A stretch of 64,000 nt of DNA, taken from positions 24,525-88,524 of the forward strand of contig JBHLMP010000008.1 in the NCBI GenBank assembly GCA_048938025.1, in the 5' to 3' direction. The position numbers were made by a program, and so were the translations under genes. The notes beneath the pieces were generated by a model. It did not search any database and was not told the origin of the DNA. It saw nothing but the letters and a program-made list of their open reading frames with translations. Below, piece after piece: positions 1 to 64,000 of the stretch; positions within the stretch are counted from its first letter, which is position 1; the number at the start of each line of letters is the position of its first letter. Source of the DNA: Promethearchaeota archaeon (lineage in GTDB: Archaea; Asgardarchaeota; Lokiarchaeia; Sigyniarchaeales; SOKP01).

Positions 1-2350
1 CTAAACCCTTCAATATTTTAACAGAGGTTTCAATTTCTTTTGGCTTGAAATGAGTTAAAGGAATATCAGTAGCATCATATCTTATTTCAGCCGTTTTATA
101 GACTAAAACGTCATTTTTAGCTCTTAAAATCCCTTTTTCAATAGGTTCAGGAACTTTTAATTTATTTGTGAGGCCAAATATTCCTTTCAGTTTTTTAGGC
201 ATTGGTAAATTTAGGGTTTTTAATGTTGAATTCAGATGGTTTTTTATATTAAATAATGCTTCTTTAGAATTTTTTAATGGAAGCCCACATAAAGAACAAA
301 TTTCATCATAAATTGGATATAACTTTTTACATTTTTCGCAGATTTTTTTAAATTGTGTAGGAGTTCCACATTTGGGGCATGAATTAAAAATGGTTATTAT
401 TCCACATTTAGGACATTGCTTTCTGCAAACATCAATTTTCACTTTTTCAAATTCAATTGCTTTTTGCACCGATCTCGTATTTCCTACTTTATCACTTAAT
501 GGAAATAAAACATGAATTCCTTTCATACTTTTTCTTTCAGATTTTTCAGGTCGCCCCATTCGTGTACCTATAAAAAATGGTGCTTTGTTCCTAATCTCAA
601 TAGAAGAAATTTTATGAAAAAGAGTAAATACATTATCTTCTTTTTCAATTTTAATTGGATCTTTTTTGTTTAAATTGAATATTACTCTATAAATATATTC
701 CATAGCATTACTAAATATTATTTTATTATCTCGTACTTTATGAATTACAAATGCTTTCTCTAAGATTTCTTTAATCTCTTTATTAAGATTTAAAATAAGT
801 TTATTTTCTGAGGTTTTAATAGATTTTATAAAAACATCCCGCAAAGTTACTAAGTCTTCCACTGAAATGTTTCCCCAATAATCTGTATAAGTAGGATGTA
901 AAGGTACTTTATATTTTCGAGATATTTTAATTGCTTCTTCAGCAGTAGGTATATTCTGAAAAGGATTTTCTATAAACTTCGTTATTTTGGGATTCAGAAT
1001 ATTTTGTATTTTTGCAGCTCTTTCTAATTCTAAAGCCCAATATTCCTCAACATAACCAGAAGGAACTAATTTATGGTTGTTTTCTGCAAATTCACCAAAT
1101 CCAAAAAGAATATCTCCCAAAAATAAAATTCTTTCAATTTCAGGAAATAATTCTTTAGCAATTCCTACATTTGGAACTTTGATAACATCTCCGTTTTTCA
1201 GTTTTATGACGGGTGGTTCAATGCTGCTTACAGGACATATACTAGCACTTTTTCCTGGTCTTTCTATTCTAAGTTGAGTCCCAATTGCTATGAAATCATC
1301 CAATATTGTCATTGTTGCTGGATGAACTCCAGCTGCTGCTAATCCCGTATTACGTGAGCGTCCATATCTAATTCTATGACCTCCAACCATAGAGGGATAA
1401 CTGAATACAGGTCTCCCTCCTATGATATCAGAAACATATTTGGAATTTGGAGTGATTTTTTCTTTTTCATTATCGTTCGTTTTTTCTATAATTTCTTCCT
1501 TTTGGGCAACTTTTTTCAAATCAGCTAACCAATCCCATCCATCTAAGCGCATATTTTTTGCAATTTTATGTAATTTGGGTGCTTTAAGTAGTATTCCATC
1601 ATTCAAAACTAAACAAGCACCCCCTCTAATATGATTTGTTTCAATTCTAGGGAGATCTCTAAAAGCTGAAACTTCTTCGTCCTCAGTAGAATCACCATTA
1701 ATTTCAATAGATAAGTGTTTCACAGCATAACGTATTTCACGGTTAGATGAAGGATACTGTAAATGGACTCTTCTATCATAAAGCTTAACTTCTTCTACAT
1801 ACCTACCAATTTCTGCTTCAGTAGCAACGTATTTAGGAATGTTAGATCTTTTTCTAACATAATCAGCAATTAATACACATAAAGCTGCAGTCGTTCCTCC
1901 CGCAGCTCTAATTGGACCAGCAAAATACAAAGATAAATATTTATTACCATGTTGATCTTGTCGAATTAAAATTTTTGATATCCCTTCAAGTGGGGCACTG
2001 ACGACGCCCATTGTTTTTATAGCTAATCCAACTCTTATTGCTCTTTCTACCCTTTCCTCTAAGGATTCTATCTTTCCAATTTTTTTATCTAAAATATCTG
2101 AAACTACTCTAAAAACTATTTCATCTTCTGTTAATACCTGCTTCTTTAATTCTCTTATAACTTGAGCTACACCATCAGGACCGACTAATTTTTCTACTCT
2201 TCCTGCCAAATCTTTAGCTTGGGGAGACTCAACAAATAGTTCAGGATCCAGTCCTTTTTGACGTGCTTTTTCGGCAACACTATAACATTGATTAACTTTC
2301 TTTTGTATAGCCTTAAAATATTCTTCCATTTTCTTACTCATTTCTATCAT
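1..2350 (-). CDS. polC: DNA polymerase D large subunit DP2 (runs off the window edge; absent from ORF track)
   Basis: Manual translation from ATG at 2350: MIEMSKKMEEYFKAIQKKVNQCYSVAEKARQKGLDP...DLAGRVEKL, YFAGPIRAAGGT, RYGRSRNTG, GTRMGRPEK and CxxC zinc motifs, all typical of DP2. Confidence 0.95.
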   Translation of the reverse strand, partial: MIEMSKKMEEYFKAIQKKVNQCYSVAEKARQKGLDPELFVESPQAKDLAGRVEKLVGPDGVAQVIRELKKQVLTEDEIVFRVVSDILDKKIGKIESLEERVERAIRVGLAIKTMGVVSAPLEGISKILIRQDQHGNKYLSLYFAGPIRAAGGTTAALCVLIADYVRKRSNIPKYVATEAEIGRYVEEVKLYDRRVHLQYPSSNREIRYAVKHLSIEINGDSTEDEEVSAFRDLPRIETNHIRGGACLVLNDGILLKAPKLHKIAKNMRLDGWDWLADLKKVAQKEEIIEKTNDNEKEKITPNSKYVSDIIGGRPVFSYPSMVGGHRIRYGRSRNTGLAAAGVHPATMTILDDFIAIGTQLRIERPGKSASICPVSSIEPPVIKLKNGDVIKVPNVGIAKELFPEIERILFLGDILFGFGEFAENNHKLVPSGYVEEYWALELERAAKIQNILNPKITKFIENPFQNIPTAEEAIKISRKYKVPLHPTYTDYWGNISVEDLVTLRDVFIKSIKTSENKLILNLNKEIKEILEKAFVIHKVRDNKIIFSNAMEYIYRVIFNLNKKDPIKIEKEDNVFTLFHKISSIEIRNKAPFFIGTRMGRPEKSERKSMKGIHVLFPLSDKVGNTRSVQKAIEFEKVKIDVCRKQCPKCGIITIFNSCPKCGTPTQFKKICEKCKKLYPIYDEICSLCGLPLKNSKEALFNIKNHLNSTLKTLNLPMPKKLKGIFGLTNKLKVPEPIEKGILRAKNDVLVYKTAEIRYDATDIPLTHFKPKEIETSVKILKGL

Positions 2351-2593
2351 AAAACATCAGAATCCAATACAATTTTTCAAAAGAAACTTAAAGAGAAACT
2401 GTATTATAATACATATTTTTAAGAATTAAATTAAATTGATTTATTAATCTACTATTTCATTAATAAATTAATAGAGAATGTTAATTTATCACAGTCTTTT
2501 TATATTAAAAGCAAAAATGTTTTTACTTTAATAATAAATAATTTAATTTTATCCTTCTATAATTATAATAATTTAATCTTAAACTGTATAATA

Positions 2594-4381
2594 TTGAAAC
2601 TAGATAATTTAGATAACAAAAAAATCATTTTAAGAAAATTGATTAATTCAGGGATAAATGTGAGTCCCCCTATATTGGATTTCTTCCTAAATCTAGATGA
2701 TCCAATAAAAAGTGTTGATCAGATTATTAAAGATACAAGTTTTATTCCCAATTTTAATAGTCATTTAACCAAAAATATTTTAAAAAAAATTTCAAATACA
2801 GAAATTCAAAATGTTTTAAAAAGAACACTACTAACGGCAGAAATTTTACCAATTAAAGAAAATGTATCTTTACAAAAATCTAATGGTATAAAATCTTCAA
2901 GTGAATTTAATGAATATCAAACTAGTGAAAAGTTAGTAGAAATTAAAGAAATTACTGATAGTCTTCAGGGAATTAATAATAATCAAGAAGAGCTTAAAAT
3001 TGAACCTGTATCTCACGATTACTCTAAAGAAATCCCCAAATTTATTGGAAAGAAAAGAAAAAAAACATTCGAAAGCACAAAATCATCATTAAGAATTTAC
3101 CCAATTGCGAAAGAATATGATTCTAACTATGAAATTTTGAAAGATCCAACCGGAAAATTATATACAAACGGAGAGTATAAAGATTTTTATGATCTTACAG
3201 TAGATAAATTTAATCAACTACGAGCTTTAATGAAAAAAAGACCAGATGTTTCATCAGCACATAATATTAATAATATCTTAAGATTATCTAATAAAGTTGA
3301 AGTCTCAGTTATAGGAATAGTAAATGAAATCCGCAAAACTAAAAATGGAAACTTTTTTTTAGTTTTAGAAGATCTTACTGGTCAAATTAATGTTCTAATC
3401 AAAAATGATTCTGAAAATCGAGATAATATAAAAATTGCTGAAAGAATTCTAAATGATCAACTAATTTATGTTGAAGGGACTTATACCCCTAGAGAAAAAG
3501 GTAAAAGTGGGATAATTTATGGTGTTTATATTACACAAATAGATATACCAACTGATTTCGAGCCAAATAAATCACCTGTTCCATTGTCAATTGCTTTAAT
3601 TTCAGATACTCATATTGGAAGCAGAGAATTTGAAGAATTATTATTAAAAAGATTCATAGATTTTTTGAATGGTAAAATTGGGAATAAAAATTTAAGAGAA
3701 ATTGCAGGAAAAATAAAATATATAATTATCAATGGAGATTTAGTTGATGGGATTGGAGTTTATCCATCACAACGAGATGATCTTATAATACCTGATATTT
3801 ATAATCAATTTAAAAAAGCTTCAGAATTATTTTCAGAAATTCCAGAATATATAGAAATATTTTATAGTCCAGGAAATCATGAACCTGTAAGAAATGCAAT
3901 TCCTAGACCTTCAGTGCCTAAAAAATATGTGGAAGATTTAACTAATATTGGATTTAAAACAATAGGAAATCCTTCTGTTATTCAAACTCATAATGTTAAT
4001 ACCTTAATATATCACGGAGATAGTATACTTGATCTAAATATATTGATACCAGAACTTGAAAACAATAAACCTATTGAAACCATGAAAGAATTACTTAGAT
4101 GTAGGCATTTAGCTCCGATTTATGGAAAAAAGACGCAAATTGCACCAATTAATAAAGATTGGCTAATAATTGATAAAATTCCTGAAATATTTCATACTGG
4201 TCATGTACATATCAATGGAATTGGTAAATACAGGAACGTTACTTTAGTTAACTCTGGTTGTTTTCAAACTCAAACTAATTTTATGAAAAGTTTTGGAATT
4301 AATCCTACTCCTGGAATAGTTCCTATTATTGAACTTGACACTTTTAAAAGTATTGAACTAAACTTAAAAAATAATCTTTAA
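2594..4381 (+). CDS. polB: DNA polymerase D small subunit DP1 (OB fold + calcineurin-like 3'-5' exonuclease)
   Basis: SDTHIGS, GDLVDGIGVYP, PGNHE, YHG, HTGHVH, NSGCFQ motifs; divergent from DP2. Confidence 0.95.
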   Translation: MKLDNLDNKKIILRKLINSGINVSPPILDFFLNLDDPIKSVDQIIKDTSFIPNFNSHLTKNILKKISNTEIQNVLKRTLLTAEILPIKENVSLQKSNGIKSSSEFNEYQTSEKLVEIKEITDSLQGINNNQEELKIEPVSHDYSKEIPKFIGKKRKKTFESTKSSLRIYPIAKEYDSNYEILKDPTGKLYTNGEYKDFYDLTVDKFNQLRALMKKRPDVSSAHNINNILRLSNKVEVSVIGIVNEIRKTKNGNFFLVLEDLTGQINVLIKNDSENRDNIKIAERILNDQLIYVEGTYTPREKGKSGIIYGVYITQIDIPTDFEPNKSPVPLSIALISDTHIGSREFEELLLKRFIDFLNGKIGNKNLREIAGKIKYIIINGDLVDGIGVYPSQRDDLIIPDIYNQFKKASELFSEIPEYIEIFYSPGNHEPVRNAIPRPSVPKKYVEDLTNIGFKTIGNPSVIQTHNVNTLIYHGDSILDLNILIPELENNKPIETMKELLRCRHLAPIYGKKTQIAPINKDWLIIDKIPEIFHTGHVHINGIGKYRNVTLVNSGCFQTQTNFMKSFGINPTPGIVPIIELDTFKSIELNLKNNL

Positions 4382-4414
4382 CTATTATGATATCATAAAA
4401 GAAATTGAATTCTA

Positions 4415-5101
4415 ATGAAATTTACAATTCCTCGCAATAATAGTTCAGAATTATTACTTTATATTTGGAAAATAATAGATCTTCCTTTTATATCGCAGAA
4501 TGATCTTCTATATAAATTATCATTTGAATTATTCCTTTTTTCGCCAGAGGAGGGTATAACTTTCATCAATGGATGTATTAAAAATAAATCATTGATAAAG
4601 GATGTAAATAATAATCTTAAATTATCAAATATTTTAAAGCAAAACCTTAAAAATTGGCAAAATAAAAGAAAACAAGAAATATTAGAAAAATTACATTCAA
4701 TTAAGAAAATAACCACAATAGAAAAGCAACCTGATAATGATGCTGCAACTAATTTTAATGTCCTAATAAGAACTTTCTTTGATAAGGGAACGTTAAATCG
4801 AGCAGCATCAATATCCAATAATGCGTATGATTTAATTGAGTTTAATCTATCCAAAGGAATAATTAAAGCTAATGTGTTAGGCTCAAAAGAAGAATCTTAC
4901 ATAATCGAGATAGATATTAATAACAAAACTATACGTCACAATTGTCACGATTTTGAAACTAGAAGAGCAGAGAACAAAAAATTCTGTAAACATATAGCTA
5001 AATTATTTCTCCTTTTAAAAGAAAAAAATTCGAATACTACTGAGATTTTCCTTAATAATATTGCAACCAATATTGATAAATGGGAATTTTCTACTGCTTA
5101 A
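4415..5101 (+). CDS. SWIM zinc-finger protein
   Basis: V-x-GS...Y.I.ID...HNCHDF...FCKHIAKL, a SWIM-like HxC...CxH pattern. Confidence 0.65.
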   Translation: MKFTIPRNNSSELLLYIWKIIDLPFISQNDLLYKLSFELFLFSPEEGITFINGCIKNKSLIKDVNNNLKLSNILKQNLKNWQNKRKQEILEKLHSIKKITTIEKQPDNDAATNFNVLIRTFFDKGTLNRAASISNNAYDLIEFNLSKGIIKANVLGSKEESYIIEIDINNKTIRHNCHDFETRRAENKKFCKHIAKLFLLLKEKNSNTTEIFLNNIATNIDKWEFSTA

Positions 5102-6405
5102 ATCAACTTTTTAAAAATATTATCCTTTAGTTTAACTTTATCTGATTGCAATAAAATAGGTTTATAATTTAAAATAACTTTAATTTTTTCAATTTCAGAA
5201 AGTACGCTTTCTAATAATTTTATTTCAATATCTAGTTTAATTATTTTAGTTCTTCCATAATGACCCATTGACTTAACTTCAGCAGAGATTATTCCAGCTA
5301 AAGTTAATTCATTTATATAATCACTTATTCTTCTTTTTGTCAATTGCCTAATATTAGGAATTAATCTCTTTATTTCTGAATGAATTTCATAAATATCACC
5401 AGATATAATAATATGCTCAGGACTAAATTTTGAAATTAAATATATTGTTGTTAAGATTATTTGCGCTTGTAATGGAATTCCTCTTATATATTCAATAATA
5501 TAATCATTTTCTAAATCAGCCTGAGCTTTTTCAACATACTTTGAAGAAATTATTTTATTTTGGCTTCTCTCAGCCAATTCTCCTGCTTTTCTTAACAACT
5601 GAAGAGCTTTTCTAGCATCTCCATGTTCTTTTGCTGCAAAAGCTGCACATAAAGGTATAACATCTTCCTTTAACACACCTTCATGAAAAGCTATTTTTGT
5701 CCTATTATTTAGAATGTCTCTTAATTCACTTGCATTATAAGAAGGAAAAACTATATGCTCTTCGCCTAAACTTGATAATATTCTTGGATCTAGGTTTTCT
5801 TTAAACTTTAATTTATTAGAAATTCCAATAAGACTTGTTTTACATTTATCTAAGTTTTCATTTAATCTAGTAAGATCATATAAAATCTCATTTCCACCTT
5901 TTTTGTTTACTAAAATGTCTATTTCGTCTAATACTAAGAAGCAGATTGAATTCCCTACTTTTGAGTCTAGTAAACCTAATAGTTTTTTGAAAATAATATC
6001 TTTTGGAAGTCCAGTAGGTGGAATTTTCTCATCTCGTGAAATTGTGTTATAAATATGAGCTAAAATACGATAAGGAGTAGATACAATATTACAATTAATA
6101 TAAATCCACCAAGGCTTTAACTCTGAGCATTGTTGTGCCAATTTTTGGCTCACATATCTTATAGTTGCAGTTTTACCAGTTCCTGTCATACCATAGCATA
6201 AAAAACTTGGAGGAGTATCTCCTAATAAAGCACATGCCGTTTTTTCAGCAATATCTTTTATTTGAATATCTCGGTGTGGTAGTTCCTCTGGAATATATGA
6301 TGATTCCAATGCGTCGCGATTATTAAAAATTCTGGGTCCTTTAAGATAATTCTTGTAAAATTTATCAATATTAAATTGATGATCATTGCTATGATTTTTC
6401 AACAA
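5098..6405 (-). CDS. cdc6: Cdc6/Orc1 replication initiator
   Basis: ELPHR, Walker A GMTGTGKT, Walker B LVLDEID, HGDARKAL, C-terminal winged helix with GRT wing. Confidence 0.96.
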   Translation of the reverse strand: MLKNHSNDHQFNIDKFYKNYLKGPRIFNNRDALESSYIPEELPHRDIQIKDIAEKTACALLGDTPPSFLCYGMTGTGKTATIRYVSQKLAQQCSELKPWWIYINCNIVSTPYRILAHIYNTISRDEKIPPTGLPKDIIFKKLLGLLDSKVGNSICFLVLDEIDILVNKKGGNEILYDLTRLNENLDKCKTSLIGISNKLKFKENLDPRILSSLGEEHIVFPSYNASELRDILNNRTKIAFHEGVLKEDVIPLCAAFAAKEHGDARKALQLLRKAGELAERSQNKIISSKYVEKAQADLENDYIIEYIRGIPLQAQIILTTIYLISKFSPEHIIISGDIYEIHSEIKRLIPNIRQLTKRRISDYINELTLAGIISAEVKSMGHYGRTKIIKLDIEIKLLESVLSEIEKIKVILNYKPILLQSDKVKLKDNIFKKLI

Positions 6406-6739
6406 TTATTAGCACCATTGATTCACAATTTTTATCAAAAATTTTTCCATTCGAAATTTCTTAACATAAGATCTATTTCTATTGCATTTATAAAGTTAAT
6501 TATTAATCTTAAAATTAAAAGAAAAATGTTAACGATTTAATAGCTGATTTTGATAAATCTTTTCAATAATTTATAATATTATTGTCGGATTTTTAAAGGA
6601 TAATTATTTATTGAGCAATATTTATTAAGATCTTATTAACCATCTAATCATTTAAAAAATATTTAATTCAATTAAATATTTGATTAAATACATAAATTTT
6701 TCAATGAAATAATCTCCTTTATTAAGGTTTTATAATAAA
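6406..6739. other. AT-rich intergenic region upstream of cdc6; possible oriC / Cdc6 autoregulatory site
   Basis: Very AT-rich; mini-ORB-like TTCCATTCGAAAT at 6445-6457; next to cdc6 and near polD genes. Confidence 0.35.
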
Positions 6740-7510
6740 TTGTCTGTTAATGATACGTTAAATGAAGTGGAGAAAAATAATAAAAAAATAGCAATTATTT
6801 TAGCAATTTTATTTGCCTGCTTAATTTTAGCAGATTATGTTGTAATTTCAGTTTTGTTTAAATGGGCAGATTGGATTGCACTTTTAATATTTAGCTTATT
6901 ACTAATTGTACCTGCTTATATATCTAACGCATCAATGGTAATTACTGGTGGGGGTAAACCCATTGATGGTGGACGAAATTTCAGCGATGGAAGGAGAATA
7001 TTTGGAGATCATAAAACTTGGAATGGTTTAAAAGGACCTTTATATATTGGCATTCCAATTTCTTTTTTCCTTTTTCTACTTTTTACAATTATATGGGCCC
7101 CTATAAAAGAAGTTATTGTTGATGCTACTGCTCAAGGACAATATCTTCTTTATGATGATGTAAAAATATTTGAATACTATTTTAAAGGAGGACAAATTCC
7201 TATAAATTTCTTAGTGTTAATAATCCGAATCTTATTAGCTTCCTATGGAGCAGTTTTAGGTGATTTAATTGGTTCTTTTTTAAAAAGAAGATTTGATATT
7301 AAGAGTGGAGCTCCTTTTTGGATTGTTGATCAGTTAGATTTTGCTTTAATGGCATTATTTTTTGTCTCTATTCCAGGATTCATTTCACCAAGCTTATTTT
7401 TAATACCAGATATTCATATTATCATTTTTTTACTCATAATAACTCCAGCAGTTAGTATCATAGCAAATACAGTTGCATATGTAATTGGTTTGAAGGATGT
7501 TCCATGGTAA
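6740..7510 (+). CDS. carS: CDP-archaeol synthase
   Basis: PAYISN, PIDGGR..DGRRIFGDHKTW, GDLIGSFLKRR, DQLDF, K.VPW C-terminus. Confidence 0.93.
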   Translation: MSVNDTLNEVEKNNKKIAIILAILFACLILADYVVISVLFKWADWIALLIFSLLLIVPAYISNASMVITGGGKPIDGGRNFSDGRRIFGDHKTWNGLKGPLYIGIPISFFLFLLFTIIWAPIKEVIVDATAQGQYLLYDDVKIFEYYFKGGQIPINFLVLIIRILLASYGAVLGDLIGSFLKRRFDIKSGAPFWIVDQLDFALMALFFVSIPGFISPSLFLIPDIHIIIFLLIITPAVSIIANTVAYVIGLKDVPW

Positions 7511-7518
7511 AAATAAGA

Positions 7519-8019
7519 CTATAAACCAACAACTTTACATTCAATTTTGATAGGTGTACCATTATTTTCAAAAAGTACGAAATTTTCTAATAATCTATTT
7601 ACAGCTTTAATATATTCTCCATTACACCCAATAGCAATTGCTCTTTCTTCATAAGAAAGAACTCCAACTACAATATGCCTTTTACCAGTGAATATATTCA
7701 TTTCTATTGTAATAGTATGTATGTATAGATCTGGGAAAAATCCGATTAATAATTTTATTAGAGTATTTTCTGCTCTAATTATTATTAGTTTTTTATCTTG
7801 GAACTGCCTTCTTATATATTTTAAATTCTTATTTGCTTTAAAGTAATATTCATTTCTAACAAAAAAGAATACAAATCTCCCTATTATGATAACATTCTGG
7901 GGATAAACTTTAGTTCTTTCATGAAAATACTTAAAAAGTAGAAGTTCTTTGTTAGAAAATCTTTTACGGAAATGAATAATTTGATAATAAATTAAATCAT
8001 CGAGAATTGTGTAAAGCAT
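7519..8019 (-). CDS. Archaeal NusA-like KH-domain protein (divergent)
   Basis: C-terminal KH motif AIAIGCNGEYIKAVNRL; size typical of archaeal NusA. Confidence 0.65.
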   Translation of the reverse strand: MLYTILDDLIYYQIIHFRKRFSNKELLLFKYFHERTKVYPQNVIIIGRFVFFFVRNEYYFKANKNLKYIRRQFQDKKLIIIRAENTLIKLLIGFFPDLYIHTITIEMNIFTGKRHIVVGVLSYEERAIAIGCNGEYIKAVNRLLENFVLFENNGTPIKIECKVVGL

Positions 8020-8134
8020 ATTAAGATTTCTCTGAATAGTTTTAAAAACTTCTAGAAAAATCTTTCTAAAAATTAAGAAGATAATTAAATAAAAAGGTTT
8101 ATTGATTGATATTCATAAATATTATTTATAAAAG

Positions 8135-8572
8135 ATGAAACAAATAGGTTTTAAGTTTCTAGATCATACCGCAGATGTGAGTGTCGAGAGTTGGGGTTCT
8201 AATTTAGAGGAGGCTTTTTCTCAAACAGCTCTAAGTTTAATGACTACTATTACTCCAGATTTAGACAAAATTTCACCAAAATTAGAAAAAAAAATTCAAA
8301 TCGAAGCAGAAGATAAAGAAGCCTTGCTTTTTGATTTCCTTTCTGAATTTCTTTATTTATTTGATGTATATGATTTAGTATTTGGTGATATAATAGTACA
8401 AACAATTAAAAAAAGCCAAAACAGATATAAATTACAAGCATTTCTAAAAGGAGAGAAATTCGATAAGAAAAAACATAAAATTGGAACAGAGGTAAAAGCA
8501 ATAACATATTCTTTTATGAATATTGAAGAAAAAAAGAATATAGTTAAAATAAATATTGTTTTTGATATTTAA
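8135..8572 (+). CDS. Archease (RtcB activator)
   Basis: FLDHTAD, EVKAITY, VFDI C-terminus; adjacent to rtcB. Confidence 0.95.
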   Translation: MKQIGFKFLDHTADVSVESWGSNLEEAFSQTALSLMTTITPDLDKISPKLEKKIQIEAEDKEALLFDFLSEFLYLFDVYDLVFGDIIVQTIKKSQNRYKLQAFLKGEKFDKKKHKIGTEVKAITYSFMNIEEKKNIVKINIVFDI

Positions 8573-8587
8573 TTCAAATTAAAGATT

Positions 8588-10072
8588 TTATCCCTTCACT
8601 ACTCCTATAGGAACTAGTCTTACAATCTTCTCAATAATATCTAGATTATGACTAACTTGCACAACTTGATCAATATCCTTATATGCTCCAGGTGCTTCTT
8701 CTGCTAATATCTTCATTGAAGCACTCTTTACTAAAATTCCTTTTTTTGCTAAGTCCTCTTTTATTTTTGTACCCCAATATTTTTTAATAGCTTTTGATCT
8801 TGACATCATTCTTCCAGAACCATGAGCAGTAGAACCAAAGGAGAGCTCCATAGCCTTTGGTTTACCAACACATAAATATGAAGCAGAACCCATCGTTCCC
8901 GGAATTAAAGCAGGTTGACCTATCGATTTATAATCATTAGGTAAATCTGGGTGTTCTGGGGGAAATGCTCTTGTTGCTCCTTTTCGATGCACATTTAATT
9001 TCATTCTTTTACCATTAATCTCATGCTCTTCTATCTTTAAAATATTATGACACACTCCATAAATTAAATGTAAATCTAATGCATCAATATCTTTTTTAAA
9101 TGTATTTTGAAACGATTCTCTTATCCAATGAGTAATTAATTGACGATTAGTAAAGCCAAAATTAGCCGCACATGCCATGCTTGATAGGTAATGTTGTGCT
9201 TCAGGAGTATTCGCTGGAACACAAGCCAATTCTCTATCTGGAACCTTAACATTATATTTATGCATTGCCTGTTCAATGTTCCGCAAAGAATCTGTACAAA
9301 CTTGATGTCCTAAAGCTCTACTTCCCGTATGTATCATAACAGTGATCTGATTTTTCTTAATAATTCCTAGCTCTTTAGCGATCTTTTCGTTATAGATTTC
9401 ATCAACTTTTTGAATCTCAAGAAAATGATTTCCACTTCCTAATGATCCCAGCTGTTTAATTGCTCGTTGTTTAGCTTTTTGGGATATTAATTTGGCATCA
9501 GCACCCATTAAACAACCCTTTTCTTCACAATGTTTAAGGTCCTCTTCATTTGCATAGCCCTTATCTAGAGCCCAATTCATTCCATCATTTAAAACATTAT
9601 CTAAATCTGAATAATTAATATTTAATTTACCCTTGGATCCTAATCCTGAAGGAATATTTTTAAATATTGTATTTAATAAATCTGGAAGTATATTTCTAAT
9701 ATCATTAAGCATTAAATTAGTTCTTAATAATCTTACACCACAATTTATATCATAACCTACCCCACCAGGAGAAATCATACCATCTTCAGCATCTGTACCA
9801 GCGACTCCTCCAATACAAAATCCATATCCTTGATGAGCATCTGAAAGAGCAATAGCATGCTTTTGTATCCCGGGTAAACATGCAACATTAGCAATTTGAT
9901 CTAAAGTTCGATCTAATTTTATTTTTTCTAAAATATAATCATTAGCGTAAATATGAACCGGCACTCTCATCTGAAATTTTTCAATATTCCCTTGAATTCG
10001 TGCCATTAAAGTTTTAGGAGCGATTTCATAAATATTTTCTTCAATTTTGTTAACATTCATCTTAAATTTCAT
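8588..10072 (-). CDS. rtcB: RtcB tRNA-splicing/RNA ligase
   Basis: DAHQGYGFCIGGV, GVGYDINCGVR, GSGNHFLE, HRKGAT, STAHGSGR, EEAPGAYK. Confidence 0.97.
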   Translation of the reverse strand: MKFKMNVNKIEENIYEIAPKTLMARIQGNIEKFQMRVPVHIYANDYILEKIKLDRTLDQIANVACLPGIQKHAIALSDAHQGYGFCIGGVAGTDAEDGMISPGGVGYDINCGVRLLRTNLMLNDIRNILPDLLNTIFKNIPSGLGSKGKLNINYSDLDNVLNDGMNWALDKGYANEEDLKHCEEKGCLMGADAKLISQKAKQRAIKQLGSLGSGNHFLEIQKVDEIYNEKIAKELGIIKKNQITVMIHTGSRALGHQVCTDSLRNIEQAMHKYNVKVPDRELACVPANTPEAQHYLSSMACAANFGFTNRQLITHWIRESFQNTFKKDIDALDLHLIYGVCHNILKIEEHEINGKRMKLNVHRKGATRAFPPEHPDLPNDYKSIGQPALIPGTMGSASYLCVGKPKAMELSFGSTAHGSGRMMSRSKAIKKYWGTKIKEDLAKKGILVKSASMKILAEEAPGAYKDIDQVVQVSHNLDIIEKIVRLVPIGVVKG

Positions 10073-10199
10073 AAGAAATTAATTTTCAAAAACTTTTTGA
10101 TTTAGTTCTATAAAATTTAAAGATTTTTAGATTTCAAGTTCAAGAAATAAATTTAATTAATAGATGATAAAAATTTTTCTTAAAAAATAGATTAATATT

Positions 10200-10925
10200 T
10201 TATTTTATTTCTATAAAAGAAAGCAATCCCAAATCATCTAAACTGTCTATGATCCTCTGTATCTCCGATTCTGGCCTACCTGATTCCTCTGCAATTTCGG
10301 ATAATGTATGAAAACCATCAGCTAAGTGAGCTGTTTTGTATTCTTTCTTATCTAAGAATCCCTGAGTAACTATTTGTTTAGGTAACCTGTTCGATGTCCA
10401 CTCTGGCTTCTTATCAGTAACCTCTCGTAAATTTTCTTCAGAAATCACTAATCCTTTCTTAGCTATTTGTTTCTGCGATTTGCGAAAATCCTTCTCAAAT
10501 ATCTTTAATATTGGAATCTTTAGTTTTATCTCAGCAACTTTTCCACGCTGTAAAATCTCATCTATCTCTGGCTCAAATCCACGAAAGATACGGACATCCC
10601 CAGACCAATTGTCAAGCTCACCACCATAATTAGCAGCAAATCTATTAATGATATATGTTAATGCTTTATGCGCAATTTTAGCATCGTCATTCTTATCCGC
10701 TGCTACCGTACATAGCACTCCTTCCTGAAAAACAAGCAGCAAATAGAACACTTGCATATCTATTATTTTTAATTCCCCCGATCCCTTAGAAAACTCAACA
10801 GAAAAATCTTTTAGAGCAGTTAAAAAGCCACTTACCAAATCCTGATTAAATTCTATTGTCCCATACTTCCTATGGATTAAACAAATTCCCGATATTTGAT
10901 CTATAAGGTATAAATTGTGAATCAA
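10200..10925 (-). CDS. Longin-like domain + C-terminal winged-helix protein
   Basis: N-terminal LYLID.SGICL...LVSGFLTALKDF longin-like pattern; C-terminal DGFHTLSEIAEE...LDDLGLL wHTH. Confidence 0.65.
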   Translation of the reverse strand: MIHNLYLIDQISGICLIHRKYGTIEFNQDLVSGFLTALKDFSVEFSKGSGELKIIDMQVFYLLLVFQEGVLCTVAADKNDDAKIAHKALTYIINRFAANYGGELDNWSGDVRIFRGFEPEIDEILQRGKVAEIKLKIPILKIFEKDFRKSQKQIAKKGLVISEENLREVTDKKPEWTSNRLPKQIVTQGFLDKKEYKTAHLADGFHTLSEIAEESGRPESEIQRIIDSLDDLGLLSFIEIK

Positions 10926-11072
10926 ACGGTTATTTCACCTCTTATTTTCAGTTTTTCACTTGATTAATTTCTTCTAATATTCTTAATTGTATATTAAATA
11001 AAACTTTTCTAATATAAATTTCTTCATAATTTAAAAAACTACAACCAATCAGTTATTTTTGATCCATCTCCA

Positions 11073-11742
11073 CTATAATTCAAGAGTTACTTTTTTTTCT
11101 TTTAAATTTTCATTTGAAAAATCAAGTTCTTTTTTATTTTTGGTATAACTGGCAGTTCCAAGCTTTTCAAGTTTTTTAAATGACTTGTCATTTCTAGGAG
11201 CCATTCTGGCTAAATTAACTGCTTCCATAAGTCTCTCGTAGATTTCGCCTTGGTAACCCATAAAATTAGCAAAAGAGACCGAAAATTGTAAGACAAGAAA
11301 AACGAGGAAGGATTTCCTTCCTCCTAATTCTCTTTTTAAATAGAGAAAAATAGTGATCAAACTATTACCCTTTGTTTCTCTCCTGACTATTTAAAGAGCA
11401 CTTTTATTTTTGTGGTTTGTTAAGCATCTTGAAGGCAAATCCCTTTTTTCCCATTCATAACTGTTTTGAGGCTGAAGAGTAATAATCTTAATTAGAATGG
11501 CATCTGCCTTATCATACTCCTCATTATCGGCATATACTTGAGCTTGCTTAAAAAGAGTGGTAATACTCTCCGTAGTTTTTTCTAGCAATCTATTATCTCC
11601 GTGATTTGTAAGTCTTTACTCTTGTTTTCAGCAAATTTGTTCGAATTTTCGTTACCACTTTACTTTTTCTTATTTTCTCTTTTATTTGTTCTTCACGCCA
11701 TTGCCAAGGGATTTCATATTCATAACGTTTGCTTTCGGTCAT
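11073..11742 (-). pseudogene. Fragmented gene(s) including a TPR-like remnant
   Basis: Short co-oriented ORFs in different frames; 11391-11588 holds one TPR-like repeat (LFKQAQVY...YDKA...LQPQN). Confidence 0.4.
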
Positions 11743-11833
11743 ATTTTATCAATTCTCAAAATTTAATTAAAATCATTAATATCGTTGGTTCAAAATATTA
11801 AAAAAAAAAGAAAATATGAATAATTCTCATATT

Positions 11834-12976
11834 TTACTTAAGACGTTTTTCAAATACGACATGCCTCCTGATTGGTTTGCAGTGCGGAAATATTGAGTTT
11901 ATTGCTCTCTCGTTGTTGACGCCCTTCGAATTTTTAGTCCAGATTGCAGTCCCTTCATAATACGTTAGACCACGCATAGATCTATTGGTTGCTTGTCCAA
12001 AATTGTTTAATGAAGAAAATACTCCCATTCCATTATATCCTTTTCGTACCATAGCAGTATGAACATTTACACGTGATATATAAGTCCCGCTCCAGTACTG
12101 ATAGTGATCAAGTACTCCTATTAACATTCCAACAAGTCTATTTGTCTTTCTTTCGAGAACCATAGGAAACACCGTGATCATATTTTCTAAGTCTGCTTCC
12201 TGCCATGCTTCAATGAATTCTGGAATATGTACATATCTTTCAAAAGGGTCATAACAGAATTTATGGTGAAAATAAGATTTAGGTATATTTGTAGCTAAGT
12301 GAATGAGTTCCAGTATATTTTTCCTTCCACCACCAGAAGTATCAGGAAGTAAAGTGCTAAAAGAATCACCAGCAAGTTCTACGATATCATCTACTTTTTG
12401 CATTAATTCATCTAACGTAAGGCAACATAATTTTAGATTCTGAGCTAAGGTATTACCTTTCTTCCATGATTTTTCCAATACCTCTACACAAGTATATTCT
12501 GATTCAACTTCATAGCCTAATGCAGGTAAAAACTTACATAAGCTAGATCGTGGATCATTGAATGCTACTCCATAAAGCAGTGGTTGGTCAAATCCTTCTG
12601 TCTGTAAACCATATCCCATGGCATTTTTAGGAAAATTAATTGGTCCTCGAATTCTTCTAACTTTATTTTCTCTTGCAAATGCTTCACACTTTAAAAGGAG
12701 ATTTCTACATACCTCTTTATTTTCAGCATATAACCATCCAAATGTTCCGCACTTTCTACTATAACTTTTATACTCGGGATTTATTTCAGAAAGCACAAAA
12801 CCACATGGTTCAACACTTCGATATGCTATAAAGGCTTTTATTTCATAAGTTATTTCAGAAAATTTTTCTGATACATAATCAAGTAAAGTATCGATAATGT
12901 ATGGCTTTATCTTTTCATTAGGGGAATAGAGCAATGTCATAAGAGTGTTCTTAATTTCTTTGATGTCTTCTGTCAC
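11834..12976 (-). CDS. Tandem GNAT-fold acyltransferase-like protein
   Basis: GTFGW, IRGPINF, MVRKGYNGMGV acetyl-CoA-loop-like motifs. Confidence 0.65.
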   Translation of the reverse strand: MTEDIKEIKNTLMTLLYSPNEKIKPYIIDTLLDYVSEKFSEITYEIKAFIAYRSVEPCGFVLSEINPEYKSYSRKCGTFGWLYAENKEVCRNLLLKCEAFARENKVRRIRGPINFPKNAMGYGLQTEGFDQPLLYGVAFNDPRSSLCKFLPALGYEVESEYTCVEVLEKSWKKGNTLAQNLKLCCLTLDELMQKVDDIVELAGDSFSTLLPDTSGGGRKNILELIHLATNIPKSYFHHKFCYDPFERYVHIPEFIEAWQEADLENMITVFPMVLERKTNRLVGMLIGVLDHYQYWSGTYISRVNVHTAMVRKGYNGMGVFSSLNNFGQATNRSMRGLTYYEGTAIWTKNSKGVNNERAINSIFPHCKPIRRHVVFEKRLK

Positions 12977-13162
12977 GTATATTTTTATGGCTTCTTTATT
13001 AATTTTTTGTAAGACTTGAACGATGTCTAGATCACCTTTTTTTTTAATTATACTCTTCCATATCTATTTAAAGGAAAAAGTAGAAGGAAGGCAATCGTCT
13101 ATCTTTTTCTTTATAAATATTCATTTGAATTTCATTGTAAAAATTAATAAAAATGCTAAGTT

Positions 13163-14329
13163 ATGATTGAAAAACAACATATTTGTAGAAAATGTATTTT
13201 ACCAGATGGATTTTTAGGTCTACAACTAAATTTGGATGGTGTATGCGACTTCTGTTCTGATCCTAATCATAAGGATATCAACTGGTCCCGCATTGTTATT
13301 GATAAAAAGAGAAGGGAAAATTATCTTTCTGATTGGAATACTGTTGTCGCTGAAATGAAAAATAATCACGAGAAAGTTAAGTATGATTGTGTGTTAGGGT
13401 ATTCTGGTGGAAAAGATTCTACAGCACTTTTAGATTATTTAGTGAGTGAACTTGGTCTCACAACTTTGGCAGTAACTACAGATACAGGCTTTATGACACC
13501 TATTGCGAAAGATAATATGAAAGAGACATTACAGCAAATCCATGTGGATCATATCTTAATTGAAGATGCCACAAGTACTTTTACTAAGCTCTATAAGTTT
13601 CACTTCCTAAATCATTTTTCCACTGAGATATTTTTAGCACGAAATATCTGTGATTACTGTTCTGATTTAATTCACAGTATTGTGGTAAAAGAAGCGATGA
13701 AATATGAGGTCCCTTACGTACTATTTGGATATTCTCCTGATCAAATCTTCAGATATTTCTACGAAATGCCACAAGAAGAAGTTATTCATCATTGGAAGCC
13801 AGAAATTCTTAACAAAGATCCCTTTGATGAAAGAGATAGGAGATGGTATTTAACAGAACAAGAGATAAATAGCGAAAAAATACCGAGAGTCTTGCTCCCT
13901 TATCATGTAATTCCATATAGGGAAGAAGATATTATAAACCTTGTCGAATCTAAAAACTACATTAAAAAAGGACAGGCTGATCCATTGTTAACCAATTGTA
14001 ATGTGGTGCATGCTGCAACCTTCTATGATTTTAATCGCTATGGTGGGATTCTTTATGCATACCAATATGCCGAATTAGTACGACAAGAACCAGAATCCAG
14101 AAAAAAGTGGCTACGAACCTTAAAAATCGTAGCTCCTTTAATTTTGGAAAATAAATTCAAAGAAAATGAGGTAACTCAATTCTTAGAGAAAATTGATGTT
14201 TCTCAAGAAGAATTGTTAGAACAGATTCATGCCCAATTAGAACAGGATCCGAACAGAGAACAAATTGAATTAAACAGGGACATGTTTCGAAAGAAAAGAA
14301 AAAAAACAATTAAACAAGCTATTTCTTAA
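13163..14329 (+). CDS. PP-loop ATPase, N-acetyl-sugar amidotransferase-like
   Basis: CRKCILP...GVCDFC N-terminus, YDCVLGYSGGKDS PP-loop, CDYC. Confidence 0.8.
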   Translation: MIEKQHICRKCILPDGFLGLQLNLDGVCDFCSDPNHKDINWSRIVIDKKRRENYLSDWNTVVAEMKNNHEKVKYDCVLGYSGGKDSTALLDYLVSELGLTTLAVTTDTGFMTPIAKDNMKETLQQIHVDHILIEDATSTFTKLYKFHFLNHFSTEIFLARNICDYCSDLIHSIVVKEAMKYEVPYVLFGYSPDQIFRYFYEMPQEEVIHHWKPEILNKDPFDERDRRWYLTEQEINSEKIPRVLLPYHVIPYREEDIINLVESKNYIKKGQADPLLTNCNVVHAATFYDFNRYGGILYAYQYAELVRQEPESRKKWLRTLKIVAPLILENKFKENEVTQFLEKIDVSQEELLEQIHAQLEQDPNREQIELNRDMFRKKRKKTIKQAIS

Positions 14330-14416
14330 CTTTTTTTTCCTATTTTTTCTTTTACAATTTTACATTTTAATTATATTATTAGTTCTATTTAAAAAGTTAA
14401 AAATATATAAAAATGC

Positions 14417-15229
14417 ATGGAACTATCAAAAAAAGGACGTTACAAATTATCACTTTTCATATGTCTCGTTTTAACCATTACTGGGATTATTATTTTATAT
14501 TACCTTAATTTTCCACTAATAATCCAAGCTTTTCAAGATTATGAAGGAGCATTGCAAGTCGTTTTGATTATATCCATCAGAATGATAATCCTTTCCATAA
14601 CTGCTTATTATTTATTTCATAAATGGTTTAAACAAGAAGCACAATATTTATCGGATATTCCATTCTTATTAGCTCTATTTTTTCTTATCCTTACCTTTGG
14701 AAAGGCAATTGATTTACTTTGGGATCTTTCATTCTATACATTCAATGACTCTGTTGTTTTATTGTTTCTAAAATTCCGTTTTTTCATAATTATTTTCGAA
14801 GTAGCACCGCTAATTTATCTCGGTCTCGAAATTATATTTTTTAGGTTAGAGGATCGTTTTCAAAAATTAAAAGATAAACAATATATGAATAAACTAAGAA
14901 TTACCTTAATATTAATTATTGTTAGTGTTGAGTCATTTGTAGTAATTATCGCTCCAAATAATACGACTATGGGTATGCTCCTACCTAGTATTGTCATCCC
15001 TTCATTAGTAGGAATTGTATATATTTTTTACTTAGCCTATAGATTAAACCGTCTTACAGTAGTAAAACCTGGTATTTTAACCCTTGGATTTCTTTTATAC
15101 TTGTTTTCTAGCATTTTTCGACCGCTCATGCAAAATATTTTAGGGGAAGAAGCAAGTTATATCATAATAACGGAATTAGTTGACATATTTATTTTTGTAA
15201 TAATTTTCTTTGGGTTATATAAGAAGTAA
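14417..15229 (+). CDS. Multi-pass membrane protein
   Basis: About 7-8 hydrophobic segments. Confidence 0.7.
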   Translation: MELSKKGRYKLSLFICLVLTITGIIILYYLNFPLIIQAFQDYEGALQVVLIISIRMIILSITAYYLFHKWFKQEAQYLSDIPFLLALFFLILTFGKAIDLLWDLSFYTFNDSVVLLFLKFRFFIIIFEVAPLIYLGLEIIFFRLEDRFQKLKDKQYMNKLRITLILIIVSVESFVVIIAPNNTTMGMLLPSIVIPSLVGIVYIFYLAYRLNRLTVVKPGILTLGFLLYLFSSIFRPLMQNILGEEASYIIITELVDIFIFVIIFFGLYKK

Positions 15230-15249
15230 AACCTTCTTTTTTCCTTTTT

Positions 15250-17202
15250 TTAATAAATTATACTCCAAAAAAATTGCGGAATTAATGAGATAAGGATTGT
15301 AAACAATAGAATCCACTCTATTATAGGTTGTATAAGGATACAATAGAGAAAAAATGTGAATAAGGGAGCAATTAAACCGAATGTCCAACATCGATTCTGG
15401 TTTGTCCCATGAAAAAACATGACGTATAGGCTAAATAATAAAATAGAAAGAATAAATCCACCAAAAGCGATTCCAGCAGAGGAACCATGGATAAGTCTCA
15501 TTGGTCCCGCTCTATCTAGACTAAAGATTCCCACAAAGATATATCCCACATTTCCCACTATACCAAAGATTAATCCAGATCTTGAAATTCCGTACCCAAT
15601 GCGAAATTTTCTTAAAGGGATTGAGTTTTGAGGGAGTATCTGTTTGAATAGTACTATATTAAGTAATAATGTGGTAATACCACCTAAAACACATGCGGAA
15701 TTAAAAAGGTACGGAATTGGTGTAAATTGTATTGAACCTAAGCAACTAATTTCATGAGTAATAATACTAAAATTCGAAGTACCATAAAGATAGGCAACAA
15801 AAATACTGCTCATTAACATTAATAAATAAGCACAAAGTCCTCCTATTAGGACAAGACAAATTACCTTTTGAGAGGCATAATTACCTTCGCTTGTAATGGT
15901 TAAGGATTCAAATCTTTTGTCTTCTAAGAAATACTGATAATTATTTTTTCTTTCTTTTATTTTTTTATTCGGCTTTGTGTCAATTCTAGTAAATAAATCC
16001 CATCCTTCTTGAATTAAATAAATTTCCTTACTAATATAACCCGAAAAATAGTTAAAAAGGATGAAATCTTCAAATACTCCTAATTCTTTATTATACTTCC
16101 AGCTTGGAATATATCCTCTGGGAGAAAATCCAGCTTTTTGAAAGATCTTTTGATGTTCAGGAATATACCCTGATAGAAATACTTCACAATATCGTACATT
16201 AAGTTCATTTTTACATTTCATCAACTCTTGTACAAACACATATAAATCTTCCAAACTATTAACTTGATATTCTATTTTCTCAAAATTTTGGACATTAGGA
16301 GTATATAAGAACTTAAAAAAAGAAGAAGCTCCTTCAAAAGAGAATCGAATTGTTTCATATCCAAATTTATTTTTTTTGGAGTTTTTGATAAGTCTGTTCT
16401 TCAGATTAATTACTTTTTTAAAATTTAATTCTATGCTAGGATTTACAATTTTAAAATCTCCTAACTCATATCGCTTATCAGAATATAAAAAACAGCTTTG
16501 CACTTCAGATAAGATCTGAGGTATTTCTTTACTTCTATAAAGCCGTAAAACTCTTTCATCATATAAAATTTGCATCACATCAGATTCTACTTTACCTAAG
16601 AAAACATCTTTATTGGGATAGAACCCAATTGGAGCAATTCCACACACCCTCATGGAGTATTGTGATTTTGCATGAGCTGTACGATTTTCTACATACCAAA
16701 TGTAAATTTCATTTTTGTATTTATGGCACATTCCTATCATGGAGCCAATCATCGCTTTAGTTATATCAATATGACCTTGATACTGTTTTCTTAACATAAA
16801 GCCTCGAATATATCCTCTCTTATTCTCAAAATCTAAAACAAAAGTAATACATCCTGCTACGTTAAATGAAGGATCTTGGTAGATAATCCATTGAATAGTT
16901 GGATCTTGTATCATTTTTTTCACTTCATCCTCATCTTCCATCTCTTTATAAGGATAGGTACCATCATACAATTCCTTGTAGATTTCTACGATTTCTGCTG
17001 CATCTTCAGGACAGGCAAGTCTTAAGATGGGATTAATTTTATGAGTATGGTTTCTATCAGAAATTTTAAAATCAAGATACATCCCATTATGGATATTGGG
17101 ATCAATTATATCCTCAAATGGTCTCAAAAACTCATCAGTAGAGACGCAAAATAATTCATTTAACGAGATTCTAGGAATCGATACTGTTTCTTCGGAAAGC
17201 AT
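15250..17202 (-). CDS. GNAT-domain protein fused to a DUF998-like membrane domain
   Basis: LRLACPEDA, QYQG GNAT motifs; C-terminal TMs with ISCLG and H..SA motif. Confidence 0.65.
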   Translation of the reverse strand: MLSEETVSIPRISLNELFCVSTDEFLRPFEDIIDPNIHNGMYLDFKISDRNHTHKINPILRLACPEDAAEIVEIYKELYDGTYPYKEMEDEDEVKKMIQDPTIQWIIYQDPSFNVAGCITFVLDFENKRGYIRGFMLRKQYQGHIDITKAMIGSMIGMCHKYKNEIYIWYVENRTAHAKSQYSMRVCGIAPIGFYPNKDVFLGKVESDVMQILYDERVLRLYRSKEIPQILSEVQSCFLYSDKRYELGDFKIVNPSIELNFKKVINLKNRLIKNSKKNKFGYETIRFSFEGASSFFKFLYTPNVQNFEKIEYQVNSLEDLYVFVQELMKCKNELNVRYCEVFLSGYIPEHQKIFQKAGFSPRGYIPSWKYNKELGVFEDFILFNYFSGYISKEIYLIQEGWDLFTRIDTKPNKKIKERKNNYQYFLEDKRFESLTITSEGNYASQKVICLVLIGGLCAYLLMLMSSIFVAYLYGTSNFSIITHEISCLGSIQFTPIPYLFNSACVLGGITTLLLNIVLFKQILPQNSIPLRKFRIGYGISRSGLIFGIVGNVGYIFVGIFSLDRAGPMRLIHGSSAGIAFGGFILSILLFSLYVMFFHGTNQNRCWTFGLIAPLFTFFLYCILIQPIIEWILLFTILISLIPQFFWSIIY

Positions 17203-17258
17203 TTTAAAATGATTTTTTTTGTATGTATTTGAAAATTAAGATCTACCTCATGTTAGTA

Positions 17259-17273
17259 TATTTAAATAAAAAA
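17259..17273 (-). promoter_or_regulatory. Island promoter motif variant TTTTTTATTTAAATA
   Basis: 14/15 match, about 56 bp upstream of the start at 17202. Confidence 0.55.
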
Positions 17274-17350
17274 GAGGAATATCAAGGTTTCATTTTTCCT
17301 TTATATAGAGTAAGAACTGAGGTCTGTTTGTACAAAAAGGTAAATTTCTT

Positions 17351-18229
17351 TTAATTAACGGTATTATACTCTTTATTATTTTTACTTTCTCGTATAATGA
17401 ATTTTCCATTATAGAAGTAAGAGGTAAGGCGGTTATTAAAAACCCAATCTTTTCCAAACTCATCCCTAAAATCCCGAAACAAATCATTGGTAAGAAATTT
17501 ACAATTTTCTCTTCTTGCAACTTCTAAAATCCATTCATCTGCTTTCGTGCCCGCCGGAGATTGGTTTAAGATTCCTTTCTCCTCGAGAGCATCATAGTGA
17601 TCATAAGAGTTCAAATGATGTCTCATACTTGCATCGGCAATCATATAGGGTTCATAACCAAGTTCTACTACTGCATTATAGACTTTTAAAATATTTTCGA
17701 TTTTTAGCTTTTCATTTTCATCTTTATCCAAATTCAGAATATTAGTAATATCTACCACCAACTTCTTTTTTATTTCTTTAGAACATTGACTTTGATTTTG
17801 ATTTTCGAAATGATCTTTCTGGATTAGCTGTGAGACCTCTAAAATTTCCTTGATATTATCTAAATTTTCAGGACTTTTTTTCTCTTTTAGATTTTTATAA
17901 ATGATCATCAGCCTTTTTGCGATAATTTTTAAGAGTTCCTCTCTTTCTTTTATTTGCTCTACTAAACTTCCATCTCTTTCAGATTGCAAAGATTCATTAC
18001 TGAAATTACTATTAATCGATTCCTTGACATAGAAGGGAAAAAATTCGAGGAGTTCTTCCATAATGCGAATTCGATTTCTAAAAATATGATTGCGTAAATC
18101 TTTTGGGGATATTATTTTCAAGGAGACTTGATTTATTTTCTGTTTTAAAATATTCAACTCTTTCTCGCTAAAGAAGATTTTTTCCAATAATGCATTAAAA
18201 ATATGTTCTTGCGATTCTGGTACACTCAT
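17351..18229 (-). CDS. NYN/PIN-fold (Zc3h12a-like) ribonuclease with N-terminal helical region
   Basis: LVVDITNI, ADAS, ADEWIL, TNDLFRD motifs; likely start MSVPES at 18229. Confidence 0.8.
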   Translation of the reverse strand: MSVPESQEHIFNALLEKIFFSEKELNILKQKINQVSLKIISPKDLRNHIFRNRIRIMEELLEFFPFYVKESINSNFSNESLQSERDGSLVEQIKEREELLKIIAKRLMIIYKNLKEKKSPENLDNIKEILEVSQLIQKDHFENQNQSQCSKEIKKKLVVDITNILNLDKDENEKLKIENILKVYNAVVELGYEPYMIADASMRHHLNSYDHYDALEEKGILNQSPAGTKADEWILEVARRENCKFLTNDLFRDFRDEFGKDWVFNNRLTSYFYNGKFIIRESKNNKEYNTVN

Positions 18230-18242
18230 AAGTTTGCCCACT

Positions 18243-21200
18243 TTATGCTTTATTAATATATAATTGAATTTTTTCAAAAAATTGAGAATAATAGGTATAC
18301 ATTTCGATTACTAATTCCTTGAGATTCTCTTCGTCAAAATTAATGATTTGGTATTGTTCTAAATAATCATGTAATTCCTCTTGAGTAAAGAGAATATCGG
18401 GATTTTTGGATATTTCTGTAATAAACTTCTCTAAATCTTTGGTAGTAACTATGTAATCAGCGTTGTAGAAATGCTTATAAACACTCATAAGGAATTTTTT
18501 AATTAAATTATGCAGTATTTTTAATGCATTTTGATACTCCTTATGATTGATAAAAGAGTGTGCCTTGAAAATTGTCCAATAAAGATCACTAAATTCGCGA
18601 GCAAAAGCCTCTTTTAGATTCCTTTTTTTAATAATATAGGTTCGATCTTGGTTTTGTAGCATCTTCTTATAATCGAACGGTTCTTGAGACTCCTTTTCTA
18701 AAACATCTACAGAGATTTCCAGCTCAGCTTTTATTTGGTAGTAATCCTCAATTGCTTTATCAAGCTGATCCCCTACAGAATAAGAGGTTCTTATTGCTTC
18801 TGAACCACCTGCTTTTTTAGGATGATTCTCAACTAAATACCTGTGCCTCACTAAGATCCCAAACAATTGTTCCACTAACTTAACTATCTCTGGATTGGTA
18901 TATTGTCGTTTTTTTGCCTTGGGAGCAATATATTGTTTTAGCTCCTCCTTGATCTTTTTCTTATATAAATTGCCTATTTGGTCAACGGTTTTTAAATGCT
19001 CTAAAAATTGTTGAATTTCATCAAGATATAAGACATAGCTCCCTAAATCCTTTTCAAATATCGTTTGTTTTGTTTGTTGTAATATCTGTTGTTCTGTCGA
19101 TTTTAAGTCATATCCTTGCCCTTTCATAAAGTGAATGATTTCTTCTGTCTTTAATAAATTTATAACTTTTAGATTAGACCATGTTAACTTTGCCGGAAAA
19201 GGCTGATAAATGTCACTTCGCTTAACAATTACTTCATCATCTTTTAAATTCATTAAATAATCGATTTGATAGGTATTGTTACGGGAAGAAGTATAATACC
19301 CTCTTCCTACTAATTCCTGTAAATTCATTTGATTCTTTAATACCCCAATATCCTTGGAGTCTGTAGCTCTAAAGGTAAGATGATTAGTTAAACATTTGAA
19401 TAAGTTAGGATGAAGGTAGTGGATTTGGTTAGCAGAAAAGATTAAGCCAAACTTATTTTGAAGTAGAGGATCTAAAAAGGTATTGATTATTCCATAGTTT
19501 ATTTTTTGCTCAATATGATTATTATCAAAAAAGAGGTCGATGTGCGGAATAACTAATATTTTTGGTATAAACTCACGCGAATTCTTTATGTAATGTAAAA
19601 ATTTAGAAACAATGATAAATGTAAAGAAGAGCTGCTTTCTAAAGTCATTAGAGATAGACAAATCAAGAATTATGGTTTTCTCATTAGTTATGAACTTAAG
19701 GGGGGAAATAGTACAATTAGAACCTTTATGAGAAGAGAAGAAAAGGGTAAGATCTTCCTGAGAAAAATCACTAAATAAGCTGGTTAAAGTATAGTTCATT
19801 GGTCTTTTCTCCCATTCTCTCTGATTAAGGAGTTCTAAGCTTAAAGAGGGAAGGTCCATGTCTGGGTGTTTCTGAATATTAGTACGAAATATGTCTACGG
19901 TTCTTTCATCTTTCTTAAACGCTAAGGCATAGGAATCATACATATATTCCAGATACTGTATATTATTTGGATCATAAGGGATATCTGATTGAAGGGGATC
20001 TAAGGTAAATGCGCTTCCTAGCTTAAAATATAAGAGATCGTTCTCAAATCGTGAATCTTTAAAGTAAGCAATTAATTTTGACCAAGTACCATTAAAATCA
20101 AAAATTATGGAAGGGACATTAACTTTCACCAACTCTGAGACAATTTTCATACATGCTAGGTCTCTACTTTTTAGTGTACCATTGGTAATGAGAAGATTTT
20201 TTAATTGATCTAATAGTAATCCAAAAGGTATTTCTTCTTCAAGTACCTCAGTATTAACAGTATGCCCAATCGTGATAAAATTCGGTAGATGAAGGGGGGT
20301 GTTAAACTCGGCAGCAATTCGAGTCTCAACTCCTTTTTTAAGAATATCCACTATTCTTGTAAGGTTTATCAAGATTTTCCCTTGAAATAGGATATAATTT
20401 AAATGAGTGCCATTTAGTCGAGTAAATTTATTTTTAATAGTCTCACATAAATATCCCGAAACAAGTTTTCGTTTCTGAAGCTCGACCAGTTTATAATTTA
20501 AGAAATTCATGTGGAAAGCATTTTTCACTAGGTTTATGTCGGATCGTAATTTTTCTTCCAGTTTCATTATATGCTCTACTTTAACTGAATTAACTAACTT
20601 GTTGCTTGAGGTTGATAGAAGTAAGATGGTTCTCCACATTCCAGAGCATCTATTTAACCAATTGAGTTCATCTTGAGTGGTCTTTAAGCCATGCTCTTCT
20701 TTATATAATAACTTATCAATTACATCTTCTTTTAAGTATTTGAAACCTTCTTTATAGAATCTATAGAATGAGATAGGAGTATTTATGGCAGTAAATGTAA
20801 AGGGAATCTTTTGGCTCATTAATGCTTGGTAAAATTTATCTGCACTTCCATAGGCAGGGGGAGAGGCATAATGAAGGTTAAGCAGTTTGCGATTTATAAG
20901 AATTCTATTATCAACAAGAAGAAAAATACTATCAGGGATTTTTCTAAAACAAAAAAAATCAATATCCTTAAAGGGATAAATAAGACTTATCTCTTCATTA
21001 TTCAGTAGTTGTTTTTTCGATACTTGAAATAAGAGTTCCCTCCACCATAGAATACAAATTATCCCAATTAGAGACGTATTGAAAAACAGGACAAATCCAA
21101 AACCAAAATTATTGACTAATAAAAGATAATCACAAGTTACCATTAAAAGACTACAAAATAAGAGTTTAGCAATTAAAAAGGATCGATGATTATTAAAAAA

Positions 21201-22043
21201 ATAAAAGTCTGTATCAATCTCTGATTTATAAGTTCCATTATCCCTAATAAAGTGAGTTCTCAATGCGTTGAGTAATCGTGTTCCTGAAAGAAGTGCGATC
21301 CTATAATGATGAAAGTTACATATAAAATCTGATTTTAATTTGGATGTGATTTGATCTAACTTGTATTTTAAAAGCTCCCTTTTACTCTCTCGCAAAATAC
21401 CTTTTATCATATAATAAACACTAAAATAAATGAACGTCTCAATCGATTCTTGAGAACCGACTGCAATATCTCTTGATATTGAGCGCTTAATATAGTATGG
21501 ATTTTGAACTACCTGATAAGAATAAGGAGTTAGACTACTCCCCTCACTTAGTGATCGAATGAAAGTATCGATTGCCGCATGAACATTTTCCGGTAAAACT
21601 TCGATTTTGAATAATCGTAAACCGATATGCGTTAAATCTTGTTTATTCGAAAGATATACTATCGTTGGATTGTCTTTTTCTTGCCAAAAGATCATTTTTT
21701 CGAACGGATTAAAGGACCTAAACTTACCGAATGTATAGGAAAAAAGGGAACTTAGACTAAAAAATTGGTCTTGAAATGTTATGAAAAATAGGATAAGTAT
21801 TATTATTCCTACTCCCGTACTTATCGTAAGATTGGATGTAGCCATATAAATAGAAGAAATAATGAATACTAATAAGGAGACAATAAAAATCGATTTCAGG
21901 ATCGCAGTACTATTTTTAATATCTTTAAAAGAGGGATTTACTTTCCATATGAAATAATTTGCATCATCAGAACCCTCCACTTCTTCAGATTTAGATTTAC
22001 TGTCTTTTGCTTTTAATTTAGAATCGTGAGATTTTGATAACAC
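18243..22043 (-). CDS. Membrane-bound HerA/VirB4-fold protein with degenerate Walker motifs
   Basis: Two TM hairpins, then IGH...LLITNGTLKSRD...IIFDFNG, IILDLS, LVIPHID, GLIFSANQ, L.DDEVIV; likely GTG start at 22043 after GAGGTGA. Confidence 0.7.
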   Translation of the reverse strand: MLSKSHDSKLKAKDSKSKSEEVEGSDDANYFIWKVNPSFKDIKNSTAILKSIFIVSLLVFIISSIYMATSNLTISTGVGIIILILFFITFQDQFFSLSSLFSYTFGKFRSFNPFEKMIFWQEKDNPTIVYLSNKQDLTHIGLRLFKIEVLPENVHAAIDTFIRSLSEGSSLTPYSYQVVQNPYYIKRSISRDIAVGSQESIETFIYFSVYYMIKGILRESKRELLKYKLDQITSKLKSDFICNFHHYRIALLSGTRLLNALRTHFIRDNGTYKSEIDTDFYFFNNHRSFLIAKLLFCSLLMVTCDYLLLVNNFGFGFVLFFNTSLIGIICILWWRELLFQVSKKQLLNNEEISLIYPFKDIDFFCFRKIPDSIFLLVDNRILINRKLLNLHYASPPAYGSADKFYQALMSQKIPFTFTAINTPISFYRFYKEGFKYLKEDVIDKLLYKEEHGLKTTQDELNWLNRCSGMWRTILLLSTSSNKLVNSVKVEHIMKLEEKLRSDINLVKNAFHMNFLNYKLVELQKRKLVSGYLCETIKNKFTRLNGTHLNYILFQGKILINLTRIVDILKKGVETRIAAEFNTPLHLPNFITIGHTVNTEVLEEEIPFGLLLDQLKNLLITNGTLKSRDLACMKIVSELVKVNVPSIIFDFNGTWSKLIAYFKDSRFENDLLYFKLGSAFTLDPLQSDIPYDPNNIQYLEYMYDSYALAFKKDERTVDIFRTNIQKHPDMDLPSLSLELLNQREWEKRPMNYTLTSLFSDFSQEDLTLFFSSHKGSNCTISPLKFITNEKTIILDLSISNDFRKQLFFTFIIVSKFLHYIKNSREFIPKILVIPHIDLFFDNNHIEQKINYGIINTFLDPLLQNKFGLIFSANQIHYLHPNLFKCLTNHLTFRATDSKDIGVLKNQMNLQELVGRGYYTSSRNNTYQIDYLMNLKDDEVIVKRSDIYQPFPAKLTWSNLKVINLLKTEEIIHFMKGQGYDLKSTEQQILQQTKQTIFEKDLGSYVLYLDEIQQFLEHLKTVDQIGNLYKKKIKEELKQYIAPKAKKRQYTNPEIVKLVEQLFGILVRHRYLVENHPKKAGGSEAIRTSYSVGDQLDKAIEDYYQIKAELEISVDVLEKESQEPFDYKKMLQNQDRTYIIKKRNLKEAFAREFSDLYWTIFKAHSFINHKEYQNALKILHNLIKKFLMSVYKHFYNADYIVTTKDLEKFITEISKNPDILFTQEELHDYLEQYQIINFDEENLKELVIEMYTYYSQFFEKIQLYINKA

Positions 22044-22044
22044 C

Positions 22045-22899
22045 CTACTCACCTCTAAAGTTTTGCCAATATAGAATGAGAAAAAAAGCAGCCACTCCAA
22101 ATAATAGCAAAATGGTTAACCCGTAAGTATCAACAGTAAAGGGAAATAGCATCATTTCTATTAATACAATAAACCCAAAACAAAAAGCAACTAAAAAAAG
22201 ACCAAGAATAAAATAGCCTAAAATACTCTTTAACGAGAGTTGATAGTTGATATTGTCTTTTAATGCTCCTTGGATCACGATTTTATTTTTTCCATTCTCT
22301 TCAAGCCCTTTTTTAATCTTTTTCAAATATATTGCTTGTTCAAATGTTTTTGAGTTAAAATTCTGATTCAAGGTCTCCCGAAGGGCAATTTCTTTTTCCT
22401 TGACTTTATGGAGTATGAGGGGTTTTAATTTATTATCATTATTTCTCTTTTGTCTACCCCTTGGAGATAAGAAGGAAAATAAATTAACATTCGTCGTTTT
22501 GATAATATTATCTTCCTTTAACTGTTCATGGAGATTGGGAATGTCTAACTTTCTTAATTCATAATAAAGTAAGAAAATTTTTTTGATATAATTATAGGGG
22601 ACATCACCTCTGCTTCTAAGAAATATGATCTCATATTTTTTCAAGTTATCAATTATCTCCTCCTTAAAGATATGTAATTTAAGGTTGGACTCGAAAACAT
22701 CATTAATTAGCCTTATATATTCAAATATCTTTTCTTCTTTTTCCTTATTTCGAGGTCGCAGTCCCAGTTTGATACCAAACTCATCTATCTTATTACTTAT
22801 TAAAATGAATCCAGAGACGGCTAACTTTCTATAATTTTGAGTCTCTTTACAGACTTGAATTAAATACTTTAATTTTGAATCTATTATGGTTTCATTCAT
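22045..22899 (-). CDS. Hypothetical protein with two C-terminal TM helices
   Basis: ORF overlaps upstream gene stop; C-terminal hydrophobic hairpin. Confidence 0.7.
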   Translation of the reverse strand: MNETIIDSKLKYLIQVCKETQNYRKLAVSGFILISNKIDEFGIKLGLRPRNKEKEEKIFEYIRLINDVFESNLKLHIFKEEIIDNLKKYEIIFLRSRGDVPYNYIKKIFLLYYELRKLDIPNLHEQLKEDNIIKTTNVNLFSFLSPRGRQKRNNDNKLKPLILHKVKEKEIALRETLNQNFNSKTFEQAIYLKKIKKGLEENGKNKIVIQGALKDNINYQLSLKSILGYFILGLFLVAFCFGFIVLIEMMLFPFTVDTYGLTILLLFGVAAFFLILYWQNFRGE

Positions 22900-23648
22900 T
22901 TCCTTACCCTCTTTTTTTGAAATTGTGAATAAGTAAGTTCTACTTCATCTTGTGGTTTTTTTTTTCCAACTTTCTGTTTTAACTCTTCTTCGGCAATGAA
23001 TTTATCAAGGTCAAGAGGTTCTTGAATTTCTTGAATATATCTGCTAATAACTTTTTCCATAGAATGTTCTTCTTGCTCAAATGTAGAAATTGTTTGATAA
23101 TAAAACAAGATGTAGGGAAATATAAGTATTAAAGAAAAGAGTTGAAAATAATATCCAATATTTAATGAATACACATAGGTTATGTTAGCTTGAACATCCT
23201 CATATTTAAGATAAGGAAAATAAAGATTATTTGATAATAAGTAAGCTACGGGAAATACTAATATATAAAAACCGACCAGTAAGAGCAAGAAAAAATTCAA
23301 AAAAGAATAATTTTTTAGTCTTTGAGGGGAATTACCTTGATCAACATCTTTTACCAATGCTATATAGACACACAAGAAGCATATACAGATGAGAACAATA
23401 TGAATTATAGGGGATAGATTCAGATTATCAGGTCTAAAGACTTTATTTAGAGTAAATGCGTCTGAAAGGGGTGTATTCCATCCTTTAAAAAGGTTATAAT
23501 CCCATGAAGCAATTAAATTATTATATATGTCAAATACTTGATAACTATACCAATTTAAAAATAACGAGATAAATAATAAGACAATCCCTACTAAAAATAA
23601 TGCCTTAAAGATTTGTTTGACTTTAAGTTTGATAATTTTAAATTCCAT
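22896..23648 (-). CDS. Four-TM membrane protein with charged C-terminal tail
   Basis: Four hydrophobic segments; operonic spacing. Confidence 0.7.
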   Translation of the reverse strand: MEFKIIKLKVKQIFKALFLVGIVLLFISLFLNWYSYQVFDIYNNLIASWDYNLFKGWNTPLSDAFTLNKVFRPDNLNLSPIIHIVLICICFLCVYIALVKDVDQGNSPQRLKNYSFLNFFLLLLVGFYILVFPVAYLLSNNLYFPYLKYEDVQANITYVYSLNIGYYFQLFSLILIFPYILFYYQTISTFEQEEHSMEKVISRYIQEIQEPLDLDKFIAEEELKQKVGKKKPQDEVELTYSQFQKKRVRK

Positions 23649-23652
23649 TTTC

Positions 23653-25719
23653 TCAATCCTCTAAAAATGAACCATATTTTGAAATTAATTTATCTTTCAT
23701 TTTCGAATCACTCCCCTTTAGTTTAGATTCAAAGAACTCTCCTTTCTCGATTTCTGATGTTATTTTCTTTTTAGTTAAAAGATCTTCTGCTCGGTTTCTT
23801 TCTAATTGTGATATAAGAGGGAATGGCACATTCTTACCGAGACATTCATAGGAAAATTGGGCCATCAATTCAGGAGAAAATTCTTCATTGATCAATATTA
23901 GACTTGTCTCATCCAACTCAAGCAATTTTTGATAATAAGGGGTATGAAACTCTTGTTGTATTACTACTTTCTTTTTATAAAATTTATAATATAAATATCC
24001 AACAACCACTCCATAGATAATAATTAAACCAAATCCCAAATTCATAAATACCTCAATTAGTTCAGGAACTTGGGATAGTAATGCAAATGCAAATATTACT
24101 CCAAATCCTATAAAAGGAATTGAGTAAAGTCGTAGTTCTTCCATTAGAGATCCTGTAGCTTTAAAATAGCGTTTAATTGAGGTCTCTTGATCATTTTGTG
24201 CTTCAATAAGATAATATTTTTTTTCGAGGTATGGCAATAGTTCAGAAAGATTTTCTAGCTCAAGAATATGTAAATTTCTATATTTTTGATACGCAAACGG
24301 AATTACCTTTTCAATTAACCCTACATTACCGTGGTTGATTATGACCGGCTCGATTAATACCTTATACTGAAGTGCTCCAACTCTAAAAAATAATTTTTTG
24401 TTGGTGATGGTTTTCTCTACAGAGATATTGAGTTTTAAATATTTTCTAAAGAATTGAAAAAGGGTTCCTTCAGATATAAGCTCATTAAAGATGATTTCTT
24501 GAGATTGAGTAATTTTATCGAGATTTACGTTAAGTACTGTAGTTGTGGTTCGATTGTAACGTTTTCCTGTTTCATGAGAAAAATTATAATCTACAGAATC
24601 CTCTGAAATAATTAATGAACCTTTAATTGAATTTATTTTAACTGGAACGAGTAATAATAAATCTAAGAATTCATTAACTTGAACAATTTTTACTCCTAAA
24701 AGATCAATCTTGTTAAAGATATTTTTTAAAAATGGATTGTGATTGATAAGATAATAACCATTCGAAGTAAACTCCTCTTGTATTTCTGTCTTTATGTAAT
24801 TTATTTCAACAGAGGTTAATTTTTCTGTATCGTAAGTATTTACTTTCTTTTCCTCTATAATTTCGTTATGAATTTCTGTTTCAATATGAGGAAGATTCTC
24901 TATAGTTGAGGGTAAAAGGTGTTTATTTTTAATAAGATTTTCTTCCTGAAAATTGTTCTTTTCAATGATAGCATCTTCTGGTATCTGTTCATAGTCAGGT
25001 AAGTCTTCAACTTCATAAGGCTCATCATCTTTAATAAGCGGAGGAACTTGAGGTGAAGGAGGTAGAACTTTACTCTCTGAAACTTCTTGAATTTGCGGTG
25101 AATACCATATTCCAGATTTTAATCTTTTAAATTTATCATTAAACCATTGTTCATCCTTATTTGATGATTCTTCTGGATTAGATTCTTCCTCGATTAGATT
25201 TTCTTGTACTGAGGGCTTAGTAATTGGATTTGAACCAGTAAAAGTATTTAATGTTGGAACCTTTATACTGGATTTAGCAGCATCAATAAACCTCATTGCA
25301 GTCTCCGAACCTATTCCTTTTATCCTCATAAGTCGTTCTTTACTTGTTGATGCTAATTCTTTGACAGAATTAATCCCTGCTTGATATAGTTTTTCCACAA
25401 CGGACTTTCCTATTCCCTTGATAATCGTAAGATCTTCTTTGACTGATACTAACTCAGGTTTAATGATTGACTCTTGGTTCGCAAAGAGTATATCTCTTTC
25501 TTTAACACGATCCATAGAAAATTGAGCTAACTCAGTATTAAAAGAATCAAATTTTTGAGTCCATTCACCATTATTCTCCAATTGAGCTTGTCTTAGACCA
25601 TTTTCAGAGATTTGTTTTGCTTGAGAGAGATTCTTTGCTTCAAATGCATCTTGTGCCAATTTATAATAGGTTTTTAGATCCAATTTTTTTTCCAATACAT
25701 TTTCTGAGACATCCGTCAT
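23653..25719 (-). CDS. Membrane-anchored helix-hairpin-helix DNA-binding protein
   Basis: DLTIIKGIGKS...LMRIKGIGSETA tandem HhH, acidic linker, two TM helices near the C-terminus. Confidence 0.75.
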   Translation of the reverse strand: MTDVSENVLEKKLDLKTYYKLAQDAFEAKNLSQAKQISENGLRQAQLENNGEWTQKFDSFNTELAQFSMDRVKERDILFANQESIIKPELVSVKEDLTIIKGIGKSVVEKLYQAGINSVKELASTSKERLMRIKGIGSETAMRFIDAAKSSIKVPTLNTFTGSNPITKPSVQENLIEEESNPEESSNKDEQWFNDKFKRLKSGIWYSPQIQEVSESKVLPPSPQVPPLIKDDEPYEVEDLPDYEQIPEDAIIEKNNFQEENLIKNKHLLPSTIENLPHIETEIHNEIIEEKKVNTYDTEKLTSVEINYIKTEIQEEFTSNGYYLINHNPFLKNIFNKIDLLGVKIVQVNEFLDLLLLVPVKINSIKGSLIISEDSVDYNFSHETGKRYNRTTTTVLNVNLDKITQSQEIIFNELISEGTLFQFFRKYLKLNISVEKTITNKKLFFRVGALQYKVLIEPVIINHGNVGLIEKVIPFAYQKYRNLHILELENLSELLPYLEKKYYLIEAQNDQETSIKRYFKATGSLMEELRLYSIPFIGFGVIFAFALLSQVPELIEVFMNLGFGLIIIYGVVVGYLYYKFYKKKVVIQQEFHTPYYQKLLELDETSLILINEEFSPELMAQFSYECLGKNVPFPLISQLERNRAEDLLTKKKITSEIEKGEFFESKLKGSDSKMKDKLISKYGSFLED

Positions 25720-25746
25720 GCGTATCGAGTACTATTATTATGTTTA

Positions 25747-25761
25747 TATTTAAAGAAAAAA
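25747..25761 (-). promoter_or_regulatory. Island promoter motif TTTTTTCTTTAAATA
   Basis: Exact match 27 bp upstream of the ATG at 25719, head of a five-gene operon. Confidence 0.75.
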
Positions 25762-25814
25762 CAATGAAAAGAGGATTAAGTTTTCATTTAAATAACAAGG
25801 CTGATTTATATTAT

Positions 25815-25946
25815 AGGACAAAAAAACCTTGACTCCTGTCTACACCCTGAATTTTTGTCTAAGAGTGTAAGTCTTTACACTCGGATTTCATCTTTGTCCT
25901 TCTAAATTCGTTTTAACCTTGTATTTCAGTCTTGTTGGCAGGAGTC
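25815..25946. ncRNA. Candidate structured element (ncRNA or DNA hairpins)
   Basis: GACTCCTGTC (25831) pairs with GGCAGGAGTC (25937); internal hairpin GAGTGTAA/TTACACTC (25863-25882). Confidence 0.3.
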
Positions 25947-26043
25947 TCCTTCTATCTTAATCCCTAGCTAATTTTTTACATCTATTTTTTTCTTTTATAA
26001 AGTATCATTTTATTTGTTTGGTAAAAATTTATAGTGATCCAAC

Positions 26044-26355
26044 ATCGTAATTGTTTATGGGAAAATTAAGGATCGTAATGATATCAAGAAAAAAGCGAAA
26101 AAGAAAGTAAGATGCCCATTTTGTAAAAAAGAGATCGAAATTGGCATTAAGGTAAGTGTCTTAAAAACTTTAAATCCTAATCAATACTTTCATTGTCCCC
26201 ATATTAATATTCATGGAAATCCCCTTCATGCTCTTATCTGTTATTTTAACACAGAATTAAATATCCGAAACGTAGGAGTGATTAAAAGCATAGAATTTTC
26301 AAGGGATTCTGAGACTTTTAAAGAGATGTTAAAGAATTGGACAAATCCATATTAA
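26044..26355 (+). CDS. Small metal-binding protein without canonical in-frame start (missed by ORF track)
   Basis: Open frame ...KVRCPFCKKEIEIG...HINIHGNPLHALICYF...NWTNPY*; nearby ATG at 26057 is out of frame. Confidence 0.6.
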   Translation: MVIVYGKIKDRNDIKKKAKKKVRCPFCKKEIEIGIKVSVLKTLNPNQYFHCPHINIHGNPLHALICYFNTELNIRNVGVIKSIEFSRDSETFKEMLKNWTNPY

Positions 26356-26370
26356 CAAAGGTGACGTATT

Positions 26371-28899
26371 TTGACCATTTTAGATTTTACTAAGAATACC
26401 AATAAAGAAGAAATAGATACAGATAGGGAGATCTTCAAATATATTTTAAATAAGAGAATTCTACGAGTCTTACTTGAGAATAAAGTCTTTAAACTAAGAG
26501 ATATTCAAAAAGAGGCAATTGAGAAGGGATTATTCTTTCGAAAATCATTTTTGGTCTGTGCCCCTTCAGGGAGTGGAAAGACTTTAATTGGAGAATTATG
26601 TGCCTTTAATAATATTTTTCAGAACTTCGGCAAGTCCGTATATTTAGTGCCATACAAAGCCTTAGCTACTGAAAAGTACATTTACTTCAAAAAAAATTAT
26701 GGACGGTTTGGAGTAAAGATCGAACTTTCAATAGGGGATTATGATGTAGATGATTCAAAATTAGAAAAAGCAGATATTATAGTCACCACCTATGAAAAGA
26801 TGGACTCCATTCTCCGTAATTTTTATGATAAGGATTGGATTTTTAATATTTCTACGGTTATAATCGATGAGATACATATTATCGGTGAAAGTGATCGTGG
26901 TCCACGATTAGAGTCCCTAATTGTACGCCTGAATGAATTTTTACATAATCCTCAGATAATTGGTTTATCAGCAACCATTGCCAATCCAGAATTTTTTAAT
27001 TCATGGCTCTCTTCATTAGGAAATAAGACAACTCTCATAACATCTGATATAAGACCAGTACCACTTCATTATCGAATTGAAGTCACCCAAAATAAAGATT
27101 CCACCATTAAAAAAATCGTGAATAAGACATTAGAGAATAAAGGGCAGGTATTAATTTTTCTGAACAGAAGAAAAGGAGCACAACAGACAGCACAGTATCT
27201 TAGAAATATTGTTGATCATTTTTTAGAAGATACAGAGAGAATAGTATGTAAAGCGTTAGACAAGTCCTTAAGCTCAATTAGAGGGAGCCATCGTGATTTA
27301 AGGAAAGTCATTAGGCATGGGATTGCGTTTCATCATGCTGGGCTTTTGCCACGAGAGCGTAAAATAATAGAAGATAATTTCCGAAAGAGAATTGTAAAGG
27401 TTATTTGCTGTACCACCACTTTATCTGCTGGTATTAATACTCCAGCACGAGTCGTTGTATTAAAAGATTTTAAGAAATATATCACTTCTATAAAAAATAT
27501 CAGAAATTTTTCCGGATATTACGAACACGGAAATGGGTTTTCTTACTTTAAACCGTTTTCCGCAAATGAATTATTCCAGATTTTAGGTAGAGCAGGAAGA
27601 CCTGGGCTTGATTCAGTTGGCTATGGAATTATATTGACTAAAGATGTTGATACAAAACATTGGGTAGAGGATCATTATTTTCAAAAGGATATTCTTGCTA
27701 ACACGTTTATTCCTAAGTATAATGATTTAGGTTCCGGATTAAATAAACTAAATACCCTAAAAGAGCAAGTACTTTTAAGAATTTATGAAGAAAAACGGAT
27801 TTCTTTAGCACAATTAAAGCAGTTCTTTGAAAAGACGTATTTTTGGTTTTGTATTAAACAGAAAATGAAGAAGAACAAGATTCCTATTGAGCAATTGCTC
27901 TTGATTAAAGAGATTACTCCGATAAATATTTTAAAATTGCATTCAGATCCTAAACAGGTAGAAGAGTTAAAAAACCATAGTTATCCAACCAAAATTACTA
28001 AATTAACTAATACAACTATTTCAGGATATATTAAGACCGATTTTGGGGTATATGCCTGCCAATTCGATATTGATTCTGGAATTCAATGTTCCTGCGGATT
28101 TAAGAATGGAATTTCCGATAATTTTATCTCTGATGAGTTCTCCTTTGAGTTTTGCGATCATATCACCTCCTTTTTGCTGTATGTAATTGATCTTCCTAAC
28201 AAGAATTTTAAGAAATATGTAAATGATATTGTACCGAAATCAATTCGGAATCAGTATATCCTGAACTATCTTTTTGAGAAGGGATTAGTTATTAAAGAAT
28301 CTGACGGATCTATTAAATGCTCCCAATTTGGCAAACTTATCATTAGACTTTATTTATATCCCGCTTCTGGAGTTCTAATACGGTACAAACTTGAGAATAA
28401 AGAGATCAATACCTATAAAGATTTGATCAAAGAAGGATTTGATATTCTAAAATTAGAAAATCGAATTCGGGATTATACCATGCTAAATCCTATTTTAGAG
28501 TGGGCAGATGAGGAACCGCTTGATCTTATCTTAGATAAATATACCATTATGGCAGGGGATCTCTATTCGGTTAGAGATAATTTGGAACGGGTAATTACGT
28601 TTATCGGGATTATCGCCAGTAATTTAAGGTTGAGTGGAAGTGATTTAGTGTATAAACTTCCCTATGTAGCAGAAATGTGCGAAACACTTCGTATCCGAAT
28701 ACATTATGGCATTCGAGAGGAATTATTTGACTTAGTCTTAAGACTTAACGATGTAGCAAGGGCAAGAGCACGGATCTTATATAATGTGGGATACCATACA
28801 GCATCTCAAGTAAGAAAAGAAAACCCTTACACCTTAAATCAAAAAACAGGATTAGGAATAAATCTCTGTAAAAAAATAATTAAAAGTATCGAAAAATAA
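26371..28899 (+). CDS. Hel308/Ski2-like SF2 helicase with inserted SWIM zinc finger
   Basis: APSGSGKT, DEIH, LSAT, HHAGL, QILGRAGRPG; insertion CSC...FCDH; C-terminal RARARIL. Confidence 0.9.
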   Translation: MTILDFTKNTNKEEIDTDREIFKYILNKRILRVLLENKVFKLRDIQKEAIEKGLFFRKSFLVCAPSGSGKTLIGELCAFNNIFQNFGKSVYLVPYKALATEKYIYFKKNYGRFGVKIELSIGDYDVDDSKLEKADIIVTTYEKMDSILRNFYDKDWIFNISTVIIDEIHIIGESDRGPRLESLIVRLNEFLHNPQIIGLSATIANPEFFNSWLSSLGNKTTLITSDIRPVPLHYRIEVTQNKDSTIKKIVNKTLENKGQVLIFLNRRKGAQQTAQYLRNIVDHFLEDTERIVCKALDKSLSSIRGSHRDLRKVIRHGIAFHHAGLLPRERKIIEDNFRKRIVKVICCTTTLSAGINTPARVVVLKDFKKYITSIKNIRNFSGYYEHGNGFSYFKPFSANELFQILGRAGRPGLDSVGYGIILTKDVDTKHWVEDHYFQKDILANTFIPKYNDLGSGLNKLNTLKEQVLLRIYEEKRISLAQLKQFFEKTYFWFCIKQKMKKNKIPIEQLLLIKEITPINILKLHSDPKQVEELKNHSYPTKITKLTNTTISGYIKTDFGVYACQFDIDSGIQCSCGFKNGISDNFISDEFSFEFCDHITSFLLYVIDLPNKNFKKYVNDIVPKSIRNQYILNYLFEKGLVIKESDGSIKCSQFGKLIIRLYLYPASGVLIRYKLENKEINTYKDLIKEGFDILKLENRIRDYTMLNPILEWADEEPLDLILDKYTIMAGDLYSVRDNLERVITFIGIIASNLRLSGSDLVYKLPYVAEMCETLRIRIHYGIREELFDLVLRLNDVARARARILYNVGYHTASQVRKENPYTLNQKTGLGINLCKKIIKSIEK

Positions 28900-28973
28900 T
28901 GATTATGCTTTTTTTCTTTTTATAGTCTTGTTATAAGTTTTTAATAAGATTTTATACTTCATGATGATTTAAG

Positions 28974-29243
28974 ATGGGTTCCCAGACAGATAAGGAAAAA
29001 GTCTTAAATATCTCAGTTAAATTAGGAAAAATCCAAGAGATACCTATCCAGACAAACAATGAGAACCTCGAAGAAATTATCGATGAAAATCTTGTTACCC
29101 TCAAAAAAGTCCATTCAATCTTATTAAATTGTATCAACCTCACAAAGAAGCAGAAAATAGAGTTTGCTGAAAGTGAACGGTATTTTATGAAAATGTATCT
29201 AAAAAAACTAACAGAAAAGATTAAAAATAGTGAACAGGAATAA
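28974..29243 (+). CDS. Small hypothetical protein
   Basis: ORF preceded by motif variant TTTTTTTCTTTTTATA at ~28909. Confidence 0.55.
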   Translation: MGSQTDKEKVLNISVKLGKIQEIPIQTNNENLEEIIDENLVTLKKVHSILLNCINLTKKQKIEFAESERYFMKMYLKKLTEKIKNSEQE

Positions 29244-29257
29244 TTTTTCTTTAAAAA
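29244..29257 (+). promoter_or_regulatory. Island promoter motif variant TTTTTCTTTAAAAA
   Basis: 23 bp upstream of ATG 29281. Confidence 0.55.
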
Positions 29258-29280
29258 CACTCTGAATAATGTAAATTGAA

Positions 29281-29496
29281 ATGAGTTCTAAAATCATTAG
29301 AAAAAAGATACAAGTTATTAGTAAGGATCAATTTTCTAAAAAAAGACCTATTAATGTTAAAGAAATCACCATCTCTTTTTCTAAGTTTTTTGATCATATA
29401 GATCCTTCATATATATATTCTGGAAATGAGAAGATCCCATTTTGCGAACGCCATCCAAAATATCAAAACATTCTTTTAAATGAATTTGTAGAATAG
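29281..29496 (+). CDS. Small hypothetical protein
   Basis: ORF with motif at promoter-like distance. Confidence 0.55.
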   Translation: MSSKIIRKKIQVISKDQFSKKRPINVKEITISFSKFFDHIDPSYIYSGNEKIPFCERHPKYQNILLNEFVE

Positions 29497-29623
29497 TTAA
29501 GAGAAACACTATTTTTCGTTATAGACACTAAATTATACTAGAATATATTTATATATTCGCTAAGTTATATAAATTCTGAAGAATCCATTCTTAAATATTA
29601 TGACAATAAATTATTGAAGTAAA

Positions 29624-29881
29624 ATGAGACAGAGATTGGGTAAAAAAGTATTTTTAAGACCTAAATGTGAGCATTGCGGAGAGCGACTCTATAATATTCA
29701 TGGTCCGTTTATAGAGTATTTTGGGGGGAAAGTTCCCTCCCATTGTCCGAAATGTGGGGAGAAAATAAGCCTTGATAAAAAAAATCATTTAATAGAACAT
29801 GACGCATTACTTTGGTTGATATTATGTATCTCGGGTATTACTATTATGATAGTAGCAGTATCGATAATTTTGTCGTTATAG
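29624..29881 (+). CDS. Zinc-ribbon protein with C-terminal TM anchor
   Basis: CEHC...CPKC and a hydrophobic C-terminus. Confidence 0.7.
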   Translation: MRQRLGKKVFLRPKCEHCGERLYNIHGPFIEYFGGKVPSHCPKCGEKISLDKKNHLIEHDALLWLILCISGITIMIVAVSIILSL

Positions 29882-29986
29882 CAGGAATTGTTTAATTCAG
29901 CGGTCTCTGTGGTTGCATTTCACATTTTTAGTTAATAAATGAATTTTTTTTCCTATAATTCTTACAAAAACCTATAAATCATTCGC

Positions 29987-30511
29987 TTAGCTATATTTAA
30001 TATTTATAGAATACAAGTAATTATTTAACCGGATTAAAAATCCTTGTTTTGAGAAATATCTTGTTAGCATTTTTATTTCTGAATCTGGAATACCGTAATT
30101 ATCAGCCATCACTTCAAGAATATAGTAAGGAAACTCTTTATAGGTCTTAGATAAGTCAATAAGCATTCTTTTGAACGTTTCCGTAAGCTCACCACCCCTA
30201 TCATTAGGTTGATAGCTTTTGATTTTTTGTTTTCTGACAATTGTAAAATCCTGTGATCCTCTAAATTCGAGGGGGTTCCCCATTTCTTTTAGAGCGACCT
30301 CATTTTGTTTTTCTTTTACAGTTTTTATTGCGTTTGTCAGACCATTTATGATCTCTCCCGATTTTAGAATAGTAGCGACCGTATGCGTATGACCACATTG
30401 TGGACATTTTTTAGATTTTTGGATGGTTTTTACATATAAATAACGCTTACAGGTATGACACCTAAATACTAAGTAAGGGGTCTCATCCTTTTTCCATTCT
30501 GCTTTTTCCAT
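29987..30511 (-). CDS. Zinc-ribbon (DUF1922-like) + winged-helix protein
   Basis: YLVFRCHTC...KKCPQCG; C-terminal wHTH-like segment; abuts the Hef-like gene. Confidence 0.65.
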   Translation of the reverse strand: MEKAEWKKDETPYLVFRCHTCKRYLYVKTIQKSKKCPQCGHTHTVATILKSGEIINGLTNAIKTVKEKQNEVALKEMGNPLEFRGSQDFTIVRKQKIKSYQPNDRGGELTETFKRMLIDLSKTYKEFPYYILEVMADNYGIPDSEIKMLTRYFSKQGFLIRLNNYLYSINIKYS

Positions 30512-32676
30512 TATAATCTCTCTTCTTGTGGATTCTCATAAATATTTTTCACGATAAAATAGAGTTCTTCAGGATCGTCTATATTGATGATATGCAATGA
30601 ATGATTAGTAGCAAGATCATTGATTTTTTTCTTTAATAATCGCTTTTCTCCCTCAAAATCCTCTTTGTAATCTATAAAATCAAATACAATAATTAGGAGT
30701 TTACAGATCTGCTGTAGCTCTTGAATTTCTGAGAGAAACTCGTCAAGTGAGAGCTTTTTTGGATCAAATAACTGAATTAATACCTTGTTATAAAGAATAA
30801 TATGAAGATCAGAATCAACAATTTCAAAATCAATAGTATCCCCTTGTAATTTTTTTCTTAGTCCAAATGAAGGAGGAAAATTTCTACTGATCCTAATCTT
30901 TGAGATCGATTTTTTTTGAAGGACTTGTTGTTGCTCTGGAGGGCTGCTCATAAAAGCTACCAACTTAGATTGATACTGCTTTTTGGTTGGTTTACGGTAA
31001 GTCGAAGGGGATTCACTTTTTATCACTTCATTACTTTCAGAAACATCTTCTTTAAAGCTCTCTTGGTCATAATATGTTTTTAGCTGAGAGGATCTTTTTA
31101 GGTTGACATTCATTCGTTTTAATTTACTTAAAGCAATTTGAAGATAGACCTCATCATGCGTTCCATTGCAATATAAAATAACTACTTTACCTTCCCGGTG
31201 CCGAGCAGTTCTTCCCTTTCTCTGGATTAACCGTATTTCTGAGGTAACCACATCGTAAAAGATGACAAGATCGCACTCAGCAATATCGAGCCCCTCCTCT
31301 CCGACATTGGTACTCACCAGAACATTATAAATTCCTTGCTTAAACTGATCTAATATTTCAATTTGCCGCTTTTGGGATAAACCTTTATCGTCTTCTGACT
31401 TAGTAGTTTGTCCTACAAACCGAATTGCCTTAATAGCTTCATACATACTTAATTTTTTAACAATACTTTTTATAGAATCTCTTAATTTCACAAACACCAG
31501 TATCCGTGCCTTAGAATTCCTTTTTATCTCTTCTAACAGAATTGTAACTAGCACAGGATATTTAGGATGAGTTAGGGTTTCTGGTGAATATTCTTTATTT
31601 TTCTTTAATTCCAAATGGATATTTCTTAAACGATAATCACTCGCCAAAATTTTAACGGCTTTTGAACTTGAGCGTTTTTTGGCATCCTTACTTATCTTAT
31701 CGAAATAGTGAAGTAATACATCGAGCCCTTGTTGTTCCACCAATTCGATCATGTGATATAATATGAGTCCCTGAGCATTAATAGATAAGGCACTGTATAC
31801 TCCAGTCTTATCACCATTGCTATGTAAGATACCTACCAATTCCTTATTGAGTCTTAAAAGATCTTTTCTAATGATTTTTTCATAGAGAGGATCTGCTTCT
31901 TTTTCCAAGAAATTAACTTGAGAAAGATATTGTAATCGTTCTTCTAGAATTTCATTAATTACCAAATAGATATCCTTCATTAAACTTGTCATCTCTACGC
32001 TTACCTTATAAATATCCATTGGCTTTATGTAAGTCTTAACATCTTTATCCTTTCTGGTTCGTATATGAATATTTTCGATAGGGATATGCAGACTTTTACA
32101 TAATTCAATAATTTTATTTTTTGAAGCTCCCGGTGAAGCGGTTAATGCTAAGATGGTCCCATCTGGATTTTGGTCAATATACATATCACCAATAAGAGTA
32201 TAAGCATAATCTCCGGTAGAATGGTGAGCTTCATCAAAAATAATTAATGAAACATCTAAAAGGTCATATTTTTGATTTATCAAATCATTTCTTAAGGTTT
32301 GAGGGGTATAAAATAAAAATTGATTCTCTAAAAATAATTGTGTTCTTTTTTCAGGAGCTACTTTGCCAGTTAAAATACAAAAGGATTTTTTTGGTTTTTT
32401 TAAGAATTTGTGAAAAATTTCATAATGTTGGTTAATTAGTGGGCGTGTTGGAGCTAACACTATTATCTTATTCTTAGAAGGGAATAGATCCAATGTTTTA
32501 CTAGCGACAAGAACAGCAATTATTGTTTTTCCTAGACCCGTTGGTAACACCACTAAAGAGTTTTTATTTACACACTTCTCTGCTATCATGGATTGATATT
32601 TTCTAAACTCAATTTGAGAGGATATTTGAGTATCCATTCCCTTTTTGGCATTATGATTATCTAATGTATCACTCAT
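30511..32676 (-). CDS. Hef/FANCM-like (ERCC4-related) helicase with degenerate nuclease-like C-terminus
   Basis: RKYQ, LPTGLGKT, DEAHH, LTASPG, EEGLDI, IQRKGRTAR; no ERKxxxD nuclease motif. Confidence 0.88.
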   Translation of the reverse strand: MSDTLDNHNAKKGMDTQISSQIEFRKYQSMIAEKCVNKNSLVVLPTGLGKTIIAVLVASKTLDLFPSKNKIIVLAPTRPLINQHYEIFHKFLKKPKKSFCILTGKVAPEKRTQLFLENQFLFYTPQTLRNDLINQKYDLLDVSLIIFDEAHHSTGDYAYTLIGDMYIDQNPDGTILALTASPGASKNKIIELCKSLHIPIENIHIRTRKDKDVKTYIKPMDIYKVSVEMTSLMKDIYLVINEILEERLQYLSQVNFLEKEADPLYEKIIRKDLLRLNKELVGILHSNGDKTGVYSALSINAQGLILYHMIELVEQQGLDVLLHYFDKISKDAKKRSSSKAVKILASDYRLRNIHLELKKNKEYSPETLTHPKYPVLVTILLEEIKRNSKARILVFVKLRDSIKSIVKKLSMYEAIKAIRFVGQTTKSEDDKGLSQKRQIEILDQFKQGIYNVLVSTNVGEEGLDIAECDLVIFYDVVTSEIRLIQRKGRTARHREGKVVILYCNGTHDEVYLQIALSKLKRMNVNLKRSSQLKTYYDQESFKEDVSESNEVIKSESPSTYRKPTKKQYQSKLVAFMSSPPEQQQVLQKKSISKIRISRNFPPSFGLRKKLQGDTIDFEIVDSDLHIILYNKVLIQLFDPKKLSLDEFLSEIQELQQICKLLIIVFDFIDYKEDFEGEKRLLKKKINDLATNHSLHIINIDDPEELYFIVKNIYENPQEERL

Positions 32677-33289
32677 TTTGAATCACCTTTAAGGAGTAGG
32701 TATCGATTGTTACATCTGTAATTTCTTTATTGTTTTTACTAAAAGAAAGGATTAATTCACCAAATTTCAATCCTAACTCTGAGGGATATATTAACCCATT
32801 CTCTTTCTCTTCAAAGAGATAAGGATATTTTTGCCAGAGTTTTTTGAGGTTTCTTAAAAGATCCGTTCTATTTGATTCAATTTCAAATCCCTTGCCTCGT
32901 TTCACAAACTTAAATAGATAGATAAGATCACTAAAAATAGGAAGATCTGACTGTTTTATATTAATAATTTCAGGGATATGAATATCTTTTTGGACTGATA
33001 TTTTCTTTTTTTCTGCGATTAAATAGAGGTTTCCATTATTTATTTTTTTTTTAAGTACGTGATTGTTAAATACATCATTAAACTTATCTTGGAAATTTAA
33101 GATTAGATTGAAAATATCATCAATTTCTGACTTTGCAATGTTTAAATATTCCATTAGTTTAGTGAAATTAAATTTTTTAGTATAATCATTTCTAAACCCC
33201 TCTAAAGCGTTAACTATATAATTTAAAGTATCAATTATCTTTTTGTTATTACGATTAGTGAAGTCCTTAGAATATGATTCTGTAGTCAT
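32669..33289 (-). CDS. Hypothetical protein, possibly winged-helix
   Basis: Overlaps Hef-like start; FNFTKLMEYLNI and YPSELG segments; motif variant at 33311-33326. Confidence 0.6.
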   Translation of the reverse strand: MTTESYSKDFTNRNNKKIIDTLNYIVNALEGFRNDYTKKFNFTKLMEYLNIAKSEIDDIFNLILNFQDKFNDVFNNHVLKKKINNGNLYLIAEKKKISVQKDIHIPEIINIKQSDLPIFSDLIYLFKFVKRGKGFEIESNRTDLLRNLKKLWQKYPYLFEEKENGLIYPSELGLKFGELILSFSKNNKEITDVTIDTYSLKVIQNE

Positions 33290-33327
33290 CAGATTTAAAT
33301 AAGATAATTAAATAAAAAGAAAAAAAT

Positions 33328-35661
33328 TTAGAATTTGGTATTTTTATTGGTATTTACTCTTCTTTTTTTTAAATCCAACTGCTTAGTAGATATAACTATA
33401 ACCGATCCAGGTACAATGATAAATACCAATGCTAAGGGAATCGCAGGATCTAAATTTATATTTGAATTTCCAGTAGTTTCCTCTGAACTATATTGGAAGA
33501 AATTATTTTTTATCATCTCAGAGATCCACAATACAACCTCTTGTTCAATATTCATTTTATCGGTTGTAAGATAATATTCCTTATATATTTCTGAGAAAAT
33601 TTCCTTAACTAGATTAATACTAGAAATCAGACTAAAGGGAATCTTTAAGTCTAAAATGTAAGATATTTTGAAGGCATAATAGAGGTTTTTAATATTGTTA
33701 TAATCAAGGTTGGTTAAAATGAAATTCTTAATCTTGTCATTATCCAATGTGTATTTCTCCATTGCTTTTAAGACATATACCATATAATAAGTGTTCTGAA
33801 AAGTAATGTCAATATCATCAGTATACCAAGGATCAAAATAAAGGTTGTTGGAGGTCTCAACTATATTATTATCTATATAACTATAAAGAGCATCCTTATC
33901 AAAGGATATATTAGTTAGATTACCTAAACCTATGTGATTTGCTAACAATTCTAAGGATTTTATTGCATAATAGGAATATTCAAAAAAGATTTTTTGGACC
34001 TGACTTTCATTTGAGAAAAAAGTATATCCCCGCATAGGTACGAATGCCCCATAGGCATTAGAAAATGATTCATTCAAAAATTGGGATTCTATAATATCGT
34101 TGATTAAATTGTTAAGATTTATCAATCCTTCAAAATCATCCAATTTAAATATTTTTTCCATTGAATCTAAGGCAAAGAACATCGATTTAAACGATGTTAA
34201 GTAATCAATTCGAGTAATATAATTATGATACCCCCTATTATAATATTCAATGGGATATGAGCGGAACTCTGGTTTTAAAGGATCTGTGTTAATGTAAGGT
34301 AGAAAGGCATACCAATCTTCAGGATAATCATAATATCTGAGACACTTCTCTATATCGTTGTAAATATTTTGTAATTCTAAGTCCGAGATCATGTCAAACA
34401 ATTGAAAGGAACTGATTATAGTGTTGAGAAGATTTAGGGAAGTATATTCTTTAGAGACAAGAGAGAACCCCTTATATTGTTTATAGGTACTCAAGGCATT
34501 AGAAATCTTAATTTTATCTAGGGAAGATAAATTCGAGATCGCCCCAAGATTATTAAGTGAACCTATAATTTGAAAAGTATCCATTAATTCATGCATTTTT
34601 ACGGTTGTGGATGAATCCCATATACCTTGAGAATTTCTATTATTAAAAATAAAATTGATTATATTGCTTTCATTTACTCCTGAAAAACCCGTTATTTTAG
34701 AAAGTTCCAACCCGATTGCCGTAGCAATGATATTGGTTATATTATGCCCAGGATTAGACATCTCAAAATAGGTTTCATCCTTATAATGTTCTTCAAGAAA
34801 TTGATGAAAGCTATCTAAATTAATCGTCTCTTCCATTTCAAAGATTTCTAAGGTTTTAATGCAGTAAAATGAAGAAAGCAGGCTTGGTTCCCTCGTTGGT
34901 TTTATGCTATCGAAAGAATTATCCTCATCATTGTAAAAACCACCGTATTTCCAGTCAGTATTGAGTGATATTTGTAAGTTATTTATGTATTGAATAATCT
35001 TGTTCTTTTCTGTCGTATATTCATCCCAGTCTTCCAAAAGACTATCCAAGGTTATAGCCGCAAAATAGGTATTATCCATGGTAGAGAGTCTAAACATTGC
35101 ATCTAGATTTAAATTATAGGGTCGACCAATAAATCCATCAGAGACGGGATTATAGCAACTCCAAATAAAATCGATAAAGTTTTGCTTATCAATTAGGTCT
35201 AATTTATTTAACAGGGCTAATGATTGAAGTGCATAACAATTAATTTGCAGAAGTGAGGTTAATGGATAATAACCTTGAGCTGGATCAAGATCCAAATATC
35301 GATATGCATAATTATCATAAAATAAATTACTGTTAGGATCATAACAAGACATTATATAATTGGTAATTTCATCTACATGTACTTGACCCAATTCTCCAAT
35401 GGCATTGTAACTATAGAGAGCATAATATACTGCCTGAAGGGATGGTTCATAGATTTGTGGAAAATATCCAAAAGTTTCATCATCAGTGAGTTTTCTTGTA
35501 AAGACAGAATTGAGATCATCAATGTATTGTTCTGAAGAGCTATTATGTAACCTGTAGCTATATGTCTCTAATTTATTATCTATACGTATAATTTTATTTG
35601 CTAAGATTCCAAAAACAAGTAAAAATATACTCATTAATGCTAATTTTTTTCCTTTTTGCAT
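33328..35661 (-). CDS. Secreted, membrane-anchored prenyltransferase/squalene-cyclase-like alpha-alpha barrel protein
   Basis: N-terminal signal-like helix; repeats such as FIWSCYN..DGF, TYFAA..L, YGGF; C-terminal TM plus basic tail. Confidence 0.65.
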   Translation of the reverse strand: MQKGKKLALMSIFLLVFGILANKIIRIDNKLETYSYRLHNSSSEQYIDDLNSVFTRKLTDDETFGYFPQIYEPSLQAVYYALYSYNAIGELGQVHVDEITNYIMSCYDPNSNLFYDNYAYRYLDLDPAQGYYPLTSLLQINCYALQSLALLNKLDLIDKQNFIDFIWSCYNPVSDGFIGRPYNLNLDAMFRLSTMDNTYFAAITLDSLLEDWDEYTTEKNKIIQYINNLQISLNTDWKYGGFYNDEDNSFDSIKPTREPSLLSSFYCIKTLEIFEMEETINLDSFHQFLEEHYKDETYFEMSNPGHNITNIIATAIGLELSKITGFSGVNESNIINFIFNNRNSQGIWDSSTTVKMHELMDTFQIIGSLNNLGAISNLSSLDKIKISNALSTYKQYKGFSLVSKEYTSLNLLNTIISSFQLFDMISDLELQNIYNDIEKCLRYYDYPEDWYAFLPYINTDPLKPEFRSYPIEYYNRGYHNYITRIDYLTSFKSMFFALDSMEKIFKLDDFEGLINLNNLINDIIESQFLNESFSNAYGAFVPMRGYTFFSNESQVQKIFFEYSYYAIKSLELLANHIGLGNLTNISFDKDALYSYIDNNIVETSNNLYFDPWYTDDIDITFQNTYYMVYVLKAMEKYTLDNDKIKNFILTNLDYNNIKNLYYAFKISYILDLKIPFSLISSINLVKEIFSEIYKEYYLTTDKMNIEQEVVLWISEMIKNNFFQYSSEETTGNSNINLDPAIPLALVFIIVPGSVIVISTKQLDLKKRRVNTNKNTKF

Positions 35662-35709
35662 ATATATGCCTTATAGATTTTATTTAATTACTCCATAATA
35701 TTTTAAGAG

Positions 35710-35724
35710 TATTTAAAGAAAAAA
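35710..35724 (-). promoter_or_regulatory. Island promoter motif TTTTTTCTTTAAATA
   Basis: Exact match 48 bp upstream of the start at 35661. Confidence 0.7.
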
Positions 35725-35798
35725 CATCAAATCAATAACGTGAAAAGCACAAAAAGAAAAGAAAGAAAAAAAAGAGTTACATAACTGAGAAGTAACTG

Positions 35799-37028
35799 TC
35801 AAACAATTTTTAGGGGTGGATCTTTAGTCCTATAATACACTAATCTCTCATAATCAAATAGTTTCATTTCCTGAGCTTGAAAGCCTTGATTTGGCTCCTT
35901 GTGTATATTTGGATTGTAAATTCTAATTGTCATTAATATAGGGTTATCTTGATCATCTCTAACAGCGAAAAAATAGTAATCGACACCATTATGGCAATTG
36001 AATACTTGTGAAGCATTTCCTATAATTATTTCAACGATATCAGCAGATTCTTCAGCGGAAACTTCTTCTGGTTCGATAAGTCCTAATCTTTCCATAATTT
36101 TTCTTAAAAGATCGGAAGATCGTACTAGACTAATAAATCCTTCAACCTTTAATTTTCTAAATATTCTTTCTCTTACCTGAAATTGAACAGATGACATTTT
36201 AACTCCTAACATTTTACAAATTGCATTAACGCTTATACCATCTTTATAAGAGCTAAGTGCCGAGATTGAGGTCGCAACCCCCACAATAACATCGTCAGTT
36301 GTATTTTTAATCAGTTCCCATAATTTATACATTATCTTCTTAGATAAATAATAAAATCCCAAACCTAAATCAAAATATTCGGTAACTTGGAGCATTTTTT
36401 GAATGATATATTCTTGTCTGTTTCTTTTTGCATATTCAGGAATAAAGCACCTTAATTGTAGAAAAAAATCTTTAAATTCTTTTTTCGATATACCTGACGC
36501 ATTTATTAATTCTACCTCATTAATAGAGACATTTCTAAGCTTAAATGTATAATAAATAATAACTGGAACAAGTTTTTCAACACTCCGATATTTCGTACTG
36601 GGTCTAAGCTTCGATCTCACCTTCTTAAATCTTTGAAAAACAATTTTTTGATATGAATTAGGTAAATGTAAATTGCTGAAGATTTTTGATATTGTTTGCT
36701 TAGCGGTATTTAGTACTATATTTTCATTATCCCGGATAGAATGAAGTCTATTCCAATTTTCCCATTGAACAGAGTTAGGAAAACAATACCTCTCTCGTTT
36801 TGTGCCTATTTGAGTTTGTCCTAAAGGGGCATACTGAAGAATATCATCATTATATGGGCGATGATATTGCAATTTTAGGACTTCTAATACAATTCCACAG
36901 TCACCACATACATAACCTTCATTAGTTTCTTTAATGTTAACTGAATTACATAAATCACATTTTAACTCTGAAACTTCCTCTCCTTTAGAATCATATTTTA
37001 ATTTTTGAATTAGGTTATAAGTTACCAT
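35799..37028 (-). CDS. Divergent TFB/TFIIB paralog with C-terminal extension
   Basis: CDLC...GYVCGDCGIVL Zn ribbon, two cyclin-like repeats, extra ~100-aa tail; likely start MVTYN at 37028. Confidence 0.8.
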   Translation of the reverse strand: MVTYNLIQKLKYDSKGEEVSELKCDLCNSVNIKETNEGYVCGDCGIVLEVLKLQYHRPYNDDILQYAPLGQTQIGTKRERYCFPNSVQWENWNRLHSIRDNENIVLNTAKQTISKIFSNLHLPNSYQKIVFQRFKKVRSKLRPSTKYRSVEKLVPVIIYYTFKLRNVSINEVELINASGISKKEFKDFFLQLRCFIPEYAKRNRQEYIIQKMLQVTEYFDLGLGFYYLSKKIMYKLWELIKNTTDDVIVGVATSISALSSYKDGISVNAICKMLGVKMSSVQFQVRERIFRKLKVEGFISLVRSSDLLRKIMERLGLIEPEEVSAEESADIVEIIIGNASQVFNCHNGVDYYFFAVRDDQDNPILMTIRIYNPNIHKEPNQGFQAQEMKLFDYERLVYYRTKDPPLKIV

Positions 37029-37367
37029 TGTTTTTTTGATCACTATTCTTCTATTATAACTAAGAAATATTTGAGTGCCACTACCCTTTTTAAATATTTT
37101 GCATGAAATGAAAAATGATGAAAAGAGACAGTCTACTCGCAGATTATAATTTTGGATTTTCACAAAAATGAATAAAATTAAATTGAGCAATAATTTTGCC
37201 TTCCAAATCCACAAATGAAAACTCAAGGAGAATTGCGTAGAGGTTAATCCTGTTAAATTTAATAATAGTTTAAATTCGAAAGAAGAAAAATTTTTAATGA
37301 ATTGAAGAATTGGTTTTAAATTTAAATATTAGATTTTTTGAAAATTTATCACATAAACTAATGTCAA

Positions 37368-37382
37368 TTTTTTCTTTAAATA
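37368..37382 (+). promoter_or_regulatory. Island promoter motif TTTTTTCTTTAAATA
   Basis: Exact match 21 bp upstream of ATG 37404 in a divergent intergenic region. Confidence 0.75.
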
Positions 37383-37403
37383 TATTCAATAAAATTTTTC
37401 TTC

Positions 37404-38159
37404 ATGTTAGAAGAATTAGTTGTGTTTGTCATCATTCTTTTTATTTCGCTCTTTTTTAATCATCTTGTATCAAAGGGTAGAAGTATTAGTCCATTTTATG
37501 GAATTCTTGTAAGATTAATGTATATAGGGGTTTTGATTCATGAGGTAAGTCATTATTTAATTAGCCTTCTAGTTGGTATCAAACCTCGTAAAATAGAAAT
37601 CAAATTCAGGGATAGACAGACTAGAATGATTAATCCCCATGGTTATGTAGAAGTTAAACCCCGAAATTTTTTACAGGCTTTTTTACTTACATTCGCCCCT
37701 CTCTATATCTCAACATGGTTGGCTGTCCTTTTTTTCAACATTACAGCATATTCCAATTATTGGTTTGTCATTCGTATTATCGCATGTTTATTCTTGATTT
37801 CTACTATAATTGGTGCTGCTCCTTCGAGTGCTGATTTATCTATTTTTTATCATTCAATACGATATGATGCATTATACACTCTGTATCAAATTTTTCTCAT
37901 TGCACTATCGATATTTATTCTTTGGACAATTATCTATTATTTTGAGATTGTATTTTTCCTTGATGTATTTTATTATTTCAGCATTGCTGCGATTTATTGG
38001 GAGTTAAAGCTTGGATTTATGGGAGTAAGTAAGGCAGCATTTATTATACGATCGATAAGTTATCAAAGACCTCATAAATTGAAGGTTAGAAGTTTTGCTC
38101 GTCGCAGATACAAACCTCAAAAACCACATAAAATAGGAATTGAAGAGGCTCCATGGTGA
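37404..38159 (+). CDS. Membrane metallopeptidase, M50-like
   Basis: GVLIHEVSH (HExxH), GYV, APL, PS.AD, multiple TMs. Confidence 0.8.
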   Translation: MLEELVVFVIILFISLFFNHLVSKGRSISPFYGILVRLMYIGVLIHEVSHYLISLLVGIKPRKIEIKFRDRQTRMINPHGYVEVKPRNFLQAFLLTFAPLYISTWLAVLFFNITAYSNYWFVIRIIACLFLISTIIGAAPSSADLSIFYHSIRYDALYTLYQIFLIALSIFILWTIIYYFEIVFFLDVFYYFSIAAIYWELKLGFMGVSKAAFIIRSISYQRPHKLKVRSFARRRYKPQKPHKIGIEEAPW

Positions 38160-38169
38160 TAAAGAAATG

Positions 38170-38523
38170 AATATGAAGAGTATATGCTGCGTGGTGTTGA
38201 TTGTCGTTTTTCTCATGTATTATCAAACTAACCCCGTATTTACGATTATAATTGTTGTCGTCGCTTTAGGAATTTATATATTTTATAAGTCTAAGACTTC
38301 TGGTTCTGGTTCGGGGATATCAAGGTTTCTCAGTGGGAGGACTTACCAGCAGGAGAACCGTAATATGGATGATTTAATTACATTGGTAATGCTTCAACAG
38401 TTATTAGATTCTTCTCCTGAAGAAAGAATGCTAGGCCATTTAGATCAAAACCTTAAAAAGACACAAGATGAGAGACTTGAAAAGATGAAAAATGAGGTTC
38501 TTGAACTATTAGAAGAGGATTAA
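38170..38523 (+). CDS. Small membrane protein with soluble C-terminus
   Basis: Two TM helices; GGTGA just upstream suggests a start near MNMK. Confidence 0.6.
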   Translation, partial: NMKSICCVVLIVVFLMYYQTNPVFTIIIVVVALGIYIFYKSKTSGSGSGISRFLSGRTYQQENRNMDDLITLVMLQQLLDSSPEERMLGHLDQNLKKTQDERLEKMKNEVLELLEED

Positions 38524-38542
38524 ATTTTTAGAAGGGGATTGA

Positions 38543-39253
38543 ATGCAGATACATTCTGAATTTCTCGTTTTAATGCATAAATTAATGGTAAGACACAAGA
38601 TCCTAAGTCTTTCTGGAGAGTCTGGTACAGGAAAAACCACTTTTGCTTTACAAATGGTCGGAAATTTTTTGACTCACACTTATCCTTTTGAAGAGTGCTG
38701 TATTTGGGTTCAAGCAAGTGAAATATTCCCTATTAGAAGGTTTTCACGAGTGTTTGATAATTCATTAGATAAGTATAATTATCTTCAAAAAAATATCCTC
38801 ATCACGCCTTTTAATACTACTTTAAATAACTATAAAAATCAATCTGAGTTCTTAACTAATTTTATCAATGAACTTACGATTTTACCACCGAATTTGCGAT
38901 ATATTGTGGTTGATAATATCTCCCATCATTTGCGATTTGAGATTTCTAAATATAAGGATATTAAGTTAATTACCTCACTTATAGATGATTTTTACGAATT
39001 TCAGCTCATGCCATTAATAATGTTCTGCCAAAGAGAAGGGATCTGTTTATTATTAATCCATGAGGTTTCATATGATCCCAATTCAGGACAAAATCGAACC
39101 TTTCTTTACAAGTTATATGATAGAGTAAATACCATAAAAATAGAGTTATCCAATAGGTGTAATAATCGAAATAAGAGCATGAAAATATTATTCAAGGATT
39201 ATTCATGGATGTTTGATTATGCTTTACAACATAATGGTCTAGTTACGTTATAA
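38543..39253 (+). CDS. RadB / Rad51-paralog RecA-fold ATPase
   Basis: LSGESGTGKT, YIVVDNIS; core domain only, no N-terminal HhH. Confidence 0.75.
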   Translation: MQIHSEFLVLMHKLMVRHKILSLSGESGTGKTTFALQMVGNFLTHTYPFEECCIWVQASEIFPIRRFSRVFDNSLDKYNYLQKNILITPFNTTLNNYKNQSEFLTNFINELTILPPNLRYIVVDNISHHLRFEISKYKDIKLITSLIDDFYEFQLMPLIMFCQREGICLLLIHEVSYDPNSGQNRTFLYKLYDRVNTIKIELSNRCNNRNKSMKILFKDYSWMFDYALQHNGLVTL

Positions 39254-39524
39254 TCCTATACGCTTTGATTCTATCCTATAGAATATATTACCCTTAACCT
39301 GTGGTTACTCCCACATATCCGATCCATGCTAATGCTTGATTATTTTCTTTTTGATTTTATTACTATTTTTTAATCCTTTTTTTTGGTTTAAATATCTCTA
39401 TATTATTTTCTTTTAAATATTCTTAATTTATAGGATTAATAGAGAAATTGAGGAAGCAAATATAAAAATAGTAAATACAAAAAAAATACGTCTCCTCTCA
39501 TTTTCTTCCTCCTTTTCTCTTATC

Positions 39525-39538
39525 TTTTTCTTTAAATA
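39525..39538 (+). promoter_or_regulatory. Island promoter motif TTTTTCTTTAAATA
   Basis: 21 bp upstream of ATG 39560. Confidence 0.7.
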
Positions 39539-39559
39539 TAACAGAAATAAAAAATATTC

Positions 39560-39937
39560 ATGATTACTAAATCACAAGATTATGGTCAATTAATAAAATG
39601 TTCTATCTGCCGGCATGATATTAAAGATAGAGCAACACTTTGTCAAACCGGTTTTAACTATGGGATTGTGTGCGTTAAGTGTTACAGGAAATTTTCTAAG
39701 GAAGATCTTGAATTAATGGCTAATTTATTTACGGCTTTTGGTGGATATTTTGGTCGGTATAGGCGTTCTGAATTTTCGAAACTTAAAATTCTTAAAGCCA
39801 TTCATACGGATCTCCTTCCTATCTATGAAGAAAATGGTGTTGAAGAATTAAATATCAGAATGCTTCATAAAGCTTTATTGCATGGAATCTCTCCAGAAGA
39901 ATATATTGAGAATCTAGAACTTGTCCTTGAAGAATAA
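39560..39937 (+). CDS. Zinc-finger protein
   Basis: CSIC...VCVKC. Confidence 0.7.
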   Translation: MITKSQDYGQLIKCSICRHDIKDRATLCQTGFNYGIVCVKCYRKFSKEDLELMANLFTAFGGYFGRYRRSEFSKLKILKAIHTDLLPIYEENGVEELNIRMLHKALLHGISPEEYIENLELVLEE

Positions 39938-39974
39938 CAGCTCTTTTTCCAAGAAAGAATTCTTCTATAATTGG

Positions 39975-39989
39975 TTTTTTCTTTAAATA
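39975..39989 (+). promoter_or_regulatory. Island promoter motif TTTTTTCTTTAAATA upstream of radA
   Basis: Exact match; GGTGA SD-like sequence at 40032. Confidence 0.75.
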
Positions 39990-40048
39990 CTCTTACTCTA
40001 GACAATTGATAATCAGAATTATTTTTAAAATGGTGATAATAAAAAAGA

Positions 40049-41272
40049 ATGGCTGATTTAAGTCAAATAAAAGGAATCAACGCCCGTCAGATTAAACTAC
40101 TCCAAGAGAATGGGATCAGTACACCAGAAGCATTGGCAATGTCCCCCAGTAATATCGTATCCAAGATCGATGGGTTAGGTGATAAAACAGCAAAAAAACT
40201 CATTTGGAACGCAAGAAACGCTTTAGGGATGACTGAATTTGTCCCTGCGGGAGAAATTGATGATAATGTAGAATATATTACTACTGGATCAACGGAGCTA
40301 AATCGAATTCTGGGAGGAGGCTTTCAGACAGGAAAATTAACTGAGGTTTATGGACCGTTTAAGTCAGGTAAAACGGCTTTAGCACATACTATAGCTGTTA
40401 CTGTTCAATTGTCCCTTAAAAAAGGAGGACTCAATGGCTCAGTTGCATATATTGACACAGAAAATACCTTCTCTAAGGAAAAAATTAAGCGTATTGCTAA
40501 ACGTTTTGGTCTAAGTCCAAAAGAAATATTAGCAAAAATATTTCATGCACGAATTTATTCTTCTGATCATCAGTCTCAGATGATCCAAAAGGCAGAGACT
40601 TTATGCAAAACCCGTGGGGTAAGATTGATTGTTGTGGATAGCTTGATGGCTTTGTTACGTTCTGAATATGTGGGAATTGGAAGCCTTGCCCCTCGACAAG
40701 CGGTTCTTAATAATATGATTCATGGTCTTTCCCGAGTTGCTGAGACATACAACTGTGCTGTGTTGCTGACGAATCAAGTAGCTGTTAGGATGATGGGAAT
40801 GTTCTCTGCGGATGATGCTATAGGCGGGAATATTGTTGCTCACGGTTGTCATTTCAGAGTAATGTTTAAGACAAAAGGATTTTCTTCAAATAATTCATTG
40901 ATGCGAAGAGCGGTAATCGTGGACGCTCCTGATTTGCCCCCAGAAGAGTGTGAGTTCTTTATAACAAGCGCAGGGATTGCTGATACAGATAGAGTGGATC
41001 TTCCTGAAGCACCTGGATTAGACTTTAAGGTTGAAAAATTGTATGAAGAAAGTGATGATACTGAAGATTCTATGGAAGAAGGAAATTTATCTTTAATTGA
41101 AGTGAAAGGTATTGGCAAAGGAACAGCAGAGAGCTTGAAGGCTTTTGGAATCCATACCATTGAGGAACTTTTAGGTATCGATCCAGAAGAGCTATCAGCG
41201 AAAATGAGCGGAGTATCTCCAAATAAGGTACTTGAATGGCAAAAAAGTGCCAAGATATTAATAAAAACTTAA
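40049..41272 (+). CDS. radA: RadA recombinase paralog with additional C-terminal HhH domain
   Basis: N-terminal HhH, FVPA (FxxA), GPFKSGKT, YIDTENTF, IVVDS, TNQV, IGGNIVAH; C-terminal LIEVKGIGKG. Confidence 0.92.
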   Translation: MADLSQIKGINARQIKLLQENGISTPEALAMSPSNIVSKIDGLGDKTAKKLIWNARNALGMTEFVPAGEIDDNVEYITTGSTELNRILGGGFQTGKLTEVYGPFKSGKTALAHTIAVTVQLSLKKGGLNGSVAYIDTENTFSKEKIKRIAKRFGLSPKEILAKIFHARIYSSDHQSQMIQKAETLCKTRGVRLIVVDSLMALLRSEYVGIGSLAPRQAVLNNMIHGLSRVAETYNCAVLLTNQVAVRMMGMFSADDAIGGNIVAHGCHFRVMFKTKGFSSNNSLMRRAVIVDAPDLPPEECEFFITSAGIADTDRVDLPEAPGLDFKVEKLYEESDDTEDSMEEGNLSLIEVKGIGKGTAESLKAFGIHTIEELLGIDPEELSAKMSGVSPNKVLEWQKSAKILIKT

Positions 41273-41313
41273 TTTTTTTTTATTTTTTTTTAATTACGAT
41301 TTCTTAAACAATA

Positions 41314-42327
41314 TTATAAATTCAAGTTTAAGACATTCCGCTTTCTATGATAGATTACGATTCCTATTACTATTACGGCTAAGACTCCTATGATAGCCAC
41401 GAAGCTAATTGTCCATTCTTTCGGGATTGAGACAATAAAGGTAGGAGTATCTGTTCCATTGGTAGGTTCGGGTTCGGTTCCGTTTATGACATTGCTACTT
41501 TTACTACCCTCAATTACAGCATAGGCAATATTTACATGAGGAACATCACAATAAATAGTTAAATACACAGAATAGAGTCCCTGAATTGCAGTTCCAAATT
41601 TAAAGCTTATTACTTCAGTCACTTCTGGAAGGGATTTATCTTCATAAATGATATATTCAATATCTTCTGGGCAAGTAATAGTATAGTTAAGTTCTACATT
41701 ATAACTCTTATTTGCCGATATTGATGACACTCTTCCAAAATAGAAGTTATAGTAATAATCCGTTTTTAGATAGATATATTCTTGTATCGATTCTCCATCA
41801 TAAAATTTTTTTACATTATACAGTTCTCTATCTTCAAACGCTTCGGGATCAATATTATGGCGCAAGCATCCTTCCCCTTCTTCTATTTTTATACGGATGT
41901 TTAAATTATATTCCAATTTAACAACAAATAACATACTATAATTTCCACTTAGTGCAGTTCCAAAAGGAATTTCTGAGTTTTCCCCCTGATTCATATTCTC
42001 TCGATAATAAAGTTCATATTGGGAATCTTCAGGGTCCCATAAAGTGATATTCATCGCGCATTGATGAGGAGTCACAACCATAACCGAGATATAGTAATAG
42101 GTAAAATCTTCAAAATAGAGGCTCTTATTGAAGAATAAGGAGTTGTTAGAAGTTGTAAAAGCATATACCTTATCTATTAATTCCCCATCACTAGATTTTG
42201 GAGTAGATAACTGTATATTTTGTAATGAACTTTCTATATTTACCATACTACACCCTATTGAGAATAGTAAAATTACTAAAAGAATTGTTTTTAATCCTAA
42301 TTTCCCTTTTTTACTATTAATAGCCAT
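41314..42327 (-). CDS. Secreted beta-rich surface protein with C-terminal TM anchor
   Basis: Signal-like N-terminus, two internal repeats (FGTA.xG.YS), P/T linker, TM plus HRKR. Confidence 0.7.
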   Translation of the reverse strand: MAINSKKGKLGLKTILLVILLFSIGCSMVNIESSLQNIQLSTPKSSDGELIDKVYAFTTSNNSLFFNKSLYFEDFTYYYISVMVVTPHQCAMNITLWDPEDSQYELYYRENMNQGENSEIPFGTALSGNYSMLFVVKLEYNLNIRIKIEEGEGCLRHNIDPEAFEDRELYNVKKFYDGESIQEYIYLKTDYYYNFYFGRVSSISANKSYNVELNYTITCPEDIEYIIYEDKSLPEVTEVISFKFGTAIQGLYSVYLTIYCDVPHVNIAYAVIEGSKSSNVINGTEPEPTNGTDTPTFIVSIPKEWTISFVAIIGVLAVIVIGIVIYHRKRNVLNLNL

Positions 42328-42634
42328 ACACCTTTAATTCTGTAAATTCAGAGATTAATTCTTTTATTGGTTGACATCCATCATATTTAGTACAGCTAAA
42401 GCATGGATGGTCTGACCAGAAATAGGCAGGCATATTAGTACGTTCAATGATGAGAATAGGATAATTGTTTAAAGGACAAAGTAATGCCGAATTGCTTATT
42501 GATCCTCTTTTAGGTAATGGATAAGAGGTCCTACATACTTCACATTTAGCAAATCGTTTATAATTCCTTGTTTTAAAGATAGTAATTGAACATTGACATT
42601 TCGGACAGGTACCGATTTCACTTAATTTTCTCAT
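42317..42634 (-). CDS. Topoisomerase-IA-type zinc-ribbon repeat protein
   Basis: IGTCPKC...KRFAKCEVC..SYPLP.RG...CP...CFSC. Confidence 0.7.
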   Translation of the reverse strand: MRKLSEIGTCPKCQCSITIFKTRNYKRFAKCEVCRTSYPLPKRGSISNSALLCPLNNYPILIIERTNMPAYFWSDHPCFSCTKYDGCQPIKELISEFTELKVYGY

Positions 42635-42681
42635 TTTTTTTCTTTTTTATGAATTAAATTAGTAGTAGGTAAAGTTCAAGA

Positions 42682-42723
42682 TATATAAAGAAAAAAGTGG
42701 ACAGGATATTTTTTGTTTAAATA
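42682..42723. promoter_or_regulatory. Back-to-back island promoter motifs
   Basis: TTTTTTCTTTATATA on - (42682-42696) and TTTTTTGTTTAAATA on + (42709-42723), facing divergent genes. Confidence 0.7.
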
Positions 42724-42747
42724 GATCCAGACGATCTTAAAAGTATT

Positions 42748-42975
42748 ATGATATTTGATTATTTTGATGGGATTGAAGAAGCAATCCAGTTTCTATTGGC
42801 TTTAGGCTCCGCTATTGGTTTGCTAGGTCTTATCGTCGGGATTCTTGGATGGATGTTTTTAGGGCAATTTAACCGTCAAAAAATGATTGGAGTGCTGGTT
42901 GCATCTGTTATCCTTTTAGCAGTATGCGGAGTTTATACTGGAATCGAATATTTTCATTTAGATATTAATGTATAA
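42748..42975 (+). CDS. Small two-helix membrane protein, VirB2/CedA1 pilin-like
   Basis: 75 aa; two Gly-rich hydrophobic helices with a short basic loop (NRQK). Confidence 0.5.
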   Translation: MIFDYFDGIEEAIQFLLALGSAIGLLGLIVGILGWMFLGQFNRQKMIGVLVASVILLAVCGVYTGIEYFHLDINV

Positions 42976-42978
42976 ATA

Positions 42979-43356
42979 TTAATTATAGCCGTCATCTGTT
43001 GATCCCGATCGACCGATTTCCACTCCGAGAAATTCAAGAACGGTACCTGTTAGCCAACACCCTATATATAGGAGAATAATGCCTACAATAAGTTTATTAG
43101 TCCATCCATAGCCTCTGGTAAAAATACCCATCACTCCTAAAAATGTATATACAGCTCCAACCATGAGACATATAGCCCCTATTGTATCAAAGATAAGGGA
43201 GAGACTCCTTCCTACTTTATATCTCCACGTAACAGCAAACAACGGAAAGAAAAGTAACACAAACACTAAAATTCCAAAAAAGATATACAAAGTCCCCTTC
43301 TTGTTATTTCGATATGTTCCTATAATTACATATTCATTCTTTTTCAAAAAATTCAC
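42979..43356 (-). CDS. Three-TM membrane protein
   Basis: Three hydrophobic segments; exact motif upstream. Confidence 0.65.
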   Translation of the reverse strand: MNFLKKNEYVIIGTYRNNKKGTLYIFFGILVFVLLFFPLFAVTWRYKVGRSLSLIFDTIGAICLMVGAVYTFLGVMGIFTRGYGWTNKLIVGIILLYIGCWLTGTVLEFLGVEIGRSGSTDDGYN

Positions 43357-43397
43357 TAAGTATAATAATTATCTTAATACCCTTTTTCTTTCGAATG

Positions 43398-43412
43398 TAT
43401 TTAAAGAAAAAA
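43398..43412 (-). promoter_or_regulatory. Island promoter motif TTTTTTCTTTAAATA
   Basis: Exact match upstream of the 42979-43356 gene. Confidence 0.7.
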
Positions 43413-43595
43413 GAAGAGCTCAGGTAAGCTACTTTTTATTTATAAAGAAATGCTATGATAATAGTAATAACTAAGTTCAATATCTCAATTGGTGAAAAAT
43501 GTATTTGGGTCTTTCTTATTTTAATTCAAAATGAAAATTATTTTAAAGTCAGCTTGATTATTTTATTAATTATAAATAGTGTTTTTTGCTTTTTC

Positions 43596-43790
43596 ATGTC
43601 AAAATACTATTGCCCCCGCTGTAAATCCAGAGATATAATAGAATATGAGACATTTATTGAATGTCCTCAATGCAGGTTAGAGTTTGAGAAAGAATTCTTT
43701 GGAGTTGTGGATGATGAGAATATGTTAGCACGACAGGAGGTAATGGGTTTTATGGATTCTTTTGACGAGAATGATGAGGATGAGTTTTAG
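43596..43790 (+). CDS. Small zinc-ribbon protein with acidic tail
   Basis: MSKYYCPRC...ECPQC; the longer start at 43455 is uncertain. Confidence 0.65.
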   Translation: MSKYYCPRCKSRDIIEYETFIECPQCRLEFEKEFFGVVDDENMLARQEVMGFMDSFDENDEDEF

Positions 43791-43870
43791 CCATCATATA
43801 ATCCTATCAACTTAATTCCTTCTTTTTTTAGCAATTAAAATTTTTTTGCTTATTTTGTATTTAATCCATT

Positions 43871-43885
43871 TTTTTTCTTTAAATA
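43871..43885 (+). promoter_or_regulatory. Island promoter motif TTTTTTCTTTAAATA
   Basis: Exact match upstream of short ORFs at 43915 and 43934. Confidence 0.6.
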
Positions 43886-44017
43886 CTCTTAATTGATCCT
43901 TATTCATCTTAATTATGAGTGAAAAGGTGAGTTATGAGAGTAAAGTGCACTAATTTTATAAAACGACTGTTCAAACTATATCATCTTATAAAAGGATGGT
44001 AGTCAATTTCAAATCTT

Positions 44018-44032
44018 TTTTTTCTTTAAAAA
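44018..44032 (+). promoter_or_regulatory. Island promoter motif variant TTTTTTCTTTAAAAA
   Basis: 21 bp upstream of ATG 44054. Confidence 0.65.
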
Positions 44033-44053
44033 TTATTACATTATTTCTATCCC

Positions 44054-45148
44054 ATGGGAGTTAAATTACAAGAGATCATTGTACGAAAACACGTAGCCTT
44101 ACAAGATCTAGAAGGGAAAATTATCGCTGTGGATGCTCCTAATATCATTATGGGCTTGTTCAATTTTGCAAGAAAGAATCCTGATGGTAAACATGCGGGA
44201 TTAATTTTAGATCGCACCCAAAGACCAATTTCCCATTTATATGGATTGATATATCGCATTAATTTTTTTTACTCTAAAAGGATCTTTCCTATTTTTTGTT
44301 TTGATGGAAGGGATTCTGAGCTGAAAAAACTCATAACTAAGGATCAGTTAAATGATTTTCGCTTCACTCAAAGTTGGTATAAGCAAGCATTAGAATGTGA
44401 TAATAAGGAATTGGCAAGACAAATTGCATTAAGCAAGGAATATATGTGGCAAAATATCATTTTGGAATCTAAACAGTTGCTAAGTGCATTAGGAGTTCCA
44501 TATATTGAGTCTCCCGCCTCTGCTGAATCGCAATGTGCCTATTTAGTAAAGGAGAGGATAGCTGATTACTCCAATTCTCAAGATTTTGACTCCTTGTTGT
44601 TCGGATGTTCCTTTTTGCTTCAAAATTTGTCGAAATCATTACGACGCAAAATACAAGGAAGATGGAAATATCAGAAAATCATCCCTCAAAAAATTAACTT
44701 ACAAAAAAATTTGGATAACTTAGAAATTACAATTTTTCAATTGGTAGATATTGGTATACTGATTGGAACTGATTATTTTCCAGGGATTCATGGTCTTGGT
44801 CCAAAAAAAGCTTTAACTCTAATAAGAAAATACCAACAAATTGAACAGGTAATAACTAATGAGAGACAAAATTATGATTTCAGCAAATTAACTCCTGAGA
44901 TCATTAAAAAAGTAAGGAAAATCTTTCTTTTCCCTATCGTGAATGAGAACATTGAAGAATTTTTATGGAATCCCCCAGATAAGTCAAATGTAATTTCTCA
45001 ATTGTGTGAGGACCATTATTTAAACCGAGAACGAGTCGTGAACAATCTGGAAAAGTTTGAAAAAAATTATGAGAAATGTAGAAATTTTTTTATCTATGAG
45101 AGAAAGCAACCCAAATCAATTCAATTGACTTTAGATCAGACTAGTTAA
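44054..45148 (+). CDS. FEN1/XPG-family 5' nuclease paralog
   Basis: MGV, IAVDA, FDG, AESQ, SQDFD, GTDY..GI.GLGPK, C-terminal QLTLDQ. Confidence 0.9.
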   Translation: MGVKLQEIIVRKHVALQDLEGKIIAVDAPNIIMGLFNFARKNPDGKHAGLILDRTQRPISHLYGLIYRINFFYSKRIFPIFCFDGRDSELKKLITKDQLNDFRFTQSWYKQALECDNKELARQIALSKEYMWQNIILESKQLLSALGVPYIESPASAESQCAYLVKERIADYSNSQDFDSLLFGCSFLLQNLSKSLRRKIQGRWKYQKIIPQKINLQKNLDNLEITIFQLVDIGILIGTDYFPGIHGLGPKKALTLIRKYQQIEQVITNERQNYDFSKLTPEIIKKVRKIFLFPIVNENIEEFLWNPPDKSNVISQLCEDHYLNRERVVNNLEKFEKNYEKCRNFFIYERKQPKSIQLTLDQTS

Positions 45149-45157
45149 TATTTCATA

Positions 45158-45172
45158 TTTTTTATTTAAATA
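45158..45172 (+). promoter_or_regulatory. Island promoter motif variant TTTTTTATTTAAATA
   Basis: Upstream of the gene at 45222. Confidence 0.6.
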
Positions 45173-45221
45173 CTTCCAATATTATTTGAGTTAAATTAGT
45201 ATCATATTACATTTTTAAATT

Positions 45222-45827
45222 ATGACAGAGACACTAAAGGAAGAAGTAATAGAGACACCTAAAGTGCTGAAATCTCCACAACGCATCCAAAAAATCGATA
45301 AAAAGCTTAGAATACGTCTTTTAAACTGTTTATTTCGCTATATATCGTTTATTGATGGGAATGAAAATCTCAGGAGGATATCAGATATAGAGTGTAAAGT
45401 GCTCTCATCGAGGACTGAGATACCTGTTTATAAAGTTCGTAAGATCCTTGATAAGTTCTTAGTTGATCTAACATATCTTAAAGAGTTTTTGCGTAGTGGG
45501 TTGCTATCCTACTCTATTTCGGATCAGGCTCGAAAAGTAAGAATTTATCTTCACAAAGTTCATCGACTTGCCCCTGTGTTTAATTATAAGAGGGCAAGAG
45601 AAAATGCAAGAAGGCTAAAATTGAAATTAGATCAGCTTTTATTTTGGCCTCAGGTTATGACTCAAGTTGCAGTTGTTATCTTTATAACCGATTTCTTGGA
45701 TAAACGATGCGATGATAATAAGCTACTGCAGACGAATTTGAGGGCGTTGTGTGATTGCTCTGCGTATGCGTTTCATAGAACTCGAAATAAAATAGGGTTA
45801 CAACAAATACTTTCAAAAAGCCAGTAA
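45222..45827 (+). CDS. Truncated TFB-like cyclin-fold protein (no Zn ribbon)
   Basis: P...VAVVIFI...LQTNLRALCDCSAYAFHRTRNKI resembles the TFB C-terminal repeat and HTH. Confidence 0.5.
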   Translation: MTETLKEEVIETPKVLKSPQRIQKIDKKLRIRLLNCLFRYISFIDGNENLRRISDIECKVLSSRTEIPVYKVRKILDKFLVDLTYLKEFLRSGLLSYSISDQARKVRIYLHKVHRLAPVFNYKRARENARRLKLKLDQLLFWPQVMTQVAVVIFITDFLDKRCDDNKLLQTNLRALCDCSAYAFHRTRNKIGLQQILSKSQ

Positions 45828-45911
45828 TGTTATTTTCTTAGGTTTTATTTTTTCTTTTTTAAATATACATTTTAGTATATTATCAAAAAGTTTCTAAGAT
45901 AGTCAAATAAG

Positions 45912-46832
45912 ATGAGTTCTAATATCGAAGATATTTATCAAACACTTCTCAATGCCGGTATTACTGAGGATGAAATTGAAAGGCAAGTAAATGAGAGATA
46001 CAACGAATTTCAGGGATTTATGTCCAAGCAGGCAGTTCTGTTTTTAATTGCAAAAGAAAATGGTTTAGATATTACCTCTTCTAGTAGTGGTAAAATCAAT
46101 CACTATGAAATAGACTATAATGATTTTGCTAGTCCAATTTCTAAAATTACGGAGACTATGAGTAATGTTGTCATCACAGGAAGGATACTTAAAATTTTTG
46201 GCACTAGAAATTTTGTTCGAAAAGATGGATCACCAGGAACAATCGGATCATTTATTATAGGTGATGAGTCAGGAACAGTAAAAATTGTTCTATGGGACGA
46301 TCAAGCGGAAATAATGGAAAATGATTATTTCCAAGCTGGTGAAATCGTTCAAGTTATTGGAGGGTATTCTAAAGTAGGACTAGATGATGAGATTGAGGTT
46401 CATTTAAGTAAGGCAGGAAAGATTATACTATCTCCCAAGGATGTAAATCTCTCACAAATTCCAAAATTAGACTCATTTAAAGATTTAAAATTACAAGGAT
46501 CTGTATCATTAAAAGAAGATCCAAGACTATCAATAAAGGACCTATATTGTAAAGAAGGGTTTATTAAATCTATAACAGGAATAATACAAATTGAAGAATT
46601 TAAAGAAATAATGAAAAAGAATGAAGATAAGACCTTTCTTTTAAAATTAATTCTAAGTGATGATACATCATCTATAAGAGTTTTAGTATGGGGCATAAAT
46701 GCTGTTGAATCTCTCAAAATTTTAAATGATGGTATTGGTGTTAAATTATCAAATGTAATGATAAAAGAAAATCCTTATAATAATGAAAAAGAATTAGTTT
46801 ATACTAAGAATTCAAGAATGAAAATTCTTTAA
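45912..46832 (+). CDS. RPA/SSB with two OB folds
   Basis: AVLFLIAKENG N-domain; FVRKDGS.G, GDESGTVKIVLW, SDDTSSIRVLVW; motif variant at 45848-45865. Confidence 0.9.
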   Translation: MSSNIEDIYQTLLNAGITEDEIERQVNERYNEFQGFMSKQAVLFLIAKENGLDITSSSSGKINHYEIDYNDFASPISKITETMSNVVITGRILKIFGTRNFVRKDGSPGTIGSFIIGDESGTVKIVLWDDQAEIMENDYFQAGEIVQVIGGYSKVGLDDEIEVHLSKAGKIILSPKDVNLSQIPKLDSFKDLKLQGSVSLKEDPRLSIKDLYCKEGFIKSITGIIQIEEFKEIMKKNEDKTFLLKLILSDDTSSIRVLVWGINAVESLKILNDGIGVKLSNVMIKENPYNNEKELVYTKNSRMKIL

Positions 46833-46856
46833 TACATATTTTCTTGATTCCTAATT

Positions 46857-46871
46857 TTTTTTCTTTAAATA
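46857..46871 (+). promoter_or_regulatory. Island promoter motif TTTTTTCTTTAAATA
   Basis: Exact match upstream of the roadblock/GTPase pair. Confidence 0.7.
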
Positions 46872-46918
46872 TTTCTCATTTAACTATCTCCTAAAATTAT
46901 ATTAAAAGTAAAGATAAG

Positions 46919-47467
46919 ATGATAAGTCATATACCAAAAGTGTTTTATGAAAATAAGATAACTGAAGTGTTGGACGAGATAAGATATAATTATGGTAAGT
47001 TGACCCGAAAGGGATACATTTACGGACTAATAACCATCGACCAAGACGCAAAGATTATTGCCATTGATTCCCGATTTGATAGGAAGTTGAATTATTGGGA
47101 TTTAAGCTCTATTGGTGCGGCATTATACGGTGTAGCACGGCAAGGGCAGGATTTTTTTGAGACTGAAGAGTTAGAACGGGCATCCTTAATTTATCGAGAT
47201 ATGCGTCTTTTTGTTAAATCTATAGGGAAAGTAGAGCTTCAGAAAAAGGGAAAGCGAGATATTTTAGTAGTTATACTGACCGATAATGAAGTCAACTTAG
47301 GAGTAATAATCTTGCAAATGAGCAATTTTGCTTTTAAGATTAGGCAAGAGATTGAAAAAAATGAAAAAATGAAAGAGACCTTGCGAATGTCTGAAGAAGA
47401 GATTAAAGCGCATATCAATAAGCTCAAGAAAGAGATTTTTAAGGATAAAATTGGTACTATTTCCTAA
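46919..47467 (+). CDS. Roadblock/MglB-like protein
   Basis: LSSIGAALYGVA...ILVVILTDNEVNLGVI roadblock pattern; upstream of an MglA-like GTPase. Confidence 0.75.
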   Translation: MISHIPKVFYENKITEVLDEIRYNYGKLTRKGYIYGLITIDQDAKIIAIDSRFDRKLNYWDLSSIGAALYGVARQGQDFFETEELERASLIYRDMRLFVKSIGKVELQKKGKRDILVVILTDNEVNLGVIILQMSNFAFKIRQEIEKNEKMKETLRMSEEEIKAHINKLKKEIFKDKIGTIS

Positions 47468-47487
47468 TTTATTCCACAGGTGATTGT

Positions 47488-48162
47488 ATGGAAATTCCAA
47501 GGGAATTCAATGATAGGAAGGTTGAAATAGGAGATGAAAAGGGAGATGAATTAGAGATTAGCGAAGATTTTGACTTCAATGATAATGAAAATATGATTCA
47601 GTTTAAAATTGTGTACTGGGGTCCAGGTGAAAGTGGTAAAACTACAAATTTCTTTCGATTAAGGGAAAAATTTGAGCTATTGAAACTGACAAGAGGATAT
47701 TCCATTGACACCACAGAGGGAAGAACTCTATGGGAAGATTCACTCTACTTATTATTTAAGTTTTCTCTTAATGACATCAAGTATAATATTATTACACACG
47801 TAGTTACGTGTACAGGACAAGAACGCTTCTTATCGACACGAGAGTATGTATTAGACGGTGCTGATGGGATAATTTTTGTTGGAGATTCTTCCCCTGAAAA
47901 AATCGAACAAAATAAAAGAAGTTTTAGAGAGTTAATTAGCTTTGCAAAATCAAAAGATATACCCTATTTAGTCCAACTGAATAAAAGAGACCTAAATAGT
48001 GCTATTCCAATAGAAAAATTTAAAGTTCACTTAGGATTGCCCTTACAAGAAACATATCCGGATGGTACATTTGTTGTATATCCAACAGTGGCATTGCAAG
48101 GAGAGAATGTTATTAATTGCTTTAAGGATCTCATCCTTCAGATTATATTTAATTGTTTTTAG
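47488..48162 (+). CDS. MglA-family small GTPase
   Basis: FKIVYWGPGESGKTTN, GRTL, TGQERF, GADGIIFV.DS, QLNKRD. Confidence 0.88.
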   Translation: MEIPREFNDRKVEIGDEKGDELEISEDFDFNDNENMIQFKIVYWGPGESGKTTNFFRLREKFELLKLTRGYSIDTTEGRTLWEDSLYLLFKFSLNDIKYNIITHVVTCTGQERFLSTREYVLDGADGIIFVGDSSPEKIEQNKRSFRELISFAKSKDIPYLVQLNKRDLNSAIPIEKFKVHLGLPLQETYPDGTFVVYPTVALQGENVINCFKDLILQIIFNCF

Positions 48163-48211
48163 TAAGCAAACTTCAATAAGTAAATTCTAGAAATTATTAT
48201 ATGGTGATCAA

Positions 48212-49345
48212 ATGGATTCAGGAGTAGACTTTATTACACCAGAATTTTTAAACATACTTTTCTTTCAACAAAAAAATGTAGTGATATTCCCGTATGTCGA
48301 TCTAAAACATTTACATTCATTAGAGCTTTTCACAGTTGGGCACAATGTAATTGATTTAGAATCCACCGCCTTGCATAATTTAAAGGAAATTCTTGAATAT
48401 GAAAAAGATAATTCCTACTCACAAAACCCGACCTTATTTTTTATCTATAATGTTTCGAAAGATGAGATTTCAGAGCTTTTGGAACTAAAGGGAATACGGT
48501 GTATCATAAATACTAGCAATAATGTTCAAGATCTTGCTAATGGAAGTGATTTTCTATTCTATAACAGGAAAAATAACCAATTTCTGAATTATGATGATAA
48601 TCCTGATTTAGAATTTGAGAACCTTTTAATTACGACCTCTGAAAATGAGATTATCTTACAGGATAAAATTGTGAAAATCAAAACTGCTGCCACACGAATT
48701 TTTACTGAATTAAACCAAGATGATAAATTAACTAATCTTCCAGAGATCCTTGCTGATTATGATAAACGATACTGGAACAAAATCCTAATGTTTACTCATA
48801 AATATTATGATATAAAAATTCCTGATATAAAATCTCTAAAATTTGAGCAACGATCAAGACCAAGGACTAAAGGAGTACTAAAGGATTATTCCTATGAATA
48901 TGAAATCATTATTTCCCAAAATAAAAATATAGCAAAAGAGTTCATCCAACTTCTTCATGAGTTCCGAAGCAAAAAGGTTAATCCATCTAATTTAGAGTTA
49001 GAAGAACTTTTTAATCCTCAGAAGTTATACAATTATTTGCGAAATCACCATTGGAAAGAGCGTATTGATAAGGAGTTCTTAGAAGAGTGGGTAACAATGG
49101 ACATTTCTAAGTATACCTTAGCTGAGAATGATTTAAATGATTTTCAAGTCATATTTCAGAAATTAGATTTACCAAGTGAGATTATTATAAATCTATTTGG
49201 AGTTGAAAAAAATAATAACGTGAAAGAAGTTGAGCCTAAAATCCAAATTCTTCCTGAAATTCCTTCGATTAAAGATTTTTATAGCTTTAAGAAATGGATT
49301 TTGAGAAAAGTAGAAGATATTGAGAAATTATTATTTTTTAGTTAG
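48212..49345 (+). CDS. Hypothetical protein
   Basis: 377-aa ORF with GGTGA SD-like sequence. Confidence 0.7.
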   Translation: MDSGVDFITPEFLNILFFQQKNVVIFPYVDLKHLHSLELFTVGHNVIDLESTALHNLKEILEYEKDNSYSQNPTLFFIYNVSKDEISELLELKGIRCIINTSNNVQDLANGSDFLFYNRKNNQFLNYDDNPDLEFENLLITTSENEIILQDKIVKIKTAATRIFTELNQDDKLTNLPEILADYDKRYWNKILMFTHKYYDIKIPDIKSLKFEQRSRPRTKGVLKDYSYEYEIIISQNKNIAKEFIQLLHEFRSKKVNPSNLELEELFNPQKLYNYLRNHHWKERIDKEFLEEWVTMDISKYTLAENDLNDFQVIFQKLDLPSEIIINLFGVEKNNNVKEVEPKIQILPEIPSIKDFYSFKKWILRKVEDIEKLLFFS

Positions 49346-49490
49346 TTTTGATGCTATATATCATATTTTTGTCTAAATAAGATATAGATTCTTAACTATC
49401 TATAATTTTATCTCTGAATTAATAGAGCATACTGCCTTGTGAAAACCTTATCTATTCAGTTTGTTGCCTTACTCGAAATTTAAATGTTTT

Positions 49491-50348
49491 TCAGGCGACA
49501 AAGTCATCTATTTTAATTTCTATTTGCTCTTTAAAGTGTTTCTGATCATCCAGCATATACCCATGCTTTTGTATCTTTATTCCCTTCTTCCATTTTAACG
49601 CATTATAAGGTATATAATAACCATAATTATCCTTGACTTGCGATATAATATCCCTTGTAGGAATTCTAAGAGATTTTAGTATTTCTTTTTTCTTTCTCTC
49701 GCTTAATTTTTTGTTACAAATATCAGTAATATATTGATTTATTTCTTTAATGCACGACCATTCTACGTTAACATCCCTAAACCGAGCTAATTTATACTTT
49801 TTGCCGGTAAACACCAATTCTAAGGAAGGTATAGATCCACAGATGGCACTTCGTTGTTTTTTATAACGCACATAACGGATCATCCCATTGCCATCCACTT
49901 TATATTGAAAGTATTTAGTGAAATGTAAGGGATACACAGGAGTTAGTAAACCTTCTTTGGCCATGTTCATGTAATATACACGCCCTTTATACATTTTTAG
50001 CAATTGCTCCTCTTCTATTGATACAATTACCCCATTTTGATTTTTAGGTAGTTTATGATAGGTAATACCGTTTAGAATCCATAGAATATATATTCCCTTT
50101 CGACTATAATCTAAGCTACGTTCTTTAAGCTCTTCGGGACTTATTTTAGAATTCTGAAATTCAATTACAAATTTCTTGCCATCAGTCAACTCTCCATAAA
50201 GGTCAGCTTTGCGATTGCCAATCATCCGTTCCACTTCGATTTTTGTTATATTATTGTCGTTAGGAAGATTATCCTGAAAATATAACTTCATTCTCATATG
50301 TTCAATTGATTCGGATTTCTTTTCTTCGGATTGTTTCGATAATTCCAA
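49491..50348 (-). CDS. CoiA-like PD-(D/E)xK nuclease
   Basis: ES.EH..MK, E......RKADL, VIEFQNSKIS..EL.ERS..Y...GI..LWIL. Confidence 0.78.
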   Translation of the reverse strand: MELSKQSEEKKSESIEHMRMKLYFQDNLPNDNNITKIEVERMIGNRKADLYGELTDGKKFVIEFQNSKISPEELKERSLDYSRKGIYILWILNGITYHKLPKNQNGVIVSIEEEQLLKMYKGRVYYMNMAKEGLLTPVYPLHFTKYFQYKVDGNGMIRYVRYKKQRSAICGSIPSLELVFTGKKYKLARFRDVNVEWSCIKEINQYITDICNKKLSERKKKEILKSLRIPTRDIISQVKDNYGYYIPYNALKWKKGIKIQKHGYMLDDQKHFKEQIEIKIDDFVA

Positions 50349-50547
50349 TTTCCTATTTTATTTAATTTTTATCTTCTTACAATTAATTATTAGAGAGTAT
50401 ATTTAAACTTCAAAAAGATTCTGAAGTTATCATTTATCTTAATTCAAATTTTTTTTAATAATTAAATGCAAAGAAAAATAATAGAAAAACAATTAATTCC
50501 TAATTAATTCATTATTTATAAGTAATTATAGAAAATCACTATTCAAA

Positions 50548-50862
50548 ATGAATTTTTATCTATTCTTGGTTACCGTGCCCAATTTTGAAGAAGGACAAAG
50601 AATTGCAAGAATTTTAGTTGAGAGTAAACTTGCAGCTTGTGTCAATATAATAAAAGATATTTTTTCTCTGTATGAATGGAAGGGAAATATTGAAGAAGAC
50701 AATGAAAATCTTCTACTAATTAAAACAACTGATGAGAAAAGTGATCTGTTAATTCGAAGAATTAACGAAATTCATAGTTATGAGACACCTGAGTGTATAG
50801 GATTTAAAATCGAAAAAGGTTCTGAAAATTATCTAAATTGGATTAAAGAAGTTGTGAAATAA
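50548..50862 (+). CDS. cutA: Divalent-cation tolerance protein CutA
   Basis: LAACVNI, YEWKG, HSYETPE, YLNW. Confidence 0.95.
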   Translation: MNFYLFLVTVPNFEEGQRIARILVESKLAACVNIIKDIFSLYEWKGNIEEDNENLLLIKTTDEKSDLLIRRINEIHSYETPECIGFKIEKGSENYLNWIKEVVK

Positions 50863-50884
50863 ATTAATTCTAAAACTTTAAATT

Positions 50885-51721
50885 ATGTCACCAGACATTT
50901 TTCAATTAGATTGGATATTTATTGATACGATAATAATTATTCTGTTAATTTTATTATTACTTGGTGTTAAAATATATAAGCTAACACATCGCTGGAGATT
51001 TTCTTTTTCCAATGAAGCACTAGAATATATATTCTTCCGTAAGCCACCATTAAAAATTAATAATCAATCAATATCTACTAGTAAATGGACTTTAACAAGA
51101 AATCTTTCTTTAAGAGAAGAGATTAACAAAAAGCCATTAATTTTAATTCTAAGAACAAACTATAAGAAAAGATTACTTTATATTTTGACAGAGGGGTTAA
51201 GTAGTTATGGTTTTAATGTTATTAGCTTGAGACTTAAAATTAGGCTTGATAAAAACAATAATCTGTTTAATAAAACAATCTTAGATAATATAAGGAGTCT
51301 TATATCAACTATAATAGATTTTTTTGAAGAAAAAGACTCAGAATTTAATTTTAATTATATATTGCTAAATTATTCGAAATCATCTCTCTCTTACAAATCA
51401 ATATTAACTGATCCAAAAAATTGTGGAATGATATTAATTAATCCGAAATTAAATAATGAAAATATAAAGAATTATAATGACTTATTCGGATCCTCTCATC
51501 TAAATTCGCAATTATTTACAATATTCAGTAAAAGATCAATTTTTATTTTGAATAATAAAAATTTAAAACGATTATTAGGCCTCTATAATCATCAAAAAGA
51601 AAAGAAGCTTAACTTAATAACAATAAAAAAAGCGAATTACTCATTTAATTATTATGAAACCATCCTTCTAGGTATGATTATAAGCTTAATAGAAAATAAA
51701 TTATTGAAAGTGAAAAATTGA
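50885..51721 (+). CDS. Membrane-anchored protein, degenerate alpha/beta-hydrolase-like
   Basis: N-terminal TM; LSSYGFNVIS, GMILINP. Confidence 0.5.
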   Translation: MSPDIFQLDWIFIDTIIIILLILLLLGVKIYKLTHRWRFSFSNEALEYIFFRKPPLKINNQSISTSKWTLTRNLSLREEINKKPLILILRTNYKKRLLYILTEGLSSYGFNVISLRLKIRLDKNNNLFNKTILDNIRSLISTIIDFFEEKDSEFNFNYILLNYSKSSLSYKSILTDPKNCGMILINPKLNNENIKNYNDLFGSSHLNSQLFTIFSKRSIFILNNKNLKRLLGLYNHQKEKKLNLITIKKANYSFNYYETILLGMIISLIENKLLKVKN

Positions 51722-51724
51722 AAT

Positions 51725-52438
51725 TTGTTTATGAAAAAAGAAAAAATTTTAAGAGACCATTATAGCACCATAACATATCCAAAAACTCATTGGTCTCTCT
51801 TAAAAAAAAAAAGAGAGAATGCTATTAAATTATTAGAAATATTTAATAAAGAAGGTTTTGAACCTTATTTGCATGGAAGTGTTGCCCGTGGTGATGTTCA
51901 TAAAGCAAGCGATATTGATATAATATTTCTGGTGCAAATACCAGTATTTCAGATTGAATTTATCTTAAATAAAAATGGATTTGAAAATTATTTTAGAGAA
52001 ATTATTATGGCAACTCCATTAGATACAATAAAATTATATATTCATTTAAGCGAATTAGAATCTATTACTGTTCCTTTATCTAAAAGTGATAAAAAATTTA
52101 TAGAATTTTATGATTTTGGAGGTAAAATTAATTTGAATCAGTTAAAATCAGATATTAGAGTTGCTGGAATAGATAAAAGATTAGTATTAATTAAGCCCAA
52201 TTTACAAGGGCATGATGAAATGTCAATTATAGGAAATGAAGCGATTGTAGCAAAGGAAGTAAATATAAGTATTAATGCTGTTAATGAACGAAAAAAAATA
52301 CTTCTGAGAAGAGAGAAATACGGAAGAACAGGAGTATTCTTAAAAAAAGAAATTCAGATTAATGAATCTACTGAAGAAATATTAAAAAAATTAGCCATTA
52401 GAAAATCTATTGTAAGAAAAAAATTATTCAAAAGATGA
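51725..52438 (+). CDS. Archaeal nucleotidyltransferase (pol-beta family)
   Basis: HGSVARGDV...SDIDI, EFYDFGG, GRTGVF. Confidence 0.88.
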   Translation: MFMKKEKILRDHYSTITYPKTHWSLLKKKRENAIKLLEIFNKEGFEPYLHGSVARGDVHKASDIDIIFLVQIPVFQIEFILNKNGFENYFREIIMATPLDTIKLYIHLSELESITVPLSKSDKKFIEFYDFGGKINLNQLKSDIRVAGIDKRLVLIKPNLQGHDEMSIIGNEAIVAKEVNISINAVNERKKILLRREKYGRTGVFLKKEIQINESTEEILKKLAIRKSIVRKKLFKR

Positions 52439-53586
52439 AAGAATCCAAAATAGTAGAAACTAAGAGTAAATCATTTTATATTAAAGGAAGAGGCATTCCC
52501 TTAGGATGTAAATTCTGTCTAAAAGGAGCTAAAGCAGTTTTATTCTTAAATGGAATTTGCCAAGGACCTAATCATTGTTCTTGGTATTGCCCTATTTCAG
52601 AAGAACGTAAAGGAAAAGATATAACTTACGCAGATGAGATACAAATGAATTCAAAAGGGGAGTTAATTGAAGAAATTAATAAAATAAATGCAAAAGGAAT
52701 GAGTATAACTGGTGGAGAGCCACTTTTAGAATTGAATTTAGAGAAAACTCTTCAATACATTAGATATGTTAAAATAAAAAAAGGAAAAAGGTTTCATATA
52801 CATCTTTATACAAATGGTATAAATTTTGATGAATCTATTGCTGATGAACTTGCTAAGGCAGGATTGGATGAGATTAGATTCCATCCACCTAAAGAAAAGT
52901 GGGATAATATTAGAAATGCTTTAAATAAGGGAATGTGTGTAGGAGCTGAAGTACCAGTTATTCCAGATGAAGAATATATAAAATATCTTGAAGAATTTAT
53001 AATTTTTTTAGATAAAATTGGAGCAGACTTCATAAATTTAAATGAATTTGAATTTTGTTTTCCTAATAGTGAATCATTAAAAAAACGGGGCTTTAAATTG
53101 AAGGAAGGTTCAATGGCATCTGTAGTTAACAGCCAAGAAACCGCTTTTAAACTCATTAAAAAATTATATCCATCTGTTTCTTTAAAAATGCATTTCTGCT
53201 CTATAATGGCTAAAGATTATTATCAATTGAAAAATAGATATCTTAGAAGGGCAAAAAGTATTAAATTACCCTTTGAAGTTATAACCGAAGAAGGTCTTTT
53301 AGTATTTGCTCAATTAGAGGGGAAAAAAAAGAATTTAGAAGAATTTCATAAGATTTTATTATCAGAATTAGCCATCAACCAAAATCTTATAGCTTTTAAT
53401 GGAGAAAATATAAAAATTCCCTTTTATATTTCAATAAATAATGATATCATATCTCTATTAGAAGAGTACCACTTACAAGGTTATATAGTAGAAATGACTC
53501 CATTTAGAATTTCAAGATATCAACAGATAACAGAAAAAAATCCTATTAAAGAATTTAAAAAGGAATATGGTTTTAATGAAAATTAA
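52435..53586 (+). CDS. Archaeal radical SAM protein
   Basis: GCKFCLKGAK, C......C.WYCP, ITGGEP, LYTNG, GLDEIRFH. Confidence 0.88.
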   Translation: MKESKIVETKSKSFYIKGRGIPLGCKFCLKGAKAVLFLNGICQGPNHCSWYCPISEERKGKDITYADEIQMNSKGELIEEINKINAKGMSITGGEPLLELNLEKTLQYIRYVKIKKGKRFHIHLYTNGINFDESIADELAKAGLDEIRFHPPKEKWDNIRNALNKGMCVGAEVPVIPDEEYIKYLEEFIIFLDKIGADFINLNEFEFCFPNSESLKKRGFKLKEGSMASVVNSQETAFKLIKKLYPSVSLKMHFCSIMAKDYYQLKNRYLRRAKSIKLPFEVITEEGLLVFAQLEGKKKNLEEFHKILLSELAINQNLIAFNGENIKIPFYISINNDIISLLEEYHLQGYIVEMTPFRISRYQQITEKNPIKEFKKEYGFNEN

Positions 53587-54025
53587 AGATGTAAATTTAA
53601 GAGATTTAAGAAGTATTTCTAATCTTGAACATCAAATATTTAAAGAAAATGCTTTTTCAAAAAAGTTAGTTGAAAAATTAATTCAGCAAAATACACTCTT
53701 TTTAAAGTTAGAAGATGGTAAAATTATAAAAAAGTTAATAGGATTTATAGTTGTCATAAAAGATAGAGAAGATCAAGCCAATATAATTAATTTTCTTATT
53801 CATCCACAATTTCAAAACAAAGGATATGGCACATTACTTCTACAAGAAACGATAAAAAGAATTAAAAGACTAAAGGACATTAAAAAAATTGTTCTAAATG
53901 TCCAAGTAAATAATTATATCGCAATAAAACTATACGAAAAATTCAATTTTCAAAAAAATACTAAAATTATAGAAAACTATTATCAATCGGGAGAAAATGC
54001 TTACTTAATGGAATTAAGCAATTAA
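53567..54025 (+). CDS. rimI: RimI/Ard1-like N-acetyltransferase
   Basis: QNKGYG, V..NN..AIKLYEKFNF, YY..GENAYLM. Confidence 0.85.
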   Translation: MVLMKIKDVNLRDLRSISNLEHQIFKENAFSKKLVEKLIQQNTLFLKLEDGKIIKKLIGFIVVIKDREDQANIINFLIHPQFQNKGYGTLLLQETIKRIKRLKDIKKIVLNVQVNNYIAIKLYEKFNFQKNTKIIENYYQSGENAYLMELSN

Positions 54026-54120
54026 TTACTATAAACTAAAACTTATAAATAAATTCTATTATAATATTCGTATAAAAAAATTATATTCTCTAATTAAAGA
54101 TTTAAGGGTGTTATATAAAA

Positions 54121-54273
54121 ATGCCACAACTTGATGATGAACTTAAAGAGGCAATAAAGAAAGGTATATCTCTTGAAAAGCCAGATCCTGAAGAATTAAA
54201 GAAAAGAGAAGAAGAGAAAAAGAAGCGTATGGAAGAATTGGAAAAGGTTAAAGAAGCTTTAGGAGAGAAATAA
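54121..54273 (+). CDS. 50-aa WH2/thymosin-like peptide (below ORF-track cutoff)
   Basis: MPQLDDELKEAIKKGISLEKPDPEELKKREEEKKKRMEELEKVKEALGEK*, followed by T-rich terminator-like runs. Confidence 0.65.
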   Translation: MPQLDDELKEAIKKGISLEKPDPEELKKREEEKKKRMEELEKVKEALGEK

Positions 54274-54415
54274 AGATTTTTTTTGATATTTTCTATATTT
54301 TTTTATTTATTTTTTAGATTGAACTTATATCAGATTTATTTTATAGTGATTTAATTTTTTTATTATCCATTATTCTATAATTTAAAGATTTTTTCTAAGG
54401 AGTATGAAATTTTAA

Positions 54416-55489
54416 TTGAAAATCCTTGAGTACAATCAAAAGCAACAAGAAATTACGGTGAAAATTGAAAGTTTATATGATCTTTGGATTTTATTTAATC
54501 TTATCTCTAAAAATGATAAAATAGCTACTCGAACTCAGCGAAGAATAGTTCTGAAAGAAGGATCTAAAGGCGAGAGAAAACATATGTATTTAAAATTAAA
54601 TGTTGAGGACGTATCCTTCCATGAATTTACAAATAGGCTAAGAATAAAAGGAACAATTTTAGAGGGTCCTGAGGATTTTGTGAGCTATGGGACATATCAT
54701 ACATTTAATATTGAAATTGGGCAGAAATTGACGATAAGTAAAGAAAAATGGTTAAAAACTGAATTATCACGTTTACAAGAAACATCTAAATTTGAATCTA
54801 ACTTTGTCATGTTTTTCATAGCAATCGAGCGAGGGCTTGCGACCTTGGCAATCATTTCGAATTTTAGTCATAAAAGAATTGCTACAATAAAAAAGAATAT
54901 TCCAGGTAAAAGATATGAACAATCTTACAGAAATAAAGCAATCTTAGAATTTTTTGAAGATATCAAAAAAGTTTTGGTACAAAATTTGAAAAATATTCAA
55001 ATAAATTTAATTATTGTTTGCGGTCCTGGTAACACACGAGATCTTTTTATAAAATATATAAGAGATAAAATTAATTCTCAAAATATTTCTGAAATTAGAA
55101 GTGTCTATGCGAGCTCTGGTACTGAAAGTGCAATATTAGAAGCATTAAAATCAAAAGAATTGGGAAAGTTAAAATCAAATGCCAAAATCTTGTTAGAAAC
55201 AGAAAAAATTGAGGAAATCCTCAGAATATTTAGTACAGATGCAGATCTTATTGTTATAGGTATAAATGAAGTTTCACCAGCCGCAGAAAAAGGAGCTATC
55301 AAAGAATTATTTTTGGCTGATACTATGATAAGGGGAGCTAGCAAGAAACATAAACTCGGTATAGAGAAGATCATAATGGATGTAGAAAATTCTGGTGGCA
55401 TGATAAATATTTTAAGTAGTGAGCATCCCACTGGGCGACAAATAGTCGATTTAGGTTCAATAATAGGCATTTTAAGATACAAACTTTAA
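54416..55489 (+). CDS. pelA: Pelota/Dom34 ribosome rescue factor
   Basis: DLW.L, RLRIKG, YHT, IPGKR, CGPG, SSEH..G, ILRY. Confidence 0.93.
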   Translation: MKILEYNQKQQEITVKIESLYDLWILFNLISKNDKIATRTQRRIVLKEGSKGERKHMYLKLNVEDVSFHEFTNRLRIKGTILEGPEDFVSYGTYHTFNIEIGQKLTISKEKWLKTELSRLQETSKFESNFVMFFIAIERGLATLAIISNFSHKRIATIKKNIPGKRYEQSYRNKAILEFFEDIKKVLVQNLKNIQINLIIVCGPGNTRDLFIKYIRDKINSQNISEIRSVYASSGTESAILEALKSKELGKLKSNAKILLETEKIEEILRIFSTDADLIVIGINEVSPAAEKGAIKELFLADTMIRGASKKHKLGIEKIIMDVENSGGMINILSSEHPTGRQIVDLGSIIGILRYKL

Positions 55490-55496
55490 AAAAAAT

Positions 55497-56531
55497 ATGT
55501 CCTCTGAAGTTATTTATATTAATGAAAAATCGGATATTCCATTATTTGGAGTCGATTTTATAGGAGTAATCGATAGAGGTACAAATATTGTTGAATTAAA
55601 ACCATTGACATTATGCAATTTAAAATGTCGATATTGTTTTGTAAGTGCAGGAGATTATAAAACCAATTTTATTGTATCATCAGATTACTTAATTGCAACC
55701 TTAGAAAATGCTATCCAAATAAAAGGTAATTACGATATTGAAATCCATATTGCTCCCTATGGAGAAAGTTTACTATATTCTGAATTATTTATTCTATTAG
55801 AGAAATTATGGGAAATTGATGGAATAGAACGGATTTCTATGCAGAGTAATGGTTTAATGCTAAACAAAAAGACTATAAAGAAACTAGAAAATGCAAATCT
55901 TACTCAAATTAATATCAGCTTAAATACTTTAAGTCCAAGCAAGGCAAGTTATTTATGTGCATGTAAAGAATATGATATGGATAGATTACTAGCCAATATT
56001 GATCTTTTACTTGATTCCAATATTAATGTATTACTTGCACCAGTTTGGTTTCCAGGAGAGAATGATGAGGATATTGAGGAAATTATAAATCTCGTGGTAA
56101 ATAAAAGAAGAGAAGGATATTCAGAAAAAAAAATTCAATTAGGGATTCAAAAATATTTGATATACCGAACTGGTCGGAAATTAAAGAAAATACATCCTAA
56201 ATCTTGGGATTATTTTTATACTCAACTTACCAAATTGGAAAAAAAATACGATATTAAATTAAAACTTGGTCCAAATGATTTTGGTATTCATAAAAGAGAG
56301 AAAACAATGCCCTTAAATATAAAAAAAAATGATATTGTAGACTTAAAGATTGTATCTAATGGACGATGGGAGCATGAATGTATAGGGAAAATTGATACAA
56401 ATATAGGAATAAAAGTGTTATTAAAAAAACCAATGATATATTCACCAGAACTATTAGGTAAAAAAATTAAAGCAAGGATTATTAAAGCCAATTTTAAAGA
56501 TAATATTTTAACTGCTATTTTTCCATACTAA
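55497..56531 (+). CDS. Radical SAM protein with C-terminal TRAM-like domain
   Basis: IPLFG...IDRGTN, CNLKCRYC, SMQSNG. Confidence 0.85.
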   Translation: MSSEVIYINEKSDIPLFGVDFIGVIDRGTNIVELKPLTLCNLKCRYCFVSAGDYKTNFIVSSDYLIATLENAIQIKGNYDIEIHIAPYGESLLYSELFILLEKLWEIDGIERISMQSNGLMLNKKTIKKLENANLTQINISLNTLSPSKASYLCACKEYDMDRLLANIDLLLDSNINVLLAPVWFPGENDEDIEEIINLVVNKRREGYSEKKIQLGIQKYLIYRTGRKLKKIHPKSWDYFYTQLTKLEKKYDIKLKLGPNDFGIHKREKTMPLNIKKNDIVDLKIVSNGRWEHECIGKIDTNIGIKVLLKKPMIYSPELLGKKIKARIIKANFKDNILTAIFPY

Positions 56532-56622
56532 ATTAGAACATAAAAATAAATAAAGATGTTATTATGATTAACATATAGTTAACATTTAATTAAAAAATAA
56601 AAAACATATAAAAGATATTAAA

Positions 56623-57243
56623 ATGCCGATTATAACTCATGAAGATGAACTTGAGTTAGCTAAAATGGAAAAAGAATTAGTTGGGCAAATAAAGAAATTA
56701 ATTAATGCCCAAAATGTCTTAATTAGCTCTCAAACAAAATATGCTGAAAACATTACAAAAGCCAATATAACTCGAGAAATGCTTAATCGAACTTTTAGAG
56801 ATGTTTTAAAGCAAATGCAAACTTTGGCCAGAGAGCACAGATCTAATATTAAAGATGAGGAAGTAAATCTATATAAAGAAATTATTACTCAAAATGATAA
56901 ATACATTGAGGGTAATAAAAGATATTTAAACGCAATAAAAGATTTAGCTGTACAAAAAGACTATTTAGTTGAAAAGAAAAAGGAATTTGCGGATGCTTTA
57001 TCTGATGTAGCCAATAAAAGATCAATTGTGATAAAAAAAGCACTAAACGTCGAAAAAGTTAAAAATAAATTAGTTGATGGTGATAAATTAAATATCCTCG
57101 ATCAAGAATTAAATGACGTTCAACGTGATTTTGATAGGGCTCGTGACATACTAATTAAAAAGATCCTTCAATTTAAAGAGGTTAAAAAAGAGATTAATAC
57201 ATTATGGATTAAGTTAAAAGATACTGTTACTGAATTAAGTTAG
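56623..57243 (+). CDS. All-helical coiled-coil protein, BAR-like
   Basis: About 200 aa of long amphipathic, Lys-rich helices. Confidence 0.55.
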   Translation: MPIITHEDELELAKMEKELVGQIKKLINAQNVLISSQTKYAENITKANITREMLNRTFRDVLKQMQTLAREHRSNIKDEEVNLYKEIITQNDKYIEGNKRYLNAIKDLAVQKDYLVEKKKEFADALSDVANKRSIVIKKALNVEKVKNKLVDGDKLNILDQELNDVQRDFDRARDILIKKILQFKEVKKEINTLWIKLKDTVTELS

Positions 57244-57342
57244 ATATATTTTTCGTTTAAACTTAAATTTATTAAACAAAAATCTATATAATTATTAAAT
57301 AAAGGAATTTAGAGTTTTAATAAATAAAATAGGAAGTTTTAT

Positions 57343-57789
57343 ATGGCAGAAGAATTCGCAAATTTTCTCTCAGAAACCCGAAAAGCACCATTAGAAGAAA
57401 AGCTTAATGCTTTTGGTGATATAGTTGAAAAAATTATGCAAATAGTTCTTAAAATTCCAGATTTAGTTGATCAAAGTATCCAAAATATCAATTCAAAAGT
57501 TTCAAGTTTACAAACGCAAGTAAATGCTATTAATAGCAGTCTTGGTAGTGGTAAAGCTCCAGGAGCAGCAATATCTCCTGCTATTACACCAACAGCGGCT
57601 TCTTCCAGTCCAGGAACCCCATCTGGAGGTCCACCCGGAGGTCCCCCACCTCCCCCTGGAGGTCCACCTGGAGGTCCACCTGGAGGTCCACCTGGAGGAG
57701 GACGTCCTACCAGTCCCGTATCGTTAAGAGGAGCAATTATGGGAGAATTGAAAGAGCTATTTGCAAGACGGAAAAGTCGAAGTGAGTAA
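57343..57789 (+). CDS. Coiled coil - polyproline - basic helix protein (VASP/WASP-like layout)
   Basis: N-terminal coiled coil, GGPPPPPGGPP repeats, C-terminal LRGAIMGELKELFARRK. Confidence 0.75.
   Translation: MAEEFANFLSETRKAPLEEKLNAFGDIVEKIMQIVLKIPDLVDQSIQNINSKVSSLQTQVNAINSSLGSGKAPGAAISPAITPTAASSSPGTPSGGPPGGPPPPPGGPPGGPPGGPPGGGRPTSPVSLRGAIMGELKELFARRKSRSE
57625..57699 (+). repeat. 12-bp coding tandem repeat (CCTGGAGGTCCA) encoding PGGP
   Basis: Three exact copies at 57655-57690 plus degenerate flanking copies. Confidence 0.9.
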
Positions 57790-57970
57790 AATCTTAGTTA
57801 GAAACACTAATATCTGTTTATTTTCAACTAGAAAATAAAAAATGTTCCTTACTTTTTCTTATAAGTTTACTATATTCTTAAAAATTTAAAATTTAAGATT
57901 ATACCATGAATTTCAAATAAAAATAAAAATTTTAAAAATTATACATAAGTATTAATGTGAATTTAAATGG

Positions 57971-59725
57971 TTGGAACCATTGCTCCATTCTGAAGAAAAA
58001 CCAAGAATAGAAGTTACAGTCAATGTAGCACACGATCTACAAAGACAATTACTTGAGATTCCATCTTTTTTAAGAGTTATGAATAATTATTATCAAAAGA
58101 AAACATATCTTCAGAGACAAATTAAATCACTAATCTTAAAAAGATTTAAGGAAGGATCTCTGGAAGATAATAAAGATTGGCTCCATACAATTCCTACTGC
58201 TTTAAATACCTTGAGTGATGACTTTTTAAGTAAAAAAGATTCATTTAAATTTCCAGATAATATAATACTATTTGAAGCATGGATGCATTTAGGTATAAAT
58301 GCTCTTTATCCTCGTGTTGTTTTACATTTTAAATTTCCTGGTTTTCTAAAAGGAGAAAAAGTTAGAAATGTTTTTCAATTTATTTTTTCTACTTCTCGCG
58401 GATTTGGATTTCCAATTTATTTTGGTCCCGAATTCTATGAATATAAACTTAAATTTTCAAAAATTCTTGAACCTTTTTTAAAATGGGGCTATACTGTTTG
58501 TCATAGAGCAAATCAGGCAATTGTAATTGGAAATAGACGTCTTAAATTGAAAAGACATCACCCAGGTGAATTTGAATTAGTAATTATTTCCGAGTATGGT
58601 AATCATAAATTTAAAGCAATAGATACACTTCTACATGGTTATTTTACAAATGCTCCTAGAACTTTAGGAAAATTTCCTTCTTTGGATGATGTTCTCCAAA
58701 ATATTACCTTTTCTTATTCCATAGGAGATCATGCAATGAGTGTGAAAAAAAAATTAATGGAAAAAACTTTACCAATTCCATTACTTTCTCATGATTATAT
58801 CGTTTTTAAGTATGATATAGATTTCTCTACCTATATTAAAAAATTGAAGGTAGTAAATGAATTATTAATTAAGAAAGTTGGTGCTTTTAAAGAGAAGAGA
58901 AGTAATCTCATAAATAACTTAAAAACAACTGATAAAATAAAATTTAGACTTGAACAATCAAAACGATTTGCAAAAGAATTTGCTCAAATGAAGCAAAAAC
59001 TTTCAGAAAAATATCCAATAATAGATAAATATGGGCATTATAAAACATTATTAGGAAAAATTAAAGATTTATTATTTACTACACCTCTTTATATGCATAG
59101 TATCCATTCCACTGGGGAAAAAGAAGAATTATTCAAATTTCTAATAAGTAAAAAAGAAGATATTGAAGAAATAGAAAATAACTCAGCAAATTCCATCTTT
59201 TTATCATTTATTAAAGATTATGAAAAAAAACATGATTTTTTATTTGAAGAGGATGAAGTTTTAGAAGGATTAGAAGATTTAAAAGATGATATGGCAAAAA
59301 TATGGTTATCTTTTAAAGAAAAGCATTTCAATCTTGCGTTAAAAAGATTAAATGAAATGTCAACATTATCTATTGAAGATCCAGATTATGAGAAAAAAGT
59401 TAATGATTATTTAGATAAACTTCTACCAATACTTTCTATTTATGAAATCTTTAATAGACCATTATCTGAATCCGTCTATCCTGAGTCTATACCCCAAACT
59501 AAAAGATTAGGGGCCTATATTGCGCAATTTTTAACATCAAGATATAATCCAATAGGTATAAACTTCATGAAATTGTTTAATCGATTATCATTTTATAATT
59601 GGAGTTATTTAGTATTAAAAAAGAAATTAAACCGAAAGCAATTTTTTAATTATATCTTAAAACTACCAATTTGGAAACATATTCCAGCTAAAATTAAGAT
59701 GAAAATTTTAAATTATGATACTTAA
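57971..59725 (+). CDS. Hypothetical protein
   Basis: 584-aa ORF with no motif I recognise. Confidence 0.7.
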   Translation: MEPLLHSEEKPRIEVTVNVAHDLQRQLLEIPSFLRVMNNYYQKKTYLQRQIKSLILKRFKEGSLEDNKDWLHTIPTALNTLSDDFLSKKDSFKFPDNIILFEAWMHLGINALYPRVVLHFKFPGFLKGEKVRNVFQFIFSTSRGFGFPIYFGPEFYEYKLKFSKILEPFLKWGYTVCHRANQAIVIGNRRLKLKRHHPGEFELVIISEYGNHKFKAIDTLLHGYFTNAPRTLGKFPSLDDVLQNITFSYSIGDHAMSVKKKLMEKTLPIPLLSHDYIVFKYDIDFSTYIKKLKVVNELLIKKVGAFKEKRSNLINNLKTTDKIKFRLEQSKRFAKEFAQMKQKLSEKYPIIDKYGHYKTLLGKIKDLLFTTPLYMHSIHSTGEKEELFKFLISKKEDIEEIENNSANSIFLSFIKDYEKKHDFLFEEDEVLEGLEDLKDDMAKIWLSFKEKHFNLALKRLNEMSTLSIEDPDYEKKVNDYLDKLLPILSIYEIFNRPLSESVYPESIPQTKRLGAYIAQFLTSRYNPIGINFMKLFNRLSFYNWSYLVLKKKLNRKQFFNYILKLPIWKHIPAKIKMKILNYDT

Positions 59726-59744
59726 GTCTCATAACAATGAATTT

Positions 59745-60323
59745 TTAAAATTCTAAAAATCCTGGATCATCAAAGATATCATCTATTTTTCGCTCCTTCT
59801 TTATTTTTGTATCACTTTCAGCAAATAAGGACTCTTCATCTGTTCTAACACCTCTTTCTAATTCCTCTGTATCAAGTTTCAATAATGCATCCTTTTCAAG
59901 CTTTTTATATTTTTCAGCTTTCATTTTCCAGTCATTAACTTTCTCCATATCGATATTATCTTCCTCTAATAATAATGCCGCTTTCAATCTGCAAAGATCC
60001 GACAATATAGAGTAGGCCAGTGTAAGTTCCCCCCATTCACCTTCTTCTTTCAATTTTACAACTCTTTTTTCTAGTCTTAAGAGTTCTTGATCTGCATAAT
60101 AAACATCTATAAAATCTCCAAATGCATCTACAGGTTCTGAAATTGCATTCACTAATACTTCCTTAGTTAACCCACAATTCCCACACTTAACTGTTGCAAA
60201 AGCGCCTTTCTTTTTTATATCAGTAACTTTTACACTTTTTTCACCACATTCAGGGCATGTAAAAATTTTGGGTACCTTCTTAACTCTTTTATAGGTTGGT
60301 TGTTTTCTTTTTCTTCTTCCCAT
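59745..60323 (-). CDS. elf1: Transcription elongation factor Elf1 with C-terminal helical extension
   Basis: MGRRKRK...FTCPECG...CGNCG...EPVDAF..FID. Confidence 0.88.
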   Translation of the reverse strand: MGRRKRKQPTYKRVKKVPKIFTCPECGEKSVKVTDIKKKGAFATVKCGNCGLTKEVLVNAISEPVDAFGDFIDVYYADQELLRLEKRVVKLKEEGEWGELTLAYSILSDLCRLKAALLLEEDNIDMEKVNDWKMKAEKYKKLEKDALLKLDTEELERGVRTDEESLFAESDTKIKKERKIDDIFDDPGFLEF

Positions 60324-60530
60324 GTCGAAACACCAAAAAAATTGTGTTAACTAATTTCATGAATAATATTCTTATTAAAGAAATAGAAATAAAAACTAAA
60401 AAATTTTGCTTTTATGGACTAGTAATTGAGAGGAATTTAGTAAAATTTTTTAGGAATGGTTAATTATCGATCTTACTCTTTTTCACGGTAATGAATCTAT
60501 AATATTAATAATAATTAGTGGACTTTAGGT

Positions 60531-61631
60531 ATGGAGCATAAGGTATTAACATTAGAACACGATAAGGATTTAATTGATAAAATTTTAGAAGATAAGGATA
60601 TGAGATATATTATTCTATTCCTTTATGTTATTAGATATGATTTATTTAAAGATTTAAATGAACCAAACTTAATTGAATCTTATGAGAGAATTTTAATCTT
60701 AGATGAAATATATAAAAAAAATATCATAAATTTTTGGAATGAGGAATTTATTGAAGTTGCTGTTGATTTAGGTTTGTTTAAAAATATACGAAATACAAGA
60801 GAGTTTGAACATAAAGATGATGACTTTATCATAAAATTAGGAGATGAGACAATAACAATAGAAAAAGATACAATATCTGTACCAGATGATACTCTATATT
60901 TAATGATTAATAAGAAATTTAAATCTCTCCAAAGAAGAAATTTTAATTTAGCAATTACTAGATTAAAAGGGGTAAGATGTGAGAAAACTAGTACAATACA
61001 CGCATTGATTTTTGAAATTGGAGAACATGATTACACGATATCAGATGATCTTTATTATATTTTAGATCAATATGGAAATATATATCAAGCCATTAAAATC
61101 GAGATAACAATTGAAGGGTTCTATCAGCGATTTAAAGAAATTCAAGAAAAAGTAAATGAATTTATTACCATATTTGAACCTATTTTAAATACTAAACCTA
61201 TTGTAAAAAAAATTAATAAAGCACTAGAAGAAGAAAAGGACGTTCTAGAATTTCTTAAAGAAGAAAATGTGGATCTTTCTGATAAATTCGATTTAGATAA
61301 GATTGATAAAGAAAATTCTATATTTAAAGAATGGAATTCAAAGTTATCATCTTTAATAAATTTTCGGTACGAATTGGAAGAAATTGATAATAAACTAGCA
61401 GATATTAAAAAGTATTATTCTGGAAAAGGTAAAAAACTCGGTTACCTTGAATTCATTAGAAAAGTTTCTTTTAATGAGGATGATATACTAAAGATAATTC
61501 AAGAATCCTTAATAAAACTTAGAACGGATTTAGTAAAAATAAATAATGAAATCTCAAAACTAACAAAGAAAGAAATAAAATTATTAAATTTAGATTATGA
61601 AAGATTTATAATTATGAGTAGGGATGATTAA
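60531..61631 (+). CDS. Hypothetical protein with C-terminal coiled coil
   Basis: 366-aa ORF, first gene of a tight operon. Confidence 0.7.
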   Translation: MEHKVLTLEHDKDLIDKILEDKDMRYIILFLYVIRYDLFKDLNEPNLIESYERILILDEIYKKNIINFWNEEFIEVAVDLGLFKNIRNTREFEHKDDDFIIKLGDETITIEKDTISVPDDTLYLMINKKFKSLQRRNFNLAITRLKGVRCEKTSTIHALIFEIGEHDYTISDDLYYILDQYGNIYQAIKIEITIEGFYQRFKEIQEKVNEFITIFEPILNTKPIVKKINKALEEEKDVLEFLKEENVDLSDKFDLDKIDKENSIFKEWNSKLSSLINFRYELEEIDNKLADIKKYYSGKGKKLGYLEFIRKVSFNEDDILKIIQESLIKLRTDLVKINNEISKLTKKEIKLLNLDYERFIIMSRDD

Positions 61632-61633
61632 TT

Positions 61634-62611
61634 TTGAAATGTCCTTCGTGTAATATTGAAATGGAATTATTAGTTGCCGGTATTTATCAATGTCCTCAAT
61701 GTAGAAAGATTCTTAAAGAAAAAGATCCTATAGCTGAGTTAGTGGAAGAAAAGATAATTGAAAAGGGAGAATTTCAGAATGGAGATTATTTTCATAAAAA
61801 TCTGAGTTTAGATCGAAGATATGAGATATGTGAGAAAGGTATTCTTTTAAATAAAACAGAAAATCGTGCATTTGCAGTATTGATTTGTCATAGTGCTCAT
61901 TTGAAACATGAGAAATATATTAGATTATCTTGGTGGAAAAACTATCAACATGCTGGAATGTTTAAAATCTATGAAAAGGATGTTCTTAATAATCTTATTA
62001 AATCTTTAGAAAAATTTGATGAATCATTTGATGAGTTATGGAATTGGACAGGAAAATATGGAAAACGAAGACCTAAAACAGAAGAAGAATTAGAAAAGGA
62101 GAAACAATTGGAAATTATTAAATATAGGATAATAGAAAATAAAACATGTCCAAGATGTCAAAAGAAAATGGAAAAAAAGAAATCTCATTATGAATGTCAA
62201 CATTGTGGAGAAATTGTTATTCTTGAAGGACATAATCAACCAATATTCAACATAACACCTTCAGATCTCGATCTACGCTTTCAAGCAAATTTTCCAATAA
62301 ATTTTTATATGCCTGTGAGCGGTATAACTATAAAATGGTTGATGGGCGAATGGAAAGCATTAGCAGTTATCTATTCTAAAGATAATCCAAATAAAAAATG
62401 GTTAAGGTTTTATTGGTGGATACGAGATCTTAGCAATATTTTGAAATATGGACAAAGAGAAATGGGTGAGGGAACTCAAATGGGTTGGAAAGCTCAAAAG
62501 GGAGTTTCATCACCAAATTTGTACGATAAAAAGTTAGTTTCCCCATTAATAGAGGTTTTAAAGAAAATATCAGTAGAACTAAATTGGAATATAAAAAATG
62601 AAAGGAGTTAG
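61634..62611 (+). CDS. Duplicated Zn-ribbon + Trp-rich beta-domain protein
   Basis: CPSC/CPQC + KYIRLSWW repeated as CPRC/CQHC + KWLRFYWW. Confidence 0.65.
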   Translation: MKCPSCNIEMELLVAGIYQCPQCRKILKEKDPIAELVEEKIIEKGEFQNGDYFHKNLSLDRRYEICEKGILLNKTENRAFAVLICHSAHLKHEKYIRLSWWKNYQHAGMFKIYEKDVLNNLIKSLEKFDESFDELWNWTGKYGKRRPKTEEELEKEKQLEIIKYRIIENKTCPRCQKKMEKKKSHYECQHCGEIVILEGHNQPIFNITPSDLDLRFQANFPINFYMPVSGITIKWLMGEWKALAVIYSKDNPNKKWLRFYWWIRDLSNILKYGQREMGEGTQMGWKAQKGVSSPNLYDKKLVSPLIEVLKKISVELNWNIKNERS

Positions 62612-63767
62612 AGGTATAATAGAACAAATGACTGAAACTCAGGATGCTATATGGAAAGAATTATTACAGGAATTTGCAAAAGGAGTTGAAAAAGCTATTG
62701 AAGAATTGGTAAAAAGAGATATTGAAAATATTCCGGGAGCAAAAGAGGCGCTAATTCAAAGATTAAATAATATGCAACTCCATTTTCCTAAGAATAATGG
62801 TGAAATCTTTATAAAGTCTATTAATGATAAAATACAAAATGCATTCTTTCCTAACACCAAAAATTTTTCAGAAGCATTTGAAAAAATTTTGAAATCTAGA
62901 ACTCATGAACAAGATTTTATTATAAATGAATTATTGAACGGATTTGTAACTTCAAAAGCAAAAGCAATTGCTTCTGGAACCCAAGGACCCATAATTGATA
63001 GGATCGTTGAGGCTTTTAGCAAAAGAAATGATTTTCATATTGTAGATCATCAATTTTTTGCGATGTTTGGTGATCCAAATAAACCTAAATACTATATAAA
63101 AAATCAACTTGAAGAGCTCATTGATATGTTTGGGCTCATTTCAAAAGAACTTATCATTGAAAAGGATATAAGAAGAAGTGAAGAAAAAGTTTATACTTTT
63201 TATACATTTCCGGATGATATAATTAAAATTATAGAAGAAAAATATTTAATCGTTGATCAAGACTTAGGATATGCTTATGTGTCTGAACTATTTGATAGAA
63301 ATGTTTTTATTTGCATGTTTTTAGCAAATGTAGCAATAAATCGAGATGATATTGAAAAAATTGGAGGATCTTATACAATAAATGGAATTTCTGCGATACT
63401 AGCCTTAATCTTATTATTAAGTTTCATGCCCAAATTATCAATAGATGAAACAAATCCGATTTTAAATGATCCATCTTTTGATAATAAAAGCATGAGTGTC
63501 ATACCGAAATCTTGGATGATGAAACAAGTATTAGAATATTTATTCGAACCCCTAATCAAAATAGTTGCATATAGAATAGGTGGGGGATTATGGCTTTCTC
63601 ATATAATTGATTCTGAAATTAACAAAAAAATTCATAATCAAATTCGTTTCTTATTAAAGGATGTTAATAAATGGATACTTGGTAACTTATGTAGGGTGGA
63701 GATTCCCATTTTTATTGAGATCTCTAACATTTTTGCTGAAATTTTAGTTGGATATGAAGAAGAATAA
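62598..63767 (+). CDS. Hypothetical protein
   Basis: 389-aa ORF overlapping the previous gene. Confidence 0.7.
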   Translation: MKGVRGIIEQMTETQDAIWKELLQEFAKGVEKAIEELVKRDIENIPGAKEALIQRLNNMQLHFPKNNGEIFIKSINDKIQNAFFPNTKNFSEAFEKILKSRTHEQDFIINELLNGFVTSKAKAIASGTQGPIIDRIVEAFSKRNDFHIVDHQFFAMFGDPNKPKYYIKNQLEELIDMFGLISKELIIEKDIRRSEEKVYTFYTFPDDIIKIIEEKYLIVDQDLGYAYVSELFDRNVFICMFLANVAINRDDIEKIGGSYTINGISAILALILLLSFMPKLSIDETNPILNDPSFDNKSMSVIPKSWMMKQVLEYLFEPLIKIVAYRIGGGLWLSHIIDSEINKKIHNQIRFLLKDVNKWILGNLCRVEIPIFIEISNIFAEILVGYEEE

Positions 63768-63788
63768 GAAAAATCAATGTGTTAAAAA

Positions 63789-64000
63789 ATGAGTTATAAA
63801 AAGAGTTCTACAAGAATAATCAAGTCGGGACGAAAAAGAGAGAAGTGGACTGACATTTTACCACGATATTTAACATTTATAAGTCATATGCGTCCAATTC
63901 TTAGGGAGACAAGAAGAATTATTATTGATTTAGATGCAGATCTTTTACTAGATACAGAAATTTTAGATAAGATTCGACAAGAAGAAGAAAAAAGAAATAT
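63789..64000 (+). CDS. Hypothetical protein, truncated by the window end
   Basis: Open frame from ATG 63789 (MSYKKSSTRIIKSGRKREKWTDILPRY...). Confidence 0.65.
   Translation, partial: MSYKKSSTRIIKSGRKREKWTDILPRYLTFISHMRPILRETRRIIIDLDADLLLDTEILDKIRQEEEKRN

Follow-up and report, generated by a model that had tools for sequence, protein, structure and literature searches.

Organization and conservation of the island

The window analysed here is a 64,000-nucleotide stretch of the genome of a Promethearchaeota archaeon, in which one conserved island on the chromosome, with about 36 genes grouped into several operons, extends from approximately 11834 to 49345 (~38 kb; Table 1). The first-pass annotation had described a block from 15250 to 50348, an observation that has been partly confirmed and holds largely: the block is real, but its extents were off, as three further genes to the left belong to it and the CoiA-like gene at the right lies outside the conserved part, its ortholog being absent from the island stretches retrieved for G003, G005, G016 and G024.

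Comparison with the stretches of relatives has shown that the block is syntenic, being collinear as a whole in G003, G005 and G016 at 34-82% amino-acid identity. In G024 the island consists of two complementary halves, and in G006 it is split and the island RadA was not found; the modules can therefore be separated. Of the 134 other genomes of the window's own family (f1), 102 carry the VirB4-like gene, as do 7 of the 14 genomes of the sister family (f2), there with 23-27% identity; the Hel308-SWIM gene occurs in 91/134 and 9/14, respectively. Two complete f2 genomes (G038 and G171) hold 8-12 island homologs clustered within 60 kb. Marker genes thus occur in most f1 genomes, with a looser version in f2; some complete genomes are without the island, including G032, where no island markers were found. 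The island is an ancient, accessory chromosomal block common to one Promethearchaeota family and looser in its sister family, and it is very probably a real, conserved and co-regulated unit.

Table 1. Features of the island and its right-hand neighbour (positions in the window; f1, family of the window's genome; f2, sister family; TM, transmembrane segments by hydropathy heuristic)
Feature	Position	Strand	Evidence and conservation	Upstream motif
380-aa protein, left-most conserved island gene	11834..12976	-	Syntenic; no Pfam family; 46-50% identity in G003, G005, G006, G016, G024, 23% in G038 cluster	13083(-)
388-aa conserved protein, weak PP-loop/HUP-type resemblance	13163..14329	+	Below-cut-off Pfam match to the Arginosuc_synth N-terminal domain (E 3.5e-4); argininosuccinate synthase in PDB at E 0.03; relatives' islands 67-74% identical	Variant, 13099(+)
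270-aa protein	14417..15229	+	Syntenic (74% in G005, 41-45% in G024 and G016); no Pfam family	
650-aa protein, ~400-aa soluble N-terminal domain, C-terminal multi-TM region	15250..17202	-	~7 hydrophobic segments (Kyte-Doolittle heuristic); no Pfam, NCBIfam or PHROG family; G016 and G024 orthologs 425 aa, without TM part	17277(-)
NYN-domain (Zc3h12a-like) nuclease	17351..18277	-	Pfam PF11977 E 2.3e-13; domain fused to the 377-aa protein's ortholog in G005 and G024	
1285-aa membrane protein, VirB4/HerA-fold domain, degenerate nucleotide-binding motifs	18243..22100	-	AF2, Foldseek	
284-aa protein, C-terminal TM	22045..22899	-	Syntenic, 41-49% identity; no family above cut-off	
250-aa 4-TM protein	22896..23648	-	Syntenic, 32-44% identity	
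688-aa HhH protein, two TM near residue 530-570, first membrane-operon gene	23653..25719	-	HHH_5 domain, residues 95-149 (Pfam, E 3.2e-12)	25765(-)
Small Cys/His-rich protein, ~100 aa, no canonical start codon	26038..26358	+	Unannotated stop-to-stop frame; tblastn 54-63% in 5 f1 islands, 36-41% in G038, G171 clusters	Variant, 25986(+)
Hel308/Ski2-type helicase paralog, SWIM-type CxC...CxH insert	26371..28899	+	Pfam DEAD/Helicase_C/archaeal domain 4	
89-aa, 71-aa, 85-aa (Zn ribbon plus TM) small genes	28974..29881	+	ORFs; 71-aa gene in 2-3 copies in relatives; 85-aa double Zn ribbon below cut-off	29239(+)
DUF1922 Zn-ribbon protein	29987..30511	-	Pfam PF09082 E 4.5e-10; syntenic	
Hef/FANCM-type helicase paralog	30511..32676	-	Pfam; PDB 1wp9 E 3.6e-106, FANCM E 1.5e-65	
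206-aa protein	32669..33289	-	Syntenic, 41-50% identity; no family found	
777-aa protein, prenyltransferase-type alpha/alpha toroid, N-terminal hydrophobic segment, C-terminal anchor	33328..35661	-	Pfam PF00432 E 4.5e-15; TM heuristic; C51 paralog (61% identical) also carries motif	35728(-)
Divergent TFB/TFIIB paralog of 409 aa (475-aa ORF, true start at M67)	35799..37028	-	hhalign, Foldseek	
6-TM HExxH protein, weakly M50-like	37404..38159	+	Pfam M50 E 0.0014, 18.5 bits (cut-off 27.2); HEVSH read from sequence	37364(+)
127-aa TM protein	38140..38523	+	Syntenic	
RecA-superfamily P-loop ATPase, weakly RadB/KaiC-like	38543..39253	+	TIGR02237 E 1.6e-6, 28 bits (cut-off 172); KaiC PF06745 E 5.4e-5; Walker A GESGTGKT (read from sequence)	
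125-aa Cys-rich protein	39560..39937	+	No family found; paralog on C38	39520(+)
RadA/Rad51-family recombinase paralog, extra C-terminal HhH (DUF4332-like)	40049..41272	+	Pfam Rad51 237 bits	39971(+)
337-aa protein, N-terminal hydrophobic segment, C-terminal anchor	41314..42327	-	Hydropathy heuristic; syntenic, 39-40%; no family found	
105-aa Cys-rich Zn-ribbon protein	42317..42634	-	Eight Cys invariant in f1 and f2 orthologs	42700(-)
75-aa 2-TM protein (+) and 125-aa 4-TM protein (-)	42748..43356	.	75-aa protein 68-72% identical in relatives	42705(+), 43416(-)
111-aa Zn-ribbon protein	43455..43790	+	Two CxxC pairs read from sequence; syntenic	
FEN1 paralog	44054..45148	+	Pfam XPG_N and XPG_I; PDB archaeal FEN1 E 2.9e-55	43867(+), 44014(+)
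201-aa protein	45222..45827	+		45154(+)
RPA-like OB-fold protein paralog	45912..46832	+	Pfam OB folds; no match in G016 island	
Roadblock-like 182-aa protein and MglA-like small GTPase	46919..48162	+	PDB Roadblock/LC7 profile E 0.0084; PDB MglA 3t12 E 4.1e-24; 78-82% identity in f1, 37-51% in f2 clusters	46853(+)
377-aa protein, right-most conserved island gene	48212..49345	+	53-57% identity in relatives; no family found	
CoiA-type nuclease-domain protein, adjoining island, outside	49491..50348	-	Pfam CoiA_nuc 53 bits; paralog on C20	
Exact 13-mer cores	25747-25759, 35710-35722, 43398-43410	-		
Exact 13-mer cores	37370-37382, 39526-39538, 39977-39989, 43873-43885, 46859-46871	+		

Recombination and repair genes

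Pfam and PDB profiles have confirmed the identities first proposed for RadA, Hel308-SWIM, Hef/FANCM, the FEN1-like nuclease and RPA, and the DNA-repair genes of the island are second copies, with others elsewhere in the genome. The genome has three strong Rad51-family genes, among which the island copy ranks third, and Hef, FEN1, RPA and Hel308 have other genomic copies at 32-42% identity to those of the island (Hel308 on C41, 32%; RPA-like on C55, 33%; further Hef/FANCM-type copies on C25 and C80). The Hel308-like protein has Ski2-type/Hel308 helicases as its top PDB matches (E 2.7e-84), and its SWIM signature CxC...CxH and motifs I/II are kept in all six orthologs; no ERCC4 nuclease domain was found by Pfam in the Hef/FANCM-type helicase.

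Phylogeny supports co-inheritance for RadA and FEN1, whose island copies form clades that span the two families. In the RadA tree the island clade (0.99) has the housekeeping clade (0.98) as its sister, and over 120 proteins in the database match the island RadA at 75% identity or higher. In the FEN1 tree the f1 island copies group at 100/100 with the second copies of G038 (inside its cluster) and G171 (at 4.43 Mb, outside the fetched stretch), and the housekeeping clade is separate (100/100). G032, whose genome is complete, encodes a single RadA and a single FEN1.

Predicted envelope-associated proteins

The membrane VirB4/HerA-fold protein named by the first-pass annotation is supported by structure prediction, as an AF2 model built on 24 orthologs (pLDDT 77.7) has TrwK/VirB4 as its top Foldseek PDB match (E 4e-11) and also matches HerA (E 1e-9), and its ESM Atlas features resemble those of DUF87/HerA_C clusters with a score of 0.91. 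Four N-terminal TM segments are predicted by the hydropathy heuristic. Its P-loop reads LLI[TV]NGxxxxR, in which the conserved Walker A Lys/Ser is absent, and its Walker B reads IIDLS, without the Walker B Glu, in 24/24 orthologs; because these residues are lacking, the protein, judged by its sequence, cannot be a conventional translocation motor.

No other transfer-type part of the island is backed by fold evidence. PDB profile and ESM Atlas searches brought out neither a VirB6/CedA-like channel nor a VirB2-like pilin; the 75-aa protein first called pilin-like has no significant PDB profile match, and a PDB profile search likewise returned nothing significant for the 105-aa "topo-type" Zn ribbon. 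The membrane HhH protein was borne out by an HHH_5 domain together with TM segments, and this domain is probably cytoplasmic, since no signal peptide lies ahead of it. For the anchored proteins, surface anchoring is assigned by the hydropathy heuristic only. The M50-like gene adjoins the TFB paralog gene in divergent orientation, an adjacency kept in the split locus of G006. The MglA-like GTPase was confirmed by its PDB MglA match.

A divergent TFB paralog and a shared promoter element

The TFB paralog falls below Pfam and NCBIfam cut-offs, and its identity is given by an hhalign match to the genome's canonical TFBs (97.3%, E 2.5e-11, 258 columns) that covers the Zn ribbon as well as the two cyclin repeats, and by Foldseek, where the top 40 matches are TFIIB/TFB/Brf chains. 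Its orthologs begin at an equivalent Met or Leu, the four Zn-ribbon Cys are invariant, and there is an extra C-terminal region of ~120 aa. The aligned BRE-recognition helix reads S-T-V-Q-x-Q-V-K, as opposed to E-V-T-L-R-S-R-Y-K in the canonical copies. Two TFB paralogs had been proposed, of which this one was confirmed but a second was not found; the 201-aa protein was considered as the second and rejected (hhalign 0.4% against the canonical TFBs and 0.25% against the paralog). Among 24 other genomes of the genus, the TFB paralog and the VirB4-like gene occur together in 17, three have neither, none has the TFB only, and four have the VirB4-like gene only, these last being fragmented assemblies in which the TFB paralog was not found.

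Most units share one upstream motif, as had been claimed, and its recurrence, together with the TFB fold, supports the view that a promoter element of its own and a bona fide divergent TFB belong to the block. The element is TTTTTTC-TTTAAATA, and its 13-mer core occurs in 22 copies in the 3.52 Mb genome, eight of them in the island; the window holds nine motif copies against 0.07 expected from shuffles, and degenerate copies are found elsewhere in the island. The distance from the TATA start to the start codon is ~29 nt or 49-57 nt. In the stretches of relatives, PWM matches scoring at least 15 lie inside islands in every case (G005, 11/11; G016, 10/10; G024, 8/8; G003, 6/6), and the two f2 genomes have motif variants of their own, with 5 of 20 genomic copies within 24 kb in G171 and 3/3 within 14.5 kb in G038. 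Outside the island, 240 TATA sites show A enrichment at positions -5 to -2, and 6% of them have C at -1; at island promoters, the T6-C element takes the place of the A-rich BRE of ordinary promoters.

Regulation and possible function

The block is best read as an accessory regulon of the chromosome under the control of its own TFB. A provirus or plasmid was considered as an alternative, and none of the hallmarks tested is present: Pfam scans of ORFs of at least 70 aa bore out the reported absence of integrase, relaxase, replicase and capsid families, PHROGs gave no match for 9 of the 10 unknown proteins scanned, and no att repeats, tRNA or viral or plasmid relatives of the island were found. 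Because the copies are extra, the block is syntenic and such hallmarks are missing, the three contrary outcomes that the first-pass annotation had named, namely sole housekeeping copies, scatter in relatives and a provirus or plasmid nature, did not appear. The link between the motif and the TFB paralog is putative, and the motif may alternatively serve a separate regulator, such as the wHTH protein at 10200-10925; the island motif is absent at the TFB paralog gene itself in all five genomes inspected. That the island is driven by its own TFB is considered probable, and its genes are inferred to be co-induced.

In the regulon reading, the divergent TFB paralog would be transcribed from an ordinary-looking promoter, back-to-back with the HExxH membrane protein, and would stand in for the housekeeping TFB at the promoters of the island, where the T6-C element occupies the position of the BRE immediately 5' of TTTAAATA. 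Switch-on would then co-express three modules. The recombination module would provide a second, faster-evolving recombination and branch-processing set (the RadA paralog, RadB/KaiC-like ATPase, Hel308-SWIM, Hef/FANCM, FEN1, RPA-like protein and NYN nuclease). The envelope module would have at its centre the membrane-anchored VirB4/HerA-fold protein, its ATPase motifs lost, with the HhH membrane protein, the small 2- and 4-TM proteins and the anchored surface proteins as partners, and the third module would be the MglA/Roadblock switch. The likeliest role would be an inducible programme in which a structure of the cell envelope for DNA handling or cell contact is coupled to homologous recombination of its own, and by analogy with TFB3-Ced/Ups of Sulfolobales this may serve DNA exchange or uptake between cells. 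The whole explanation, mechanism included, is put forward tentatively, and the leading candidate for the function, intercellular DNA exchange together with recombination, is unproven and possible rather than probable.

TFB paralogs that drive dedicated programmes have been described, namely TFB3 (PMC6101594) and TFB2 (bioRxiv 10.64898/2026.09.06.749720). By definition, Ced and Ted combine a VirB4-like ATPase with a VirB6-like protein of 6-7 TM and a 2-TM pilin (PMC9905601). The inducible competence- or mating-like programme of the first-pass annotation is partly supported, in its regulon-type features, whereas its exchange function is putative. No description of such a switchable DNA-handling programme was found in the literature searched. 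In this Asgard archaeon and its relatives, spare recombination enzymes stand together with a secretion-type membrane protein and with an initiation factor and a promoter signal of the block's own, in an arrangement for DNA handling that looks switchable.

Organization and genomic setting of the island

The source genome (G000) is a 3.52-Mb assembly of 88 contigs with a GC content of about 30%, in which the window occupies positions 24525-88524 of contig C68, and the proteins closest to those of the window carry the source label Promethearchaeota (Asgard). Between about 11.8 and 49.3 kb lies a block of some 36 genes in operons of alternating orientation, flanked on the left by housekeeping genes for the PolD small subunit, Orc1/Cdc6, CarS, archease and RtcB, and on the right by those for CutA, radical-SAM proteins, a Pelota-like protein and Elf1 (Pfam). 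This island is a conserved, accessory unit with a private TFB, a private core-promoter element, a second kit for recombination and a membrane scaffold of VirB4 fold. A first-pass annotation had presented a largely overlapping stretch as a candidate DNA-exchange regulon of competence- or mating-like kind, and most genes of its parts list have been confirmed by family and structure searches; a second TFB was not found. The CoiA-type protein does have a CoiA nuclease-like domain (PF06054, 53 bits, cut-off 20.3); in synteny comparisons with relatives, it is not conserved together with the island.

An Rfam scan of the window returned no RNA family. The genes for the PolD small subunit and Orc1/Cdc6 are close neighbours, as in a typical archaeal replication-origin neighbourhood, and this neighbourhood is about 5 kb from the island in G000 and not in relatives. 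A 241-aa protein with a C-terminal TrmB-type wHTH is encoded to the left of the island in G000, while its homologs are at the right end of the island in the relatives G005 and G024, and the protein is possibly a regulator associated with the island. Coordinates of the features discussed here are collected in the table.

Coordinates of the island and of features in and around it (window positions, except for the last two rows, which refer to loci fetched from relatives)
Feature	Position	Strand	Length or detail
PolD small subunit and Orc1/Cdc6 genes	2594-6405
TrmB-type wHTH protein	10200-10925	-	241 aa
Conserved island	11834-49345		some 36 genes
NYN protein (separate gene)	17351-18277
VirB4-like membrane protein	18243-22100	-	1285 aa
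Conserved unannotated gene	26038-26358	+	about 100 codons
TFB paralog	35799-37028	-	409 aa
Tandem elements before FEN1 paralog	43867-44040	+	elements at 43867 and 44014
201-aa protein	45222-45827	+	201 aa
Ninth exact copy of the 13-mer	53637-53649	-	outside island
NYN fusion in G005	L035:17624-19258		545 aa
NYN fusion in G024	L031:17340-18944		535 aa

A divergent TFB paralog

The private TFB is encoded in a 475-aa ORF, whose true start has been placed at M67 because its orthologs begin at the equivalent position, giving a protein of 409 aa. Four Zn-ribbon cysteines (C24, C27, C41 and C44) are kept without exception across 12 orthologs, in register with the ribbon of canonical TFBs. When the profile of these 12 orthologs was compared by hhalign with a profile of eight of the nine canonical TFBs of G000, a match with a probability of 97.3% (E 2.5e-11, 258 columns, query 20-287 against TFB 13-294) was obtained, which spans the Zn ribbon and both cyclin repeats. 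A structural model, with a pLDDT of 61 overall and about 80 in the core, has only TFIIB, TFB and Brf chains among its top 40 PDB matches (Foldseek). Under curated thresholds the protein falls short (PF00382, 15.7 against 23.6 bits; NF001658, 19.1 against 384 bits) and an hmmsearch of the PDB with the ortholog profile found no TFB, so that its identity as a TFB comes from the profile-profile and fold comparisons, the only ones that succeeded. The paralog has an additional C-terminal region of about 120 aa, and where it aligns to the BRE-recognition helix its sequence is S-T-V-Q-x-Q-V-K, as against E-V-T-L-R-S-R-Y-K in canonical TFBs; the TFB paralog of G038, from the sister family f2, has yet another recognition-helix sequence.

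Of the two TFB paralogs claimed in the first-pass annotation, one has thus been upheld by profile comparison and fold, and no second was found. The 201-aa protein was considered for this role and rejected, as hhalign gave no similarity to TFBs, and no other candidate was found. The nine canonical two-cyclin TFB genes that G000 has besides the paralog are on contigs C55, C14, C84, C69, C7, C51, C49, C50 and C74.

A promoter element at the BRE position

The upstream element shared within the island consists of TTTTTTC followed immediately by TTTAAATA. The 13-mer TTTTCTTTAAATA has 22 copies in the 3.52-Mb genome, eight of them inside the island, and the window holds nine copies where 0.07 are expected from shuffles, which bears out the shared upstream motif of the first-pass annotation; an independent repeat search returned the same element as its largest families. 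Of the eight exact copies, seven face a start codon 21-73 nt downstream, and the distance from the start of the TATA sequence to the start codon is about 29 nt or about 49-57 nt, as expected of real promoters. A position weight matrix (PWM) was built on the island sites, and its counts within the island are therefore those of its training sites, which makes them circular and not evidence. In stretches from relatives, all sites with a PWM score of at least 15 lie inside the orthologous islands (G005, 11/11; G016, 10/10; G024, 8/8; G003, 6/6), with none in the flanks. Chance clustering has been rejected on synteny together with these motif statistics.

Elsewhere in the genome, 240 TTTAWATA sites upstream of ORFs are A-enriched (0.46-0.52) at positions -5 to -2 and have C at -1 in 6% of cases; since generic sites are A-rich at -5 to -2 with C rare at -1, the island element is at the BRE position and is unlike the generic one. 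Good intergenic sites outside the island are few, and precede genes for a paralog of the toroid surface protein, an LVIVD/Ig-domain protein, a solute-binding protein and unknown proteins. The island element is absent before the TFB paralog gene in all five genomes examined, and in the window this gene has an A-rich/TATA sequence about 60 nt upstream. The PWM from the source genome's family (f1) has no matches in the f2 clusters, where variants of the element have been found: five of the 20 genomic copies of TTYGATTTTAWAWA are within 24 kb in G171, and all three genomic copies of TTTTTGYTTTTATAA are within 14.5 kb in G038, a pattern derived from those same sites and a count informative only as to the absence of copies elsewhere in that genome.

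The ninth exact copy in the window coincides with the beginning of a GNAT gene encoded on the opposite strand, and no minus-strand gene follows downstream of it. Before the FEN1 paralog gene, two elements are present in tandem with no ORF of more than 31 aa between them, an arrangement that may correspond to a small RNA or an alternative 5' UTR.

A second set of recombination enzymes

The island RadA/Rad51 paralog has a Rad51 core (PF08423, 237 bits, cut-off 22) with an N-terminal HhH domain (HHH_5) and an additional HhH at its C-terminus, and the Walker motifs GPFKSGKT and LIVVDS can be read from its sequence. Two helicases accompany it. The Ski2/Hel308-type helicase has a SWIM signature (CxC...CxH) that is kept in 6/6 orthologs from two families, and the Hef/FANCM-type helicase, with 1wp9 (E 3.6e-106) and FANCM (E 1.5e-65) as best PDB matches, has an inserted helical bundle (PF21210, E 1.5e-14); no ERCC4 nuclease domain was found in it, residues 540-721 being without any Pfam family. 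A FEN1 paralog, an RPA-like OB protein and an NYN nuclease are all present in the island (Pfam), as is a RecA-superfamily ATPase that is weakly RadB/KaiC-like.

The NYN protein is encoded by a separate gene in the window, and in G005 and G024 an NYN domain is fused to the ortholog of the 377-aa protein. Just upstream of the Hel308-SWIM gene there is a conserved unannotated gene that lacks an ATG, GTG or TTG close to its 5' end, the product of which has the motif CPxC...PH..HGxPLHAL and a C-terminus (...KxWxNP[YF]) that looks invariant; identity is 54-63% in five f1 islands and 36-41% in the clusters of G038 and G171.

The first-pass annotation had raised the question whether the recombination genes are second copies forming a co-inherited clade, and for RadA and FEN1 the island copies do form clades of their own. 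G000 has three strong Rad51-family genes, of which the island copy is the most divergent, and the other copies of Hef, FEN1, RPA and Hel308 are on different contigs, with 32-42% identity. In a maximum-likelihood tree of 13 FEN1 sequences, the island copies of five f1 genomes and the second copies of G038 and G171 form a clade (100/100) separate from the housekeeping clade (100/100), which contains the only FEN1 of the f2 genome G032. In a FastTree tree of 21 RadA sequences, the island clade (0.99) is sister to the housekeeping clade (0.98), and the island RadA has 58-63% identity to the f2 cluster copies, as opposed to about 40% to the others of its own genome. Because island copies group across both families, apart from the housekeeping copies, the RadA and FEN1 duplications are, as judged from these phylogenies, older than the split between f1 and f2. 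A further housekeeping-type RadA is an f1-specific duplication beyond the island copy, such that f1 has two of these genes (about 400 and about 335 aa; C72 and C66 in G000, also in G005 and G006) and f2 has one.

A VirB4-fold protein and other predicted membrane proteins

The 1285-aa membrane protein has four hydrophobic segments at its N-terminus (predicted heuristically) and no family match in Pfam, NCBIfam or PHROGs, and an hmmsearch of the PDB with its full-length profile likewise gave nothing relevant. An AlphaFold2 model of residues 400-1285, built with 24 orthologs (pLDDT 77.7), has TrwK/VirB4 of the R388 type IV secretion system as its best PDB match (Foldseek, E 4e-11, 600-680 columns), followed by HerA translocases and HerA-type defence ATPases, and in a language-model search the protein was assigned to DUF87/HerA_C clusters with a score of 0.91. 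The VirB4/HerA fold proposed for it in the first-pass annotation is thereby supported, with nucleotide-binding motifs that have turned out to be degenerate: in 24/24 orthologs the P-loop position reads LLI[TV]NGxxxxR, without a conserved Lys or Ser/Thr, and the Walker B strand IIDLS has no acidic residue after the Asp, so that the Walker B Glu is absent. Since the Walker A Lys/Ser and the Walker B Glu are lost in all 24, the protein is very probably not an active motor. A second VirB4-like lineage, with 37-43% identity, occurs outside the island in G012:C59, G233:C14 and G015:C30 (loci L049-L057), where few island genes are nearby and the island promoter element still precedes it.

Several other island proteins have been predicted, by heuristic detection of hydrophobic segments, to be in or at the membrane. 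These include a 650-aa protein, a candidate counterpart of the VirB6/CedA-like channel protein of 6-7 TM segments, with about seven segments, which are missing in the G016 and G024 orthologs, a conserved 75-aa protein with two TM segments, a candidate counterpart of the VirB2/CedA1-like pilin, for which a PDB profile search gave no pilin and nothing significant, and a 688-aa HhH protein with two TM segments, whose HhH domain is probably cytoplasmic, as judged from the sequence, and for which an ESM Atlas search was uninformative. A HExxH protein with six TM segments is weakly M50-like (Pfam) and always adjoins the TFB gene, both the prenyltransferase-toroid protein and the 337-aa protein have predicted terminal hydrophobic anchors, and there are several further small TM and Cys-rich proteins. 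A 105-aa Zn-ribbon protein had no significant match in a PDB profile search, and a 388-aa protein has only a weak PP-loop resemblance. The best-conserved part of the island (78-82% identity) is an MglA-like GTPase (PDB MglA 3t12, E 4.1e-24) with its neighbour, which is weakly Roadblock/LC7-like (PDB, E 0.0084) and has no Pfam match.

Conservation and distribution

In the synteny comparison that the first-pass annotation had called for, the block is conserved, being collinear in G003, G005 and G016 with 34-82% amino-acid identity. In G024, two complementary halves of the island are on two contigs, with a TFB copy on each, and in the complete genome G006 the island is split over at least three places, with no island RadA found. 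The VirB4-like gene is present in 102 of 134 other f1 genomes (46 of 53 within the genus) and has matches of 23-27% identity in 7 of 14 f2 genomes; the search, which covered 400 genomes of the phylum, gave few others. The SWIM-bearing part of Hel308 is found in 91 of 134 f1 and 9 of 14 f2 genomes; matches in other families are mostly weak or partial, to proteins of about 750 aa, with the exceptions of G097 and of full-length matches (27-30% identity) in G031, G045 and G309. The TFB paralog is present in 17 of 24 other genomes of the genus. Among complete genomes, G038 and G171 have 8-12 island homologs within 60 kb, whereas G032 has one RadA, one FEN1 and no VirB4-like match, and G023 is likewise without island markers.

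Origin and possible function

The block is read as an old chromosomal island with a conjugative element as its possible ancestor, a descent that is argued for Ced and Ted in the accessible text of PMC9905601. That it is instead an integrated element derived from a conjugative element or a virus, domesticated or still mobile, with its own transcription factor, a T4SS remnant and recombination genes, appears decidedly improbable. Such an element would account for VirB4 as the top fold match, for a block with its own initiation factor and promoter, for the accessory distribution and for G000 flanks that share nothing with those of relatives; the flanks are, however, the same chromosomal ones in G005, G016, G006 and G024, the island has the GC content of its flanks, and its deep monophyletic clades follow the family split. 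The provirus or plasmid with att sites named in the first-pass annotation as an opposing outcome has left no trace in the searches made, in that Pfam and PHROGs searches showed no family of integrase, relaxase, replicase, capsid or terminase type (the latter giving 0 families for 9 of 10 scanned proteins of no known family, out of about 36 island genes), the window has no tRNA, flanking direct repeats are only chance-like pairs of at most 35 nt, the VirB4-like and TFB profiles have no relatives in IMG/VR viral contigs, and the VirB4-like protein has none in PLSDB plasmids. Some assemblies have the TFB-paralog or VirB4-like genes in two or three copies, which would also suit a mobile element, but these assemblies have 6-9% estimated contamination. 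Mobility could likewise be suggested by contig G097:C266 (12 kb, family f16), which carries two island genes, VirB4-like (40% identity) and Hel308-SWIM (63%), either through horizontal transfer or through a binning error.

For function, the TFB paralog would read the T6-C element and thereby switch on all units together, and the envelope module and the recombination kit would act on the same DNA. Going further, the island could be a programme dedicated to mating and recombination in Asgard archaea of Lokiarchaeia type, in which the private TFB would induce proteins of cell contact and of the envelope, together with an MglA polarity switch and a complete second recombination set, with the RadA paralog and the Hel308-, FANCM-, FEN1- and RPA-type paralogs acting only on DNA exchanged between cells; this version is distinctly unlikely. 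The dead ATPase site, the lack of demonstrated channel or pilin homologs and the probably cytoplasmic HhH domain speak against a simple import machine. The same absence of ATPase motifs and the same HhH location would be compatible with a regulon solely for DNA damage or replication stress, in which the TFB paralog induces a back-up set for fork and crosslink repair (RadA, Hef, Hel308, FEN1, RPA), no intercellular DNA is involved, and the membrane genes have a part in signalling stress or remodelling the envelope, for instance through the HExxH protein, the constant neighbour of the TFB gene, releasing or activating a factor. The enzymes are those of classical fork restart and recombination, and TFB3 of Sulfolobales activates damage-responsive genes (accessible text of PMC6101594); a repair-only role is nevertheless unlikely, given that roughly half of the island consists of co-conserved membrane and surface proteins, including the VirB4-fold protein and two anchored surface proteins, that surface-protein genes lie downstream of the few motif sites outside the island, and that every repair enzyme already has housekeeping copies. 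Very unlikely, too, is a periodic or developmental wave driven by the TFB paralog, combining segregation or ploidy management (recombination enzymes, FtsK/HerA-like scaffold) with MglA/Roadblock polarity and surface remodelling, as the island is dispensable (its markers are missing from the complete genomes G023 and G032, and its RadA from G006) and no ESCRT, FtsZ, SMC or ParA was detected in it with Pfam; this reading has in its favour the strong conservation of MglA/Roadblock, a HerA/FtsK-superfamily fold with four N-terminal TM segments, and the TFB2 precedent for division genes in Sulfolobus, as far as described in the accessible text of bioRxiv 10.64898/2026.09.06.749720. An anti-virus defence island of HerA-like and Hel308/HamB-like helicases with nucleases is highly improbable: many Foldseek matches are to SIR2-HerA, DUF4297-HerA, TdpAB and DndH, the Hel308-like protein matches PADLOC HamB models (E 1.2e-46) and nucleases of NYN and CoiA type are present, but PADLOC gave 0 families for 6 of 10 scanned proteins, including the VirB4-like protein and its operon partners, its helicase matches are to generic SF2 cores with no HamA partner, the HerA-like protein is without ATPase motifs, and RadA, RPA, FEN1, MglA and TFB are not defence components.

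Relation to known systems and significance

The closest functional models for the proposed co-induced regulon are the TFB3-dependent Ced/Ups response of Sulfolobales and the ComX competence regulon. In the TFB3-Ced/Ups and Ted systems, as in the island, a TFB paralog is tied to a dedicated gene set; TFB3 is truncated, unlike the island paralog, which is full length with a Zn ribbon and two cyclin folds. Ced and Ted also resemble the island in having a VirB4/HerA-fold membrane protein beside small 2-TM and polytopic membrane proteins and in a functional link to homologous recombination, and Ted loci also contain HerA and Rad50 (accessible text of PMC9905601). The island differs in that all of this is in one roughly 38-kb block with a complete paralogous recombination kit, in the specific element at the BRE position of its promoters, in the loss of Walker A/B from the VirB4-like protein and in having no demonstrated CedA/VirB6 or CedA1/VirB2 homolog; nor does its VirB4-like protein have sequence similarity to plasmid T4SS genes (PLSDB).

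In streptococci, the alternative sigma factor ComX and its promoter box co-induce membrane DNA-handling proteins together with RecA, SsbB, CoiA and DprA. By analogy, the island would also pair a dedicated initiation factor with a specific promoter box for membrane and recombination proteins, although the factor is an archaeal TFB instead of a sigma factor, its presumed targets form one physical cluster, CoiA is outside the conserved island, and Pfam scans gave no homologs of ComEC, ComEA or type IV pilus proteins. In Sulfolobus acidocaldarius, the TFIIB paralog TFB2 has been found at promoters of one functional gene set, that for division, in the accessible text of bioRxiv 10.64898/2026.09.06.749720. 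The island is unlike this wave in that it is accessory and has recombination and envelope genes in place of ESCRT division genes.

Eukaryotes have meiosis-specific paralogs that include Dmc1, Mer3/HFM1, FANCM, Exo1/GEN1 and RPA paralogs of MEIOB type. Like this meiotic set, the island has RadA/Rad51, Ski2/Hel308, Hef/FANCM, XPG/FEN1 and an OB-fold ssDNA binder duplicated beside housekeeping copies; the duplications are independent, and no Spo11, Hop2-Mnd1 or cohesin homologs were seen in the island with Pfam. Clades of Asgard RadA paralogs have been noted, with eukaryotic Rad51 and DMC1 placed outside all sampled ones, in the accessible text of PMC12722695, which does not examine gene neighbourhoods and contains neither 'synten' nor 'neighbor'.

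Regulons of a TFB paralog that include a DNA-handling system derived from a T4SS are a known kind in archaea, to which the island would belong; full-text searches, which did not extend to supplements, turned up no account of the island itself, of its TFB or of its promoter element. Regulons dedicated to a TFB paralog have been described from only a small number of archaea, and none was found reported for Asgard archaea. The island provides a sequence-defined pair of a private initiation factor and a core-promoter element at the BRE position, with lineage variants in two families, whose specificity is directly testable in vitro, and it is present in complete genomes of the sister family. With a recombination kit and a T4SS-type scaffold held as one unit in the archaeal lineage nearest to eukaryotes, it bears on whether specialised forms of regulated recombination and DNA exchange arose before meiosis.
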